Assembly (NCBI GenBank): GCA_963806185.1 | Contig: CAWDXE010000006.1 | Coordinates: forward strand, 32,001 to 96,000 | DNA from: an uncultured candidate division Zixibacteria bacterium | GTDB taxonomy: Bacteria; Zixibacteria; MSB-5A5; GN15; FEB-12 | Direction of reading: 5' to 3' | Length of the DNA: 64,000 nucleotides | In this document: one piece after another, positions 1-64,000 of the stretch | Position numbering within the stretch: position 1 is the first letter of the stretch | Layout: the number at the start of each line of letters is the position of its first letter | Position numbers and translations under genes: made by a program | Notes under the pieces: model-generated | Told to the model about the DNA's origin: nothing | Databases searched by the model: none | The model's input: only the letters and a program-made list of their open reading frames with translations

Positions 1-243
1 GGATGTACGGGTGGTGGCGCCTGTTGCGTCAACACGACGGGCAACGTCGATTGCGGTGCCGACGACAACGTCGATATCGGCGACCTGACGGTGCTGATTG
101 ATCACATGTTCATATCGTTTACTCCGCTTTGCTGCATGGCGGAAGCCAATACTGACGACAATGCCGGGATCGATATCTCGGACCTGACCAGACTGATCGA
201 TCATTTGTTCATTTCGTTTTCGCCGCTGGCGACCTGTCCCTGA
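1..243 (+). CDS. 3' end of a protein with a C-terminal Cys-flanked dockerin-like domain (partial, not in ORF track)
   Basis: Frame 1 reads GCTGGGACCVNTTGNVDCGADDNVDIGDLTVLIDHMFISFTPLCCMAEANTDDNAGIDISDLTRLIDHLFISFSPLATCP-stop; duplicated Ca-binding-loop/helix motif. Confidence 0.85.
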   Translation, partial: GCTGGGACCVNTTGNVDCGADDNVDIGDLTVLIDHMFISFTPLCCMAEANTDDNAGIDISDLTRLIDHLFISFSPLATCP

Positions 244-299
244 ACCGGGTCAGCTTTTTCGATTACTCGTCTGAATCATTTGACCTATATTTCTATCCA

Positions 300-923
300 A
301 TGGATGAAAAACAGCTCATAGCGCGGGCCCAGTCCGGTGATTTTGCCGCATTCACCGAACTCATCAACACCCACAAGGGGCGGGTGTTTGGCCTGGTGCG
401 TCGATTGATCGGCAACGAACAGGACGCCGAGGATCTGGTGCAGGAGACGTTCCTGAAAGCGATCGACAATATCGATCGGTTCCGGGGTGAGGCCGCCTTC
501 GGCACCTGGCTGCACACGATCGCGCTCAATCAAGTGCGGGCTCATGCGGCGAAAGAGAAAGTGCGCGACCTTCGCCCGTTGGAAGATTATCTGCCAATCG
601 CTGACGCCGACGACGGGCATCAGCACGCGGCCGCGCACCTGTCGACGTGGCGTGATCCGCATGCCGAGCTGGAGGCTGACGAACTGCGGCAACGGCTCAA
701 TGCGGCTATCAATGAATTGCCGTACGCCTACCGCGAGGCTTTTGTACTCCGGTATTTCGACGAGTTGTCGGTGAAAGAGATCGCCGCGATTACGGACGAA
801 TCGGAAGCGGCGACCAAGTCAAGAATTCTCCGCGCTCGACTGGCGTTGCGCGAGAAACTGGCCAGACTGTTTGAGGATGTCGATGGAAAAGCGTTGTCCG
901 GATTACATTCAACAACTGAATGA
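300..923 (+). CDS. ECF-subfamily sigma-70 factor
   Basis: DAEDLVQETFLKA region 2, FGTWLHTIALN, region 4 LSVKEIA...KSRILRAR. Confidence 0.95.
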   Translation: MDEKQLIARAQSGDFAAFTELINTHKGRVFGLVRRLIGNEQDAEDLVQETFLKAIDNIDRFRGEAAFGTWLHTIALNQVRAHAAKEKVRDLRPLEDYLPIADADDGHQHAAAHLSTWRDPHAELEADELRQRLNAAINELPYAYREAFVLRYFDELSVKEIAAITDESEAATKSRILRARLALREKLARLFEDVDGKALSGLHSTTE

Positions 924-1140
924 TTATCTCGACGGTCAGGTGGACGCGTCGTTGTGCGCCGAGATTGAGCGGCATATCGGCGAGTGCGCCAACTGCAGGA
1001 TCATGGTCGATACGCTCAAGCAGACGGTGACGTTGTTTCGCGACGACAAGGCCGAAACGCTGCCTCCGGCGCTGGAGACCCGGTTGAATTCACTGCTCAA
1101 GGCGCGGTGGGAACAGAAATTCGGCAAGGCGGCGACATAG
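883..1140 (+). CDS. soluble zinc-finger (zf-HC2/ZAS) anti-sigma factor
   Basis: YLDG...HIGECANC (HxxxCxxC); overlaps sigma gene end; ATG 883 follows GAGGA; no TM segment. Confidence 0.9.
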   Translation: MEKRCPDYIQQLNDYLDGQVDASLCAEIERHIGECANCRIMVDTLKQTVTLFRDDKAETLPPALETRLNSLLKARWEQKFGKAAT

Positions 1141-1171
1141 CAATCCGGGCCGCCGCCTCACAATGGTTTTT

Positions 1172-3298
1172 TCAATGAACCCGTCTGACTTTCCCTACCT
1201 GCTCAAGAATGAACGCATATTCAAAGGCAATCTCCTCGAGTGCGGAATACCTGCCCGATGCCCCACCGTGACCGGCCCCCATGTTGGTCCGCAGGATGAG
1301 TACATTGGAGTCGGTCTTCATGGCGCGGAGCTTAGCCGTCCACTTGGTCCCCTCATAGTAACCGACGCGCGTGTCATTCAGCGACGGTTCAACCAGAAGC
1401 GCCGGGTACGTCTTCGCCGCGACGTTGTCATACGGTGAATACGAGAGCATGTATTCGAAGAAGTCCTTCTGGTTCGGATCCCCCCACTCTTCGTACTCAT
1501 TGGTCGTGAGCGGTATCGAGGCATCAAGCATCGTGTTTATCAGATCAACAAACGGTACCTGTGCCACGGCTGCCTTGAACAGGTCAGGACGCATGTTAAC
1601 GACGGTACCGATCAGCAAGCCGCCGGCCGATCCGCCGATGACCACAAGATGCTCTTTTGACGTGTACTTTTGCTTGATCAGGTACTCCGCCGTGGCAATG
1701 AAATCCGTGAAAGTGTTCTTCTTCTTGAACAGCTTGCCGTCGTCGTACCAGATTCGCCCCATCTCCCCGCCGCCGCGGATATGGGCAACGGCGAAGATAA
1801 CTCCGCGATTGAGCAGACTGAGTCGATTCGATGAAAAGTACGGATCAAGCGAGTAGCCATATGCACCGTAGCCGTCGAGCAGCAGCGGTGCACTCCCATC
1901 GAGACGTACTCCCTTCTTGTACACAAGGGAGATCGGCACTTTGGCGCCGTCGGACGCCGTGGCGAAGAGGCGCTTGCTCTGGTAATCATTCGGATTGTAC
2001 CCGCCGACCACCTCGCGCTGTTTTTTCAATTCCCGTTGCTTCGTCTTCATGTTGTAGTCGTAGACCGATGCAGGCGTCACAAATGAGGTGTAGTTGAAGC
2101 GCAGGACCGGCGAATTGAATTCGCGATTGTCCCCGCCGTCGACCGAGTACACCTGTTCGCGGAAGGTGATCGGCTCATACTTCTTCGCTGCAAAATCATA
2201 CACCCGCGCCGTCTGGTTACCCCTGGTGCGTTCCCACAGAACCATGTAATCGCGATACAGATCGACACCTTCCAGCATGACATCCTTGCGGTGCGGAACG
2301 ATCTCTTTCCAGTTGGCCCGTCCCGGACCGGCCACCGGCGCCTCCATCAGGCGGAAGTTGCGCGCGCTGTCGTTGGTGCGGATGTAGAATTTGTCCCCCC
2401 GGTGATTCACGTAGTACTCGACGTCCTTGCGGCGTGGCTCGATGACGGTAAACTTGCCCATCGGCGCATTGGCGTCGAGCACGTGCACCTCCGACGTAGT
2501 ACTGGTCGCGAGGGTGATGACCAAATAGGCGTTGCTGAGCGTTTTCCCCAGATCCAGCCAGAAGGTGCTGTCCGGTTCGTGGAAAACCTCAACGTCGGTC
2601 TTCGGGTCGGTGCCCAATTCGTGGCGGATAACTTTGTATGGACGCCAGGTCTGGTCGGCGATGACGTAGAAGACCGTCTTGTTGTCGTTGGCGAAGACCA
2701 GCGGGCCGGCGATGCTGTCGACTACTTCAGGGTACAGTTCACCGGTGGCGAGATTCTTGAAATGCAGGGAGTATCGTTCGTTCCCCTGATCATCGGTCGC
2801 ATACGCCAGCACCTGTTGATCGGGGCTCACTTCATTGGTGCCGATCGACATGAAATCCTTGCCTTCCGCCAGCTTGTTGACATCGAGGAGTACCTCCTCC
2901 GGAGCGTCAAGCGTCCCTTTCTTGCGGCAGTATACTTTGTATTGCTTCCCCGCCTCGTCGCGCGAGTAGTAGAAATAACCGCTGTCGCGAACCGGTACCG
3001 ACAGGTCGGTCTCCTTGATGCGCGCCACCATTTCCTTGTAGAGCGTATCGCGAAGATCCTTGGTCGACGCGGTCACGGAATCGGCGTAGGCGTTTTCCGC
3101 TTTGATGTACTCCAGCACGTCGGGATTCTCCCGGTTTCGAAACCAGGCGTAGTTGTCGACCATGACATGCCCGAATAGTGTGTCGATCTTCGGTTCGATT
3201 TTGGCCACCGGCGGCTTCGGAGCGGCGGAGACCGCCGCCATCGAGAATACCAGAACGCCCAGTGACAGCGCACCAGGCCATGAGAGTTTTCGCATCAT
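1172..3298 (-). CDS. ptrB: S9A peptidase, oligopeptidase B-like, with signal peptide
   Basis: GGSAGG nucleophile motif, KKNTFTDF, DTRV, HGGASGR; likely start ATG 3298/3295 before a hydrophobic signal (ORF track starts 3346). Confidence 0.9.
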   Translation of the reverse strand: MMRKLSWPGALSLGVLVFSMAAVSAAPKPPVAKIEPKIDTLFGHVMVDNYAWFRNRENPDVLEYIKAENAYADSVTASTKDLRDTLYKEMVARIKETDLSVPVRDSGYFYYSRDEAGKQYKVYCRKKGTLDAPEEVLLDVNKLAEGKDFMSIGTNEVSPDQQVLAYATDDQGNERYSLHFKNLATGELYPEVVDSIAGPLVFANDNKTVFYVIADQTWRPYKVIRHELGTDPKTDVEVFHEPDSTFWLDLGKTLSNAYLVITLATSTTSEVHVLDANAPMGKFTVIEPRRKDVEYYVNHRGDKFYIRTNDSARNFRLMEAPVAGPGRANWKEIVPHRKDVMLEGVDLYRDYMVLWERTRGNQTARVYDFAAKKYEPITFREQVYSVDGGDNREFNSPVLRFNYTSFVTPASVYDYNMKTKQRELKKQREVVGGYNPNDYQSKRLFATASDGAKVPISLVYKKGVRLDGSAPLLLDGYGAYGYSLDPYFSSNRLSLLNRGVIFAVAHIRGGGEMGRIWYDDGKLFKKKNTFTDFIATAEYLIKQKYTSKEHLVVIGGSAGGLLIGTVVNMRPDLFKAAVAQVPFVDLINTMLDASIPLTTNEYEEWGDPNQKDFFEYMLSYSPYDNVAAKTYPALLVEPSLNDTRVGYYEGTKWTAKLRAMKTDSNVLILRTNMGAGHGGASGRYSALEEIAFEYAFILEQVGKVRRVH

Positions 3299-3335
3299 CT
3301 GATTCCTGCTTCCATCTTCCCGGCCTCGGGTCGGG

Positions 3336-3755
3336 CTATTCTCCAATGATTTTAATGAGTACTCGTTTGCGACGGCGGCCGTCGAATTCGCCGTAAAAGA
3401 TCTGCTCCCACGGACCGAAATCGAGCTTGCCGTTGGTGATGGCCACCAGCACTTCGCGCCCCATGAGCTGACGTTTCATATGCGCGTCGGCGTTGTCCTC
3501 GCCGGTGTCGTTGTGCCGGTATCCGGAGACCGGTTCGTGCGGCGCCAGTTTCTCAAGCCACATGTCGTAGTCCTGGTGCAGGCCGGATTCGTCGTCATTG
3601 ATGAAGACCGATGCCGTGATATGCATGGCGTTGACCAGCACCAGCCCCTCTTTGACGCCGCTCTCCCGAAGACATTGCTCAACCTCGGGGGTGATATTCA
3701 CGAAACCACGACGACTGGGGATATTGAACCAGAGTTCTTTGCGAAATGATTTCAT
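3336..3755 (-). CDS. yjbQ: YjbQ/UPF0047 family protein
   Basis: [36 protein letters not shown] 3755 overlaps thpR stop (ATGA). Confidence 0.9.
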
Positions 3756-4309
3756 TCTTCCGATTGACCTTCGACCGTGAGTGGATAGGATTCCTCGACC
3801 TGATATATCGCACCACTGCTTGACAGCATGCTCGAATATAGGCAAAACTCGTTCACCCGGAAAGGGAGCGATTCATACAGGTTGTACTCGATAATATACC
3901 GGGCGAGGCGCGGGACATTGACGTCGCGAAGTCGGGCGATCGCTACATGCGGGGCGAATTTGCGACGGTCGCGCTCGATGCCGATATGCGAGAGCGTGGA
4001 TTCGATTTTATTGCGCAGGGCAATCAGCGGCTCGGACTTTTGCACGCCCACCCAGATCACTTCCGGCCTACCTTTCGGCGGGAAATGACCGACCCCTTTG
4101 AGGGTTAATTCAAACGGCGCGCGGCGGATTTCACCGAGCGCGGCCATGATGTCCTCAAAAACGCCCCCGTCGACCTCGCCTATGAAGCGCAGGGTGAGAT
4201 GCATTTGCACGGGCGTGAGCCAGCGCGCGCCGGGCACGCCGCCGCTGAGACGGGTGAGTTGTTCCTTGATATGCGTAGGTAGATCTATGGCGACAAAGAG
4301 GCGGTACAT
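3752..4309 (-). CDS. thpR: RNA 2',3'-cyclic phosphodiesterase (2H phosphoesterase)
   Basis: RLFVAI start, HLTLRFIG and PHVAIAR 2H motifs. Confidence 0.92.
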
Positions 4310-4330
4310 AGCGCAGTTTCTCCAGCCGAC

Positions 4331-4358
4331 AAGATAGGACTTGTAGGCGCGGAGTCAA
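4331..4358 (-). promoter_or_regulatory. possible sigma70 promoter of the thpR operon
   Basis: Minus strand TTGACT-N16-TATCTT just upstream of the 4309 start. Confidence 0.4.
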
Positions 4359-4441
4359 ACATCGTTGATTACACGAAATGGCGGATTGGGCCGTCGATGG
4401 ATTAAGGGCGGTACCAAGTATAGTCGGGTGGTAGTCCGATC

Positions 4442-5086
4442 ATGAAACAGCGATTTCTTGTGTGCACAGTTGTTCTGCTAGCCTCAGGGGCTTGGCAATG
4501 CGCTCATTTGGGCCCGCTTCATCAATCGAACGTGAGGCAGCGGGTCGCCATCGGCGAAGGTAATGTGGTTGGGCACATATCAACTGGCTCACCGGAGATT
4601 CCAGTCGTTGGCGCTGTTGTCCAATTAACTGACGATTCTTCGCGTATTACAGCATCTGACCAGACAGGCGACTTCATCTTTACATCCATCCCCCCAGGAC
4701 GCTATTCGCTTTCGATCTCACACCCAGAATACCAGGAGCGATTTTTCGAAGATGTAATCGTCAAAGCATCTTTAACAACAGAGTTGCGGACGGTGCTTCA
4801 GTTGACAAATCCAGAGAATTTCGGCCAAATCTCGGGGAGTATTTTCGACTCTGTGGCTAACGAGACGATTGTCGGGGCTGTTGTCACCGTGGAGAACACC
4901 ATGCTCAGCACCCGCTCGGATCTCCGCGGCAAGTTTATGTTACAACAGGTTCCGGTCGGGATTCATTCGCTCACTGTAACTCATCCAGAATTCCTGACTC
5001 AGACGATTGATTCAGTCTTCGTGCGAAGTGAACAAACGACAAGGGTGGACTGCTACCCCCAACCTAAACCACGGAGACAGGATTAG
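4442..5086 (+). CDS. secreted protein with two carboxypeptidase-regulatory-like domains
   Basis: Signal-like N-terminus; two G-x-I-x-G...GAVV...SDxxGxF...P(P/V)GxxxLxxxHP repeats. Confidence 0.75.
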   Translation: MKQRFLVCTVVLLASGAWQCAHLGPLHQSNVRQRVAIGEGNVVGHISTGSPEIPVVGAVVQLTDDSSRITASDQTGDFIFTSIPPGRYSLSISHPEYQERFFEDVIVKASLTTELRTVLQLTNPENFGQISGSIFDSVANETIVGAVVTVENTMLSTRSDLRGKFMLQQVPVGIHSLTVTHPEFLTQTIDSVFVRSEQTTRVDCYPQPKPRRQD

Positions 5087-5168
5087 AATTCGATTGTCGT
5101 ACACAACTGAAGTCCGCCGCCTCCACCGACCACCGCCCGTCAGTTCCTCAGATACGTCTGTCGAAAGC

Positions 5169-5799
5169 TTAACCCTTCAGGGCCGTCTCGATCGCTTTCA
5201 GCACCTCGTCTGATTCCGGCTGCGTCTTCGGCTCAAACCGCGCCACTACCTTCCCGTCGCGATCCAATAGGAACTTGCCGAAATTCCACTGAATCTCCCC
5301 CGGGAACGGTGATTTCTCGGTCAGATACTTGTACAGCGGGTGCTCGTCGTCCCCCTTCACCGAAATCTTGGCCATCATCGGAAAGGAGACATCGTACGTC
5401 GACGTACAAAACTTCAGAATCTCTTCATTGGTGCCCGGCTCCTGCCCGCCGAAATTGTTGGCCGGGAAACCGATGATCACCAGCCCCTTGTCTTTGTACT
5501 TCTGGTACAGCTCTTCCAGCCCGGCATACTGCGGGGTATTGCCGCACTTGCTGGCGACATTCAGGAGCAGGACGACTTTCCCTTTGAAGTCGGACAAGGT
5601 GGAGTCGTTGCCGTGGATGGTCTTGAACTTAATTGTCGCGGTAGTCATCAGCCGTCATCTTGCCCTCCTGTGTGGCCGGGGTCGTCGCATTTTTTGCGCC
5701 GTGTTTGGCATGATCTGCCGTCTGTTCATCCGTGCGCGCCATGGTGGTCGCCGATGCTATCACCAACAACGTCAAAATAATTTTTGCGCGATGCTTCAC
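5169..5799 (-). CDS. Cys-type glutathione peroxidase, probably with signal peptide; one frameshift near 5638
   Basis: NVASKCG, GFPANNFGGQEPG, WNFGKFL. An upstream frame encodes a signal peptide (GTG ~5799, VKHRAKIILTLLVIASA); removing one base gives ...MTADDYRTIKFKTIHG. Confidence 0.85.
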
Positions 5800-5948
5800 T
5801 TCAGTTTTTCCCTTTCGCCTTTTGCGCGGTGACTTCCCGGACTGTAAATGGTTAGTTACCAACGATAACAGTGGGAACCCCGGGATAAGTTCCTGCCACA
5901 GCGGGCATTTGTCGCCAATGTGGATACAAATTTCCGCGAAGATTCTTC

Positions 5949-5977
5949 TTGCATAGCGGCGGGGGCGTCTCTATTTT
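5949..5977 (+). promoter_or_regulatory. possible sigma70 promoter for the FN3 genes
   Basis: TTGCAT-N17-TATTTT; would favour the TTG 6052 start. Confidence 0.4.
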
Positions 5978-6051
5978 CCCTGCGAGCTAAAGGCTGCTAC
6001 TCGCACCTTACTTCTTTTTTTCTGCGTACTGGCTTACAGTTTGGGTTGGGA

Positions 6052-6648
6052 TTGAAAAACATAGCATTTGTTGTGCTGATGCTGTTGAGTCAGCCTGTCT
6101 GGGCGGCTATCTCGACGGTCACCTCGATTACAGTTCGTTGGACGGCGCCGGGCGACGATGGCAAGACGGGTCGCGCGACGACGTATGATTTGCGTTATTC
6201 GAAAACGCCTATCACCGACGCCAACTGGACCAGCGCCACTCAGGCCGTCAGCGAGCCGCGCCCGGCTACCGCGGGCACTGTCCAGTCGTGCACGATCTCA
6301 GGCTTGGTGCCTACCACTACCTATTATTTCCGTCTCAAAACAATCGATGACAGGGGGAATGCTTCGAACCTGTCCAACCAGGCCACTGCGGCCACCTGTG
6401 GCGGAAGCTGCACCGGTGTGGTCGGCAATTGCGATTGTAGTGCTGATGGGTCGGTCGATATCCTCGATCTGTCGGTGCTGACAGCGTATCTCTTTCAAAA
6501 CGTACAGCCCACTTGTTGGTGCATCTATGAAGCCAACATCGATAACTCCGCTCCGACCGCCTCGGGGCCGACCATCGACATCAACGATCTGACCATGTTT
6601 ATCGATTACCTCTTCGGTAGGTTCACACCGCTGCAGACTTGTAAGTAG
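6052..6648 (+). CDS. secreted FN3 plus Cys-flanked dockerin-like protein
   Basis: Signal peptide from TTG 6052 (ORF track starts 5920); WTAPGDDG FN3 module; dockerin at 6397-6648 (GNCDCSADGSVDILDL...EANID...DINDLT...LQTCK). Confidence 0.8.
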   Translation: MKNIAFVVLMLLSQPVWAAISTVTSITVRWTAPGDDGKTGRATTYDLRYSKTPITDANWTSATQAVSEPRPATAGTVQSCTISGLVPTTTYYFRLKTIDDRGNASNLSNQATAATCGGSCTGVVGNCDCSADGSVDILDLSVLTAYLFQNVQPTCWCIYEANIDNSAPTASGPTIDINDLTMFIDYLFGRFTPLQTCK

Positions 6649-6774
6649 CTCCTCCTGATTTCTTTCTGCACAATCATCCTTTTTCCGCACAGATGAATCT
6701 CCTCTCGACGATGGTGCCTGACGATTCGGCCGCTTCCCGCCGTTGACGTTGGGGCACTTAGCAATTCCTCCCTG

Positions 6775-9153
6775 TTGGGCCCGGCATTTGTATTAATGCC
6801 ACCCGATTGTCTCGAAAAGGAGTGGCTTAAAAGGAGATTTCTCCATGGATTATCGCCGAATTTTCTCCAACATGGAAGCTTTCCCCCGATTCACGGTTTG
6901 TCCCGCATATTCACATTGTTAGTGCTTGGCGTCATCTGTGCCTCCACCGTGACGGCGGCGCCCAACTCGGTCGTCCTCACCTGGACGGCTCCGGGTGATG
7001 ACGGCAACACCGGCACGGCAACGACCTACGACATCCGGTATTCGACTGCGACGATCACCGCCGCCAACTGGGCCTCGGCGACGCAGGTCACCGGTGAAAC
7101 CGCGCCGAAGGTCGCGGGCAGTGCCGAGAGCTTTACCGTCAACAACCTCACCCCGAGCACGACATACTATTTCGCCATCAAGGCAGCCGATGAGGCCGGC
7201 AACTGGTCGACCCTCTCCAACATCATCACCAAGAGCACGACCGCCGAAACCACGCCGCCGTCGGCCGTCGCAAACCTGACCACCAACGCTTCTACCAACA
7301 GCTCCGTTTCCCTCACCTGGAGTTCACCGGGTGACGACGGCAGCTCCGGTACGGCGACTACCTACGACATCCGGTATTCGACTGCGACGATCACCGACGC
7401 CAACTGGGCGTCGGCGACTCAGGCAACCGGTGAGACGGCACCAAAGGTCAGCGGCAGCACGGAAACATTTGTAATCACCGGCCTGAACCCGAGTACCACC
7501 TATTATTTTGCTATCAAGACAGCTGACGAAGTGCCCAACTGGTCGGCTCTCTCCAACGTCACCAGCCGCGCTACTTCCGCCGAGTCCACAGCGCCGTCGG
7601 CCGTAGCCAATCTCGGCGCCGGCAGTGAAACGGTAAGTTCTGTTACGCTTACCTGGACCTCGCCTGGCGATGACGGCAACACCGGCACGGCGACCACGTA
7701 CGATGTCCGCTACTCGACAGCCTCGATCACTGCCGCCAACTTTGCCAGTGCCACCGCGGCGACTGGCGAACCGGCTCCTAAGGTGGCGGGCAGTGCCGAG
7801 ACATTTGTCGTCAGCGGCCTCAATTCGAATGCCCTGTACTACTTTGCCGTTAAGACGGCCGATGAAGTTCCGAACTGGTCCAGCATCTCCAACGTCGTCA
7901 CTCGCACGACGTTGACGGAAACGACTGCACCGTCGGCGGTGACCTCGCTGGCGACTGTCAGTGTGACGTCGAACGCCGTGACCCTTTCCTGGACAGCGCC
8001 GGGTGACGACGCCAGTACCGGTACGGCGACCACCTATGACCTTCGTTATTCTACGTCAAATATCACCGCCGGCAATTTTGCCAGTGCCACGCAGGTGACC
8101 GGCGAACCGGCGCCGAAGGCCGCCGGCGGTTCCGAGACCTTCACCGTCACCGGCCTTAGTATCAGTACGACGTATTACTTCGCGCTGAAGACGGCTGACG
8201 AGGTCCCCAACTGGTCGAGCATGTCCAATGTACCTTCAGCGACTACGCAGGGTGACGTCACTCCGCCGTCGCCGATTCTCGACCTTGGCGCGGTTGAGGG
8301 TACGGCCGCAGGTGAAGTGATCCTCGGTTGGACCGCTCCCGGCGATGACGGCAATACCGGCACGGCCCGTTTCTACCTGATAAAGTATGCCACCGACAGC
8401 ATCACGCCGGAGTCCTGGGTGACCGCGGACATTTTCAATGATCCGCCGTCCCCGGTACAGGCCGGCGAGCATCAGTCAGTCTCATTGTACGGTCTGGTGC
8501 CGGCGCAAAAGTATTATGTCGCGATGGAGGCGTATGACGAAAACGCCTATCCGTCAGGCATGTCAAACGTCGCGTCGGCCGTGGCCGGCGAGGGCATTGT
8601 AGCTAACTCTGACTCCGGCGAGATCAAGATGGTCTCGCCTGCGAATCAGGTGTTGCACAGTTCCCGCCCGATTCTGAAGATTGAGAATATCGACACGGCC
8701 AACACCAATGACTACACCTTTGCCGTGTCCGCCGATTCCACCTTTGAGTCGGTGGTGTCAATGGCCACTGTCGTCGAAGAACTCGGCAGCACAACGTGCT
8801 GGGAAGTGCCGGTTCGGTTGACTCCGAATCAGCTCTACTTCTGGCGGGTCGACGCCGAGCCGGGCGGCGCCAGTGCCATTGCCTCGTTCATGGTACAACC
8901 GACCACGCACGTTTACCCCAACCCCTACAAGGCGTCCACTGGGAGCTCGGCGACCTTCGCCGAGGTCCCCACTGGATCGCAGATAACGATCACCTCGGTC
9001 TCCGGCGAAACTGTACGGCAGTTCGCCAGCATCGAAAGCGATCAAGTGGCATGGGATGGATTAAACGACTCGGGCAGTCCGGTTGCGTCGGGTGTCTATC
9101 TCTGGTATCTCGATGGTGGCAGTGCCAAGGGGAAAATTGTCGTCACTCGCTGA
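6775..9153 (+). CDS. surface protein with five FN3 (WTAPGDDG-type) repeats and a FlgD-Ig/T9SS-like C-terminal domain; true start uncertain
   Basis: W(T/S)(A/S)PGDD motifs at 6982, 7318, 7654, 7990, 8329; C-terminal VYPNP...WDGLNDSGSPVASGVY...GKIVVTR. Confidence 0.85.
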   Translation: MGPAFVLMPPDCLEKEWLKRRFLHGLSPNFLQHGSFPPIHGLSRIFTLLVLGVICASTVTAAPNSVVLTWTAPGDDGNTGTATTYDIRYSTATITAANWASATQVTGETAPKVAGSAESFTVNNLTPSTTYYFAIKAADEAGNWSTLSNIITKSTTAETTPPSAVANLTTNASTNSSVSLTWSSPGDDGSSGTATTYDIRYSTATITDANWASATQATGETAPKVSGSTETFVITGLNPSTTYYFAIKTADEVPNWSALSNVTSRATSAESTAPSAVANLGAGSETVSSVTLTWTSPGDDGNTGTATTYDVRYSTASITAANFASATAATGEPAPKVAGSAETFVVSGLNSNALYYFAVKTADEVPNWSSISNVVTRTTLTETTAPSAVTSLATVSVTSNAVTLSWTAPGDDASTGTATTYDLRYSTSNITAGNFASATQVTGEPAPKAAGGSETFTVTGLSISTTYYFALKTADEVPNWSSMSNVPSATTQGDVTPPSPILDLGAVEGTAAGEVILGWTAPGDDGNTGTARFYLIKYATDSITPESWVTADIFNDPPSPVQAGEHQSVSLYGLVPAQKYYVAMEAYDENAYPSGMSNVASAVAGEGIVANSDSGEIKMVSPANQVLHSSRPILKIENIDTANTNDYTFAVSADSTFESVVSMATVVEELGSTTCWEVPVRLTPNQLYFWRVDAEPGGASAIASFMVQPTTHVYPNPYKASTGSSATFAEVPTGSQITITSVSGETVRQFASIESDQVAWDGLNDSGSPVASGVYLWYLDGGSAKGKIVVTR
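6982..8600 (+). repeat. intragenic tandem FN3 repeats, 336-nt period
   Basis: Spacings 336, 336, 336, 339 nt; identical 37-mer at 7024-7060 and 7360-7396. Confidence 0.85.
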
Positions 9154-9255
9154 TTCCAACATCTACGTAAGGCCAACGATTACTCGGTCGACCCTGTGGT
9201 CGCGTTTTTCTATTTGTGGGAAGGTCTGAATTCGGAACGGCAGACGCCATCCGCG

Positions 9256-10968
9256 CTATTTCCCCAATAACCGCTTCAACAACCCGAGCATCCTGGGTCC
9301 GGCTATAGTACGGATCGATTGACGTACCATTCCTTTGGCACGCAGCTTCCGCAAGCCGGGGGAGTCCTGAAGATCAATCTCTATGAGCTGGACGCCGCGC
9401 GCGGCGATAGCTTCCCGCAACATCGCCTTGAGACTACCCTCAGCCAGCCGATACCCTGCACCGACCGCTTCGCTGTGCAGTGAGAAATCAGGATTGGCCA
9501 GGGTCACGGCATGTTCCTGACCGAATTGGCCTACCTGTTGAAGTCGAATCAGCCCCAGATATCCATCGGTGAAAACGCAAACCAGCAGGGGAATCTGCTC
9601 GCGAACGGCCGTGACCAGCTCCATTGCCGACATCGCCATCCCGCCGTCGCCGATAATCACCACTACGGGACGGTCGGTTGCGGCTAGTTGTGCGCCGATT
9701 GCCGCCGGCAGAGCGAACCCCATCGACTGGAAATCGGTCGGGCAGATCATGCCGCGTGGCGACTTGACTGTGAAATGAGTGCGAGTCAATGCCTGATGAA
9801 AGCCGGAATCGGTAACAACGATCGCGTTATCCGGCAGCAATTCACGCAGGGTGGCAAAAAAGCCGGGCATATCGCCGGGGGTAGTCCCCCGAATCGACGG
9901 GGACGGGGCCAACAGAGCGAGTTGCTCTTCGTGCAGCCGCTGCTTGAATCTCGCAATTTCATCTGCTGTCCAACCCGTGGCGGCGCCAATCGCTTCAACC
10001 CGCGTCCCGATCGCCGCCAGCGTTTCGCCTGCATCCGCACATATCGTCATCGACGCCGTATAATTGGCGTTGAGGACGTCGCCGGCAGTGTCGACATGAA
10101 TCAACTTGTCCTGCGCGATGGAGAGCTCAAACCCGCCGGTACCGTTGTGAGTGAATTTACATCCCAGCACGACAATGAGGTCGGCTTCGGCCAGAATAGC
10201 GTTGATCGTCTTCCTTCCGCCCCAACTGAAATCATAATAGCAGCTCCGCGCGCCGTCTTCCGGAACTATCCCCCGCCCCGAACAGGTCGTCATCACGACG
10301 GCGTTTCGCTTGTCGGCGAGGGCGGCGACATGACTCGCGGCGTCGGCGGCGCCCTGCCCGCAGAAAAGCACCAGCTTCGTGGCACTGTTGATTCGTGTGA
10401 TTAGTGAATCGCACTCTGACGCCGACGGCTTCGGACGCACGTAGCCGGAGAGAGCCGTGATCTCCCTGCCCGAGCTCGCCGCAATAACCGAGCGCGATAT
10501 CTCCACGGTGACAGGGCCCGGTTCGCCGGAGAGGGCCTCCGTGTACCCGGAGACAATGGCGCCGACGAGATCGTCGACGCAGGTTACCTCGATGAATCGC
10601 TTAACGAGCGGCTGAAGCATCTCTCTCTGCTTGAGGGCCTGCAACTGAAATCTGCGGGTGGGATGTTCGTCCGCCTTGATCGTGATATGCAGTAAGGCCG
10701 CGGAATCGTGCCGCGCCTCGGCCAAAGCGGTGATCGCGTAGGTCAGACCGGGACCGGAGATGGTCATGAGCACGCCGACTTTGCCCGACGCACGATAGTA
10801 CCCGTTCGCCATGAAGCCGGCTGAAAGTTCATGCGTCGCGAGAACAAAGCGAAGTGAGGAGCGGCGCAATTCCTCGATCAACCCGACATTCTGCGTCCCG
10901 GGCAGACCGAACAGGGTCGTCACGCCCAGCTTTTCAAGCGTCCTGCAGACTATTGCCCCACCGGTCAT
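9256..10968 (-). CDS. thiamine-diphosphate-dependent enzyme (acetolactate synthase-like superfamily)
   Basis: FGLPG, HELSAGFMA (catalytic Glu), SGPG, SMGFALPAAIGA, GDGG motif. Confidence 0.9.
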   Translation of the reverse strand: MTGGAIVCRTLEKLGVTTLFGLPGTQNVGLIEELRRSSLRFVLATHELSAGFMANGYYRASGKVGVLMTISGPGLTYAITALAEARHDSAALLHITIKADEHPTRRFQLQALKQREMLQPLVKRFIEVTCVDDLVGAIVSGYTEALSGEPGPVTVEISRSVIAASSGREITALSGYVRPKPSASECDSLITRINSATKLVLFCGQGAADAASHVAALADKRNAVVMTTCSGRGIVPEDGARSCYYDFSWGGRKTINAILAEADLIVVLGCKFTHNGTGGFELSIAQDKLIHVDTAGDVLNANYTASMTICADAGETLAAIGTRVEAIGAATGWTADEIARFKQRLHEEQLALLAPSPSIRGTTPGDMPGFFATLRELLPDNAIVVTDSGFHQALTRTHFTVKSPRGMICPTDFQSMGFALPAAIGAQLAATDRPVVVIIGDGGMAMSAMELVTAVREQIPLLVCVFTDGYLGLIRLQQVGQFGQEHAVTLANPDFSLHSEAVGAGYRLAEGSLKAMLREAIAARGVQLIEIDLQDSPGLRKLRAKGMVRQSIRTIAGPRMLGLLKRLLGK

Positions 10969-10978
10969 GGTTGCACCT

Positions 10979-12025
10979 TCATCGTACTCGTTTCAGTAAT
11001 CGTCCCGCCAGAACCTTGCCTTTGTCGACGGCCATCTGTCCGCGATGCATCCAGCGGTAGGCAGCCGAATCGGGGCGGGAGAGCATTGAGTTCATCACCA
11101 GATCGCCGCCCAATTGCCCTTTGAACTTGCTGACCGGATTCGGAAAAGCATCGGTGAGGTCGTTTCCGGTGTGTCCGAGTTTTGCCAGCGCTTCGAACGA
11201 GCGCCACCGCAGGAACGGGTTCACGCCGATATTGAGAAACTCACCGTCGGCGGCGGCCGACACCGTGTGCGTGACCGGATGGCGGCCGGTCAACACCAAT
11301 TGCGACGCCACCGCGCGGCCATCGGGCATCCGCGCCTGAAACAGTTTGCAGGTTCCCTGCGCATAAAGCAGGCGGAAATACGATTCGTATTTTTCGCGAG
11401 GCAGATAAATATATGCCCCCTTGCGTTCGGCGGTGGAGGTGTGCATCGCGTAGTAACTGCCAAAGTCATCGTCATCGGTGAAAACGACACCCTTCTCGGT
11501 GGCCCGATTGATCAGTCGCCGGAGATTCTGCTCCACCCGTCCCCAGGCAACCTGCATGTCTGACAGGGACACGACGTAACTGTAGTCGGGGCTGATGCGC
11601 CAGTTGCGCAGGAAGAACGGTCGAAGATCGGTGACGGTGTGTCGATTGTGCAGCGACAGGCGGGCATATTTCTCACCGCTCAGTACCTCCTCAATCGCGG
11701 CCAACGCGGCAAACTGACGGTCGGTTCGTTCCGACGGATATTTTGTCGCATAGTCTTTGAGCACGAGGCCGTTATAATAAAGCAGCAAGCGATTGGCGAC
11801 AAACACTCCGGCAGGACTTGGCCGCTCGAACAGCGCCACGCCGCCTACCAGTTCGTCACCCTGAAAAGCACCCAGAAGCCGAAACGACCCGCCCGCCGTC
11901 CGACACAAAATGTCGAGATACTCCGGCGTGCTGTAGATACTCCCCGAAGGTGCCGCCGCCACCATGGTGTTCCAGTCGGCATATTCGGACTCGGTGAGGA
12001 AACGGGCGGTCGGCTTGGTGGCCAT
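10979..12025 (-). CDS. GNAT-family (FemAB/BcsL-like) acyltransferase
   Basis: WNTMVAAAPSGSIYSTPEYL, NLRRLINRA, FKGQLGG patterns typical of glycan-locus GNATs. Confidence 0.75.
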   Translation of the reverse strand: MATKPTARFLTESEYADWNTMVAAAPSGSIYSTPEYLDILCRTAGGSFRLLGAFQGDELVGGVALFERPSPAGVFVANRLLLYYNGLVLKDYATKYPSERTDRQFAALAAIEEVLSGEKYARLSLHNRHTVTDLRPFFLRNWRISPDYSYVVSLSDMQVAWGRVEQNLRRLINRATEKGVVFTDDDDFGSYYAMHTSTAERKGAYIYLPREKYESYFRLLYAQGTCKLFQARMPDGRAVASQLVLTGRHPVTHTVSAAADGEFLNIGVNPFLRWRSFEALAKLGHTGNDLTDAFPNPVSKFKGQLGGDLVMNSMLSRPDSAAYRWMHRGQMAVDKGKVLAGRLLKRVR

Positions 12026-13222
12026 CTAAACGTTCTTCCCTACTATGGGCATTTGCGCCAGCTTATTGATCAGCACGGTGCCGATTTGGCAAAGCGACGG
12101 CAGTGGATCGTCGAGCCGAAACACGGCCGGCCGGGCCGACCACCACGACTTCGCCCAGGCGCCGGCCGACAACTGGTGTTCGCGATGCAGTTTGCGACAA
12201 GCCGGAAAATCATTCAGGAAGAAGGCCATACGGCGATCGACCACGTATTCGGTAATAGTTGAAATGTCCATCTCCAGTGCGTCGCGATAAGCCATTTGAG
12301 TCGTGTCTACACCGCACCAGGCCGCGAATTCGTTGTACCACCAAGGCCGAGTGTTCACTTCCAGAATCTTGTACAAATTGTCGCGTTCATCCCATTTGAA
12401 TTCCGCGGAAAACACACCCCGATACGGGACGGCGGCGAATATCTTGTCGAGCGAGTCTGACGCCTGTGCCAGTTTCTCAAGCGGAAGCGAAACCATGTAA
12501 GAACTGTCGCCAAAATCCGGCGGATATATACGCAATCGTCGACGGGCAAATTTCGCCCGGATATTGCCGCCGCGATCAATGAACCCGTCGATGAAATAGT
12601 GCCGGTCGGACGGACCGGGGATATACTTTTGCAGCACCACCGACAGCCCGGCGGCATCAATGTCACTCCATCGCGCCAGCGCATCCTCCCGGTTGTTCAC
12701 GCGAAACGCTTTCCGCTTGAAATGGCGGGCAAACGCCTGCGAATCGCGCGGCTTCAGAAATCCGTCCACGAATTGATCATCCGTCAGTTGTTTCAATGTC
12801 TCCGCCGAACTAATAATCACCGTGGTCGGATGAGGTACGTGCAACTTATCCAGAAGAATGGCAAAAGCACCCTTATCGTGGAATAACTCCACGGATGCAA
12901 GCGGCGGCAAACTGGTAGCAAAGCGTTCCTTAAACGAAACGTCGAGCTGCGCTACCGCACGAACGGCGTGATCAGAGCAGGGGATGAGCACCGCCCGCGC
13001 AATGGGCAATCCATCCAGAAACGAGGCCAGTTCCGACAAATCCTCGAGTTGGCCCAGGTGACGCGGCAGCGGCCGATAGTGGGTGGAGTGCGCTACAAAA
13101 TCGGTCGTGGGCAAAACACAGTGGGCCGTGATGCTCTGGCTGCTCAGACTGCGCAGTACGCCCAGGACGGTCATCCCCTGACCAATGACAAGAGCCGGTA
13201 TAGTATAATCGATTCGTTCCAT
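12026..13222 (-). CDS. ATP-grasp carboxylate-amine ligase (D-aspartate-ligase-like)
   Basis: LGVLRSL, LIPCSD, DKGAF, LKP, QKYIPG, EFKWDERD...LEVNTR. Confidence 0.8.
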   Translation of the reverse strand: MERIDYTIPALVIGQGMTVLGVLRSLSSQSITAHCVLPTTDFVAHSTHYRPLPRHLGQLEDLSELASFLDGLPIARAVLIPCSDHAVRAVAQLDVSFKERFATSLPPLASVELFHDKGAFAILLDKLHVPHPTTVIISSAETLKQLTDDQFVDGFLKPRDSQAFARHFKRKAFRVNNREDALARWSDIDAAGLSVVLQKYIPGPSDRHYFIDGFIDRGGNIRAKFARRRLRIYPPDFGDSSYMVSLPLEKLAQASDSLDKIFAAVPYRGVFSAEFKWDERDNLYKILEVNTRPWWYNEFAAWCGVDTTQMAYRDALEMDISTITEYVVDRRMAFFLNDFPACRKLHREHQLSAGAWAKSWWSARPAVFRLDDPLPSLCQIGTVLINKLAQMPIVGKNV

Positions 13223-13521
13223 CTCTTTTCGTCGGATGCCCGTTTCACGGTTTTGGCAAGCGGAAGCAATGCCGTCCAGACGCCTCTGTAGGCCGACGAT
13301 GCCTCCTTATATCACACATAGGCGACACCAAGGCAACGTTAATCTTGACGGAGATCAGCCGGCGGCTCTTCACCAAATTCGGCGATATAACTTTGCCGCT
13401 CACTGCAAATCCTGTTGCGATTTATACTATCGACCGATTTCTTGCGGCGGGTAACATCCGACACTGCCGATAACGGTGAAATGAGCGAAAAATGTATGCC
13501 GATTCTTGATTGCGAGCGTAA

Positions 13522-15021
13522 ATGAGCGACACCCAGGTCAGCGCCAAAGTGCTGTCTTCCGGTATTCGATGGAGCGGCCTCGGCACGATCAGTCGAGCGG
13601 CTGTCCGCACCGTCATCTCCATCATCATGGCTCGTCTGCTGGCGCCGGCGGATTTCGGCCTGTTCGCCATGGCCTCGGTGATCACCGGCTTTCTTTCTAT
13701 CTTTCAGTATTTGGGAACCAGCGGTGTCATCGTCCAAAAAAAGGATCTCTCCCCGCACATCATTCACAGTCTCTTCTTTCTGAACACCGTCTTCGGCTTC
13801 GTCTTGTCGGTCGGACTGGCGCTCAGCGGTCCGCTGATCGGAAGATTATACGGCAACCCGGATGTCGGCCCGATCATTCAGGTCATCTCCGTCACCATCT
13901 TTCTTGCCTCACTCGGCGCCATTCCATCGTCGCTGCTCAATCGCAACATGCGCTTCGACAAGATTGCGCGCGTCGGTGTCTACTCCTCGATCGTCCAGGG
14001 AGTCGTGGCCATTAGCATGGCCTACTCCGGATTTGGTGTCTGGTCGCTGGTGGTAGCGAACATGATTGCCACCGCTACCGACACGATCCAAACGTGGTAC
14101 TACTCCGGCTGGAAACCGCGTCTTCAGTTTGTCTGGAAAGAGGTCAAGCCGCTCATGGGCTTTTGCCTGAGTATGACGGGGACTAACGTCGTCACCTACT
14201 TCACGTCGGACACCGATAAGTTTATAGTGGGAAAGTGGTTAGGGGCGATCAATCTCGGCTTGTACACCATGGCCTACCGCCTCACCCTGCAGCCGCTCGA
14301 CTTCATATATCCGGTGCTCACCAAGGTGCTCTTCCCGGCTTACTCACGCATGCAGGATGATGAAACCCAGGTCCAACGCGTCTACCTTCGCGCCTGCGGT
14401 GGTATCGCCTTCATCACCTTTCCCCTGATGATGGGAGTGGCCATTCTCGCCAAGCCATTTGTTCTCGTGGTACTCGGGGCAAAATGGGAGGCCGCTATCC
14501 CGCTCATCATCTGGATGGCCCCGATCGGCATGATGCTGTCCACCGTTACCCCCACCAACGGCGTCTTTCTCTCGCACGGCCGCGCCGATTACCAGTTCTG
14601 GCTGTCGATTATTACTGGCGGCATCATGATCGGTTCGTTTATTGCGGCTACTCAATGGGGGCTCAAAGCCGTGGTTCTCACCTACGCCGCCATTGCCGTC
14701 CCCCTTGTCTGGGTAAAATTCTGGCTTGCCGCACGGCTCTTGCATTTCTCCCCCTTCAAGCTCATTCACACCCTGCGGCCATACTTCGTTTGTGGTGCGA
14801 CCATGGTCGCCGCTCTGATCGTGGCCAGGTACCTTTCGAAGCTCGTAGACCTACCGGGCTGGCTTGAGCTCGGCTTCATGATTCTGATCGGGGCGATTGT
14901 GTATATCGCCGCCGTGCTGGTCGTCCGTCCACCTGCCCTCAAAGATTTTGTACAAATTCTCCCTACAGGCGTGAGGCGCCTCCTGCCCAAAAAGGTGACT
15001 GAGGAAGAGGCCGACGAGTAA
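13522..15021 (+). CDS. wzx: Wzx-type polysaccharide flippase (PST family)
   Basis: ARLLAPADFGLFA, GLYTMAY, VLFPAYSRMQ; many TM segments. Confidence 0.9.
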   Translation: MSDTQVSAKVLSSGIRWSGLGTISRAAVRTVISIIMARLLAPADFGLFAMASVITGFLSIFQYLGTSGVIVQKKDLSPHIIHSLFFLNTVFGFVLSVGLALSGPLIGRLYGNPDVGPIIQVISVTIFLASLGAIPSSLLNRNMRFDKIARVGVYSSIVQGVVAISMAYSGFGVWSLVVANMIATATDTIQTWYYSGWKPRLQFVWKEVKPLMGFCLSMTGTNVVTYFTSDTDKFIVGKWLGAINLGLYTMAYRLTLQPLDFIYPVLTKVLFPAYSRMQDDETQVQRVYLRACGGIAFITFPLMMGVAILAKPFVLVVLGAKWEAAIPLIIWMAPIGMMLSTVTPTNGVFLSHGRADYQFWLSIITGGIMIGSFIAATQWGLKAVVLTYAAIAVPLVWVKFWLAARLLHFSPFKLIHTLRPYFVCGATMVAALIVARYLSKLVDLPGWLELGFMILIGAIVYIAAVLVVRPPALKDFVQILPTGVRRLLPKKVTEEEADE

Positions 15022-15169
15022 TCTATCGCACTCTCCGTGTGCGCCCCGATCAGTCAATTTCCTGCAAGCTGGTGCATCGACTAACTCAGACTCTGAGTGT
15101 GAGACCGATTAGTGTCGGTCTCGTAGCCGGTTAGCCAAGGTCAATTCGGGCGTGCGGTCGGTATACGAT

Positions 15170-15198
15170 TTGCGTCGTTCCCCGCAATCGTATATAAT
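15170..15198 (+). promoter_or_regulatory. sigma70-type promoter of the main glycan operon, inside an inverted repeat
   Basis: TTGCGT-N17-TATAAT. Confidence 0.65.
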
Positions 15199-15204
15199 GC
15201 TTAG

Positions 15205-15454
15205 GCATACATTCCTTGAGGAGTGCGGCTGGACTTCCGGCTTGGATTTTGGAGCGGGAACCGGCCAGTCGTCAGCGAGCTCCGTCATTTGTTACGACCG
15301 ACGGCATACCTTCTCGGGATTTTCGGACGATTCTGCTTCTTGATCAACCATCAGGGAGCAATCGCCATCGGCTCTACGTTTCTAAGGTGGCGGGACATCT
15401 GGCCGATAATTGCCGTAAGTAGATGGCTTACCTAACGGAAGGACTTACCAACCT
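15205..15454 (+). ncRNA. candidate structured 5' leader RNA
   Basis: Stems with G-U pairs: 15227-15270, 15328-15364, 15367-72/15402-07, closing 15301-06/15411-16. Confidence 0.35.
15382..15409 (+). promoter_or_regulatory. sigma28 (FliA/WhiG)-like promoter
   Basis: CTAAG-N15-GCCGATAA, 45 nt before the ATG at 15455. Confidence 0.55.
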
Positions 15455-16519
15455 ATGAAGATTCTTGTCACGGGGCATCTCGGATATATTGGCGCGGCCA
15501 TGGTACCCATGCTCCAGGCAGCCGGCCACGAAGTTATCGGTTATGACGCCGACTACTACAACACCTCCACGTTTGGCCCGGAATTTCGACGTATCCCTTT
15601 TATTCACAAGGACATCCGCGACGCCCAGGTAAGTGATATGCACGGCATCGACGCCGTCATTCATCTGGCGGCCCTTTCCAACGACCCGCTGGGCGACCTG
15701 AATCGGTCGCTCACCTTTGATATCAACCATCTTGGCACCGTTCATCTGGCCGAGGTCGCCCGCGAGGCCGGCGTTACGCGGTTCCTCTTCTCCTCGTCCT
15801 GCTCAAACTACGGCGCTGCCGGTGATGAATTGTTGACCGAGGAGGCTGCTCTTAACCCGGTGACCGCTTACGGCGAGTCCAAGGTCCGAGCAGAGCAGGA
15901 TCTGGCTAAACTGGCCACGGACAAATTCGCCCCTGTGTTTATGCGCAGCGCCACCGCCTACGGTCTTTCGTCGCGACTCCGCTTCGACGTCGTACTGAAT
16001 AATCTCACCGCCTGGGCGGTAGCCTCCGGAAAAATCTACATAAAATCCGACGGCACCCCCTGGCGACCGATTGTCCATATCGAAGACATCACCCGCGCCT
16101 TCCTGGCGGCTCTCACCGCCCCCCGGGAATTGGTCGTCGGTCAGGCATTTAATGTCGGACGGACGCAGGAGAATTACCGGATACGCGATATCGCCGAAAT
16201 CGTCCGTCAGACCGTCCCGAGTACCGAAGTTGCGTATGCTCCCGATGGCGGTCCGGACAAACGATGCTACCGGGTTGACTGCTCCAGGATTGCGAAAGTC
16301 CTCCCTGCTTTCCAACCGCAATGGACCGCCCGCTCCGGCGCCGAACAGTTGTATAAAGCGTATGTCGCCAACGGACTGAAGCTCGAGGAATTCGAGGGGC
16401 CCCGCTACCGGCGTATCGATCAGATCAAGCAGATGCTGGCAAGCGGCCGGTTGGATCAATCGCTCCGCTGGACCTCCGGCTATGCCGAGTCCTCGACCCT
16501 CAACGTGAAGAACGGCTGA
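15455..16519 (+). CDS. NAD-dependent nucleotide-sugar epimerase/dehydratase (extended SDR)
   Basis: TGHLGYIG, HLAALSND, YGESK. Confidence 0.9.
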   Translation: MKILVTGHLGYIGAAMVPMLQAAGHEVIGYDADYYNTSTFGPEFRRIPFIHKDIRDAQVSDMHGIDAVIHLAALSNDPLGDLNRSLTFDINHLGTVHLAEVAREAGVTRFLFSSSCSNYGAAGDELLTEEAALNPVTAYGESKVRAEQDLAKLATDKFAPVFMRSATAYGLSSRLRFDVVLNNLTAWAVASGKIYIKSDGTPWRPIVHIEDITRAFLAALTAPRELVVGQAFNVGRTQENYRIRDIAEIVRQTVPSTEVAYAPDGGPDKRCYRVDCSRIAKVLPAFQPQWTARSGAEQLYKAYVANGLKLEEFEGPRYRRIDQIKQMLASGRLDQSLRWTSGYAESSTLNVKNG

Positions 16520-16544
16520 CACCGAAACCGGCAAAGGAGACTGC

Positions 16545-17819
16545 GTGAACTCGAAGGCTGAAACGATACTCACCTCCACCACTGCAGCCACGATTATGGC
16601 CTGTCGCTTCTGCAAGCGACCGCTTCGGCAATCATTAGTCGATCTGGGGATGTCTCCCCTCTGCGAAAGCTACGTTCCGCCGGAACGAGCCAACCAGATG
16701 GAACCGTTTTATCCCCTCCACGCCTACGTCTGTGACAACTGTTTCCTGGTTCAGCTCGACGAATACGTTTCCGCTCACGACATCTTCACCGAGTATGCCT
16801 ACTTCTCATCTTTTGCCGATAGCTGGGTCGAGCACTCAAAAAAATACTGTGAAATGATCGCCCGCCGCTGCAATCTCGGACACAACAGTCTCGTCGTGGA
16901 ACTGGCCAGCAATGACGGTTATCTGCTGCAGCATTTCCTGCCGCTGAATATCCCGGTATTGGGAATCGAACCGGCGGCCAACGTCGCCAAGGCGGCGGTC
17001 GAAAAGGGAATTCCCACACTCGTCGAGTTTTTCGGCGAACGACTGGCCACCCGGCTGTCCGATGAAGGGAAATACGCCGACGTTCTGCTCGGCAACAATG
17101 TTCTCGCTCAGGTGCCGGACGTCAATGACTTCGTCAAGGGGATGAAGATCCTGCTGAAGCTGCAGGGCGTGATCACCATGGAATTCCCTCATCTGATGAA
17201 ATTGATAGAGGAAAACCAGTTCGATACGATCTACCACGAGCACTTTTCGTATTTCTCATTTGTCACGGCTGAAAAGATCTTTGCCGCTCATGGCCTGACC
17301 ATATTCGACGTGGAAGAACTTCCGACCCACGGCGGTTCACTGCGCATTTATGCCCGGCATACCGGAGACCAGTCCAAACCGGTCTCGGCGCGCGCGATCG
17401 AAATGCGCGGGCGGGAACTGGCCGCTGGGGTAACCTCGATGAAGTACTACGCCGACTTCACGGAAAAGGTCAAAGAGACCAAGCGAAAACTGTTGAGCTT
17501 CTTGATTGAAGCACGACGGGCAGGCAAGAAGGTGGTCGGCTACGGCGCGCCGGGCAAAGGGAACACGCTGCTCAACTACTGCGGCATCCGCACCGATTTC
17601 GTTGAGTTCACCGTCGATCGCAATCCATACAAGCAGGGGAAATTTCTTCCCGGCACGCGCATTCCGATCTTCGCGCCGGAGAAAATTGCCGAAGCACGAC
17701 CCGATTATGTGTTGATTCTGCCCTGGAATTTCAAGGATGAAATTATCAAGCAGAATGCCTACATTCGGGAATGGGGCGGACAATTCGTGGTGCCGATCCC
17801 TGAAGTCACTGTCCTATGA
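16545..17819 (+). CDS. NDP-hexose C-methyltransferase family (SAM-dependent, Zn-binding N-terminus)
   Basis: CRFC...CDNC, ELASNDG, FDTIYHEH, THGGSLR, YGAPGKGNTLLN. Confidence 0.9.
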   Translation: MNSKAETILTSTTAATIMACRFCKRPLRQSLVDLGMSPLCESYVPPERANQMEPFYPLHAYVCDNCFLVQLDEYVSAHDIFTEYAYFSSFADSWVEHSKKYCEMIARRCNLGHNSLVVELASNDGYLLQHFLPLNIPVLGIEPAANVAKAAVEKGIPTLVEFFGERLATRLSDEGKYADVLLGNNVLAQVPDVNDFVKGMKILLKLQGVITMEFPHLMKLIEENQFDTIYHEHFSYFSFVTAEKIFAAHGLTIFDVEELPTHGGSLRIYARHTGDQSKPVSARAIEMRGRELAAGVTSMKYYADFTEKVKETKRKLLSFLIEARRAGKKVVGYGAPGKGNTLLNYCGIRTDFVEFTVDRNPYKQGKFLPGTRIPIFAPEKIAEARPDYVLILPWNFKDEIIKQNAYIREWGGQFVVPIPEVTVL

Positions 17820-18370
17820 AGTTTATCGAAACATCTATCCCGGGCGCCTTTGTCATTGATCCGGAGCGACTCGAAGACGAGCGCGGCTTTTTTGCCCGCT
17901 CCTGGTGCCGCGAAGAATTCGAAGCACACGGCTGCAATGCCGATCTGGCCCAGTGCAATATCTCGTTTAATCGCCGCAAGGGAACACTCCGGGGGATGCA
18001 TTACCAGGCTGCACCGCACGAGGAAGCCAAGCTGGTGCGCTGCACGCTGGGGGCAATTTACGACGTGGTGCTGGATCTTCGCCCCTCATCATCGGCATAC
18101 CTGAAACACTTCGGCGTGGTGCTTTCGGCCCAGAATCGCAGTATGCTGTACCTGCCCGAGGGAACCGCGCACGGTTTCCTGAGCCTCGAAGATAACACCG
18201 AGATCTTCTACCAGATGTCGTCCCTCTATGCACCCGGCGCGGCGCGCGGCTATCGGCACAATGACCCGGCCTTTGCCATAAAGTGGCCCGATGAGGTGGT
18301 CGTAATTTCCGAACGCGATCGCACCTATCCCGATTTCGCCGGCGTCCAATCGAAACGACAGACCATATGA
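17816..18370 (+). CDS. rfbC: dTDP-4-dehydrorhamnose 3,5-epimerase family
   Basis: DERGFF, GTLRGMHYQ, DLR, AHGF. Confidence 0.88.
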   Translation: MKFIETSIPGAFVIDPERLEDERGFFARSWCREEFEAHGCNADLAQCNISFNRRKGTLRGMHYQAAPHEEAKLVRCTLGAIYDVVLDLRPSSSAYLKHFGVVLSAQNRSMLYLPEGTAHGFLSLEDNTEIFYQMSSLYAPGAARGYRHNDPAFAIKWPDEVVVISERDRTYPDFAGVQSKRQTI

Positions 18371-19692
18371 ACCCGCCACTGCCGTTCAACCGACTCATCG
18401 AGTCGCTCGACCTGACCTCGTCCGGTCAACGGATGTACCGTCGTATCGCCGATCTCTACCCCATCTGTCGCAGCATCACCGGGCAGGGGATTCGCGACAC
18501 GCTCGACTACATCAAGCGCGAAATCGCATTGACCATACATCAGGTTCCCACCGGCACGCCCGTGCTCGACTGGACTGTTCCTCGCGAGTGGAATATTCGC
18601 GACGCCTACGTGATGAACTCTCGCGGCGAGAAGATCATCGATTTCAAGAAACATTCGTTATACATTCTCAATTACAGCGTCCCCTTCCGTGGTACGCTAA
18701 CGCGAGCGGAACTCCTGCCGCATCTGCATTCATTGCCGGAACAGCCGAGTCTGATCCCCTACCGGACGTCGTACTACAAAGAAGCCTGGGGCTTCTGCCT
18801 GCCGCATCGGCTGAAAGATTCGCTGCCGGAAGATACGTACGAAGTCGTCGTGGATTCTTCACTCGCCGACGGCCACCTGACCTACGGCGAGCTGGTTTTG
18901 AGAGGAGAAACGACCGATGAGATCCTTTTCTCCTGCCATACTTGCCATCCGTCGCTGGCCAACGACAATCTCTCCGGCGTCGCACTCGTGACTGAATTGG
19001 CCACCATCCTGAGTACGGCCAAACGCCGACATACCTACCGGTTTCTTTTCATCCCCGGGACGATCGGCGCTATCACGTGGCTGGCACGCAATGAGGCGAG
19101 TGTATCCACGATCAAGCACGGTCTCGTGGTCGCCTGCGTCGGTGATTCCGGCCCGATGAATTACAAGCGAAGTCGTCAGGGGAAAGCCGACATTGACCGC
19201 GCAGTCGAGCATGTTCTCAAACATCGCGGTCAACCGTTTGCGATTCGCGACTTCTCGCCGTATGGGTATGATGAACGTCAGTACTGCTCCCCCGGCTTCA
19301 ATCTACCGGTGGGATCGCTGACCCGGACCCCTCATGGTCAGTTCCCCGAATACCATACGTCGGCCGACAATTTGGACTTCGTCCGTCCGGAGGCACTCGC
19401 TGATTCACTCGGCGCCTATCTGACGGTTCTTGAGACGCTCGACGGGGACGCTCGCTATCGCAACCTTAACCCTAAGGGAGAACCACAGTTAGGCAAGCGC
19501 GACCTCTACCGGGCGATGGGCGGCCTACCCGACGCCGGTCGGCAGGAACTGGCTATGTTGTGGGTTCTCAATTTGTCCGATACCTTCCATACGCTTCTGG
19601 ACATTGCCGAACAGGCAAATTTGCCGTTTCGGCTGATCCGGCAGGCCGCCAGTTTACTCGAGGAACACAAACTCCTCGAAGCGGTTACGTGA
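18367..19692 (+). CDS. DUF4910/DUF2172 protein (M28 peptidase-like fold plus winged helix)
   Basis: PICRSITG, DWTVPREWNI, IPYRTSYY, CHPSLANDNLSG, DERQYCSPG, YHTSADN. Confidence 0.85.
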   Translation: MNPPLPFNRLIESLDLTSSGQRMYRRIADLYPICRSITGQGIRDTLDYIKREIALTIHQVPTGTPVLDWTVPREWNIRDAYVMNSRGEKIIDFKKHSLYILNYSVPFRGTLTRAELLPHLHSLPEQPSLIPYRTSYYKEAWGFCLPHRLKDSLPEDTYEVVVDSSLADGHLTYGELVLRGETTDEILFSCHTCHPSLANDNLSGVALVTELATILSTAKRRHTYRFLFIPGTIGAITWLARNEASVSTIKHGLVVACVGDSGPMNYKRSRQGKADIDRAVEHVLKHRGQPFAIRDFSPYGYDERQYCSPGFNLPVGSLTRTPHGQFPEYHTSADNLDFVRPEALADSLGAYLTVLETLDGDARYRNLNPKGEPQLGKRDLYRAMGGLPDAGRQELAMLWVLNLSDTFHTLLDIAEQANLPFRLIRQAASLLEEHKLLEAVT

Positions 19693-19737
19693 ACAAACAA
19701 GCGCCGCACTAAGGTGGGCGCCAAATATAGGTCCGGC

Positions 19738-21115
19738 ATGGCAAGCAACAGTCGATCGAGCGCAGAACTCGGCAACCAGATCAATCCGGTCACCAACGAT
19801 CCGGAGTGGCTGAGGTTTGCCAAATCCCGATCATTGCAGGAGCGTTGTCATTGGGTCATTCCCGGCGGCGGACATACGTATGCCAAGGGTGACGATCAGT
19901 ACCCCGTCAATGCCCCCGCCTATCTGGTGCGCGGCGAAGGGTGCCGGGTCTGGGATGTCGACGGTAATGAGTTTATCGAATATGGCATGGGGCTCCGGAC
20001 GGTCACGATAGGCCACGCCTATCGACCGATAGTCGAGGCGGCTTATAAGCAAATGTTGCTCGGCATAAATTTCACCCGCCCCGGCACCATTGAACTTGAA
20101 GCGGCGGAGAAACTGCTCGAAATGGTCCCGGCCGATATGGTCAAATTCGCCAAAAACGGCTCCGACGTCACTACTGCTGCGGTCAAGCTGGCCCGCGCCT
20201 ATACCGGACGGGACATGGTAGCCATCTGCGCCGATCACCCCTTCTTTTCCATCGACGATTGGTTTATCGGCTCGACCAACATGAACGCCGGCATTCCCAA
20301 GGCCATTTCTGATCTGACCGTGCGGTTCCGCTTCAACGATACGGCGTCATTGAAGCGTCTCTTCGACGAGCACGCTGGAAAGATCGCTTGTGTCATGCTT
20401 GAGGCCGAAACAGCTATTGCTCCGGCTCCGGGTTTCCTGGAGATCGGTTCAGCAGCTTTGCCGGCAGAATGGCGCAGTTTTCATCCTCGACGAAATGATT
20501 ACCGGCTTCCGGTGGCATAACGGTGGAGCGCAGACCGTCTATAGGCTCACACCTGACCTCGCCACCTTCGGCAAAGCGACCGCCAACGGCTTTTCCGTCT
20601 CCGCTCTGGTGGGACGGCGCGACATCATGGAACTGGGCGGACTCACCACCGACAAGGAACGAGTCTTCCTGCTGTCTACCACGCATGGCGCCGAGCAACA
20701 TGCCCTGGCGGCCTGTATGGCAACGATAGAGCTATATGAGCGGGAAGACGTGGTCGGCTTCCTGCATCGTCAGGGAGACCGGCTCCGTGAGGGGATTACG
20801 CAAGTCGCCGGCGGACTTGGCATCGGCGACCATTTTCAGGTCCTGGGGAGGAGCTGTAATCTGGTATTCGCCACACGCGATGAGAAGAAGAACCCGTCGC
20901 AGCCGTTCCGGACGCTTTTCCTTCAGGAGATGATTCGCCGGGGATTCCTGACACCTTCGCTGGTGATCAGCTATTCTCATACGGACGACATAGTTGACAG
21001 GACGATTGCGGCGGTCGGCGAAGCGCTGGACATCTACAAACGGGCGCTGGACGAGGGGATAGACAAGTATCTGGTGGGGCGACCGGTCAAACCGGTATTC
21101 CGGAAGTACAATTGA
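19738..21115 (+). CDS. class III aminotransferase (glutamate-1-semialdehyde aminomutase-like); frameshift near 20443
   Basis: ORF 19714-20520 (KNGSDVT) and ORF 20390-21115 (DEMITGFR, FGKA) join into one protein if one base is removed. Confidence 0.85.
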
Positions 21116-21229
21116 CAGAACCACTTTTGGCCTATACACTTACCGTGTCGGCCAGTCTTTCTCCTCACAGCCGAACGAAATTGAGACCGGCCCGATAGCG
21201 GGCATTTAGGACAAACAAGGAACGAACGC

Positions 21230-22025
21230 ATGAAAGTAGTCCTCTTCTGCGGCGGCCTGGGAACGCGCCTCCGCGAATACTCCGACACGATTCCCAAACC
21301 GATGGTCAACATCGGCTACCGTCCCATTATCTGGCACGTTATGAAGTACTACGCCCACTACGGCCATAAGGACTTCATCCTCTGCCTCGGATACCGGGGG
21401 GACGTCATCAAGGACTACTTCCTGAAATACGACGAGTGCCTTTCCAACGACTTCATGCTCATTCGGGGTGGGCGCGAAGTGAAGCTGTACAACAGCGACA
21501 TCTCCGAATGGAATATCTCGTTTGTCGACACCGGCCTGCACAGCAACGTCGGTCAGCGCCTCAAAGCCATAGAACCGTACCTCGACGGCGAGGAGACTTT
21601 CTTCGCCAATTACAGCGACGGCGTCGCCGATTTCGATCTCAATGACGAGATTGCGTTTTTCAGGGATCAGAACAAGGTCGGTTGTTTCCTGGCCGTTCAG
21701 CCTCCGCAGACGTTTCACATTGTCGACGTGGCCGACGACCACCGGGTGAAAGAGCATCCAGCCGGTCGCCAAGACCAACATGTGGATCAACGGCGGTTTC
21801 TTCATCTTCAAGAAGTCGATTTTCGATCATATCAAGCCGGGAGAAGAGTTGGTCAACGAGCCGTTCCAGCGCCTGATCGCCGAGAATCAACTGGTGGCCT
21901 ATCGACACAAGGGATTCTGGGCCTGTATGGACACCTTCCGGGACAAGCAGATGTTTGACGAAATGAACGCCAAGGGGAACACGCCGTGGGAGATATGGAA
22001 AGCCGGTAACTCGACCCGCCGGTAA
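21230..22025 (+). CDS. rfbF: glucose-1-phosphate cytidylyltransferase-like; frameshift near 21750
   Basis: GGLGTRL, PKPMV, then WINGGFF and GFWACMDT in the next frame; extra A in GTGAAAGAGC. Confidence 0.85.
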
Positions 22026-22031
22026 AATATT

Positions 22032-22676
22032 ATGCATCGACTCGAGTTGACCGGAAAATCATCACTCCAATCTCTTTTGTGCCTTGGGGCGCACAGTGAC
22101 GATCTGGAAATCGGCTGCGGGGGTACGATACTCCGTCTCATTGACGAACACCCCGGCCTGCACGTCCACTGGGTCGTTTTCAGCGGTGATGACCGACGCC
22201 AACAGGAAGCACGCACCAGCGCCGGCCGATTTCTGCAGCAGGTGACGCAGACGGAAATTGAAATTCACCAATTCCGCGACGGCTTTCTCCCGTATGTCGG
22301 GGGCGAAGTCAAAGAGAAATTTGAATTGCTCAAGAAGAAGATTTCGCCCGACCTGATACTCACGCACTATCGCGAAGACCTTCACCAGGATCATCGCCTC
22401 GTCAACGAACTCACCTGGAATACCTTTCGCGACCACTTGATTTGGGAATACGAGGTGCCCAAGTACGACGGCGATCTGGGCCGCCCCAACCTGTTTGTGC
22501 CGCTGGACGACACTATGGTCAGCGCCAAGCTGCAGATACTCAACGACTGCTTTGGCAGCCAGCGCTCCAAACGCTGGTTCACCGACGAAACCTTCCTCGG
22601 CCTTCTGCGTTTGCGCGGTATCGAATGCGGCTCCCGCTACGCCGAGGCCTTTTACGGCCGCAAGATCACCATCTGA
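22032..22676 (+). CDS. PIG-L family deacetylase
   Basis: GAHSDDLEIGCGG, DLHQDH. Confidence 0.9.
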   Translation: MHRLELTGKSSLQSLLCLGAHSDDLEIGCGGTILRLIDEHPGLHVHWVVFSGDDRRQQEARTSAGRFLQQVTQTEIEIHQFRDGFLPYVGGEVKEKFELLKKKISPDLILTHYREDLHQDHRLVNELTWNTFRDHLIWEYEVPKYDGDLGRPNLFVPLDDTMVSAKLQILNDCFGSQRSKRWFTDETFLGLLRLRGIECGSRYAEAFYGRKITI

Positions 22677-22712
22677 TCCGGCTGGGGCGAGAAGGATGCG
22701 CCCAACTACCGT

Positions 22713-24149
22713 ATGAAAAAAGTGCTGATCATCGCTTATGATTTTCCCCCGACTCGCACCAGCGGCGTCTACCGCCCGCTCAAATTCGCGCGCTATCTGC
22801 CCGAATTCGGCTGGCAACCGGTCATCCTTACGGTCAGCAATTATCCTACGACTACGCTCGACGATTCACTCCTGGCGCAGCTCCCGGAAGGGACACCCAT
22901 CTATCGCGCCTACTCAATCGAACCCAAACGCTGGGAAAAAGCGATTTTCGCCAAACTATTCGGCAAAGCGATGCCAGTACCCGCTTCACCGGCTGGAGAG
23001 GCATTACCTTCCCCGCCGAGCAATCCGGAAAAGTCGAATACAGGAGGCTTTTCGCTCAAGACGTTGGTCAAGCGCGGCATCCTGTCGCCCATCAGCCGTT
23101 TCACCCATAGTTATCTGTACACCCCCGACGAAGTCGTCGGCTGGGTCCCTCTGGCGGTAAAACGCGGGCTGCAGGCGATTCGACACGAAGGCATCGACCT
23201 GATCATCTCGACGTCGCCGCCGGAAACCAATCATCTGGTAGGCCTCTGGCTTAAGCGATTCAGCGGCAAACCGTGGATTGCCGATTTCCGCGACCCGTGG
23301 ACAGACAATGTCATCAAGCAGGACAAGCCGCCCTTTCGACAGCGCCTTGAACGTCGGTGGGAGCAGAAAGTGCTCGAGCGATCGGACGCCGTCGTACATG
23401 TCGGCCACCGGTTTGCCGAGTTGTCGCGCCAGTCGTTTCCCTCGGTGGCTCCGGAAAAACACCGCGTGATCACTAACGGCTTTGACGAATCAGATTTCGC
23501 CGGGATGGACGGCGAGAAGATCTACGCCGCCAATCGAACCGCAGAACTCAATCTGCTCAATGTCGGAACCATTTACGGCGTCTCCGGCTTTCCTGCACTC
23601 CTGAAGGCGTTCGAGCAGGTGATCACGTCGCCCAACGTCAGCGGCAAAGTGCGGATCAATTTCATCGGCGAGCTGACCCCCGACCAGAAAGCCGCGCTGG
23701 GTCGCGAGCCGATCAAGAGCCACGTGACGTTGCACGGTTTCAAGAAACACCGGGAAGCGCTGACGGCGATGATGAGCGCCGATGTTTTATTGCTGATGCC
23801 GTCCGGAGCGGATCAACGCACCAACGATAAGATCGTCCCGGGGAAGTTGTACGAACTCATACGGATCGGGCGCCCGGTCCTGATGATCGGCTGGGAAGGG
23901 GAGTCGGCTGATATTGTCCGCCAGAGCGGCACGGGACGCTTTGTCTCGGCCGACCAGCCCGAACAAGTGGCGGCCGCTATCACGGACTTCGTTCGCCGTA
24001 AAGCCGACGGTGAACTGGCCGTAACGCCGCGACGGGATTTCGTTCGCCAATATGACCGTCGCCACCTCACCTCGAATCTGGCTGAGCTATTTGATTCCCT
24101 GAGCGGTATAACAACTTCCCGGCAGGATACGCCGGTGAAGGTTTCCTGA
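22713..24149 (+). CDS. GT4 family glycosyltransferase
   Basis: IAYDFPP, DFRDPW, ITNGFD, PGKLYE. Confidence 0.88.
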   Translation: MKKVLIIAYDFPPTRTSGVYRPLKFARYLPEFGWQPVILTVSNYPTTTLDDSLLAQLPEGTPIYRAYSIEPKRWEKAIFAKLFGKAMPVPASPAGEALPSPPSNPEKSNTGGFSLKTLVKRGILSPISRFTHSYLYTPDEVVGWVPLAVKRGLQAIRHEGIDLIISTSPPETNHLVGLWLKRFSGKPWIADFRDPWTDNVIKQDKPPFRQRLERRWEQKVLERSDAVVHVGHRFAELSRQSFPSVAPEKHRVITNGFDESDFAGMDGEKIYAANRTAELNLLNVGTIYGVSGFPALLKAFEQVITSPNVSGKVRINFIGELTPDQKAALGREPIKSHVTLHGFKKHREALTAMMSADVLLLMPSGADQRTNDKIVPGKLYELIRIGRPVLMIGWEGESADIVRQSGTGRFVSADQPEQVAAAITDFVRRKADGELAVTPRRDFVRQYDRRHLTSNLAELFDSLSGITTSRQDTPVKVS

Positions 24150-24159
24150 GGATACACTC

Positions 24160-25662
24160 GTGCCCCAGTTGCAAGTCAAACAATTCGCCAGCGCCAGGAC
24201 ATTAGGCTACTTGCTCTTGTTTGGCGGCTCGATCTTGCTTGCCCTGGTCGGACTTTACACGGATTTTCTGATCCCGATCGGCCTGGTCATCGGCGTGCTC
24301 GCCCTGGTGCTGGTGATACGGAAGCCGTTTTGGGGCTTTATCATCTATCTCATCTTCTTTTTCCTGCGCCCGGCTGACCTGATCCCCGCGCTGGGTATCG
24401 TTCGCTTCCAGGCCCTGCTTCTGGCTCTGCTGGCGTCGTTGTGGGTCTATCGCGATTTCATTCGCGATCGCAAATCCTTCATCCTGCAGAAGATCGATTA
24501 CGCCATGCTCGCCTTCCTCGGCGCCATGTACATGTCGATGTTCACCACTATTTACGTCGCTGACTCACTTACCGTGCTCATCGATTTCACGCAGTTTGTC
24601 GCCTTCTACTTTCTGGCTGCATACATGCTGGATGATGAGCGCGATCTGAAGACCGTCATCGTTACCATCATCCTCTGCATGCTATTTGTCTGTCTCATCC
24701 AGATCTGGTCCTACTTCACGATCGGCCTCACGCCCACCACCGGTCTCGGCGGTTATGGCATTCACATCGGCCCGATCCACCTGTCCGCCGGACGCCCACT
24801 GGCCCCGCCCTCCGACAATGTCCAGGGGGTCGGCGGCTATTCGGCAGGATTCCTCGCCAACGCATCCGAATTGGGGCTGGGTATTCTCGTTACCTTTCCC
24901 TTCGTCTATTACCTCTTCAGTACGGCCGTCTCACGTGTATTCAAGTCTGTTCTTCTCGGAACGATGGGCGTCATGCTGGCCTCGCTCGTCTTCACCGGAT
25001 CGCGCGGCGCGGTCGTCGGCCTGGCGGCGGTGTTTCTCGTCATCTTCCTGAAGAGCCGGCAAAAATTGATACTGGCTCTCTCTGCCTGTGTCGTGCTGGC
25101 ATTGACAATTCCCCTGCTCCCCGATCGCTACATCAGCCGTGTCGAGAGTACCACCAGCGGTGAAGACGAATCCGCCAATATTCGTCTCACCTTGTGGACC
25201 GCCGGAGTGCATATGGTCATGGATCGTCCGCTGTTCGGCGTAGGCGTGAACAATTTCCCGAATGCGTACGGTGCCAAATATCGGCCGGCCGGCTCGCCCG
25301 CGTTGTATTGGGCACCGCATAACAATTTCGTTCAGGCGGCCACTGAAATGGGTCTGGTGGGTCTGACTGCATTTGTAATTATTTTTGTGGTGATCTATAA
25401 AGAAAACCGGCGCAATCGGCAGTTTTTGCGGCGTCTCCGCGGGAGAAACAAGTTCCTCGACGCCGTCACTCAGGCGATCGACGTCGCCGTCATCGGGTAT
25501 GCCGTCGCAGGCAGTTTCATCACCAGCACCTACTACCCGCATCTGTATCTGCTGGCCTTGATGGGACGTACGGTGTCCAAATCGATCGCCAACAGGTACT
25601 CGGAAGCCGATCTGGAACCAGAACCTCAGAGCAAACAGCTCCCCTCACCGGCTAATGCGTAA
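24160..25662 (+). CDS. O-antigen ligase/Wzy polymerase family membrane protein
   Basis: Multi-TM; TGSRG, PLFGVG, PHN...EMGLVGL. Confidence 0.85.
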   Translation: MPQLQVKQFASARTLGYLLLFGGSILLALVGLYTDFLIPIGLVIGVLALVLVIRKPFWGFIIYLIFFFLRPADLIPALGIVRFQALLLALLASLWVYRDFIRDRKSFILQKIDYAMLAFLGAMYMSMFTTIYVADSLTVLIDFTQFVAFYFLAAYMLDDERDLKTVIVTIILCMLFVCLIQIWSYFTIGLTPTTGLGGYGIHIGPIHLSAGRPLAPPSDNVQGVGGYSAGFLANASELGLGILVTFPFVYYLFSTAVSRVFKSVLLGTMGVMLASLVFTGSRGAVVGLAAVFLVIFLKSRQKLILALSACVVLALTIPLLPDRYISRVESTTSGEDESANIRLTLWTAGVHMVMDRPLFGVGVNNFPNAYGAKYRPAGSPALYWAPHNNFVQAATEMGLVGLTAFVIIFVVIYKENRRNRQFLRRLRGRNKFLDAVTQAIDVAVIGYAVAGSFITSTYYPHLYLLALMGRTVSKSIANRYSEADLEPEPQSKQLPSPANA

Positions 25663-25670
25663 GAAAGAAA

Positions 25671-26756
25671 GTGAATCTGATGGATACATCGCCCGCCGAC
25701 AATGACAACTCCCAGCTTCTCAGCCGCGTCGGTCATAATATTGAACCATGCACTGACCACGCGCAGTGGGACACCTTTGTCACCGGGAATCCCTCCGCGA
25801 CCCTTTACCACCTCTGGTGCTGGGGTGAGATCATTCAGGAAGCGCTCGGCCATCCTCCTACCCGGTTGATGGCAGGTGACGACGGCAATATTCGGGGTGT
25901 CCTTCCTCTTGTGCATATTCAGAGCAGGATATTCGGTTCTTCCCTCATCTCCATGCCCTTTCTCAATTACGGAGGAGTCGTGGCCGCCTCGCCGGACACT
26001 CGGGAAGCGCTGTACCGGCACGCCATCGACATGGCCAGGGAAAGAAACGTCTCGTTCCTCGAACTTCGCAACACCCAACCTGCCGAATCCACTCATCCGG
26101 TGAAGCTCGAGAAGGCCACCTTCATCATGCCGCTGACCGGCGACGAAGAATCGACATTGGCCACACTTCGCAAGGCCACCAGAAACCGGCTGCGGAAAAT
26201 GCTCGAGTACAATCTCGAAATCCGCCGGGGCGGCTTGGACATTCTCGACGATTTCTATCACGGCTTTTCCATCGCCATGAAAGAGCACGGAACGCCCGTA
26301 CTTCCCAAACAGTTTTTCCGAAGCGTGGTCAATCACTTCGGCGACCGGGCCGAGTTCTACGTTGCCTGCAAAGACGGCAAGATTGCCGGCGCAAAACTGA
26401 CCATCGTCTTCCGCGACACCCTTTACTCCATCTGGGGCGGCTACCCAAAAGAGTTCCGCAACACCCTGGCCAATTACCTTCTGTCATGGGAAGCGGTACG
26501 ACAGGCTATCAATAGGAAGATCAAATTCGTAGATTTTGGCAGATCAAATATCGAGTCCGGCCCGGCCGATTTCAAACGCCACTTCGGTTGCGAGCAGTTC
26601 CAGCTATACTGGGAGTATCCCTATCTTCCTTCCGGGAAACTGCCGGCGCTAAACCCGCAGAATGCGAAATACCAGACTGCCATCGCCATCTGGCGGAAGC
26701 TACCGTTGAGCGTGACCACCCTGGTCGGACCACACTTGTCCAGGAGACTGCCGTAA
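25671..26756 (+). CDS. FemAB-related protein (type found in XrtA/PEP-CTERM EPS loci)
   Basis: SRIFGSSLISMPFLNYGG, GTPVLPK, DFGRS, NPQNAKY...WRKLP. Confidence 0.85.
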   Translation: MNLMDTSPADNDNSQLLSRVGHNIEPCTDHAQWDTFVTGNPSATLYHLWCWGEIIQEALGHPPTRLMAGDDGNIRGVLPLVHIQSRIFGSSLISMPFLNYGGVVAASPDTREALYRHAIDMARERNVSFLELRNTQPAESTHPVKLEKATFIMPLTGDEESTLATLRKATRNRLRKMLEYNLEIRRGGLDILDDFYHGFSIAMKEHGTPVLPKQFFRSVVNHFGDRAEFYVACKDGKIAGAKLTIVFRDTLYSIWGGYPKEFRNTLANYLLSWEAVRQAINRKIKFVDFGRSNIESGPADFKRHFGCEQFQLYWEYPYLPSGKLPALNPQNAKYQTAIAIWRKLPLSVTTLVGPHLSRRLP

Positions 26757-26766
26757 CTGAGGCGCC

Positions 26767-27993
26767 ATGGCGGGATCATCCTTTCGAAAAATCTCTCCGG
26801 CCGGTACTCGACTCCGGGCCGGCGATATCCTCCACGCCGCCTCGCGCGTAGGCTATGACCCACGGGTTGATGAACGTGTCTGCCGCCTTCTCGCCGACCG
26901 CTTTGCCGTGCGTCATTCGTTGCTGACAAATTCCGGCCGCGCCGCGCTCACCGTCATTCTGCAAGCACTGGCTCAAGGCGACTCCCGCAACGAGGTTATT
27001 CTCCCCGGCTACACCTGCTTCACCGTCGCCGCGTCAGTCCGACGTGCCGGTCTCAAAGTACAACTGGTGGATCTGAAACCCGACTCTCTCGATTACGATC
27101 AGGCTGATCTCGAACGCAAAATCTCTCCCCGAACACTCGCCATTGTGGCGATCTACCCATTTAATCTGACTATCGATATTGAATCGTTACAGCAGGTCGC
27201 CCGGAGAAATGGCGTCTATCTCATCGAGGACGCCGCCCAGGCGATCGGCCTGACCGTCGGTGGCAAATCAGCCGGGACAATTGGCGACGTCGGTTTTTTC
27301 AGCCTGAGCAAGGGGAAGCCGATCACCACCATGTCCGGCGGAATCATTGTTACAAACCGTGACAATCTAGCCGTCCGGATGGCCGAAATTCTGGATGGAT
27401 TACCGCGGCCGGGAGCGGCGAAAAATCTGAAAGTTCTTGTTACTTCGCTGGCGATGAAGGCATTGATTAATCCTCGACTATATTGGCTGGTTGACCATAT
27501 CCCCGGCGTGACTTTGGGCGAAACGGTTTATCGCCCGTCCTTTGCGATGTCTCGGATGCCGACAGCGTCGGCACTGCTGCTCGAGCATCTGCTGCCGCGC
27601 GTGGCGCCGATCAATCAGGATCGAGCTTCGAACGCTGCACGCTGGATCGGGTTACTGGCCGGGCGGGGCGGAGTGTCCGTCGTCGCGGGCCACCACACCG
27701 ATGAGAGTCTCTATCTGCGGCTGCCGCTGTTGTGTCGATCCAAAGCGCACCGCGAAAGGTTGTTTGAGGTTTTGAAGTCCCTTGGCGCAAGTCGCATGTA
27801 TGGCGAACCGTTGGAAGTCATCGACGATGCCGACCTGTTTTCTCCGGACGTGCAGCCGTGCCCGCAGGCACGCAGTTTTGCCGATCGACTGCTCACGCTG
27901 CCAACCCATGAGTATGTTAACGACGACGATATGGCGACGACTATCCGTTTGCTCGATACCGTCGCGCCGCAGGTGACTGTCGATCATGAATAA
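26767..27993 (+). CDS. DegT/DnrJ/EryC1/StrS sugar aminotransferase
   Basis: NSGRAAL, IEDAAQ, FSLSKGK, LLTLPTH. Confidence 0.85.
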   Translation: MAGSSFRKISPAGTRLRAGDILHAASRVGYDPRVDERVCRLLADRFAVRHSLLTNSGRAALTVILQALAQGDSRNEVILPGYTCFTVAASVRRAGLKVQLVDLKPDSLDYDQADLERKISPRTLAIVAIYPFNLTIDIESLQQVARRNGVYLIEDAAQAIGLTVGGKSAGTIGDVGFFSLSKGKPITTMSGGIIVTNRDNLAVRMAEILDGLPRPGAAKNLKVLVTSLAMKALINPRLYWLVDHIPGVTLGETVYRPSFAMSRMPTASALLLEHLLPRVAPINQDRASNAARWIGLLAGRGGVSVVAGHHTDESLYLRLPLLCRSKAHRERLFEVLKSLGASRMYGEPLEVIDDADLFSPDVQPCPQARSFADRLLTLPTHEYVNDDDMATTIRLLDTVAPQVTVDHE

Positions 27994-29110
27994 AGTCCGC
28001 ATCCTGCAATTGATTGAGGATACCGGCGCCGTCGGCGGCGCCGAGAAGCTGGTATGCGATCTGGCCCGTTTCCTGAGTCCCGAACGATTCACCAGCCTGA
28101 TTGCCATTGTCGGTCGCCCCGATGCCAATATGCCGTACGAGCAGACCGGCAGCGAAGTCGTCTATATTGAGCCGTCGCCCAATCTCAGCCCCAAGCTGAT
28201 CCGGCAGATTTGCCGAGTGGTCGGCACCAGGGATATCAGTCTCGTTCACTCTCATCTGATCCGGATGAATACGCACAATGCCCTCGCCTCGGTCTGGCAT
28301 CGTCGACCGACGGTTGGCTCGATTCACGGCATTCTGCCCTACGAGACCACCAGTTCCGCCCGTCTCTACACCAAGCTCGCCACCTGGCTCAATGACCGAA
28401 CCGTCGTGGTGTCCGAGCCGCTGCGCCGGGAATTCCTGCGCATCTACGGCGGCAATTCCAGAAAGATCGTGACCATTCACAACGGCTTCGATCACACGCG
28501 CTTCGAGACACCCATCTCACCCGAAAGCCAGGCCGAATTCCGCCGCCAGTTCCTGCCGGGTGATAATTCACCCGTGATCTGTGCCGTGGGCAATTTAAAG
28601 GAAGTCAAGGGGTACCGCTACCTTGTCGACGCGGTCGCGTTGCTGAAGGTGAAGTTTCCGCGCATTCATCTGCTGATCGCCGGCAACACCATGCGCCTGC
28701 GCGACCTGGGCTTGATCGATCAAGTAGCCACGCTCGGGCTCGAACCGCACGTGACCTTCCTCGGTGAATTCAACAACATCAGCCTGCTCTTCTCCGTCTC
28801 CGATCTCTACGTCTGTTCGTCTTTGCACGAGGGATTTTCGCTGACCACGGTCGAGGCGATGGCCGCGGGATTGCCCGTCGTCGTCACCGATAGCGGCGGT
28901 CCGGCGGACATTGTCGAACCCGGGAAGAGCGGCATACTGGTTCCGACGGCGAATGTCGGCGCCCTGGCCGACGCCGTCACGACGGTCGTGCAGGATAAAG
29001 ATCTCGCTCGAGCGATGGGCTGTTACGGCAAACGCGTGGCCTACGAACGCTTTTCCATGAACAGCTTTATCAGTCGGCACGAAACGCTTTATCAAGAGTT
29101 GGTCGGCTGA
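27986..29110 (+). CDS. GT4 family glycosyltransferase
   Basis: GGAE, KGY, EGFSLTTVEAMAAG. Confidence 0.92.
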   Translation: MNKVRILQLIEDTGAVGGAEKLVCDLARFLSPERFTSLIAIVGRPDANMPYEQTGSEVVYIEPSPNLSPKLIRQICRVVGTRDISLVHSHLIRMNTHNALASVWHRRPTVGSIHGILPYETTSSARLYTKLATWLNDRTVVVSEPLRREFLRIYGGNSRKIVTIHNGFDHTRFETPISPESQAEFRRQFLPGDNSPVICAVGNLKEVKGYRYLVDAVALLKVKFPRIHLLIAGNTMRLRDLGLIDQVATLGLEPHVTFLGEFNNISLLFSVSDLYVCSSLHEGFSLTTVEAMAAGLPVVVTDSGGPADIVEPGKSGILVPTANVGALADAVTTVVQDKDLARAMGCYGKRVAYERFSMNSFISRHETLYQELVG

Positions 29111-29113
29111 GCG

Positions 29114-30238
29114 ATGAGCATCCCCATCGTGCATCTGCGCAGCACCTTCCAGGTCGGCGGTCCTGAAAAGTTGATCCTCTCCGGCATTCAGCATATGCAG
29201 GGAGACGATTTCACTTTTACCCTTTCGTCCTTCTCCCTGCCTGCCCGACCGAATCGGTTTGCCGAGTACGCCTCGTCCCTGGGCATCCCCGTGGTCCAGA
29301 TTGCGGTCAATGGCTCCTTCGACCGCCGCGCCTTGGACGGCGTGCGCCGGCTGGTCGAAAACACCGGCGCCAGACTGCTGGTCGTTCACGACTACCGCGC
29401 CGTCATCATCGCGCTCATGGCCGGCCTTCGCCTCAAGGTACCGATCATGGCCGTTGCTCACGGCTGGACCTCCCAGAGCCTCCGCGTACGGATGTACGAA
29501 TACATCGAGCGCTTCGCCCTTCGCCGCGTCGACGCCGTCGTGGCCGTGTCCAAACCCAAGTTTCAGGAGCTGCTCAAGATTGGTGTGGCCGAAAGCCGGC
29601 TCACCCTGATCGAAAACGGGGTCGAGATTCCTCCGCGTGAAAAGATGGCGCGCGATACCCGTCTCAAAGACGATTTGGGCCTCCCCCATGACACCCTGCT
29701 CATCGGGAGTGTGGGCCGCCTCAGCCCAGAGAAGGGGCACCGCTTTCTGGTCGATGCCGCCACGCGGCTCGCGCCGGCCAACCCCAACGCTCGGTTTGTT
29801 ATTTTCGGCGAGGGCCCGCTCCGCAGCTCCCTGCTCGCTCAGATTCGACGGGCCGGTCTCGACCATCTCTTCTTCCTTCCCGGCTGGCGTACCGATATGG
29901 AAAACGTCTATCGCGGCCTCGACCTCTTCGCCCTCCCGTCACTCACCGAAGGACTTCCGATGGCGTTGCTCGAAGCCATGTCCTTCGGCCTGCCTTCGGT
30001 GGCGACCACCGTCGGCGGCTGCCCCGATGTGATTGAAGATCATGTCTCGGGCTTTCTGGTGCCGCCCTCCAGTGTCTCAGCTCTGACCGACGCCCTGGGC
30101 CAGTTGCTCGTCGATGAACCGCTGCGCGATCGTATGACCGATTCGGCCTACGACCGCATCGCCGACCGGTACAGCATGACTCGGTATGCGTCGCAATTCG
30201 CCGCGTTATATCACCAATTGGCGGGAGGTGACCGGTGA
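29114..30238 (+). CDS. GT4 family glycosyltransferase
   Basis: GGPEK, GRLSPEKG, EGLPMALLEAM. Confidence 0.92.
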   Translation: MSIPIVHLRSTFQVGGPEKLILSGIQHMQGDDFTFTLSSFSLPARPNRFAEYASSLGIPVVQIAVNGSFDRRALDGVRRLVENTGARLLVVHDYRAVIIALMAGLRLKVPIMAVAHGWTSQSLRVRMYEYIERFALRRVDAVVAVSKPKFQELLKIGVAESRLTLIENGVEIPPREKMARDTRLKDDLGLPHDTLLIGSVGRLSPEKGHRFLVDAATRLAPANPNARFVIFGEGPLRSSLLAQIRRAGLDHLFFLPGWRTDMENVYRGLDLFALPSLTEGLPMALLEAMSFGLPSVATTVGGCPDVIEDHVSGFLVPPSSVSALTDALGQLLVDEPLRDRMTDSAYDRIADRYSMTRYASQFAALYHQLAGGDR

Positions 30239-31446
30239 AACTCATCTTTCTCACCGGCGACATCCCCTGGCCGCCGTTCACCGGCGCCAAATTACGTACG
30301 TATAATCTGCTCAGGCACCTGAGCACCGAGCACGAGATTATCCTCATCACCATGCTGACCAGCCGCGACGATCAGCCGCGCGTCGACCATATGAAGAGTC
30401 TCGGCACCCGAGTGGAACACATCTGGAAACCGCCGCAGCCGGGCTGGTCGTTTGCGACGGGTATCGCCAAAAACCTGGCGTCACCCAATCCGTTCATTGT
30501 CGACAAGCACTACTGTCAACCATATGTTGATCTCGTACGATCGGTGGTCGCTCGCGAGAAGGTCGATCTCATTCATTGCGATTCCATTTCGCTCGCGCTG
30601 GGCATCTGGGATATTGAATCGGTTCCCACTCTTCTTACCGAGCACAACATGGAGGCCATCATCTGGCGGCGGTATTACGAGGAAGAACGTAATCCACTGA
30701 AACGCTGGTACATCAAAATGCAGGCGGAGCGGGTGCACTCGTTCGAACAACGCGCCTGCAAGCAGTTCGACCTCATCGTCGCTGTCTCCGATGACGACAA
30801 GCGGCGCCTCGAGACAGAGTACCAGGCCGACAATGTCGTGGTCGTCCCGAATGGCGTCGACACGGAATATTTCACTTCCGCCGCGATACCCGAGGAGCCC
30901 AATCGCCTGGTCTTCACCGGCTCCATGGACTGGCGCCCCAATCAGGATGCGCTTCTCTATTTCTATCGCGAAATTTGGCCGCTCATCGTCGCCGAAAAAC
31001 CGAATACGGAACTCTGGCTGGTCGGCCGCCGACCTCCGTCGTCTCTCACCGCGCTGGCCAGGGCCGATCGACGAATTCACGTCACCGGGCAGGTGGATGA
31101 TGTCCGCCCGTATATTGATGCTGCCCCTGTCTATATCGTGCCGCTTCGCATTGGCGGCGGCAGTCGCTTGAAGATTCTCGAGGCACTGTCCATGAAGAAA
31201 GCGATTGTCTCCACCTCGATCGGCGCCGAGGGTCTGCATGTTGAACACGACCGGCATCTGATTCTCGCCGACACGCCACAGGCCTTCGCCGCTCAGGCCC
31301 TGCGCCTGCTCGACGATCCGACGACACGACGCCGGCTGGGCGAGACCGGTCGCGCCATGGTCATCAAGGATTACGATTGGGAGCGCATCGCGCAAATTCA
31401 GGTCCAGGCATGGCAACAAGCCGTGCGCGCCGGGGGAAAGCGATGA
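30235..31446 (+). CDS. GT4 family glycosyltransferase
   Basis: PNGVD, FTGSMDWRPN, GGGSRLKILEA. Confidence 0.92.
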   Translation: MKLIFLTGDIPWPPFTGAKLRTYNLLRHLSTEHEIILITMLTSRDDQPRVDHMKSLGTRVEHIWKPPQPGWSFATGIAKNLASPNPFIVDKHYCQPYVDLVRSVVAREKVDLIHCDSISLALGIWDIESVPTLLTEHNMEAIIWRRYYEEERNPLKRWYIKMQAERVHSFEQRACKQFDLIVAVSDDDKRRLETEYQADNVVVVPNGVDTEYFTSAAIPEEPNRLVFTGSMDWRPNQDALLYFYREIWPLIVAEKPNTELWLVGRRPPSSLTALARADRRIHVTGQVDDVRPYIDAAPVYIVPLRIGGGSRLKILEALSMKKAIVSTSIGAEGLHVEHDRHLILADTPQAFAAQALRLLDDPTTRRRLGETGRAMVIKDYDWERIAQIQVQAWQQAVRAGGKR

Positions 31447-32579
31447 CCGAGAGCTTGTTTATCGTTTCCGTACTCCTGATTGTCTACACGTACGCGGGGT
31501 ATCCGATTTTTCTCAAACTTCTTCCCCGCCGCCCCTTCACACCGGGCGACCGCTTCACGCCGCCCGTGACCATCGTGTTGTCGGTTTTCCGAGGAGTCGA
31601 TGTTATCGAGAAGAAACTGCGCAACACCTTCGCCACCGACTACCCTCAGGACAGGCTGGAATTGATCGTCATCTGTGACGGCTCCGATGACGGCACCGAC
31701 AAGAAAGTGGCATCGTTCGGTGATCCGCGCGTCAAACTGATTCGTCAAAACCCGCGCCAGGGAAAAACCGCCGCGCAGAAGAAGGCGGTCGTATCGGCCT
31801 CGCACGACCTGCTCATCTTCACCGATTTGACCACCATGCTCGATCCCGATTCTATCCCGCACCTGGTTGCCCCGCTGGCCGACCCGGCTATCGGCCTGGT
31901 GTCGAGCGAAGACATTTGGGTCACGGCCGACGGCGCATCGTCACAGTCCGGGCAGGGGGCATATGTAAAATATGAAATGTGGCTGCGCGACCGCGAATCG
32001 GCCGTCAATTCGATTGTTTCCGCCTCGGGCTGTTTCTACGCCGTGCGCAGGGAGTTCTTCGAGCCGATCCCCGACTATCTCATTGACGACACCGTGATAC
32101 CCATGACCGTCGTCCAGCACGGCTCGCGCTGCATTCACGAAAAGCGGGCCGTGTCGTACGTGCCGATGATTCCGTCCGCCGACCGCGAGTTTCCCCGCCG
32201 CGCTCGTATGGCGCTCGGCGGCATTAACGCGCTTATGTACAAGGCGCGATTGCTTAACCCCCTGGCCTACGGACTGTACGCTCTCCAGCTCTGGAGCCAC
32301 AAACTCCTTCGCTGGCTGGTGCCGGTGTTCATGCTGGTCGCTTTCCTGGCCAACGCACAGCTCGCCGCTCTGTCGCCCGCCTGGGGACTTCTGTTCTTCG
32401 CCCAGGGCTGCTTCTACCTCAGCGCTCTGTACGGGTATTCGCGACGCGAGAGTGACAACCAGCCAAAGATCGTCAAACTGATATACTTCTTTGTTTCCTC
32501 AAATCTCGCCTTGCTGTATGCCTGGTGGCAGTTTTTCACCCATCGCAGGCAAACTACCTGGACGGAGTCGCGAGGATGA
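31443..32579 (+). CDS. GT2 family glycosyltransferase
   Basis: YTYAGYP, DGSDDGT, GKTAAQ, SHKLLRW; ATG 31443 overlaps the previous stop. Confidence 0.9.
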   Translation: MTESLFIVSVLLIVYTYAGYPIFLKLLPRRPFTPGDRFTPPVTIVLSVFRGVDVIEKKLRNTFATDYPQDRLELIVICDGSDDGTDKKVASFGDPRVKLIRQNPRQGKTAAQKKAVVSASHDLLIFTDLTTMLDPDSIPHLVAPLADPAIGLVSSEDIWVTADGASSQSGQGAYVKYEMWLRDRESAVNSIVSASGCFYAVRREFFEPIPDYLIDDTVIPMTVVQHGSRCIHEKRAVSYVPMIPSADREFPRRARMALGGINALMYKARLLNPLAYGLYALQLWSHKLLRWLVPVFMLVAFLANAQLAALSPAWGLLFFAQGCFYLSALYGYSRRESDNQPKIVKLIYFFVSSNLALLYAWWQFFTHRRQTTWTESRG

Positions 32580-33343
32580 CCACACCCCTGGCCCAGCTTC
32601 CCATCCTCGTCTACCACTACTTTGGCGTTGATCGCACGGTGCAGACCGGCATCAAGCCGGAGGACATTGCATATATCACGCCGGTTCAGCTTTTCCGCAC
32701 GCATCTCGAATTCCTCGCCAACGAAGGGTATCAGCCCGTATCGTTCCAGCACGTTGCGGAATCGCTCACGTCGACCACCGGCCTTCCGTCCAAGCCAATG
32801 GTGATAACCATCGACGACGGCCATCAGAGCGTTGCCCGCTTTGCCCTACCGTTGCTCGCCGAGTTCGGCTTTTCATCAGAACTGTTTGTCATACCCTCGC
32901 GCGTGGGTCAGCCGGGGTACCTGGACTGGGATACGCTCGGCAAGCTGTCGCAATCGGGTATGGCGGTTCAGTCGCACGGCCTCACTCATCGCTATTTGAC
33001 AAAACTTACGCCGGAAGAAGTCCGCTACGAATTGAGCGAATCCAAACGGCTCATCGACCTGAACATCGGTAAACAAACACTCGCGCTTGCCGTGCCGATG
33101 GGACGGTACCCCGAAGGTCTCAATCGCGAACTCTCCGATGTCGGCTACAAAATCGGCTGTACGTCGACGTATGGCCTCAACCGGAATCTCACTTCGTTGC
33201 TGGCGCTCGAGCGCATCATGATCAAAGCCCCCAACGATACGGTCGAAGCTCTCGGCAGATTGCTGAACGACACCACCGCGCTCGCCTGGCAGATGCGCCT
33301 GCGCAATCTGGCCAAGCGCTGGCGCAACCGCCTGATCGGCTGA
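32576..33343 (+). CDS. polysaccharide deacetylase (NodB-like)
   Basis: ILVYH, TIDDG, SHGLTH, PMG. Confidence 0.88.
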   Translation: MTTPLAQLPILVYHYFGVDRTVQTGIKPEDIAYITPVQLFRTHLEFLANEGYQPVSFQHVAESLTSTTGLPSKPMVITIDDGHQSVARFALPLLAEFGFSSELFVIPSRVGQPGYLDWDTLGKLSQSGMAVQSHGLTHRYLTKLTPEEVRYELSESKRLIDLNIGKQTLALAVPMGRYPEGLNRELSDVGYKIGCTSTYGLNRNLTSLLALERIMIKAPNDTVEALGRLLNDTTALAWQMRLRNLAKRWRNRLIG

Positions 33344-33459
33344 ACGCCGCTTCCTTTTTCATTGTGTAAGCTCGTGCGGCGTGCTACCTTATAAATACAA
33401 CCGGCAGGCATTTCGTTTGAGCACGGGCATCGAGCTGCCGGTCTTTCATTATCAGGGAG

Positions 33460-34752
33460 ATGGGAAATTTGGTTAACCGCCAGGCAGTTTTTCTGCGCAT
33501 CCTGCGCACGCGGCTGAAATACAGCCCCGCTGTCAATGAACTCTTCGGCATGGGACTGACCTTGGTCGGCATACTGTACCTGCCGTTCAATCGCACCAAA
33601 GCGGCCGGATCGCTCATGCGCGCCCATCGCAACAGCCGTAACATGCGCACTCAAAAATTCCTCGAATTCCTGCTCACCCGGTTCAATCTGTACAATCCCG
33701 ACATCCTCGACCGCCTGGTCGAGGAGCGCTACGTCGAATCACCGCTGGTCCCCAGTCGTTGCCTCAAGCTGAAGGAGAAGCTGGACGACGAAAAGGGGGT
33801 CATCATTATGAAATTCAACGACACCTTCACCGCCCTTCGCCGCGTCGTTGATATGGACAGTTTGCTGGCCGACTATACGCTCTGCCTGGAGCTTTCGTAC
33901 TACGGCTGCTGCAATCCGCAGATTTTGCAGTTCATGCGCTACAGGGACCATCATGTCGTGGTCGGAGCCGTACAGGAACTGGAGCGCGCCTATCTTCATC
34001 GGTTGACCGGTAATTTGGTTCGGGCGGATTACAACAGCTCCACCTGGGTCGATGAACGGCTGTTTACGCCCATGTCGCTGCCAAAGGAATACGATTGTAT
34101 CGTGGTCGCCATGTGGGACGATATCAAACGCCACTATCTGCTCTTCGAGGCTATAGCCGAACTCAATGATCCCACCTATCGCGCCTGTGTCGTCGGCTTC
34201 ACCCTGCACGAACCCCGCGAACGTATCGACGAGTTGATCGACTACTACGGCATTCGCCAAAATGTCATCATCTTCGAACGACAGAAACAGCCACAGGTGA
34301 ATATCCTCCTGAATAAATCAAAGGTAAATCTCCTGCTCTCGTTCAAGGAAGGCGGGAACAAGAGTATCATCGAAGGTTTCTTCGCCGACGTCCCCGGTAT
34401 CGTCCTCAGCGAACATATCGGTATTGATCTTGATTGGATCAACGATCAGACCGGCCGGCTGGTGGACAAACGGCGATTGGCCGAGTCGCTGCAATGGTTC
34501 AGGACCGACTACGCGCGCTTCCATCCGCGGAAGTGGGCGCTGGAGCATATCTCCTGCGCCGCCTCCACCGCCAAGCTCGAATCTACTCTTCGGGAAATCG
34601 CAAAACGTGAGGGCCGCCCCTGGACACGGCCGTTGGCGGTGAAGATTAACGTGCCGGAATGCGATTACTACGACCCGGCCGGGCAACTCGCGCCGCTCGA
34701 TCTCTCCCGGTATCGCCGACCAGCGATCACCGGCCACTCCCCGGTCGCTTGA
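33460..34752 (+). CDS. GT-B fold glycosyltransferase (GT4-like)
   Basis: IKRH, SFKEGGNKSIIEGFFADVP (ExxxxxxxE pattern). Confidence 0.7.
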   Translation: MGNLVNRQAVFLRILRTRLKYSPAVNELFGMGLTLVGILYLPFNRTKAAGSLMRAHRNSRNMRTQKFLEFLLTRFNLYNPDILDRLVEERYVESPLVPSRCLKLKEKLDDEKGVIIMKFNDTFTALRRVVDMDSLLADYTLCLELSYYGCCNPQILQFMRYRDHHVVVGAVQELERAYLHRLTGNLVRADYNSSTWVDERLFTPMSLPKEYDCIVVAMWDDIKRHYLLFEAIAELNDPTYRACVVGFTLHEPRERIDELIDYYGIRQNVIIFERQKQPQVNILLNKSKVNLLLSFKEGGNKSIIEGFFADVPGIVLSEHIGIDLDWINDQTGRLVDKRRLAESLQWFRTDYARFHPRKWALEHISCAASTAKLESTLREIAKREGRPWTRPLAVKINVPECDYYDPAGQLAPLDLSRYRRPAITGHSPVA

Positions 34753-34918
34753 ACCCGTACCGGGCGATCTCTTGCTTGACGGCGACACGAATTTTGCGCA
34801 CATTCTCCCAGCCGGAACGCGCGCATCGTCCGGCGTTTCGGCCAATACGCAGGATTTGCCGGAAGACGCTCCCCTTTTCGTATGATTCCGGACTGCGCCA
34901 GGTTAAGGATCGTCTTTA

Positions 34919-36778
34919 ATGTCCCGAATTTGCGGACTTGTCCATAGTGTCCTGACTACCGATCAGCTCGAGACGGCCGCGGCTATGATGTTGGCGCCGC
35001 TGCGCCATTCCAATGATTTTTCGATCGAATCTTCCCTCGCTGCCCCGGCGTTCTTCGGACGATCCTATCTGCGTGCATTCAACTTCTCCACCTTTCTCGC
35101 GACCCGACCCGAAGATCAGCTAATGGTCGCCTTTTGCGGCTATCTGCGTGACATCGATCGGTTGCGCGATGAGGTGAAGCGCGATTCGTCGGGCATTGTC
35201 AGGCCGGAGAATCCTGCCGACGTGTTCGCTTACCTGCTGCCCCGTCGCGGCATGAAAATGCTGGCCGATATGTCGGGAAGTTTCACCTTCGCCATGTGGG
35301 ACGGAAAACGCAAACGGCTGTCGATCGGTACCGACCGCTACGGCATGCGTCCCTTGTATTATCGATTAGTCAACGGTGGCTTCGCCTTCGCCTCGGAAAT
35401 TAAGGCAATCACCGCCGTCGTCAACGACACCGACGTCGACATGATTGCCTGGCAGGAACTGTTTGGTTTCGGCCATCCACTTTCTGATCGCACCACCTAC
35501 GCCAGGATTAAGCGCCTCCCGGCCGCGACGGTGATCAGCTTCGACAACGGTCGCGTCAGCAGCGAGAAATACTGGTCGTACGGCGCCATCGTCATCGATC
35601 CAAAACTAACCGTGCCCGATTTTGCGGATGAAGCCCAGCGCTTGCTGCAGCATTCCATTGCCCGCCTCATGAATCAGATCGAAAAACCAATCTGCATGCT
35701 GAGCGCGGGGTTTGATTCCCGACGGGTGTTCCTCGAACTGATCAAACAAAACAAGGGTCTGACCGCTTACACCTGCGCCATCGTCCCTCCCGACGGCTCC
35801 TACATGTGCGATCTGGATATCGCCCGCGCGCTCTGCGCGGAATTCAAAATACCACACGTGGGCATCGATCAGGCGCCTTCCGATCAACAGGGTCAGATCG
35901 CCCGCCACTTGTATCGGCTGCTCGATTTCGATACCGATCAGCACCGCTGGATTATGCCCCTCATTCCCCGGATACCGGTTGCCTCCGGGGTCAACTTCGA
36001 CGGCATCGGCGGCGACATTCTCTTTCAGGATAACTGGGCCACTGAGGACGTGCTCGACGATTCCACGGATCGGAACAAACTCGCGGCAACTATTGAACGA
36101 CTGACACCTCATCATTGGTCGGCTCACTTCAGGGGCGAGGTCGGTTTTGGCTCCAATGTGCCCCGGATTCTGGAAATTCTGGAGAGCCTCCCCTTCGATG
36201 AACATCTGTTTTCCACCTTCTTTCTCATCAACTGGACGCGGCGCAAGACGGCGCTCTTCAGCCACGGCCTCATTTCGTTGAAAGTCGACTCCGTGCTGCC
36301 CTTCCTCGATTACGATCTGGTGGATTTCACCTTCCGCCTGTCTCCACGGCTGAAGCAGAGAGAATCCTCGGCCGAAGGAATGCTCCGTCGTACTCATCCT
36401 GATCTGATGGCGCGCATACCTTCCTCGCATTATCCGGGCATCTTTACCAATCCCGATAAGCACTGCCGACCGTTTTGCACTCCGGTGCCGTCCGGCTATT
36501 GGCCGAAGTCACGGCACGCCACGTATCGGACCGCCATGGCCGACCTCCTCGCCACGCCTGAGATCATGCCGCAGCTTTCCTCACGCGCCCGCCTGGCTCT
36601 CAATGCCATGAGATTCTCCCGCCTGGTAGGCGTGAGCATTCCCGCAATAGATAAACGCGCCTGGCCGCTCAGACTGCTCGGCCTTTATGCCATGCAGCGC
36701 CGCTCGTCCTTACATCCGTCATGGGGTGAAGAACAACTCAGGCTCGCACGCGCGTACGTCTACGATTCGTCGCACTGA
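34919..36778 (+). CDS. asparagine synthetase B-like protein
   Basis: DRYGMRPLY, FASEIKA, LSAGFDS PP-loop, GIGGD, PFLDYDLVDF. Confidence 0.8.
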   Translation: MSRICGLVHSVLTTDQLETAAAMMLAPLRHSNDFSIESSLAAPAFFGRSYLRAFNFSTFLATRPEDQLMVAFCGYLRDIDRLRDEVKRDSSGIVRPENPADVFAYLLPRRGMKMLADMSGSFTFAMWDGKRKRLSIGTDRYGMRPLYYRLVNGGFAFASEIKAITAVVNDTDVDMIAWQELFGFGHPLSDRTTYARIKRLPAATVISFDNGRVSSEKYWSYGAIVIDPKLTVPDFADEAQRLLQHSIARLMNQIEKPICMLSAGFDSRRVFLELIKQNKGLTAYTCAIVPPDGSYMCDLDIARALCAEFKIPHVGIDQAPSDQQGQIARHLYRLLDFDTDQHRWIMPLIPRIPVASGVNFDGIGGDILFQDNWATEDVLDDSTDRNKLAATIERLTPHHWSAHFRGEVGFGSNVPRILEILESLPFDEHLFSTFFLINWTRRKTALFSHGLISLKVDSVLPFLDYDLVDFTFRLSPRLKQRESSAEGMLRRTHPDLMARIPSSHYPGIFTNPDKHCRPFCTPVPSGYWPKSRHATYRTAMADLLATPEIMPQLSSRARLALNAMRFSRLVGVSIPAIDKRAWPLRLLGLYAMQRRSSLHPSWGEEQLRLARAYVYDSSH

Positions 36779-36855
36779 ACCTTTCAATTTCGCTCAGCGT
36801 AGACAACGTCGAGGGCCGACGTACGCCGTTTGGTATGTCTTGGTAGGGAGAATCT

Positions 36856-37866
36856 TCAATAGCCGGAAGGATGGCGCAAACGGGCGATACGGCCCCAGTC
36901 GGCGCGTGCCAGTCGGCACTGTTTCATCCACGGACGGTCCCCGCGCAGGATATTTCGATTGAGCATCAAGGCGTCCTTGGTTCCCGGGGCAAGTGGCAGA
37001 TGATTCTTCCCGGGCTGCACACCGAGGCCGAGGCGGAAACCGATCTCCTGTGTGACTTGCAAAACCACGGGCGAGTAGTTGCCGTTGGGATACGAAATGA
37101 TCTCCGGCGTCTGTCCGGTCAAGTGCTGCAGCGCCACCTGATTCTGCTCGATTTGGTGGCGAATGTCACCAGGACCGTAAATCGTGAGGATGGCGTGATC
37201 GAGCGTGTGATTGCCGATATGCACGAGCGGATGGCCGGCGAACTCTCGTAGTTCGGCCGGCGTAAACGGGCGATCCAGTTCCCCCTGTGGTCGCAGCGCC
37301 CCTACACCAAATTCGGCCACCAGTGCCCGCTCGATTTCATCGTGGCGACGCACTTTCATTTGATTCTGTTCCAGCCGTATGGCCGACACTGAGGCTCCCG
37401 CTTTGCGCCGTTCGCGGTAAAGCACGTCCCACCAGAAACAACGATTGTTCACAATGTGATTCGACGAAATGAAGAACACCGCCGGAATGGTGTACTCGCG
37501 CAAAATCCCCAGTACTCGCACATTGTCATGATAGCTGTCGTCAAAGGTCAGGAGGACATACCGGCCGTCGTCAGGCAGGCCGCGAAGCACCTGGTCCGGC
37601 GAGACGAATTGATAGCCGGCCTGTAAGTAGTATTCGAGAAACTCCCGGAAGCGGGTCATCAGCACCCCTTCGAGAGGATCGACTGTCGGGTCCTGCATTT
37701 CTGCTTCGTCCACAAACAGCTTGTGGAAGAGAAATGACAATAACCCCGGACCGTCGCCGAAAAACCTCAGATGCTCCAGAGCAAGTGATTGACTGATCGA
37801 TTTGATTACAGAGGTAATTACAGACGTCACGACCGCCGGCTCTCCCTCAAAAAAAGGAAGTGGCAA
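36856..37866 (-). CDS. polysaccharide deacetylase (start uncertain)
   Basis: LTFDD, FWWD, GNHTLDH, SYPNG. Confidence 0.85.
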   Translation of the reverse strand: MPLPFFEGEPAVVTSVITSVIKSISQSLALEHLRFFGDGPGLLSFLFHKLFVDEAEMQDPTVDPLEGVLMTRFREFLEYYLQAGYQFVSPDQVLRGLPDDGRYVLLTFDDSYHDNVRVLGILREYTIPAVFFISSNHIVNNRCFWWDVLYRERRKAGASVSAIRLEQNQMKVRRHDEIERALVAEFGVGALRPQGELDRPFTPAELREFAGHPLVHIGNHTLDHAILTIYGPGDIRHQIEQNQVALQHLTGQTPEIISYPNGNYSPVVLQVTQEIGFRLGLGVQPGKNHLPLAPGTKDALMLNRNILRGDRPWMKQCRLARADWGRIARLRHPSGY

Positions 37867-37919
37867 ACTCTCCAGCCCACCGCCGGAAAGGTAGCCGATT
37901 TACTCGAAAACACAACCGC

Positions 37920-39056
37920 TTATTTGCCTTCAGACCCGTTCAGACGATGCCCGGTTACGGCCAACTTCTCGAAGAGAATTGTCGCGATACGCCCTGCTGT
38001 GTGACCATCCCACAAGTCGGGTATCCGCCCCTTCTTTGCTCTGCCCTGAAGGATTTCTTCCACCGCCGGCAGAACCTTGGCCGGATCGGGACCCGTCAGC
38101 ACATTGCTCCCGACATCCACCGTAACCGGCCGCTCCGTCGACTCACGCATGGTTACGCACGGCACCTGGAGATAGGTCGTCTCTTCCTGCACGCCGCCCG
38201 AATCGGTCAGAACGAAGCGGCAGGTCGATTGCAGGCGCAGAAATTCCAGATACCCCAGCGGCTCGACTACCTTCAGCGTGTGCGCGTCAACCGTGTCCCA
38301 GAGGCCAAGACGGGTCAGTTCCTTCTGCGTGCGCGGATGGCACGGGAAGACAAACGGAATCCGCTGGGCCAACTGCTTCACCATCTGCCAGATTTCCCTG
38401 AGCCGTTCGGGATTATCGACATTCGACGGACGGTGCAGCGTCATCACTGCAAAGCCCTGTTCGGTTAGTCCGAGGTCTTTCAGAATCGTCGTCTGCCGAC
38501 ATGCGGCCAGACTCGAAGTAAGGGAGTCAATCATGATATTGCCGGTAAAGAAGATTCGCTCCGACGGAACCCCTTCCAGCTGGAGATGCTTGAGCCCCGA
38601 GGGCTCCGTGACAAACAGGTAGTCCGACAATCTGTCGGTTACAATACGATTAATTTCCTCCGGCATCGCCGCGTCAAATGAGCGCAGCCCCGCTTCCACA
38701 TGAGCGATTGGTATTTGCAGTTTGGCCGCGACAATCGACGCCGCCAGGGTGGAATTGACGTCACCGAAAACGATGATCAGGTCCGGGCGGTCGGCCATGA
38801 GCTGACCCTCCAGCGCTACCATAATCCTCGCGGTCTGCTCGGCGTGCGTTCCCGAACCGACGCCCAGATATACGTCCGGCTTGGCCATACCGAGCTGATC
38901 GAAAAACAACGTCGACAGCTTGGGATCATAATGCTGTCCCGTGTGCACGAGCAAAGGAGCAAACCGCTCGGGATATCTCTTTAATTCAGCCAACAGCGGG
39001 GCAGCTTTCATGAAATTCGGACGGGCGCCAACAACCAGCACAAGCTTCTTAATCAC
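37920..39056 (-). CDS. wecB: UDP-N-acetylglucosamine 2-epimerase (non-hydrolysing)
   Basis: GARPNFMK, HTGQHYD, HVEAGLRS, TDSGGVQEE. Confidence 0.95.
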   Translation of the reverse strand: MIKKLVLVVGARPNFMKAAPLLAELKRYPERFAPLLVHTGQHYDPKLSTLFFDQLGMAKPDVYLGVGSGTHAEQTARIMVALEGQLMADRPDLIIVFGDVNSTLAASIVAAKLQIPIAHVEAGLRSFDAAMPEEINRIVTDRLSDYLFVTEPSGLKHLQLEGVPSERIFFTGNIMIDSLTSSLAACRQTTILKDLGLTEQGFAVMTLHRPSNVDNPERLREIWQMVKQLAQRIPFVFPCHPRTQKELTRLGLWDTVDAHTLKVVEPLGYLEFLRLQSTCRFVLTDSGGVQEETTYLQVPCVTMRESTERPVTVDVGSNVLTGPDPAKVLPAVEEILQGRAKKGRIPDLWDGHTAGRIATILFEKLAVTGHRLNGSEGK

Positions 39057-39272
39057 AATACGTTACTCCCATAATCCTGCGTAAACATCTTCGGTGAGGG
39101 GTCATCCCAAGCCGCCGCAAGGTCCGAAAAAATCAAGCCTTTTGCAACCGCTTTCCCGACTCATCACTCCCCCAGTATCGGCACCCCGGGGAACATTCGT
39201 GAACAGATCGATTCCTCCGCTATTTGCCCGCCGCCACACCCCCGGCAAACTCTGTATCCCGTTGCCCCCCAG

Positions 39273-39300
39273 CTAAGAACCGTCACCTTTCCGCCGATAT
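39273..39300 (+). promoter_or_regulatory. sigma28-like promoter upstream of the chain-length gene
   Basis: CTAAG-N15-GCCGATAT, overlapping a TATAAT at 39298. Confidence 0.5.
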
Positions 39301-39410
39301 AATGTGTATAACCGGTTAAGGTACTTGAATACACTATTTGAGCACAGTATCTTGGGCACCGGACTGGCCCCCGGTCACCTGATTATAACCATAGCGGAGA
39401 TTCTGGACAC

Positions 39411-40934
39411 ATGTCTACTAGCGAAAGTCGAGGCGTAGAAATTGGCGATATCATTGGCGTTCTCAAAAAACGCAAGTGGCTGATCATCCTCCCCTGGATT
39501 CTGGTCGCGGCGGTCGTGGCCGCCGGCTCCTATATGCTGGCGCCCAAATATCAATCCTTCGCTATTGTCTCGATCGACCCCAAAGTCCGGTTCTCCTCCG
39601 ACCTCCAGCGCCTCCTCGGCATGGACGACAACTATCGCCAGCAGTCGACTGCCGCCGCGCGGGCCGACGAATTGCGGGGCGTCTACAACGAGATTACCTC
39701 CACCTATTACATGGGCAAGCTGGCGGAGAAACTCAAACTTCTCGACAATCCCGGCCTCATTTCGCGGGCCGAAAAACTCACTCTTAAATCTCCGGGCGTG
39801 CCGCTCGATCAGATCAAACTCTACCTCCTCCAGGATGACTTGCAGGAACGGGTTTCAGTCACCTTTGCCGCCGCCAGCCAGATTAAGATCAACGTTATCT
39901 CCACCAATCCGGCCAACGCCCGCGACGTCGCCAATGCGATGGCGGAAATATTTGTCGATGAGCGGGTGAAGCAGGAACTTTCCACCATCCGTTCGTCGCA
40001 GGATTTCTCCGACGTTCAGTTGCAGAAGTATGAATCCCAACTTGAAGATAAGGTCCGCGAAAAGACCGAATTCGAGCGCCGGTATCTGCAGACCAACCAG
40101 GAATCTCCGACTACGTCGGAAAAGAACCGGTTGGACATTCAGTCCGAAATCGACCACACCAACGATGACATTACCGAGGCCCAGCAGACCGAACGGACGA
40201 TCATCGCTCAGCTCCAGTCAACGCCCAGCGCCCCCATCGACCGCCTCACCCTGCGGGAATCCGAGGATTTGCGCCGCTACAAGTCCGAGCTGGATGGACT
40301 CCTGGGCTCGCTGGCGGACATGATGACCAAGTACACCTGGAGCGACCCGCAAATCCTGAACAACAAGGTGAAACAGGATGGTTTGATACGGAAGATCGCC
40401 GGCGAGAACAGCCGACTGGTCGATGCCCAGTATCCGACCGCCGATGAAAAGACCCGCACTACGCTCACCAGCCTGTTCAATACGCGTACGAATCTCGATT
40501 ACCTCTATTCCAAGAAGACACACTTGCTCGGAACAATCGAAGATCTCAAGAGTCACTTCAATCGGATCCCCGAATACCAGTCCACGCTCGATCGGTTGAA
40601 TCGCGAGATCGCTCAGTTGACGACGCTCCGCGACAAATTCAAAGCCCAGCAGGAAAGCTCCACCATCTCGCAAGCCCTCCTCCAGGATATCTCGACCCCC
40701 AAGTACAAGGTCGTCGAACCGGCCAAGCTGGCGATGGCTCCCTTCTCCCCGAATCGCATGAAGATTATCCTGATGGGTATCATGCTTGGACTTGTCGTCG
40801 GCGGAGCGGCCACAATGCTGGTGGAATTGCTGGATAAATCATTCAAGAAGGTCGAAGACGTCGAGCACTACCTCGACTTGACCGTACTGGGCGTGACGCC
40901 CGAGATTGAATATCTGAAACGCGTGAACCGATAG
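39411..40934 (+). CDS. polysaccharide co-polymerase / chain-length determinant (Wzz/GumC-like, no fused kinase)
   Basis: Two TM ends flanking a long coiled coil; VVEPA...PFSPNR, LDKSFK...LTVLGVTP. Confidence 0.85.
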   Translation: MSTSESRGVEIGDIIGVLKKRKWLIILPWILVAAVVAAGSYMLAPKYQSFAIVSIDPKVRFSSDLQRLLGMDDNYRQQSTAAARADELRGVYNEITSTYYMGKLAEKLKLLDNPGLISRAEKLTLKSPGVPLDQIKLYLLQDDLQERVSVTFAAASQIKINVISTNPANARDVANAMAEIFVDERVKQELSTIRSSQDFSDVQLQKYESQLEDKVREKTEFERRYLQTNQESPTTSEKNRLDIQSEIDHTNDDITEAQQTERTIIAQLQSTPSAPIDRLTLRESEDLRRYKSELDGLLGSLADMMTKYTWSDPQILNNKVKQDGLIRKIAGENSRLVDAQYPTADEKTRTTLTSLFNTRTNLDYLYSKKTHLLGTIEDLKSHFNRIPEYQSTLDRLNREIAQLTTLRDKFKAQQESSTISQALLQDISTPKYKVVEPAKLAMAPFSPNRMKIILMGIMLGLVVGGAATMLVELLDKSFKKVEDVEHYLDLTVLGVTPEIEYLKRVNR

Positions 40935-40984
40935 CGTCCAACCTCGGCCCGGTCTCTACCGCCGGCGTCGGGTGAGCAGAACGT

Positions 40985-41785
40985 CTATTTCCACCCTTTC
41001 GCTCGATTCCAGTAGAAGAGCGCCGTCCCTTCGGGGTTGGCGACTAATTCGCGAAGTTCGGCAAATGCAATGTCGCACTGGGCATTCGTAGCCAACCGGC
41101 GCGCCACCATCTCGGATCGCCCGGTCTCCGCCACCCCGATCAGATTCTCCACCCACAGCGTATAGTATTCGGTACCCGCCCAGTGCACCTCGGGGTGAAG
41201 ACTCAATTCTACCCGTTCAAATCCTGCGCGCTTGAGCAACGGAAAGAGTTTCTTCCCGATCAGAGCATCGCCGCCGAGTTGCGTCTGCAGCACGGCAAAC
41301 TGCTCCCAGACGAAATTGAAAGTCGGGCAATCAGGCCAGAAGGCATTGATCAGGATATTGTTTTCCTGCGTGCAGAATCGCCCGCCCGGCTTCAACACGC
41401 GGTGCGCTTCGCGGACTACCTCACCCGGCTCGCCGACGTGCTCAAGCAAATACCGGCAATACACCAGGTCAAAGGTCGCGTCGGCAAACGGCAGCTTGTG
41501 TCCGTCGCCGCGCACGAACCGGAGGTTTTCCGCAGTGGTATGCACCTTGGCCAATTGCTGCGGGGAATACTCCACACCCACCGCGTACCCGTTGGATGCT
41601 TTTCGAGCCACTGCCTCGGCGAGTATCCCCAGGCCGCTGCCTATTTCAAGCACCTGGTCGGACGGACGGACGTCGAGATACGAGATAAACGCATCATTCG
41701 TCATGGAATTCAGTTTGGCCAGGCGTTCTTGTTCGGTCGGATCTGTTCCGTGTATATATTGTGCTGCCATACGCTCTTTTCCCAC
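40985..41785 (-). CDS. class I SAM-dependent methyltransferase
   Basis: LEIGSGLG, LPFADATFD, RVLKPGG. Confidence 0.9.
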   Translation of the reverse strand: MGKERMAAQYIHGTDPTEQERLAKLNSMTNDAFISYLDVRPSDQVLEIGSGLGILAEAVARKASNGYAVGVEYSPQQLAKVHTTAENLRFVRGDGHKLPFADATFDLVYCRYLLEHVGEPGEVVREAHRVLKPGGRFCTQENNILINAFWPDCPTFNFVWEQFAVLQTQLGGDALIGKKLFPLLKRAGFERVELSLHPEVHWAGTEYYTLWVENLIGVAETGRSEMVARRLATNAQCDIAFAELRELVANPEGTALFYWNRAKGWK

Positions 41786-41822
41786 GATATGATCGACTGT
41801 CGTCGTGTTTGGTTTGTGCCGG

Positions 41823-43856
41823 TTACGGACAGGCCGGCAACGGCCGGAAGCTGAGAAACAGATGATCCACCATCGCCGTAAGATCCTGAATATCCAGATT
41901 CAGGGGCCAGTCACCGTCGATATTCGCCTCCGCCGGACAGGTCGAAGGTCGAACTGAAATATACAGGTCATCAACCAACTGCTGCAAGTCGGCAATGTCG
42001 ACGGTGTTCAGGGAATCCTCATCGATGTTCCCCACCGTCCCCACACAACAGACCGCCGCGTTGCGATAGAAATCCAGTCCGCCGTCCTCTTCCCCGATGA
42101 GCAGATCACTGTCGCTATCCCCGTCCAGATCAGCAAGAAGCAACGCGAGCCGCGAGCCTTCATCCGATCCCGGGATCTTGTCGGATTGCGCTACTAATGT
42201 CAGGGAATCGGGAAAGCCGCTGACCGAGATGTTGCGAAACCAGGTTACACCGCTCACCGCCGAACCCAGGAGCAGATCCTTGCGGCCGTCGTGGTCCCAG
42301 TCTACAACCGTCGGTATAGTGAACTCGCGGGGAGCCTGTCGAAGTAGTCGCGAAGTCCTAAGACGGAGTACGGGCGCTTCGGCCGTCCCGGTGTTCTCAT
42401 ACAGCAGCACATTCGCCTGGCCGTTGAAATCCCATTCTCCGACCACCAAATCGATCCGGGCGTCGCCGTCAAAATCCATCGGCACCGGCACCGCCAATTG
42501 ATCCACGCGGATCGATCCCAGCGAGTCGGTGACGAGGGTGGGAATGAATGCACTTTTCGAACCGTCGTTGCGATAGTAAACAATTCGACCATTGAGATTC
42601 CCTACCAGCAGGTCCAGGTCGCCGTCGTTATCCCAGTCAACCAGCGCGGGAGCCGCATCGTAGCCGACATTAATATCTGCAAACGCCGTGTCTACCAGAT
42701 CAAGCATCGGTTTGGATGCCGTACCGGTGTTCTCCATGTACGCCAGCGCCCCGTTCTGTCCTCCTACCAGCAGGTCGATGTCGCCATCGTCGTCAAGATC
42801 GCCCGCCGTCGGCATTGACGCCGACCCAACGTCGATGGTCTTCAGATACTGCGAATCCGCCTGCACGTAATTCGGCGCCTGCAGCGTGCCGTCATTGCGG
42901 TACAACCGAAGCGTATACAAGTCTGCCACATTCGCCACTCCGGACAGCATCTCCGCCTTCCCGTCGCCATCAAGATCGCCAAAACTTACATGATTGAACC
43001 CCAGCGTCGGACTGGGTAGAAAGAACTCCGTCAGCCAGGTCAGATCGGAGTGAAATCGATCGCCCTCATTCCGAAAACAGTACAGGCTGTTGCTGAAAAT
43101 GTCTCCCCAGAACAGATCGTAGTCGCCGTCAGTGTCGTAGTCGGAGAACGTGATGCTGTTGAACCCGTGCAGTGGATTGTCCCCCCGATTCGGGCCTCGC
43201 CCTCCGGACGGCGATGGCCCACCCCCAGGAATTGCCAGCACACTGTCATACACGTCGGTGACGAACGTGAATATCGGCTCCTGCGGTGTCCCGATATTGC
43301 GATAGAAATTGAGATTCCCGCCGATCCCGCCCAGAAAGAAGTCGAGATCGCCATCGGCGTCGATATCCACAAACGCCGGCGTGATGTTGGTCGTGGTGGT
43401 CAGACCGCCAAAGACAGAATCAACCAGATCAAAGATCACTTCTCCCGGTATGGAACTGTTGCGATAGAACCTGGCGTGGCCGTGCCGCGAATCGCAGAGA
43501 AGGTCAACGTCGCCGTCGCCATCAATATCACTGAGCGTGTACCAGGTGCCGATATCGATTCCACCCAGCCGCCCGCTCTGCACTTGCCACTTTGCTTGTT
43601 GGGTCGTGCCCACATTCCTCAGATATAAGAGTCGCCCTTCAAACTGGCCGATCAACAGGTCGAGCCGTCCGTCGTTGTCGAGATCGACCAGTTCCGGTTT
43701 GGGGTTGTTGAGCCCGCCCAAAAAGGGAAGGTCAAGCAGAGATCCGTGATCACGCACAGGAAACGGCGTGTATTCGCGGACGAATTGCCCGCTCGCCCCG
43801 GCTGAAAGACCGAGACTCAACGCCGGAAACACTATGACACGAACTAGTAGATGCAT
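41823..43856 (-). CDS. secreted FG-GAP/VCBS-repeat protein with a C-terminal Cys-flanked dockerin-like domain
   Basis: Signal peptide; about ten DxDxDGxxDL repeats; dockerin at 41823-42050. Confidence 0.88.
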   Translation of the reverse strand: MHLLVRVIVFPALSLGLSAGASGQFVREYTPFPVRDHGSLLDLPFLGGLNNPKPELVDLDNDGRLDLLIGQFEGRLLYLRNVGTTQQAKWQVQSGRLGGIDIGTWYTLSDIDGDGDVDLLCDSRHGHARFYRNSSIPGEVIFDLVDSVFGGLTTTTNITPAFVDIDADGDLDFFLGGIGGNLNFYRNIGTPQEPIFTFVTDVYDSVLAIPGGGPSPSGGRGPNRGDNPLHGFNSITFSDYDTDGDYDLFWGDIFSNSLYCFRNEGDRFHSDLTWLTEFFLPSPTLGFNHVSFGDLDGDGKAEMLSGVANVADLYTLRLYRNDGTLQAPNYVQADSQYLKTIDVGSASMPTAGDLDDDGDIDLLVGGQNGALAYMENTGTASKPMLDLVDTAFADINVGYDAAPALVDWDNDGDLDLLVGNLNGRIVYYRNDGSKSAFIPTLVTDSLGSIRVDQLAVPVPMDFDGDARIDLVVGEWDFNGQANVLLYENTGTAEAPVLRLRTSRLLRQAPREFTIPTVVDWDHDGRKDLLLGSAVSGVTWFRNISVSGFPDSLTLVAQSDKIPGSDEGSRLALLLADLDGDSDSDLLIGEEDGGLDFYRNAAVCCVGTVGNIDEDSLNTVDIADLQQLVDDLYISVRPSTCPAEANIDGDWPLNLDIQDLTAMVDHLFLSFRPLPACP

Positions 43857-44043
43857 TTCTATTTGTATTATCGCCTTAATATGTCCAATATAGCATATTG
43901 TCGGCGGCCCGAGAAAACTCTGTCAAGCGCTGGGCGCGGAAATTCGTCCGTTTGGCCCGGCAAACAATTGACTCTCATTGTATAAGTCGATGACCTGCCG
44001 CTTTGTTCCAGTGAGCCCGGTTCAGGAAAGGAGCCTTATCCCC

Positions 44044-45243
44044 ATGCGAGCCTTGTCATTTGCATCCATACTGGCTCTCGCCGTGTCGATCAGCACCTGC
44101 GGTTCGGACAAGAACACTGCGGCAGTCAATCCACCCGCTACCGACACCCTGGCGGACTCCACCTGGCCGGCAGTCTCCACCGTCACCTTCGCCGTCGCCT
44201 ATCCCAATGTGAGTTTCAGCCGTCCCCTCGACATCAAATACCCGCCCGACAACACCAATCGCGCCTTCGTCGTGGAGCAGGAGGGTGCCATCCGCATGCT
44301 CGACAACAGCACTCCCACTACCTCAGTCGCCACGACCTTCCTGGATATTACCGGTCGCGTCAACAGCACCGGCAACGAGGAGGGCCTGCTCGGGTTGGCA
44401 TTTCATCCCGACTTTGCCAATAATCACTACTTCTACGTCAATTACACCGCCGCCAATCCTCGTCGTACGGTTATCAGCCGCTTCACCGCCACAGGTGACT
44501 CGGCCGACAGCACCAGCGAACTCGTCATCCTGACCTTCGATCAACCCTACAGCAACCACAACGGCGGGTGCCTCATGTTCGGACCGGACAATTATCTGTA
44601 TATCGCCACCGGTGACGGCGGGTCGGGGGGCGATCCACAGGGAAACGGGCAAAACACCAGGACACTTCTGGGGAAGATCCTTCGCATCGATGTCGACCAT
44701 CCGTCGGCCGGCCGCAACTACGGCATCCCGGCCGACAATCCGTTCGCTGCGGCAACCGACGGCCGCCGTGGTGAGATCTTCGCTTACGGCCTGCGCAATC
44801 CGTGGCGCTTCTCGTTCGACCGCCAATCCGGTCTGCTTTGGGCGGGCGACGTTGGCCAGGACGAAATCGAGGAGATCGATATCATCGAAAACGGCAAGAA
44901 CTATGGCTGGAATATCATGGAAGGGTCCGCCTGCTACAATCCCAGCTCCAATTGTCAGAAAGCCGGTCTTACCCTGCCGGTAGCGGAATACACGCACTCC
45001 ACCGGCCAATCGGTAACCGGCGGCTATGTCTACCGAGGCACAAAATTTCCTACCCTCGTCGGCACATACCTATATGCTGATTTCGTCTCTGGTCGCGTGT
45101 GGGGCATGCGCTCGATCGGCGGCAAACCAAGGCTGCTCGCTTCCGGTGGGCTCAACATTTCATCATTTGGTGAGGGAGTGGACGGCGAGCTGTACGTCAC
45201 CGCCTTTGATGGGAAAATCTACACGCTGATTACAGCCCAGTGA
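44044..45243 (+). CDS. PQQ-dependent glucose/sorbosone dehydrogenase family, likely lipoprotein
   Basis: EEGLLGLAFHP, NHNGG, GKILRID, YGLRNPWR, NYGW. Confidence 0.9.
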   Translation: MRALSFASILALAVSISTCGSDKNTAAVNPPATDTLADSTWPAVSTVTFAVAYPNVSFSRPLDIKYPPDNTNRAFVVEQEGAIRMLDNSTPTTSVATTFLDITGRVNSTGNEEGLLGLAFHPDFANNHYFYVNYTAANPRRTVISRFTATGDSADSTSELVILTFDQPYSNHNGGCLMFGPDNYLYIATGDGGSGGDPQGNGQNTRTLLGKILRIDVDHPSAGRNYGIPADNPFAAATDGRRGEIFAYGLRNPWRFSFDRQSGLLWAGDVGQDEIEEIDIIENGKNYGWNIMEGSACYNPSSNCQKAGLTLPVAEYTHSTGQSVTGGYVYRGTKFPTLVGTYLYADFVSGRVWGMRSIGGKPRLLASGGLNISSFGEGVDGELYVTAFDGKIYTLITAQ

Positions 45244-46005
45244 TCAGTTTGCGGTCGAGTCTGTCGGCTGAATTGTCTCAATAATCGGCTGCAGCGACGT
45301 CGGTATCACCGACGAGCCATTGCCGTTGCCGTTCAGATCTATCAAGCCATCCTTCAGCTTGATAATCCGCCCTGCCTGCCTGGCCAGATTCATATCGTGC
45401 GTGATGATTATGACGGTCTTGCCCGCCTTCCACAGTTCGTGAAAGAGATTCACAATTTCGCCGCCTGAGTGCGAATCCAGGTTGCCGGTTGGCTCGTCGG
45501 CCAAAATGATCTCCGGTTCGTTGGCCAACGCCCGGGCAATGGCCACGCGCTGCATCTCACCACCCGACATTTCCGTCGGCTTGTTCCCCAGCTTGCCGCC
45601 CAGCCCCACTCGATTCAGCAGCTCGACAACCCGATTCCGGCGCTTGCGATTATTCGCCCCGGCAAACAGCAACGGTACTTCCACATTTTCGTAGGCGGTC
45701 GCATACGGCAGCAGATTAAACGCCTGAAAGACGAAGCCGATCTTCTGATTGCGCACGTCGGCCAGTTGGTTCGACGACATCTTATTCACCAGTTGACCGT
45801 CGAGTAAATACTCGCCGCTGCTGGGCGTATCCAGGCAGCCGACCAGATTCATGAGCGTTGATTTGCCCGAGCCTGACGGCCCCACGACGGCGATGAGTTC
45901 GCCTCGTCCGGCCGAAAAATCCACGCCGCGCAACGCCTCGAATTCGACTCTGCCCGTCTTGTACAGCTTCCGGACCTGCTTCAGTTCAATCAAGTTCTTC
46001 ATCAC
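45244..46005 (-). CDS. ABC transporter ATP-binding protein (MacB/LolD-like)
   Basis: [25 protein letters not shown]. Confidence 0.95.
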
Positions 46006-46020
46006 CCTGCTCCGTTTGCC

Positions 46021-47268
46021 TTACTCATATCGCAGCGACTCGACCGGATTCACCGAGGCCGCTCGCAGCGCCGGGAAAAATCCCGAAAGAATTCCCATGA
46101 TGCCTAGAATCACCACTACTATCAGGCCGATCTGAGGCGAAATAGTCGGCCGCCCCATGAACTGCAATACCTCGCTCTCCAGCGGGATCCGCTTGAACCC
46201 CTCTGTCAACACATAGCTCAGGGCCATGCCGCCGAATCCCCCCAGGAACGTGATCAATAGCGCCTCGATCAGAAACTGCGACATAATGTACGACCGCCGC
46301 GCCCCCACCGCCATCTTGATGCCGATCTCGCGTGTCCGTTCCTTAATCGATACGTACATGATATTGGCCACCCCCACGCCGGCAATCAGAAGCGTCAGCC
46401 CGCCGATGATCCCCAGGAATATCTGCAGTCCCAGCATGACATTATTAAATTCCTTCTGGCTCTCCACCACGTCCCACACCCAGAGCGCCCGTTCATCCTT
46501 CGGATCAAATTTGTACTTCGCGCCCATTACTTCGAAAACGCGATGTTCAATCGCCTTCATGTTATCCATGTTCTTCGGCTGATAGATGATGACATTCAAA
46601 AAACGATGGCCGAAAATTGTCTTGAACGTGGTGATCGGAATCGACAGCTTATCGGCGTCCTGCCCGCTGTAAGAATTCATCTGCATCTTCTCGATCTCCA
46701 CACCCACTACCATGAACGGTACACCGTTGACCATGACTTGCTGCCCGATCGGATCTTCATCGCCAAACAGCCGCTTCTTGAGACCGGCGCCGATAAAACA
46801 GACCCGCCGCTTGAGCTGTACGTCAAGGTCGTTTATCATCCGCCCGCCCATTTGCGCGATATGACTTCGCATGAATGCATAGTTGGGAGTTATTCCGGCC
46901 ACGTGATCGCTAACGACGTTGTCGCCGTGCTTCATGACCACACCCCAGCGGGCGTATTCGCCGCCTACGTATTCCATTTCGGGAATCGATTTGCGGAGAT
47001 AATCGATATCGTCCAGTTCAAAGCGGATCGGCCGCCCCTTACCCAAACCCTTGTACGGGATCGACGTCTGGCCACCCCAGAGTATGACGATACCGTCGCC
47101 CATTCCCTTGGAATTTACCGACATCTGGTCGTGCAGCCCCTGGCCGAACCCGAGCAGCAGCATGATTGAAATCGTCCCCCACGCCAGCGCTATCAACGTG
47201 AGCGTGATGCGCTTGCGCTGCTTTCGGAAGTCACGCACGAAGACATTGTATATGATCGATGGCTTCAT
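46021..47268 (-). CDS. ABC transporter permease (MacB/FtsX-like)
   Basis: GVGVANIM, ERTREIG, PALRAASVNPVESLRYE. Confidence 0.93.
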   Translation of the reverse strand: MKPSIIYNVFVRDFRKQRKRITLTLIALAWGTISIMLLLGFGQGLHDQMSVNSKGMGDGIVILWGGQTSIPYKGLGKGRPIRFELDDIDYLRKSIPEMEYVGGEYARWGVVMKHGDNVVSDHVAGITPNYAFMRSHIAQMGGRMINDLDVQLKRRVCFIGAGLKKRLFGDEDPIGQQVMVNGVPFMVVGVEIEKMQMNSYSGQDADKLSIPITTFKTIFGHRFLNVIIYQPKNMDNMKAIEHRVFEVMGAKYKFDPKDERALWVWDVVESQKEFNNVMLGLQIFLGIIGGLTLLIAGVGVANIMYVSIKERTREIGIKMAVGARRSYIMSQFLIEALLITFLGGFGGMALSYVLTEGFKRIPLESEVLQFMGRPTISPQIGLIVVVILGIMGILSGFFPALRAASVNPVESLRYE

Positions 47269-47275
47269 CAGTTCC

Positions 47276-48511
47276 TCAGAAGAGCTTCAGCGCCTGTACC
47301 GGCTGCAGATTGGCCGCCCGTCGCGCCGGGAAAATACCGGCCAAGAATCCTATGACCCCCAGCAGCGCAACCGCCACCAGGCCGTTGGCCATATCGATCG
47401 ACGGTATTCCGACATAATCTTCCAGTTTCAACATCGGGAACACCGAGACAATGCCCCAGGCCAACAAAAAGCCAAGCAGCCCGCCCATACCGGTGATCAG
47501 GAAAGTCTCGAAAACAAATTGCCAGAGAATCGTGCTCTTGCGCGCCCCCAGTGCCATCTTGATGCCGATTTCCTTGGTTCGCTCCTCCAACACCACGTTC
47601 ATGATGTTCGACACGCCAATCGCACCGGTGATGAGGGTCGCCACACCGATACCGACGAGAAACATCTGAAAGGCCAGGAAAAAGGTCTTGAGGAAAGCAA
47701 TCCCCTCAGTCGTATCCCAGCACGGAAGTGCTTCCGTGTCCGACGGATCGTACCGGAACCGCCGCCCCATGATTTCATTGATCTCGCGCTTCGCCAGTGC
47801 CATCGTCGTCTCCGGATTGCTCTGTGCGACGAAATCATTCAGGTACATTGCCGAAAACATCGTCCGGAACGTCGTCGACGGGATGAATGCCTTGTACTCG
47901 TCGCGGCCGCTGTACGAGCTGTCCTGCTGCTTGTGCTTCATCACCCCCACCACCGTAAACGGCGCCCCATTGACCAGCACCTGCTTGCCGATCGGGTCTT
48001 CATCACCAAACAGATCCTTCGCCAGTCCGTCACCGATAAACACGACCCGACGTTTGTCCTTCATATCCAGATCGTTGATGAAGCGCGAGCCTTCCTCCGG
48101 GATCAGGTTGCGCATCTCGCCGAATTCCGGCCAGATACCGGCCACCTGACGGATGGTATTGTTGCGCCCCACCTGGAACATGACATTCCACTTGCTGTAT
48201 TCCGGCGAGATGCGAAGGATCGTCTGGGCCTTTGCCTTGATGAGGGCGACATCTTCCTCGGTAAACCGGACACTGCGCCCTCGTGGAAGCCCCTTGAATT
48301 CTTTTGATGTTACCCCGGGCCAGAAGATGGCGATGTTCTCGCCCAGCCCTTTCTGTGACTTGATCTGCGCCTCGCCCATTCCCTTGCCGAACGCAAACAA
48401 GAGCACGATCGAACAGGTCCCCCAGAAGATGCCGAACATGGTCATCGCCGTGCGCAGCTTCTGACGACGCATATCATTGAAAAACTGCTTTACCGAAAGG
48501 AGTGGCAGCAT
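47276..48511 (-). CDS. ABC transporter permease (MacB/FtsX-like), paralogue
   Basis: GVSNIM, ERTKEIG, PARRAANLQPVQAL. Confidence 0.93.
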   Translation of the reverse strand: MLPLLSVKQFFNDMRRQKLRTAMTMFGIFWGTCSIVLLFAFGKGMGEAQIKSQKGLGENIAIFWPGVTSKEFKGLPRGRSVRFTEEDVALIKAKAQTILRISPEYSKWNVMFQVGRNNTIRQVAGIWPEFGEMRNLIPEEGSRFINDLDMKDKRRVVFIGDGLAKDLFGDEDPIGKQVLVNGAPFTVVGVMKHKQQDSSYSGRDEYKAFIPSTTFRTMFSAMYLNDFVAQSNPETTMALAKREINEIMGRRFRYDPSDTEALPCWDTTEGIAFLKTFFLAFQMFLVGIGVATLITGAIGVSNIMNVVLEERTKEIGIKMALGARKSTILWQFVFETFLITGMGGLLGFLLAWGIVSVFPMLKLEDYVGIPSIDMANGLVAVALLGVIGFLAGIFPARRAANLQPVQALKLF

Positions 48512-48520
48512 CGGGACCTC

Positions 48521-49618
48521 TTACTCAGCCGTGATTTCTCGCGGCGGACGTTCCACGATCTCCTGACCCTCGATCAGGCCCGAATCAACCTCGATGTTGA
48601 TCCCGTCCGAGAGGCCGGTCTTGATCTTGTGCTCCGTCACCACACCCAGCGAATCGCGAATTTCGACAGTCGATGTCGAATCCTTGGTCTTGACCAGTCG
48701 TTCCGGCACCACCAGTACACTGTCCTTGCGCGCGATAATCACGTTGGCGTTGGCGCTGTACCCGGCCCTCAGTCCTTCCATTCCCTTGGTCGGTATCGTA
48801 ATCTCCACTTCGAACAAGGTTGACCCCTCTTCTTTGTGGGCCTTGGGAGAAATCGTCTTCAACGCGCCGGCGATCTTCTGGTTGGGCAGGGCGCCGATCT
48901 CGATATCCGCATTCATCCCTTCATTTAATTTACCGACGTCGATCTCGTCGACATTCCCTTCAAACAGCAGGTCTTCCATGTACGCCAGAGCCATCAACTC
49001 GCTGCCCGCCTGATACGACGTCAGCGGGACTACCGGATCACCTTCCTTCACATCAATTGAGAGCACCGTGCCGGAGATAGTCGACTTGATCACGTTATCG
49101 ATCTGCCGATTGGCGACTTCCGTGTGGCCGGATTCAATAAGGGCCAGCTTCTCCTTCGACAGTTTCAAACGAAGTTCCGCCTCGTCGTACGCCATCTTGC
49201 GGTCTTCGTATTGCTGATTCGAAATGAGCTGCTTATCGCGAAGTGATTTGTCGCGGTCATATTGGGTCTTGGTATTTTCAAATGACACCTGGGAGAGTTC
49301 GACCTGGCGTTTGGCCTCGGCGTACTCGATCGGCGTTGGATCGGGCGCTATATCCAGAAGCGGATCCCCCACCGTCACGCGGTCGCCGACCTCAACGTAT
49401 ATTTTCCGCACCAATCCGCCGATCTTGGACTTCACCGAGATCTCGCGCTTGGGTACGATCTTGCCCACCGCCAGCGCTTTCTCGATAATCGATCCCTTGG
49501 TCACCTTGACGGTCTTGAGCTGGTCGTCCTTCTTGGCCGAGCCATCTTTGGCCAGGAAGAAGACCACCGCTGCAATCACGCCTACGATGACCACCCCGAA
49601 TAAGATTTTCTTTATCAT
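48521..49618 (-). CDS. periplasmic adaptor / membrane fusion protein (MacA-like)
   Basis: N-terminal TM, lipoyl-hairpin motifs, VDEIDVG, LRAGYSANA. Confidence 0.9.
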   Translation of the reverse strand: MIKKILFGVVIVGVIAAVVFFLAKDGSAKKDDQLKTVKVTKGSIIEKALAVGKIVPKREISVKSKIGGLVRKIYVEVGDRVTVGDPLLDIAPDPTPIEYAEAKRQVELSQVSFENTKTQYDRDKSLRDKQLISNQQYEDRKMAYDEAELRLKLSKEKLALIESGHTEVANRQIDNVIKSTISGTVLSIDVKEGDPVVPLTSYQAGSELMALAYMEDLLFEGNVDEIDVGKLNEGMNADIEIGALPNQKIAGALKTISPKAHKEEGSTLFEVEITIPTKGMEGLRAGYSANANVIIARKDSVLVVPERLVKTKDSTSTVEIRDSLGVVTEHKIKTGLSDGINIEVDSGLIEGQEIVERPPREITAE

Positions 49619-49724
49619 GCTGGATTGCTCCTGTCGCTAGCACAAATAGATACGCAAATAGAAATACGCACCCCAGGGGGGATTGTTTCCTCCATCCACT
49701 GAATAATCTGGACATGGAGCCGGA

Positions 49725-50839
49725 CTAGCGGCCCAGGACAAAATCGACACGCGCAAGCGTCACCCCATTGATCACCAGCTCCACCGCCTGCTTGCCCGGC
49801 AGATGGGTGCGGGTGCTGTGATTCACAAAGGGATGTGTGGTGGTCAGTTCGAGCGTTCCCCCGGCCGGGACCTGCTTTTCGGCCCACTTGAACACCTTGG
49901 GGGACAGCTTACCATTCTTCTTAAGAAAATGAATCTTGTAGTCAATTGCCAACTTTTGCGACTTTGAGCCGGTCGAGAACAACTGCAGCGTCAGATCCCC
50001 CTTGCCGCCAATCCTCAACTTCTTCGGTGACAACGAGAACTTCCCCAACTTCAGCTTGGGGTCGGGGGTGAAATCGAATATCGGAAAGACCTTGGCGTGC
50101 CCCTTCTTGATCAGCGTCCGACAGGCATGCTTCACTATCCAGTCGGTGTTCTTATTGCCGATCCTTCTTCCAGGCCAGCGCTGTCCTGATGACCACCTCC
50201 GGGTGATCCTTGGAGATATCGTTCAGGTTGTTGGCAACTGCCTTCCGGACATACAGCGAGGGGTCGGCTTTCAGTTTAGCGAGCAGTTCCAACACCGGCT
50301 TCGGATCCTTGCGGAAAGCCGGGATATGCGCAATCCAGACCCCGCGCGGACGGCTCCCTTCGGCCGCCAGTCGGCGCACATGCTCGTTGGGGTGACCCGC
50401 CCAGCGGTGCAGAACCGGCAGCATCTTGTCCAAATAGGTATTTATGTACGGCCGAATGGTTGACTCACATGTCCCGTGCTGAGTCAAGTACTCCATTGCC
50501 CGTACCGATTCGTCGAAATGCTCCACCCCGAACAACTCGACATACGTCGTCAGAATCCAGCTCTGGAAGCCGCTGGTATGCGGCGAGACGGCAATCAGAA
50601 TATCCACTGTCTTGCCGTATTCTTTGGGTAGGAAATCTGATGTAGCGCGTCGCCACCCACTTGCCGCGCGCCTTGAGTTCGAGCTTCGGGAATTCGGGCG
50701 TGATGACAGCCGTCATGAATTTCTCAATCGGAAACTTCGCCCAGGCGTCGTGGAACATCTCGGCCAGACTGCGAACGGACTCTGGATTGATGTAATCTTT
50801 CCAGAGTCCGCTTTCAGGTCTTTCGGATATTGCAGGCAT
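49725..50839 (-). CDS. DNA alkylation repair protein (AlkC/AlkD-like), broken by frameshifts near 50640 and 50160
   Basis: Three consecutive ORFs: LELKAR; HVRRLAAEGSRPR...YVRKAVANNLNDISKDHP; KHACRTLIK...IDYKIHF...KVFK...TRTHLPG. Confidence 0.8.
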
Positions 50840-50851
50840 GCGTCCCTGTTG

Positions 50852-52660
50852 CTACTTCGCCAATTTCACAAAATCGTCAACATCCGCAATCGACCGCTTC
50901 ACCGCCGCCACCCAGAAATCGTCCTTCGTCAGATCGACTCCCAGATGCTTCATGGCGACTTCCTCGGTCGTCATGCTGCCGGTGTCGGCCAGCAGCGCCC
51001 GGTATTTGTCGGCAAACGCCTTCCCCTCTTTCTTGGCGCGGTCATACACACCGCCCGCGAACAGATAGCCAAAGGTATACGGGAAGTGGTAGAACGGCGT
51101 ATCGGTGATGAAGAAATGCAGTTTCGAACACCAGAACAGCGGGTGACACCCCGACTCATCCAGCAATTCGCCATACGCCTTGCGCTGCGCGTCGATCATC
51201 AATTCGTTCAGCCGATCCTTCTGTACGATTCCGTTCTTCCGCTCGGCATAAAAGCTCTTGTCGAAAAGATACCGCGCATGGATGTCGGTGAACATCACGT
51301 ATGCCCCTTGCAGCTTCTGGTCCAGAAGCATCAGCCGCTCCTCGCGGTCGGTCGCCTGCTCCATGGCGGCATCGGTGACCAGCGTTTCGGCGAAGATCGA
51401 CGCCGTCTCGGCCAGGGTCATCGGATACCAGGTGGCAAAATACGGATGCTCTTTGAGCACATAGCTGTGATAGGCGTGCCCCAATTCATGGGCCAGCGTC
51501 GACAGATTCTCATACGTGCCGGCGTAGGTCATGAAGATACGGCTCTGCCGAAATGGCCCGGTGCCGGTACAGTATCCGCCTCCCCGCTTGCCGGGGCGAT
51601 CCTCCGCCTCCACCCACCGCTTCTCGAGCGCCATTTTGCAGAAATTGGAGAAGTCCTTTGAAATCGACGCGGTCTGTTCAATCACGAAGTCGCCCGCCTC
51701 TTCAAACGTGTACATCTTCTCCACCGCGCCGCACGGCGCGAACTCATCCCACCACGAAAACTTGTCAATCCCAAGCAGCTTTTTCTTGGCGTCGATATAC
51801 GGCTTCAGCTTGGCCGTCTCGCGGCCGATCACCCGCCACATCGCGTCGAGCGTCTCTTCCTTCAAACGGCACAGCGTCAGCGGCTCATACAACGGGGACG
51901 TCCACCCGCGGCGATTGTATACCGACAGCCGGAACCCGGCCTGCGCGTTGAGCGCCATGGCCGCCATATCGTCCCGCGTCTTCCATGCCTCATTCATCTT
52001 CTGGAACGCCTGATGACGAATCTCCCGCCGCGGATCGGACATCTTGGTCGCCAACTGCCCAAGTGACATCTTCGTAGTACTGCCGTTTTCGTCGAAATCC
52101 ACCATCAGTTCGCCCGACATCCGGTCATAGAGCCGATTCCAGGCATGGTACCCATTGACCGCCAGCTCCAGCGCCAGCGCTTCCATTTCGGGCGGCATCT
52201 TCCTCTTGGCCAGTTCCCGCATTTCATTGAGGAAGAACCGGACCGGCATCAACTCGCCCGTTGACACCAGCTTCTGCCAGGCCGCATCGGCCTGCTTGAG
52301 CGCCAGTGCCTCGAAATCCGTCCGCATCTTCTCCCACTGCGAATTGCATTCGTCTCCCTCGCCGACTATCGCTTCCGCCTTGACGTCTTTTACGTTCGCC
52401 GAAACAAGCATATTGGCAAACGAACGGACCAGCTCGATACTCTCGCACGTCGACTGCAGCGCCAGGATAAATTCGCGCCATTGCGGCGCGGTGGCGTCCG
52501 ACAAGGTAGTCGGCAGCGCAACCAACAGCTTGGCCGCCTGCGCCAATTCATCTTTGGTCTTGGCGCGAAACTGCGCGTACTTGGCAGATTGGCTGCCGCC
52601 GGGGAATATTGAGTCCAGGTCCCAGGTCGGAGCCGGAGGTATTTTGGTCATGGTTGCCAT
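50852..52660 (-). CDS. M3 family oligoendopeptidase (PepF-like)
   Basis: WDLDSIF, GKRGGGYC, HELGHAYH, LAETAS, FYHFPYTFG; ATG 52660 follows GGAG. Confidence 0.93.
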   Translation of the reverse strand: MATMTKIPPAPTWDLDSIFPGGSQSAKYAQFRAKTKDELAQAAKLLVALPTTLSDATAPQWREFILALQSTCESIELVRSFANMLVSANVKDVKAEAIVGEGDECNSQWEKMRTDFEALALKQADAAWQKLVSTGELMPVRFFLNEMRELAKRKMPPEMEALALELAVNGYHAWNRLYDRMSGELMVDFDENGSTTKMSLGQLATKMSDPRREIRHQAFQKMNEAWKTRDDMAAMALNAQAGFRLSVYNRRGWTSPLYEPLTLCRLKEETLDAMWRVIGRETAKLKPYIDAKKKLLGIDKFSWWDEFAPCGAVEKMYTFEEAGDFVIEQTASISKDFSNFCKMALEKRWVEAEDRPGKRGGGYCTGTGPFRQSRIFMTYAGTYENLSTLAHELGHAYHSYVLKEHPYFATWYPMTLAETASIFAETLVTDAAMEQATDREERLMLLDQKLQGAYVMFTDIHARYLFDKSFYAERKNGIVQKDRLNELMIDAQRKAYGELLDESGCHPLFWCSKLHFFITDTPFYHFPYTFGYLFAGGVYDRAKKEGKAFADKYRALLADTGSMTTEEVAMKHLGVDLTKDDFWVAAVKRSIADVDDFVKLAK

Positions 52661-52773
52661 GGAGTATCTCCTTCGTTTCTTGAATAATGGCCGAAGATAC
52701 TCGCTCGCGCGCTCCGACGCAAGCATCCGCGACGGGCTCCCTATATCGGCCCCGAATAGGTATATTGCCCGGT

Positions 52774-53052
52774 ATGACTGAGCCTGACGACCCTATCGAG
52801 TATCCCGTCGATGGCACCCTCGATCTGCACCAGTTCACCCCTACCCAGGTCAAGGAGGTAGTGCTGGAATACATAGTGGCCTGCCTTGAGAAACGGATCT
52901 ATGCCTTACGAATCGTGCATGGCAAAGGGATTGGTGTCCAGAGGGAGATTGTCCGCTCGGTGCTCGAAAATCACCCCCACGTTGCCGCCTTTCGCCACGA
53001 GGGCGGTTCCGGCGGCTCCTGGGGCGCCACCGTCGTCGACTTGAAGCCGTAG
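52774..53052 (+). CDS. stand-alone Smr/MutS2 domain protein
   Basis: LDLH, IVHGKG, WGATVV. Confidence 0.9.
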   Translation: MTEPDDPIEYPVDGTLDLHQFTPTQVKEVVLEYIVACLEKRIYALRIVHGKGIGVQREIVRSVLENHPHVAAFRHEGGSGGSWGATVVDLKP

Positions 53053-53088
53053 CTCGGCTCGTTCATCCCGTCAGGGGCACCCCGGTAC

Positions 53089-53114
53089 CCCACCGGAACG
53101 GTGGGTTCAATTTC
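53089..53114 (+). terminator. possible terminator hairpin after the Smr gene
   Basis: CCCACCG-GAA-CGGTGGG followed by TTCAATTTC. Confidence 0.4.
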
Positions 53115-53171
53115 AATGGCTTTCCCCTATCGAAGTGCTGAGCACGCTGGCGACCCACCAGTCTACCGTAT

Positions 53172-53256
53172 CCCCTCTCGTGTCACTCTGGCCCCTCTCA
53201 CCTCGTCATTCCGGGCCCCTCTATCTTGTCATTCTGGGCCGAAGGCCCAGAATCCA
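53172..53256 (+). repeat. three degenerate tandem units ending in a REP-like hairpin
   Basis: CCCCTCT..GTCA(C/T)TC(T/C)GG three times; GTCATTCTGGGCC-GAA-GGCCCAGAATCCA at 53228-53256. Confidence 0.65.
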
Positions 53257-53484
53257 TGGGGTTTGCCCACAGAATAATACATGGCTTGCGGTGACCCGCA
53301 CGCTGGGCAAAGTGCTAGCGGCATGAGGTCCCCTAGCTGCACCAATTTGCGTGAAGAGAGTGGCATGGATCATGCAGTCCAGTCGTGATGGCTGAAAACC
53401 GTTGGAACTCGCGTACCAATCGTGTCACAAGATTCTGCTTGACTCGTATCAGAATAGTGATGAAATACAGATTAGGAAGTAAGC

Positions 53485-54531
53485 ATGACAACTATACCCC
53501 CTAATCCCAAGATGCTTCAGGATGCGCTCCTGCTTGCTGAGACTATTCTGACGGATATCGAGTTAAGCCAGATTGTTCTCACAAAAATTGCCATGAAAGC
53601 AAGTCGTTTGGCGAGGTTGTTAAGCGACCATCCGTATCAAGAGATCTTTTTTTACGAGGCTTCGGGTTACCCTACAACTCCAACTGGGATTCCACCCGAA
53701 ATATTTGAACTCTGTCGGCTTGCGGGACGCATGGTTGAGGAGGAGGATGCCAAGTCGCATCAGATCACTACAAAAGCATATACCGACTCGATCGAGGCAA
53801 TTGAGATTTCTCTCGACACTCTATCCAAGTCTATTGAATCTGCAGTTGATCCGAACGTTTCGATCACGTCTGCTAACCCTAGTCAGTACGTAATGTCTCC
53901 GACGGGAAATCGATACGAGAGGGGCGCGTTGCGTACTCAGATTGGCCAGACTGCTCGTCGATTATCGAGTCGCCGAGCGTTTATTTATGATTATGTCTCG
54001 ATGAGATACATTGAACTCAAATATTCCCAACTTGCATATGATCTTTTCTCAGCCCTACGGATACGAGTTGATTCGCTACTTACCGAGCTATTGCCGCAAT
54101 CGATAACTAAGCTATCGTCTATCTATGACAATCTCGTTTCACCTAATCCTGAAGATTGGTCCAACGCCGCTCATTCGTGCCGTAAGGTTCTTCAAGATCT
54201 AGCGGATGTTGTGCTCCCGGCCACGACGGAGACGAGGACAATCGATCGAAATGGTAAGAGGCAAACCATCTCTCTCGGACCAGATCAGTACAAAAACCGG
54301 CTAATGGTCTACGTTTCAGACAATTCCGATTCAGAAACATATGAAGGAATTGTTGGATCAACTCTAGAGTTCATAGGTGATCGATTAGACGCCATCCTGA
54401 AGGGTGCCCAGAAGGGTTCACGTGGTACAATCTCGAAAGAGGAAGCCGAAAGGTATGTGGTACACACCTATATGCTGGTGGGTGACATTCTGTTTCTCTT
54501 TCAATCGAAGAGAACCCCGCCATCCTTGTAA
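53485..54531 (+). CDS. AbiTii-like domain protein (putative defence gene)
   Basis: N-terminal ILTDIEL...KASRLARLL...YEASGY resembles AbiTii-type N-termini (from recall); visibly AT-richer than neighbours. Confidence 0.55.
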   Translation: MTTIPPNPKMLQDALLLAETILTDIELSQIVLTKIAMKASRLARLLSDHPYQEIFFYEASGYPTTPTGIPPEIFELCRLAGRMVEEEDAKSHQITTKAYTDSIEAIEISLDTLSKSIESAVDPNVSITSANPSQYVMSPTGNRYERGALRTQIGQTARRLSSRRAFIYDYVSMRYIELKYSQLAYDLFSALRIRVDSLLTELLPQSITKLSSIYDNLVSPNPEDWSNAAHSCRKVLQDLADVVLPATTETRTIDRNGKRQTISLGPDQYKNRLMVYVSDNSDSETYEGIVGSTLEFIGDRLDAILKGAQKGSRGTISKEEAERYVVHTYMLVGDILFLFQSKRTPPSL

Positions 54532-54623
54532 TCTAGATTTTTGGAAGATGTTTCTGCACATTGTGCATGATCGCCAGCCAGAATTGCCTTCTGCGGCTTT
54601 GATGCTATTATTTTCCCCCAGTG

Positions 54624-54650
54624 CTGGATTCCCGCCTTCGCGGGAATGAC
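54624..54650 (-). repeat. REP-like palindrome
   Basis: Minus strand GTCATTCCCGC-GAAG-GCGGGAATCCAG. Confidence 0.7.
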
Positions 54651-54688
54651 ATCGTTGGCAGTTCTCAGTAAACTCGACGCCCCATACC

Positions 54689-54720
54689 AAAAACCCCGCC
54701 CGGCGTGAACCGGACGGGGT
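54689..54720 (-). terminator. intrinsic terminator of the giant gene
   Basis: Minus strand ACCCCGTCCGG-TTCACG-CCGGGCGGGGT-TTTT, 20 nt after the stop. Confidence 0.8.
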
Positions 54721-54740
54721 AGGTAATGGTGCTGTGGTGA

Positions 54741-57700
54741 CTACTTGAGGAGCACCATCTTCTTGGTGGCGCTATACGCACCAGCCGTCAAACGATAGAA
54801 GTAGATACCCGAAGCATATCTACCGGCATCCCACACCACTTGGTAATATCCGGGCTGGTCCTCACCCTCAAACGCGTTCACCGTCTGACCCAGGATATTG
54901 TATATCTCCAGCCGCCACTTGCCCGCTTCGGGCAGTGCGAAATCTATCTTCGTCTGAGGATTGAACGGGTTCGGATAGTTCTGCGACAAGCTGTACGCCG
55001 TCGGCAGATTCGACAGCTTCGTCGCCACCACCAGACCGTCCGCCGAACCGATGTCGACGCTCTTCACCGCTGCCGTGTCCGCTCAGCGTCAGCAGCTCGC
55101 CGGTTTCAATCGCACCCTTGCCGGTGGAACTGAACACCAGGATGCGCGTCACCTTGCCGTCGAAGCTGTATTGCAGCTCCATGTCCTTCGCCGCGGAGCC
55201 AAGGACCGGCTTAACGTCACCCTCGACCACCACCTGCACGCCGCCTATTCGCGTGTTGCAGTCGCTGATGCGCAAGGCATCGCCGGAGACCGCCACGGTC
55301 GCCTCGTAGCCGGCGTTGGGATTGAGTTTCTCGTACGGCGAGGCATCGCCCACCACCACGCGGATCAGGTACACCAGGTCTCCGACCGTCAGCGGTATGC
55401 CGTCCGCATTCACGTCCGAAGCCGCTATTGCGCCCTTCAATCCGAACGTTGGCGGGATACACGTCGGGCAATCCTGCGGGAAAGCGCTCAGCCCCTTGAT
55501 GAAATACTGAGTGAACATGACCACGTCGGCGATTTCGTACGCCAGATCATTCAGGTTGATATCACCGCGCGCGTCGATGGAATCAGCGCAGACGATATCG
55601 ATGCCGCCGTTGGTGAAATCGACACACCGCTGCGGCAACCCCTTGCCGCCGGGGATCAGGCAGCTATTCGGCGCGCCGAAGTAACTCGGCATCGGGTACG
55701 AATTGTCGGTGATGTTATGCAGTTCGAGATCGAACACGTTGCGCGAAATCCAGAGCGTATCGCCGCCCTTGCTCGACAAGGCGTTGTCACCACACTCGAG
55801 CCAGAAGAAGCTCACCGGCGCGTACTGGCACTCGAGCGACCGATCATTCGACACCAGGAAGTCTATCGTCGCCATCGTCCCTACCTGACCGTCAAAGAAA
55901 CAGCTCGGATGGTACGCTCCGTTGTTCGTCTCAGCGATACCGGCGATACGCAGCAGCCCGCTCGGACAGCCGTCGCCGCAGTTGCCGTCGGCGCCGTACC
56001 GAAGGTGAAGTACTCCCAGCCGCAACCTTCAAAGAGCGAACCGGGCGTCACCGTGTAGGGGGTCAGAGCCGTCGCGTCATACGCGATCAGGAAACTGAAT
56101 CCGCCGAGCGGCTTGCCCGAACCGTTCAGGAAGATATCGACCAGTGAATGCTGCCCCTGGAATGCGTCGTGAACCTTCTCGATCTGCACGTGTATGCATT
56201 CGTCGATCTGGACTTTGACACAGATCGTATCCTTGTCGATCAAGCCGCATTGATCGGTCGCGGTCAGTTCAAGACAATAGGTTCCGGTCGTGTCGGCGTT
56301 GAAACAGACCTGGCCGTTCGCATACGTTCCGAGCGGCGATACGGTCACGCTACCAACATTGAGGTCCGGATCATTCACCGTGATGTCAAAGCAGACCTCG
56401 CCCACTGCTTCAAGATAGGCCGTGAAGTCGGGCAGAGGTGTAATCACCGGCGCGGCATTGAAGTTGACCGTCACCACCGACGTGTCATAGTCCACCGCTC
56501 CGCAGGCGTCCGTCGCCTTGAGTATAAACTGGTAAACCTTGTCCGATCCGTCGCCGTTGGGCGCCGTCAGGCAGATCTTCCCGGTATTACTGTCATACGT
56601 GCCGAACGGCGAAAGCAATTCGCACGTCGACAGATTGTTGTCCTCGTCGGTACAGCCCGCGGTGATACAGACACTCGCGGTGCCGCAGGCGAAGACCGTC
56701 GTATCGCGACCGGCATTGGCCACCGGCGCGGCATTCAGATTGATCTTCACGAAGAACGAATCAATGCACGACGCGCCGCACGAGTCACTGCACTGCACTT
56801 TCACCTTCACCAGTTGATCGACCGTCGGCGTGAAGACCCAGTTGCCGCCCACCAGCGATCCCGGCCCGGCCAGCAACTCGCAATGTGAGAAATTGCCGTT
56901 CGGATCGGTCGCCCCGACCGGAATGGTGATCTGTGTCGGAGTGCACTGGAATACAACGGTTGTGTCGGCCGGGGGCATCTGGCAGACCGGCGGCGTGTTG
57001 AGCGCGATCGTGATGACTACCGTATCCTGGTCCGCCACACCGCAATGGTCCACTGCCCGGGTGATGAACGTGTAGGTCCCGGACGAACCCGGCGTGAAGC
57101 AAATCTGCCCGCCCGCATATGTGCCCGGGCCACTGATCAACTTGCAGCTATCCAGATTATTGTCGGGATCGGTGCACGACGCCGGCCAGCACACCTGCGT
57201 CGGCGTGCACAGCTTCAGCGACTGATCCGGGCCGGCGTTGGCCACCGGCGGCCGATTCTGCAGTACGTTCACCGTAATCGTATCCGCGTCACCCGCGCCA
57301 CAGGCGTCTGTGGCAAGCACAATTATCTGATGTACGCCCGCGCCGATTGGCGTGAAGCAATACGGGCTGACGGCATTGGTATCCGCCACCGTGCCGTCAA
57401 GCTTCACGAATCGAATCGAAATATTGTTATTGGCGTCAGTGATCGTGAACGGTATGCACACCGGACCGGTCGCACACTGGAACACCGTCGTGTCGGCGCC
57501 AAGTGTCACCACCGGCGCGCTATTGACTGTCACATTGTAGGTCGCCGTGATCGTGTCGGCCTTGCCGCACGAATCAGCCACCGCTGCCGTCACTGTGTAC
57601 GTTCCGGCGGCGCTGATCGTGAAGCACCATTGCCCCGACGCGCTCACGGTTCCGCTGCCCGTCAGTCTCGACCAGGTCAGCCCGTTGCCGTCCGGATCGG

Positions 57701-60700
57701 TCGCCGCGAGTTGGCGACACACCTGTCCACCGGTCGCGCACACGAAGGTATCGACAGGCGTCACCTCGGTCGCCACCGGCGCCCGGTCGATCTGGACATT
57801 CACTTCAAGGTCGCAGGTATCGGCGCCGCAAGCACTGGTCGCGATGACGCGCAATACATAGTGTCCGGTCGTATCGGCCGTGAAGCAGACGTCACCACTA
57901 TTGTACGTACCGATCGGCGACACTGTGACCGTCCCGCCGCCCATCACACCGACCGGGATACATACCTGGCCGGCCGAGCAGAGGAACTTTGACGTCACAC
58001 CCGGGCAACTCAACTGCGGCACGCTGCCGATGGTCACGTTGAACGTCACCTGGCAGGTGTCTGCGCCGCACGAGGTGGTGGCAATTACCGTCGCTGTGTA
58101 GGTTCCCGACACCGCGGCGTCGAAACAAAGCTGGCCGCCACTATAGGTACCAAGCGTCGTCGTCACCGTGGCTGTGCTCGGTGTTATCTCAAGTGTCTGG
58201 CACACCGGCCCCGCCGCGCACAACGATACCGCTATCGGACCGCTCGGGCAGGCTATGTCGGCCCCTTGACCGGTCGTCACAGTTATAACTACGGTATCCT
58301 GATCACTACCACCGCACGAATCGACCACACCGACGATAAACTGGTAGCTGCCCGCGCCGCTCGGCGTGAAGCAAATTTCGTTGGTCGCTGTGTTGATGGA
58401 TCCGAATCCGGAAATCATCGTTTCCGTCAGGCCGCTCGTCCCGTCGGCATCGCTCACATTGTAGTTTAAGCAGATCGGCGACAATGTGCACTGGAACACG
58501 GCGCTGTCGGCCGGCAACGTCACCACCGGTACCGAGTTCAACACCACAGTCACTGTGACCGTGTCGTCAGCCTCAAGACCACAGGCATCTTCCACGTGGA
58601 GGACAAAGACATAACTGCCCGACGCATTCGGCGTGAAGCAAATCTGCGAACCGTTGAATGTACCCGGCCCGCTGAAATCACACACATTCTGATTGTTATC
58701 CGGGTCGGTACAGGCTGCCGGCAGGCATATTTGCGTCGGCGTGCACTGGAAGACATTGGTGTCCGCGGGTAATACCGCTACCGGCGCCTGATTGACCGTC
58801 ACAACCGCATCAATCGTGTCCGCTGCCGTGGCGCCGCAATTATCCGTGATCGTCAGGATGAAATGATACGTCCCGGTCGTATCGGCGTTGAAACAGACCT
58901 GCGAATTGGCCAGGTCGAGCGTCCCGCCGCCCGCCAGCGTGATGACCGGCGTTGGGCTGTCATTGTCCGTCGCCGTGAACTGGAGACAGACCTGCTGCGG
59001 TCCGCACAGGAAGAACGGGTTGTACGATGCAAATTCAATGGTCGGCTTCGAGTTGATGCGGAAATCAACCGTGAAGCTCTCCGTGCAAGTCGCTCCGCAT
59101 GAATCAGTGCACTGAATGCCGACCGTCACGACCTGGCTCTGGGCCGACGGCGTGTAGCACCAATTGCCGCCCGTCAGCATACCCGGCCCCGATGTAATTT
59201 CGCACGACAGCAGGTTGTTATCGGTGGCATACGCCGGCAGGCAGACCTGCGTCGGCGTGCACTGGTAAATGACCGTGTCATTCGGCACGACGCAGACCGG
59301 CGCCGCGTTGAGCGTGATATATATCACTGATGTGTCAACGTCGGTCTTGCCGCAGGCGTCGATGGCTTCGAGAATGAACGTGTAGGTTCCCGACGTCGAC
59401 GGAGTGAAACAGATTTGCGATCCGTCAAACGACCCCGGCCCCGCGATCAGGTTGGTCGCCGTCAGATTGCCATTCACATCCGAACTGCCGGCCACCCAGC
59501 AAATCGCCTGTGGCGCGCAGAGCACAACAGTCGAATCGCGACCGGCGTTGGCCACCGGCGCGCTGTTGTGCGTGTAATAGATCACGACCGTGTCGTAGCT
59601 GATCAGACCGCAGGCGTCGGTCGCCTTCAGCACAAACTCATAATTGAGCGTTCCGGTCGGCGTGAAGCAAATCTGGCCGCCGCTGTATGTACCGGGGCTG
59701 TTCACCAGCTGAACAGTGGTGAGATTGCCGTCGGGATCGGTCGCGCCCGCCGGCCAGCAGATTTGCTGTATTTCACACTGGAATATTGTCTGATCCGGCC
59801 CGGCGTTGACCACCGGCGCCCGATTCAGAGTCACTGTCACTCTAAGCGTGTCAACCGCTGTCGCACCGCACGAATCCAGCGCTTGCGCGACAAGCGTGTA
59901 TACTCCGGCCACCGTCGGCGTGAAGCAAAGCTGACCGGCGTTTAGTGTTCCTGAACCGGAAAGCAGCGTCACCGCCTGCAGGTTTCCGTTGGCGTCACTA
60001 ACCGTGTATGGCAGACAGATCTGCGCCGCGGCACACTGGAAGAGCGATGTGTCATTGGCCAGCGTCAGTACCGGCACGGCGTTGATCGTTACATTATATG
60101 TCACAGTAACGGTATCCGCCGCCCCGCATGAATCAGCTACCTGCGCGACGACACTGTATGCACCCGAGCCGGCCGGCGTGAAGCACCACTGACCGTCCGC
60201 CGCCACTGATCCGGCGCCGGAGATTCGACTCCAGGTCAGCGTTCCGCCATTCACATCCGCAGCGGAGAAACTGTAGCACACCTGAGTCGCCACACACTGG
60301 AAGACATTCACCGGTGTCGTCGGATTCACGGCCACCGGCGCGCTGTTGCGCGTTACCGTCGTCGATACATAGCACGTATCCGCGCTGCAACCCGTTCCTG
60401 CAATAACGCGAATCACATAGGTACCGCTCGTGTCGGCCGTGAAACAGAGTTGACCCGCACTATAACTGCCAATCGGCGAAACAGTCACTGTCGCACTCGC
60501 CGGCGTCACTGTCACCGGCCGGCAGAGCGAGGTCGGCGCGCAGATGAAATAGCTCGCCGCCGGCGGACAGGTCACATCGGCAAATTCGCCGAAGGTCACT
60601 GTCACGTGTACCGTATCGCGGGCCGTCACACCGCAGGAATCGCTCACCTGGGCGATAAAGGAGTAGGTGCCACCGGTGCTTGGTGTGAAGCAAATCTGAT

Positions 60701-63700
60701 TGCCGCTAATCGTACCGCTGCCGGAGATGAGTGTTACCGACTGAATATTGTTATTCGGATCGCTGGTCACGAAGCTCCGGCAAATCTGTGCCGGGGTGCA
60801 GAGATTGACCGTGGTGTCGCCGGCGATAGTGATACTCGGCGCACCGTTTATGACTATGTCATAGGACAACGATACCGTGTCGGCGGCGCCGCACGAATCG
60901 GCCACCTGGGCCACGACACTGTAGGTACCGGTTCCCGTCGGCGTGAAGCACCAGTTACCGCTTGTACTCACCGAACCCGAACCGGACAGCCGCGTCCAGG
61001 TCAAGGTGCCACCGTTGATATCGGTCGCTGTAAACTGCGTGCACACCTCCGTCGGCGTGCACTGGAAGATTGTCGCGGGCAAGCGCGGATTGGCCGCCAC
61101 CGGCGCTGAATTGATGGTTACATGCGCCGTAATGAAGCAGGAGTCGGTGCCGCACGGCGTCGACGCCTTCACCTTCAGAATATAGGTGCCCGACGTATCA
61201 GCCGGGCAGATCACATTGCCGCCCACATACGACCCGATCGGCGTCACCGTATAGGTCGCCACCGGCGCTCCACCCACGGCGATACACAAACTGCCCGGCC
61301 CGCAGATGAATATCGTCTGCTCCGGCGGGCAAACCAGCACCGGCGGCTGGCTCACGGTCACATTAAACGTGATGTCGCAGGTATCCGCGCCGCACTCGGC
61401 CGTCGCGATCACGCGAGCCGTGTATGTGCCCGAGGCCGGTGCATTGAAACAAAGTTGACCGCCGCTGAACGTACCCAGCGTCGTCGTCACCGTCGCATTC
61501 GCCGGTGTGATCGTCAACGCCTGGCAGATCTGGCCGCCGGCGCACTCCGTGATGTTAATCGGTCCGGTCGGACAATCGATCACCGCCACCGGGCCGAAGG
61601 TCACGGTTACGTTGACCGTATCTCTGGCTGACAGACCGCACGAGTCGCTCACTTGAACGATGAATTGATACGACCCGGCGCTGCTCGGAGTGAAACAAAC
61701 CTTGTTGTTGACGGCGTCAAGCGTGCCATACCCCGAAATAAGCGTCTTGGTCAAACCGCTCGAGCCATTAGGATCGGAAACCGTAAAACTCCGGCAAATC
61801 TCGACCGGCGTACACAGATGTACGGTCGTGTCGTTGGCGAGGGTAAGCGACGGTGCACTGTTTACGGTCACATTGTATGTCAGGTTGACCGTATCTTTGG
61901 CGCCGCACGAATCCGCAACTACCGCGCTCACCGCGTAGTTCCCATTACCCGCCGGCGTGAAACACCACTGCCCGCCGGCTGAAACCGTGCCGGTCCCGCT
62001 CAGTTTACTCCAGGTCAGCGTTCCGCCATTGACATCCGCGGCTGTAAAGGTGTAGCAAATCTGGGCCGGCACACACTGGAAGACACTCACCGGCGTCGGC
62101 GGATTCACCGCCACCGGCGCGCTGTTCTTCGTTACCGTTGTCGTGACAAAGCAGGTGTCGGCACTGCATCCGGTCGTTGCAATTACGCGCAGCACATACG
62201 TGCCGCTCGTGTCGGCGGCGAAGCAGACGTTACCGGCACTGTAGGTACCGATCGGCGATATCGTCACCGTGGCACTTGCCGGTGTCACCGTCACCGGACG
62301 GCAGATCGACGTCGGGGCGCAAATGAAGTAGGCCGCGCTCGACGGACACGTGACGTCGGCATACTGCCCCATCGTCACGGTCACGACTACCGTATCAAGA
62401 TCGTACGCGCCGCACGAATCCGTCACTGATGTGACAATCTGGTAGGTCCCGCTCGCACTCGGGGTGAAACACACCGTGTTGGCCGCCGTGTCAATCGCAC
62501 CAAAGCCGGAAACCAGTACCTCGGTCAGCTTGCTTGTCCCATTCGGATCGCTGACTGCATAGCTCCGGCAAATCTGAGTCGGTGCACACAGGAAGATCGT
62601 CGTGTCATTCGCCAGCGTGATCGTCGGTGCGCCGTTCAGGGTGACATTGTAGGTGAGCGTTGTCGTATCCTTGGCGCCGCAGGAATCGGCGACCACCGCC
62701 GTTATTGCATAGGCTCCCGACGACGCCGGCGTGAAGCACCATTGCCCGCCGCTGGTGAGCGTCCCGGTCCCCGTGAGTTTCGTCCAGCTCAACGTGCCGC
62801 CATTGACATCGCTGGCCGCAAAGGTGTAGCACACCTGGGCGGGAGTGCATTGAATGAGATTTACCGGCGTGGTCGGATTGACCGCTACCGGCGCAGAGTT
62901 CAGAGTGACTGTATAGCTGATTGAGGTAGTATCTTTGGCGCCACACGAATCGGACACCACGGCCGTTACCGCATAAGTCCCGGAAATCGTCGGCGTGAAA
63001 CAGAACTGACCGCCCGACGTCACTGTCCCCGACCCGGCCAGCTTTGTCCAACTGAGCGTCCCGCCATTGGGATCGGCCGCCGTGAAGTTGTAGCAGATTT
63101 GCGCCGAGGCACACTGGAAAACCGTCTGGTTCGGCGGATTCACGGCCACGGGAGCTGCATTGAGCCCGATCGTCACCACCACCGTATCCAGATCGACGGC
63201 GTTACACGAGTCGGTCACCTTGATGACAAATGTCGAGGCGCCCGCCGCCCCGGGTGTATAGCAAATCTGATTGCCGGCAAGCGTCCCCGGCCCCGACAGC
63301 AATTGCGTCGACTTTATATTGTTGTCCGGATCGGTGAAACTGACCGGGAAACAAACCTGCCCGAGTGAGCAGAGGAATTTCGTGAAATCGGCCCCGGCGT
63401 TGGCCACCGGCGGGCGATTTATGACCACGGTGACCAGAGTCGTGTCGGCTCCGACATGACCACACTGGTCGGTCGCTGTCACTATCACCGTGTAGACGCC
63501 GGCCGTGTCGGCCGTGAAGCAAACGTCACTACTGGTCGATGACGGCGCCGTGCGCGCACCAAAGCCGTCGATTTCGATTACCCCTGATGTGCACTTGATG
63601 TATACCTGGTTGAACGGCAGACCGTCCGGCAGATCGAACGCAACTCCACCCGTTCCGGATCCGCTCGTACCGCCGGGAACGGTTCCCGTGAACGAATACA

Positions 63701-63998
63701 CCACGGTCCCGCTCAACTTGAACTGCAGGAGAGCTGTGCCGCCGCCGTCGCTGTTGGAGAAAATGACAAAATCACTGTTGGAGCCGTTGCATGTCCTGAT
63801 CGTGCTTGAGAATCCAACCGTCACATAGTTTCCGCTCGAAAAATCAACCGAGCCGTCACCCAATCCGCCATCAGGGCCACCTGCACCCGGCAACGTGAAG
63901 GTCAAATCAGTCGGCACCCCCTTGAGTTGATCGGCCGATTGCGCCGGGCCGACGCCCGACGGGAACGATCCGTAACTGACAATGGAGCTCACGAACAC
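54741..63998 (-). CDS. giant (>3000 aa, 5'-truncated) Cys-rich Ig/cadherin-like repeat protein with cohesin-like, dockerin and T9SS type-A-like CTD; frameshifts near 56001 and 55068
   Basis: Three ORFs join as WEYFTF|RYGADG and GHGS|VKSVD; about 28 repeats of 80-90 aa; GGFSFLIAYD cohesin-like motif; RGDINLN...SDVNADG dockerin; LSQNYPNPFNP...YFYRL...KKMVLLK. Confidence 0.85.
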
Positions 63999-64000
63999 AA

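Follow-up and report, generated by a model that had tools for sequence, protein, structure and literature searches.

Cohesin-dockerin assembly has been studied chiefly in clostridial and ruminococcal cellulosomes. The type I dockerins of these systems (PF00404; PDB 4fl4, 4uyq, 5nrk, 4dh2, 2ccl) have two calcium-loop/helix repeats and a short joining helix, lie mostly at the C-termini of secreted proteins, and carry near-identical helices 1 and 3 with a genome-specific helix code. The C-terminal tag described here resembles them in all of these respects. It differs from them in its four to six paired cysteines, in a more hydrophobic helix face (DIxDLxxLIDxLF), and in loop insertions that put the copies in our window under the Pfam cut-off. 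In dockerins, residues ahead of loop 1 contact the C-terminus, which stabilises the domain and aids cohesin binding (PMC3821032, whose main text does not use the word "cysteine"). A pair formed by a head cysteine and the terminal cysteine of the tag sits at the same two ends as the non-covalent clasp described in that text. The pair would be covalent, lies at -5 and not at -1 to -3, and is accompanied by two further pairs.

A cellulosome-like structure has been proposed, from genomes alone, for Ca. Stygibacter of the Cloacimonadota (PMC8542988). There, as here, signal-peptide proteins with C-terminal dockerins, peptidases among them, are found together with a cohesin protein that has a conserved C-terminal domain. 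The passages of PMC8542988 on this structure describe one large tandem-cohesin scaffoldin and a few enzymes, whereas here each genome has about 90 tagged proteins, the family shares a small single-cohesin adaptor with a CTD, and there are cysteine staples, which those passages do not mention. Because the overall surface-assembly design was previously proposed for this neighbouring phylum, the surprise is limited. The T9SS type A CTD (PF18962, TIGR04183) occupies the same position as the tag on the same classes of cargo, and the two are nearly mutually exclusive; the tag, by contrast, has a predicted helical structure with calcium loops, and no CTD model matches it. Dockerin and cohesin go unmentioned in PMC4454575.

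Three tagged genes in the window

The window, by which we mean the whole stretch of 64,000 nucleotides analysed, holds three genes with a shared C-terminal tag, and all three C-termini were found in the sequence as the first-pass annotation had claimed. Copy 1 is a C-terminal dockerin of 76 aa plus stop at 13..243 on the plus strand; its gene encodes a signal-peptide protein and begins 5' of the window, within the stop-to-stop frame G000:C6:31236-32243. The cysteine codons of copy 1 lie at 22, 25, 52, 130, 133 and 235 on the same strand and would form all three pairs, 22/133, 25/235 and 52/130. We refer to these cysteines by role: Cys1 and Cys2 in the N-terminal (head) CC, Cys3 in loop 1, Cys4 and Cys5 in the linker, and Cys7 at the terminus.

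The copy 2 gene (5920..6648, plus strand) encodes a signal peptide, one FN3 domain and the tag; the listed GTG at 5920 is probably too early, with the true start closer to 6046-6079. Its dockerin, at 6400..6648 (plus strand), has a head cysteine at 6409, a loop-1 cysteine at 6436, linker cysteines at 6514 and 6520, and a terminal cysteine at 6640. The in-register first head cysteine is missing, and an additional cysteine, 6430, stands at loop-1 position 2. Against Pfam Dockerin_1 this copy reaches 16.1 bits (E 0.013), under the cut-off of 22.9. Next to the gene lies a paralogue (6775..9153, plus strand) with five FN3 repeats, no dockerin, and a T9SS-CTD-like end that scores 23 bits for TIGR04183, at the cut-off; it is 57% identical to the copy 2 cargo over 79 aa.

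Copy 3 is on the minus strand, in a gene encoding a signal peptide, an FG-GAP repeat region and the tag (41823..43856). Its dockerin spans 42056-41823 and retains the cysteine pairs 42050/41939 and 42047/41831, while both members of the optional Cys3/Cys4 pair are absent. The annotated difference between the copies, with a loop-1 cysteine and an extra linker cysteine in copies 1 and 2 and neither in copy 3, was borne out.

The tag is a dockerin-family variant

An AlphaFold2 model of copy 1 (pLDDT 93.6) places helices at residues 22-34, 42-45 and 55-67 and draws the termini together by a beta-bridge linking residue 8 to residue 74. When this model was used as a Foldseek query, the top matches were all dockerins (probability 0.9-0.99, TM about 0.7, rmsd about 2), at E values of only 0.06-0.3. 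A sequence search of solved structures gave a single weak dockerin match, 4fl4 (E 0.044). Among the 371 copies that we aligned, the calcium-loop ligand positions 11, 13, 21, 24, 46, 48, 54 and 57 are Asp or Asn in 334-371; position 5 of loop 2 varies. All three window copies score below the Pfam PF00404 gathering threshold, which 20 of 28 genome matches, some stapled copies among them, do reach; in the nearest Atlas clusters, 70% and 79% of members have PF00404.

The two helices that would bind a cohesin mirror each other. At most face positions, 73-99% of copies have the same residue in the helix-1 and helix-3 mates, which also covary, giving the strongest couplings after the top cysteine pair. 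Copies from one genome have a helix identity of 0.71, against 0.45 for copies from different genomes, and both putative binding helices bear the code particular to their genome. Gene conversion between the two repeats was ruled out, as their shared codons (0.47 vs 0.43-0.45) show no excess. The calcium-loop ligands, the predicted three-helix fold and the helix symmetry are those expected of a type I-like dockerin. We conclude that the tag is a variant within the dockerin family and not a separate kind of signal.

Extent and cargo of the tag

As the first-pass annotation had advised, a profile was built from the three copies. It returned 107 domain rows genome-wide, and dozens of these, from further copies, had E values of 1e-20 to 1e-31, a recurrence far beyond chance. 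Three profile iterations gave 101 domains in 94 ORFs of the source genome (82% complete), 88 of them at the C-terminus; the 371-copy alignment draws on many genomes. By a crude heuristic, 75 of the 94 tagged ORFs have a signal-peptide-like start, compared with 528 of 1093 long frames. The suggestion that the tag is lineage-specific calls for refinement. The stapled form is family-wide, one family showing its expansion in every genome (45 of 45), and only 16 of 75 genomes outside that family match, mostly in 1-4 copies; plain dockerins are present phylum-wide (119 of 121 genomes). The Cys3/Cys4 pair is predominant in one subclade only, a clade of 11 of 28 genomes.

Tag and CTD occur together in only 1 of the 94 tagged ORFs, and 31 of the 94 share cargo with CTD proteins. 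The genome has SprA, PorU and 10 PorV-family matches above cut-off, as well as two secretin-like genes below the GspD cut-off; for GldN there was no match in 13 genomes, in a search where no control matched either. The tag, which has no PF18962 or TIGR04183 match and is predicted to be helical, does not have the make-up of a CTD sorting signal. When 78 of 150 carrier proteins were scanned at E 1e-8 (own-genome carriers only partly covered), the families found were FG-GAP, SBBP/DUF7948, TSP3, peptidases M6 and M23, CAP, LamG and beta-lactamase-like, and about half of the scanned carriers had no family at all. Unlike the type I dockerin systems, the tag resides in a host with T9SS components, and no glycoside hydrolase family, such as a dockerin-bearing cellulase or hemicellulase would carry, appeared among these 78 carriers. 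In this uncultured phylum with T9SS components, the number of dockerin-tagged exported proteins in a genome ranges from tens to about a hundred. The dockerins of one family have gained paired cysteines, and standard models miss part of these domains.

Candidate cohesin partners and a proposed route

CohA (G000:C7:884798-885637) is a small protein composed of a signal peptide, a cohesin and a T9SS tag. Every family genome has a match to it (45 of 45), and in 41 there is only one. Its model (pLDDT 93.2) has the cohesin beta-sandwich, with cohesins as top Foldseek matches (E 6e-7 to 4e-5). By sequence it matches Pfam Cohesin at E 7e-4, under the cut-off, and a cohesin among solved structures at E 0.32. 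CohB (G000:C1:385498-386205), a signal peptide and a cohesin-like domain alone, is likewise in 45 of 45 family genomes. It is homologous to CohA (hhalign 96.9%, E 1.8e-10), and its conservation (60-67% to the query among 20 aligned) exceeds that of CohA. It has no Pfam match, and only ribosomal S12 chains matched it among solved structures, at E values no better than 0.03 that we take as chance. In total, 16 cohesin-like domains lie in 15 ORFs of the genome, 7 of these ORFs having a CTD, with two domains at most per open frame, a count to be read with several cohesin-bearing genes frameshifted and the genome 82% complete. Six tagged ORFs carry a cohesin-like domain of their own, so some of these domains may be spacers.

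Dockerin helix distance correlates with CohA distance (rho 0.56 raw, 0.52 with rpoB distance removed) and does so beyond all 300 rpoB column samples (maximum 0.43), a correlation largely due to one lineage split, with an independent-pair test at p = 1. The rpoB species tree leaves out the source genome, G000 (rpoB not found), and G107 (partial gene). "Binding face" columns were picked post hoc from the alignment, and 6 of 500 random column sets equalled them. Coevolution of CohA position 78 with the optional cysteine pair was not demonstrable (one branch, sign test p = 1), and a scan of CohA columns against crude dockerin type found no clean residue. A CohA match is absent in eleven genomes that have 2-24 dockerin matches.

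We consider it probable that cohesins, and most likely CohA, serve as docking sites for about ninety signal-peptide proteins through the tag, a dockerin-family domain in which up to three disulfides are likely. The cargo would reach the periplasm via Sec. VKOR-DsbA would oxidise Cys2 and Cys7, giving a covalent form of the known N-to-C dockerin clasp, and would also join Cys1 to Cys5 family-wide and, optionally, Cys3 to Cys4. The calcium loops and the two near-identical helices would expose a genome-specific hydrophobic face that binds CohA, itself exported and anchored through SprA/PorV/PorU and predicted to be located at the cell surface. If so, a receptor would be named for most of the exported proteome of this lineage, the export route would be directly testable with two small recombinant domains, and many naturally disulfide-stabilised, possibly orthogonal plug-socket pairs would become available for protein engineering.

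A more doubtful extension is that the stapled dockerin acts as an indirect export signal, such that about ninety CTD-less proteins bind the single adaptor CohA in the periplasm and are carried along through the SprA pore. On this reading a plug-and-socket adaptor, with a code that drifts per genome, would widen type IX secretion, and the role of the disulfides would be to keep the plug locked during transit and once outside the cell.

It is unlikely that the tag is instead read by some other conserved receptor, for instance a PorV-like shuttle or a secretin-type exporter, as a direct second export signal. The near exclusion of tag and T9SS CTD on the same cargo types would fit such a receptor, for which the PorV-family matches and the secretin-like genes offer candidates, and a genome-specific helix code requires merely one common partner of any type. 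The predicted fold, however, is that of a cohesin-binding dockerin, in which the helices have two-fold symmetry. Moreover, partners with a cohesin fold are conserved, mostly as single copies, and the genomes whose dockerin matches number 0, 0 and 2 have neither CohA nor CohB.

Assigning the main role to CohB or to large Coh-Doc-CTD scaffolds, possibly periplasmic, in place of surface CohA seems quite improbable to us. Across 16 genomes, dockerin divergence follows CohA over CohB (partial 0.57 vs 0.28), and CohB, without a Pfam match, varies little while the dockerin code shifts strongly between genomes. In favour of CohB or the scaffolds stand the greater conservation of CohB, a CohA homologue found family-wide, and the sixteen cohesin-like domains in 15 ORFs, 7 of which have a CTD.

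Cysteines gained and lost in pairs

From three copies, the first-pass annotation had proposed that the loop-1 and linker cysteines covary, and this holds both in the large alignment and in three separate sets. Among 371 copies from many genomes, 188 have both Cys3 and Cys4 (the first linker cysteine), 174 have neither and 9 are discordant. The corresponding counts of both, neither and mixed are 47, 12 and 3 in the own genome (n=62), 93, 32 and 3 in other metagenome proteins (n=128), and 53, 132 and 4 in 31 relative genomes (n=189). Their coupling ranks first of 2628 column pairs (z 8.8). The covariation persists on a tree built without the cysteine columns. Joint changes make up at least 32 of the 38, compared with 2-5 in control cysteine pairs. 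Tree changes number 38 + 38 separately and 44 jointly (control cysteine pairs 46/48, 59/63, 58/63). Strongly supported branches leave only 5 independent pairs, of which 3.9 change the same way and 0 the opposite way (p 0.125).

Beyond what had been noted earlier, a second pair covaries, namely Cys1 and the second linker cysteine, Cys5. Both are present in 347 copies and neither in 9, with 15 mixed, and their tree changes are 19 joint vs 17 + 10; in supported-branch pairs, the second cysteine is unchanged in 5.1 of 7. Cys7 is present in 358 of the 371 copies, and the Cys2-Cys7 pair (coupling rank 150) is nearly invariant and therefore beyond the reach of a covariation test. Of the 31 own-genome copies without the head CC, 26 have an alternative partner cysteine, at head -2 or at loop-2 position 4 or 6, and the three of these with two alternative cysteines have two tail cysteines each. 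Overall, the cysteine count is even in 81 of 95 domains when the loop-2 position-2 cysteine is left out. This "EANC" cysteine occurs in 36 of 62 own-genome copies and in 15 of the 128 from elsewhere. We discount it as a disulfide partner: within its class it covaries with nothing, and it alternates with V/I/T.

Since the cysteines are gained and lost pairwise, they likely form disulfide staples, and a VKOR-DsbA fusion gene is present in the genome. Binding of a metal such as zinc, for which the two CC motifs and the four near-constant cysteines (1, 2, 5 and 7) could provide a four-cysteine site, is very improbable: the proteins have signal peptides in a genome with that fusion, losses of cysteines come two at a time, and where the head CC is missing the terminal cysteine has single alternative partners. 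Scarcely credible is an artefact of shared ancestry or DNA-level homogenisation; which state is dominant does follow the species tree, with one clade of 11 of 28 genomes, and few branches of the short-domain tree have good support, but both states are concordant inside single genomes, joint changes far outnumber those of the control pairs, and the repeats have no codon-level excess.

A separate dockerin in a giant protein

The window also contains, on the minus strand, a giant Ig/PKD-repeat protein with a main frame of 3064 aa stop-to-stop (55881..64000) that extends past the window. The terminal cohesin-like domain of this frame runs from about 56198 and is cut by a frameshift at about 55990 (Cohesin E 0.027, under the cut-off). 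The frame reached after the frameshift holds an internal dockerin (55345..55566, minus strand), and a third frame, after a second frameshift, holds a T9SS type A CTD (54741..55082, minus strand; PF18962 E 3e-11) that is probably the end of the giant protein. Its dockerin is asymmetric, with a different helix sequence and a long linker with CxxC, and the head and terminal staple cysteines are absent. The tag profile (alignment A1) gives it only E 0.1, and a broad profile two partial matches near 1e-3; as it goes unmatched by the tag profile, the tag is distinct from it, in agreement with the earlier annotation. Elsewhere in the genome, four internal dockerins resemble that of the giant protein, all of them in CTD-bearing ORFs.

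Cysteine-rich tags in the window and across the genome

The three C-terminal tags described in the first-pass annotation are present exactly as it reported them. Copy 1 (13-243, + strand) ends a secreted protein to which a scan of its tail assigned no family, while copies 2 (6400-6648, +) and 3 (42056-41823, -) follow one FN3 domain and FG-GAP repeats, respectively. We number the cysteines after copy 1: C1 (position 4) and C2 (5) in the head, C3 (14) in loop 1, C4 (40) and C5 (41) in the linker, and the terminal C7 (75); in other copies a further cysteine, C6, stands at position 47. Copy 1 is followed (300-1140) by an ECF sigma factor gene and then a small ORF with a Cys/His motif, which we take to resemble an anti-sigma factor. 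Between copies 2 and 3 (9256-40934) lies a long gene run, apparently for surface-polysaccharide biosynthesis and export, whose checked gene (39411-40934) is Wzz-like.

Iterating a profile of the three copies over all six-frame ORFs retrieved far more than three: 101 tag domains in 94 ORFs of the genome (G000). Placed by the last domain, the tag is C-terminal in 88 ORFs, near the N-terminus in 5 and internal in 1; a signal-peptide-like start was called in 75 of the 94, though the heuristic used is crude and makes the same call for 528 of 1093 long frames. More widely, an alignment of 47 tag sequences (A1) matched 9053 cluster representatives when the threshold was E 0.001, of which 3340 also pass 1e-10, and among its best 150 matches the C-terminus is at most 8 residues away for 135 of 158 domains.

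Covariation of C3 and C4

The proposal that the loop-1 and linker cysteines are gained and lost together holds well beyond the original three copies. In the genome itself 95 of 101 domains are full length, and 62 have C2 in the head and lack both alternative loop-2 cysteines; these 62 comprise 47 with both C3 and C4, 12 with neither and 3 mixed (p 5e-10). Elsewhere, 139 non-own hits supply 128 such domains, which divide into 93, 32 and 3, and 189 domains from 31 relatives divide into 53, 132 and 4. The latter sample combines each genome's best 4-8 matches with neighbours from the retrieved loci and is biased to Cys-rich copies. After pooling and removal of duplicates, 188 of 371 copies have both, 174 have neither and 9 are mixed. 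On a tree that leaves out the C1, C3, C4 and C5 columns, C3 and C4 change 38 times each and their joint state 44 times, so that at least 32 changes are common to both; control column pairs share 2-5. C3-C4 is also the strongest coupling among 2628 column pairs (z 8.8, weighted and background-corrected). On strongly supported branches there are only 5 independent pairs, which leaves the formal test underpowered: 3.9 changed the same way and none oppositely (p 0.125). We regard the covarying pair as a real, well-supported feature of a putatively stapled, family-wide dockerin variant.

C1 and C5 occur together in 347 of the 371 copies (9 neither, 15 mixed) and rank 41 in coupling; the nearly constant C2-C7 pair ranks 150, and a covariation search for a partner of C6 found none. 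Of 31 own-genome copies without C2, 26 carry an alternative cysteine at one of three sites, which could meet the terminal cysteine; all three own-genome copies with two alternative cysteines have two in the tail. One of these sites, loop-2 position 4, is by our reading of the repeat the internal-symmetry mate of C3. In some ORFs a stapled dockerin directly follows the signal peptide (G000, contig C7:699042-705318, C6:144096 and C7:886346). Those at contig C7:699042 and C7:703444 keep C3, lack both linker cysteines and have extra cysteines upstream, which suggests rewired pairs.

Fold and phylogenetic range

The AlphaFold2 model computed on A1 (pLDDT 93.6) has three helices, and a beta-bridge links residue 8 to residue 74. 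Its top Foldseek matches are all clostridial or ruminococcal dockerins (TM about 0.7, rmsd about 2), none reaching E 0.001. The tag works like a dockerin in its testable sequence and fold features, and we infer cohesin binding and disulfides. Known dockerins have a non-covalent clasp joining the C-terminus with residues preceding loop 1 (PMC3821032), of which the putative C2-C7 bond would be a covalent form. Compared with known dockerins, the staple variant is a new form within the family. A literature search for Zixibacteria and dockerin found nothing, and titles and abstract openings, covering few subscription papers and no supplements, yielded no bacterial dockerin described as naturally stapled by disulfides; passages of a 2025 review (PMC12484212) mention disulfides for engineered systems only. 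A single 604-aa frame (G000:C1:1048988-1050649) holds a VKOR domain fused with two DsbA-like (thioredoxin) domains, a plausible oxidase for the putative tag disulfides. It comes immediately after a gene with the dockerin tag.

At E 1e-10, A1 matches all 45 genomes of the same family, with at least 25 copies in 44 (at most 47 copies were scored). Elsewhere in the phylum it matches just 16 of 75 genomes, usually in 1-4 copies, whereas 119 of 121 genomes contain Pfam dockerins. The Atlas clusters nearest to the tag are mostly Zixiibacteriota, going by the few members that are labelled. Dockerin tagging is thus phylum-wide and the stapled form a family trait, so the suggested lineage specificity stands for the staple and falls for tagging as such. 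C1-C5 and C2-C7 are general across the family; C3-C4 predominates in 8 of 28 genomes, all within one clade of 11 in the rpoB tree.

The giant protein's own internal dockerin (55566-55345, -) lies between a cohesin-like domain and a domain of no assigned family followed by a type IX secretion (T9SS) C-terminal sorting domain (CTD). As proposed, it is distinct from the tag: it matches A1 only at E 0.1, its helix sequence is asymmetric, and head and terminal cysteines are absent. The protein's domain run crosses two frameshifts (near 55990 and 55070), which may be assembly errors because the same dockerin stands in one frame with a CTD in an intact paralogue. Apparent frameshifts split several cohesin/CTD genes (window 54741-64000; G000:C6:186000-199500; G000:C7:618500-622500), and a search of the assembly, which is 82% complete, did not find rpoB; such gaps and breaks, too, may be assembly errors.

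Candidate cohesin partners

Cohesin-like domains number 16 in the genome and are spread over 15 ORFs; a CTD is also present in 7 of these ORFs and a tag in 6. Two small genes are candidate partners. CohA (G000:C7:884798-885637) consists of a signal peptide, a cohesin and a CTD, and its model has a cohesin fold (Foldseek E 6e-7). It is present in 45/45 family genomes, 41 with a single match; some match occurs in 108 of 121 genomes. CohB (G000:C1:385498-386205; L051:1999-2703), a signal peptide with a lone domain related to CohA's cohesin, is highly conserved in all 45 family genomes and matches nothing in Pfam or NCBIfam. Its gene comes after a TPR-repeat gene.

Both dockerin helices repeat one genome-own sequence, with identity 0.71 within and 0.45 between genomes, compared with 0.34 and 0.26 at loop positions; the two repeats show no excess codon sharing. 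Such a code would be expected if selection favoured a single common partner bound in two orientations, the dual binding of cellulosomal dockerins. Dockerin helix distance follows CohA more closely than CohB. Its correlation with CohA distance has a rho of 0.56, or 0.52 once rpoB distance is taken out, and exceeds 300/300 rpoB column samples. Counting against CohA as the partner, the signal is largely one split (independent-pair test p = 1), the binding-face columns were picked after the alignment had been seen, and eleven genomes with a few dockerins have no CohA match.

Export and sorting

SprA and PorU exceed their cut-offs as single genes and the PorV family with 10 genes (G000:C4 and others); GldN was not detected in a search that was blank for its control as well. 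The T9SS may thus use many shuttles and have a ring that has diverged or is missing. CTDs are carried by 51 ORFs, and only 1 of the 94 tagged ORFs has both, a near-exclusion partly expected because both are terminal. A cargo segment common to a CTD protein occurs in 31 of the 94, including an adjoining FN3 pair in the window. Carriers include propellers, TSP3 and LamG proteins, peptidases and many of no known family; no glycoside hydrolase was found among the 78 of 150 scanned. For Cloacimonadota it has been proposed that enzymes bearing dockerins sit on a cohesin scaffold whose C-terminal domain is conserved (PMC8542988). Two secretin-like genes both fall under the GspD cut-off. Candidate routes for the cargo over the outer membrane are piggybacking on CohA, a secretin pathway with docking outside, or periplasmic residence. 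In the CohB locus, a small secreted protein (L051:3858-4499, -) has a C-terminal tail that resembles a PEP-CTERM sorting signal: a PEP motif followed by a hydrophobic stretch and then basic residues.

Follow-up and report, generated by a model that had tools for sequence, protein, structure and literature searches.

A giant repeat protein of an uncultured Zixibacteria bacterium as a possible structural post of a phylum-wide, non-cellulolytic cohesin-dockerin surface assembly

The window analyzed here, a 64,000-nucleotide stretch of an uncultured Zixibacteria genome (G000:C6:32001-96000, where G000 is this genome; 3.65 Mb in 8 contigs, 82% complete), carries the gene of a giant repeat protein of ~3,440 amino acids (aa), which starts 1,063 bases past the window end. 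Our tentative reading is that this stalk serves as one of the structural posts in a cohesin-dockerin surface assembly found across the phylum, which would probably use two separate pairings. The tail of the giant protein contains, in this order, a large cohesin-fold domain, an internal dockerin-like module, a compact second cohesin-fold domain and a C-terminal domain (CTD) of the type IX secretion system (T9SS), and three other proteins encoded in the window end in a dockerin tag:

56199..64000, minus strand: Cys-rich stalk of Ig/cadherin/PKD-like repeats, the bulk of the giant protein (Pfam scan)
55591..56198, minus strand: large cohesin-fold domain of ~200 aa with Cys-rich insertions (fold from a paralog model)
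55342..55572, minus strand: internal dockerin-like module, two calcium-loop-like repeats with a helix after each (motifs; low model confidence)
55011..55311, minus strand: compact second cohesin-fold domain of ~100 aa (predicted model)
54741..55010, minus strand: T9SS type A CTD (Pfam Por_Secre_tail and TIGR04183)
22..243, plus strand: dockerin tag at the C-terminus of a protein whose family is unknown and which starts upstream of the window (tag profile)
6409..6648, plus strand: dockerin tag at the C-terminus of the FN3 protein encoded by ORF 5920-6648 (Pfam and tag profile)
41823..42050, minus strand: dockerin tag at the C-terminus of the FG-GAP propeller protein encoded by ORF 41823-43856 (Pfam and tag profile)

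The CTD of the giant protein scored above the cut-off for both Por_Secre_tail (43.9 bits) and TIGR04183 (47.2 bits), and its N-terminus, read by eye, resembles a signal peptide, which together are the marks of a T9SS type A substrate. No CBM was found in the Pfam scans of this protein. An earlier note on this DNA had placed a cohesin-like domain, a dockerin and a T9SS tail here and had guessed at a Zixibacteria-like organism; all three modules were located in that region, and the named homologs of the C-terminal region come mostly from Zixibacteria/GN15. Family models recognized the cassette in part. The T9SS tail was above cut-off, but the large cohesin reached 14.4 bits against Pfam PF00963, on its N-half (cut-off 24.1, E 0.045), and the internal dockerin had no match in the Pfam scan of the giant protein. 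A genome-wide PF00963 search gave 7 matches, which did not include the cohesin locus of the giant protein. The internal dockerin contains two calcium-loop repeats with Asp/Asn residues and is highly conserved; it is distinct from the C-terminal tags, to whose family it aligned with an hhalign probability of 80 (E 1.4e-5).

Comparison with an intact paralog on contig C1 (73% DNA identity over 1,466 columns) showed that the giant gene has lost one base at ~56001, interrupting the large cohesin, and carries one surplus base at ~55072-55075, in the compact cohesin. The surplus base near 55075 was absent from one 364-base relative contig of low depth; no contig spanned the site near 56001. Further cohesin loci of the same assembly are broken likewise, so both single-base frameshifts are likely to be assembly errors. 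A search of sequencing runs listed two of DNA, with small shares, and none of RNA.

Folds were predicted on an intact paralog encoded in this genome, with 73-89% identity in the individual modules, whose 487-aa tail was modeled from a 72-row alignment (pLDDT 84, pTM 0.55). In this model the large cohesin (residues 4-208) superposed on a type I cohesin with Z 17.1 and an rmsd of 2.0 Å over 142 of 144 residues. Its top 20 structural matches all bear cohesins, the next unrelated one has Z 10.5, and Foldseek agreed on a cohesin (E 8e-9), so that on the paralog model the stretch 55600-56200 folds as the note had proposed. Around 60 residues go beyond known cohesins, in the form of Cys-rich insertions. 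The compact domain, modeled together with the dockerin, is a second predicted cohesin fold (Z 11.4, rmsd 2.3 Å, 101 residues; the first 19 matches are cohesins), with no sequence similarity to known cohesins. PDB matches of the cohesin models include A. cellulolyticus ScaB/ScaC, C. thermocellum CipA/OlpA and R. flavefaciens ScaC, and superposition on solved cohesins indicates the nine-stranded jelly-roll in the predicted domains. In profile comparisons the compact cohesin had no similarity to the large cohesins or to the small ones described below, and the large and small profiles reached a probability of only 5.6; such comparisons are uninformative, since the folds match anyway. The internal dockerin was modeled with its motifs and helices present at poor confidence (pLDDT 40-79), and no dockerin fold appeared among the structural matches of this poorly modeled module. 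In the single-chain model of the paralog the modules were not packed against one another with confidence (pTM 0.55, dockerin pLDDT 46-79); the low dockerin confidence may be due to missing calcium instead of pairing in trans.

A search profile built up from the three tags of the window gave 101 matches in 94 ORFs of this genome, 88 of them C-terminal, so that the three dockerin-like ends singled out earlier belong to one family, at a scale beyond what the window reveals. Pfam Dockerin_1 (PF00404) had 36 matches in the genome, 21 of them above the cut-off, and the three window tags taken singly fall below it. The tag repeats are symmetric, two calcium-loop/helix units in a 74-row alignment, and in the PDB the weak matches of the profile (6 sequences, E 0.003-0.065) were all to chains that bear a dockerin. 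With two calcium-loop/helix repeats and homology to PF00404, the tags are dockerins as judged from sequence. Pfam also confirmed the two full-length tagged proteins of the window as FN3 and FG-GAP proteins. Right after the FN3-tag gene lies a gene for a multi-FN3 protein with a weak FlgD/CHU_C-like tail (6775-9153, plus strand); the two have similar bodies, one with a CTD-like end and the other with a tag.

The cargo scan covered 86 of the 92 tagged ORFs of at least 100 aa. Thirteen encode peptidases (seven S8; M1, M6, M12, M28, M64 and C10), others carry propellers, C-type lectins, FG-GAP, PKD, FN3, TSP3 or lamin-tail domains and one is CBM9-like, while 46 had no family at the thresholds used. 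No glycoside hydrolase was found among the 86 (E 1e-8/1e-6), nor in 36 further proteins scanned (E 1e-12), in keeping with the non-cellulolytic cargo expected beforehand. Given that no glycoside hydrolase cargo was seen, the putative surface system is not a cellulosome.

Cohesin-fold candidates in the genome comprise nine loci of the large type, eight compact domains and nine domains of a small type. The small cohesins are a separate family, which includes proteins made up of no more than a signal peptide, a cohesin and a CTD; many relatives of the small cohesin-CTD protein were found, at 41-54% identity. One protein of 257 aa carries both a small-type cohesin and a tag and could be regarded as an adaptor. 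No stand-alone compact cohesin-CTD protein of 104-333 aa was found among 102 candidates, a result that is not evidence of absence. A cluster at G000:C6:174000-199000 (L006, L036, L037) combines cassette, small-cohesin, CTD and tagged genes, including one for a tagged Ig-repeat protein of 3,037 aa. Elsewhere, G000:C4:237217-238044 (minus strand) encodes a signal peptide and a large cohesin alone, with no dockerin or CTD and with the strand motif described below decayed.

The genome census of export functions found 45 T9SS tails above cut-off, SprA and 10 PorV-family matches above cut-off. A C25 protein of 1,142 aa, encoded directly before a PorV-family gene, appears to be PorU-like from its C25 domain, size and neighbor, so that a translocon, a shuttle and a putative sortase are all represented. 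GldM, searched in 1 genome, and GldN and GldL, searched in 11 genomes, gave no match, as did the positive controls; the T9SS possibly uses another energy source. Two secretins are also present and leave an alternative export route open. Tag and CTD were found together on one of 140 ORFs (94 tagged, 47 with a CTD). Three tagged paralogs share ~400 aa with a cassette protein at 44-47% identity, and their tag sits exactly at the position of the cassette.

Cassette architecture was surveyed in 120 homologs, which were picked by likeness to the cassette, so the following block counts are inflated. The exact cohesin-dockerin-compact cohesin-CTD layout occurs in 96 of the 120; measured between profile matches, 144 of 157 large cohesins have a dockerin 6-13 residues behind them, and 137 of 148 dockerins are followed by a compact cohesin. 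Four of the 120 end in a tag in place of the CTD, and in some the block is repeated two to three times, giving up to six cohesin folds. Strands 3, 5 and 6 of the large cohesin are nearly invariant, as is the internal dockerin; we take these strands to be the binding face, as in clostridial complexes. When six proteins from this genome were added to the 120 homologs, median retention of the strand 3/5/6 motif was 93% in 148 cohesins followed by a dockerin and 36% in 15 others, which are few and related, six of them looking like one family. The contrast holds between sibling domains of one protein. Two truly free cohesins retain the motif (P0009, P0043), and two or three further motif-keeping "free" ones seem to carry a degenerate dockerin. 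Because the motif is kept with a dockerin and decayed without one, the internal dockerin is a likelier partner of the large cohesin than the tags are, and the tags likely use other cohesins.

Under the two-pairing reading, CTD proteins would be exported by Sec and then by a T9SS-like passage. The large cohesin would take up the internal dockerin found in the cassette family; given the short linker between the two, this dockerin would probably belong to a neighboring molecule, so that the eight or so cassette proteins would be cross-linked. In a second pair, the ~90 tags, which sit on peptidases as well as on propellers, lectins and proteins of unknown kind, would bind other CTD-bearing cohesins, with the small signal peptide-cohesin-CTD proteins, and possibly also the compact cohesin, as sockets. 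Tagged peptidases and adhesins would be captured before or after export, and if the tags bind CTD-bearing cohesins the tag would replace the CTD as the means of surface display. With so short a linker and so loose a single-chain model, pairing between molecules is weakly favored. The self-chaining imagined in the earlier note draws some support from the link between motif and dockerin, although cis and trans pairing are indistinguishable in these data.

Pairing in cis is at the center of a rather unlikely alternative, in which the internal dockerin docks onto the large cohesin of the cassette to which it belongs or, as in an X-dockerin dyad, onto the compact cohesin. The cassette would then act as a rigid, calcium-stabilized spacer above the CTD, no more than one of its sockets would be free, and the tags would use other cohesins. 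The fixed order and spacing of the cassette and the extreme, joint conservation of cohesin and dockerin agree with such an arrangement, as do proteins in which the dockerin-compact cohesin pair is duplicated without the large cohesin (P0046, P0068, C2:3572), and the loss of the motif without a dockerin fits cis as well as trans. However, just 6-13 residues link the profile matches, and a paired 72-row alignment did not yield a confident compact model.

The tag profile matched 145 of 151 genomes of the phylum, with at least 38 matches in most. Among 59 chosen genomes, the searches detected the large cohesin in 45 and a Pfam cohesin in 56; SprA was present in all 28 relatives tested. Two genomes (G066 and G090) had no detectable dockerin or cohesin; both kept SprA and had 122 and 139 CTDs, respectively. 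In G068 and G078 a single-protein search had missed the large cohesin, which a profile search then detected.

CTD density was compared in 69 genomes from 19 families, hand-chosen to include all 17 with at most six tag matches and 52 others. In the four dockerin-poorest families (14 genomes) the density ranged from 27 up to 51 or more CTDs per Mb, against 10-22 in the other 55 genomes, so that T9SS tails are two to three times more numerous in the former. The pattern, which is based on capped counts, is two-state, with a correlation across the 19 families that is not significant (rho -0.34, p 0.16), and the dockerin-poor, CTD-rich state may represent a single evolutionary event. A graded trade-off between dockerins and CTDs was discarded, as rho, which was -0.70 for an initial set of 28 genomes, weakened to -0.39 once all 69 were included and was +0.17 within the 55 tag-bearing ones. 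In a bolder scenario, which we consider distinctly unlikely, the dockerin would have taken over from the CTD the role of sorting the secretome in most Zixibacteria; tagged cargo would fold in the periplasm, attach there to small cohesin-CTD adaptors and be carried by them through a T9SS without the known motor onto a stalk mesh cross-linked by a second, orthogonal pair.

One genome on a single contig (G138, 96% complete) speaks against a simple version of the two pairings: it has 35 tags, but the queries used detected neither a cassette cohesin nor a small cohesin in it, and its sole candidate is a weak one, a lipoprotein. A small cohesin-CTD protein is present in the related genome G105. Loci L054 (G105) and L055 (G138) encode lipoprotein-like proteins in which what appear by eye to be repeated cohesin-type domains are followed by leucine-rich repeats, and these could be an alternative anchor in this genus, whose tags come without a cassette cohesin. 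The ESM Atlas also contains unnamed clusters of cohesins/dockerins, most often from Planctomycetota, which offer a lead.

The earlier note had proposed that the large cohesin is itself the socket for tagged cargo, with the CTD-exported stalk as a scaffold. In such a model the stalk would keep the cargo at a distance from the cell, in the manner of an anchoring scaffoldin. The cohesin fold and the T9SS-like genes agree with this proposal, but the role of the large cohesin as tag socket is doubtful: its motif tracks the internal dockerin, separate small cohesins exist, it was not seen in the tag-rich G138 and G105, and family f6 retains it even though the dockerins of that family are not recognized by the tag profile any longer. 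Several observations nevertheless speak for it, namely that type I enzyme-binding cohesins are the best structural matches, that the symmetry of the tags resembles type I dockerins, that multi-cassette proteins look like scaffoldins, and that strong large-cohesin matches are common in tag-rich families and rare in the four dockerin-poor ones (best E 6e-8 or none). Some cohesin-dockerin surface assembly is common to this proposal, to the spacer arrangement and to the two pairings that we tentatively prefer. That the tags are instead calcium-binding C-terminal signals for a non-cohesin receptor (a PorV-family barrel or a secretin), with the cohesin folds as inert Ig-like spacers, is very unlikely, since dockerins and cohesins are jointly absent in G066 and G090, 56 of 59 genomes have Pfam cohesins and genes for cohesin-tag adaptors exist, even though tags outnumber detected cohesin-fold domains ~3 to 1, G138 has tags without a clear cohesin, the genome has 10 PorV-family genes and 2 secretins, and tag and CTD occupy the same slot.

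The assembly proposed here is a variant of non-cellulosomal cohesin-dockerin systems, and similar ones have been proposed for Cloacimonadota, Planctomycetes and Chlorobium. For Ca. Stygibacter (Cloacimonadota), a CTD-bearing scaffoldin of cohesin repeats and dockerin-bearing enzymes was proposed in silico (PMC8542988). Both systems are computational proposals for diderms, with a scaffoldin-like protein of large size that joins cohesin to a CTD and with dockerins at the C-termini of peptidases and further secreted proteins; tandem cohesins with CBM2/3, GH18/GH57 cargo and restriction to one genus are particular to Ca. Stygibacter (PMC8542988), whereas the system described here has the cohesin-dockerin-compact cohesin block, ~90 tags per genome, occurrence in most of a phylum, no CBM detected in the giant protein and no glycoside hydrolase on the tagged ORFs scanned. 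The planctosome proposed for freshwater Planctomycetes is likewise non-cellulolytic and peptidase-loaded, with a dockerin-cohesin adaptor and lamin-tail proteins in its set (two tagged lamin-tail proteins were found here); it differs in its proposed lamin tail domain anchor, the lack of a T9SS tail and its few components (PMC6461901). Giant Ig-repeat stalks with a modeled cohesin-dockerin link also occur in another diderm of the FCB group, Chlorobium chlorochromatii (Cag_2037/Cag_2038), where one pair is described, with the modules on separate chains and export by a T1SS proposed (bioRxiv 10.64898/2026.03.19.712371).

The system shares with clostridial and ruminococcal cellulosomes the (here predicted) cohesin fold, the duplicated calcium-loop dockerin, adaptors with cohesin and dockerin, and dozens of tagged proteins for few sockets; those cellulosomes differ in being Gram-positive, in their glycoside hydrolase cargo and in cohesins without the ~60-residue Cys-rich insertions. 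They are anchored by SLH domains or sortase. As in T9SS type A cargo of Bacteroidota (PorU, the mirolase CTD), a signal peptide is combined with a CTD of ~80 aa, and SprA, PorV-family and PorU-like genes are present; unlike in Bacteroidota, GldL/GldM/GldN were unmatched here (with silent controls), and most of the secretome carries a dockerin instead of a CTD. The literature searched, mostly without subscription journals, held no paper on Zixibacteria with dockerins, cohesins or T9SS/type IX secretion, and nothing relevant by title on piggyback export. The suspicion that the arrangement was undescribed stands for experiments and for Zixibacteria in that literature, but not for the concept, given the in-silico CTD-bearing scaffoldin of Ca. 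Stygibacter (PMC8542988).

With dozens to more than 100 tagged proteins per genome in most of an uncultured phylum, mainly peptidases and unknown proteins, this would be the largest non-cellulolytic cohesin-dockerin system of a Gram-negative lineage. It could be a source of new disulfide-bearing, possibly orthogonal cohesin-dockerin pairs amenable to in vitro work, and it raises the question of how CTD-less proteins arrive at the surface of a T9SS-bearing cell.

Other features were observed around the giant gene. An AbiTii-domain gene (53485-54531, plus strand; Pfam 38.9 bits), possibly an anti-phage gene by its domain, is convergent with it. Between the two lies a short palindromic repeat (54625-54652), presumably a REP-like element, with nine genome matches at up to two mismatches, counting both strands; contigs from two public metagenomes pile up on it by the thousands. 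A eukaryote-like Ser/Thr kinase gene, identified by eye, is located 4 kb upstream of the giant gene (G000:C6:100853-103543). Finally, a large surface polysaccharide cluster (13522-39056) encodes a flippase, an O-antigen ligase-like protein, three GT1 proteins, deacetylases, a C-methyltransferase and aminotransferases.
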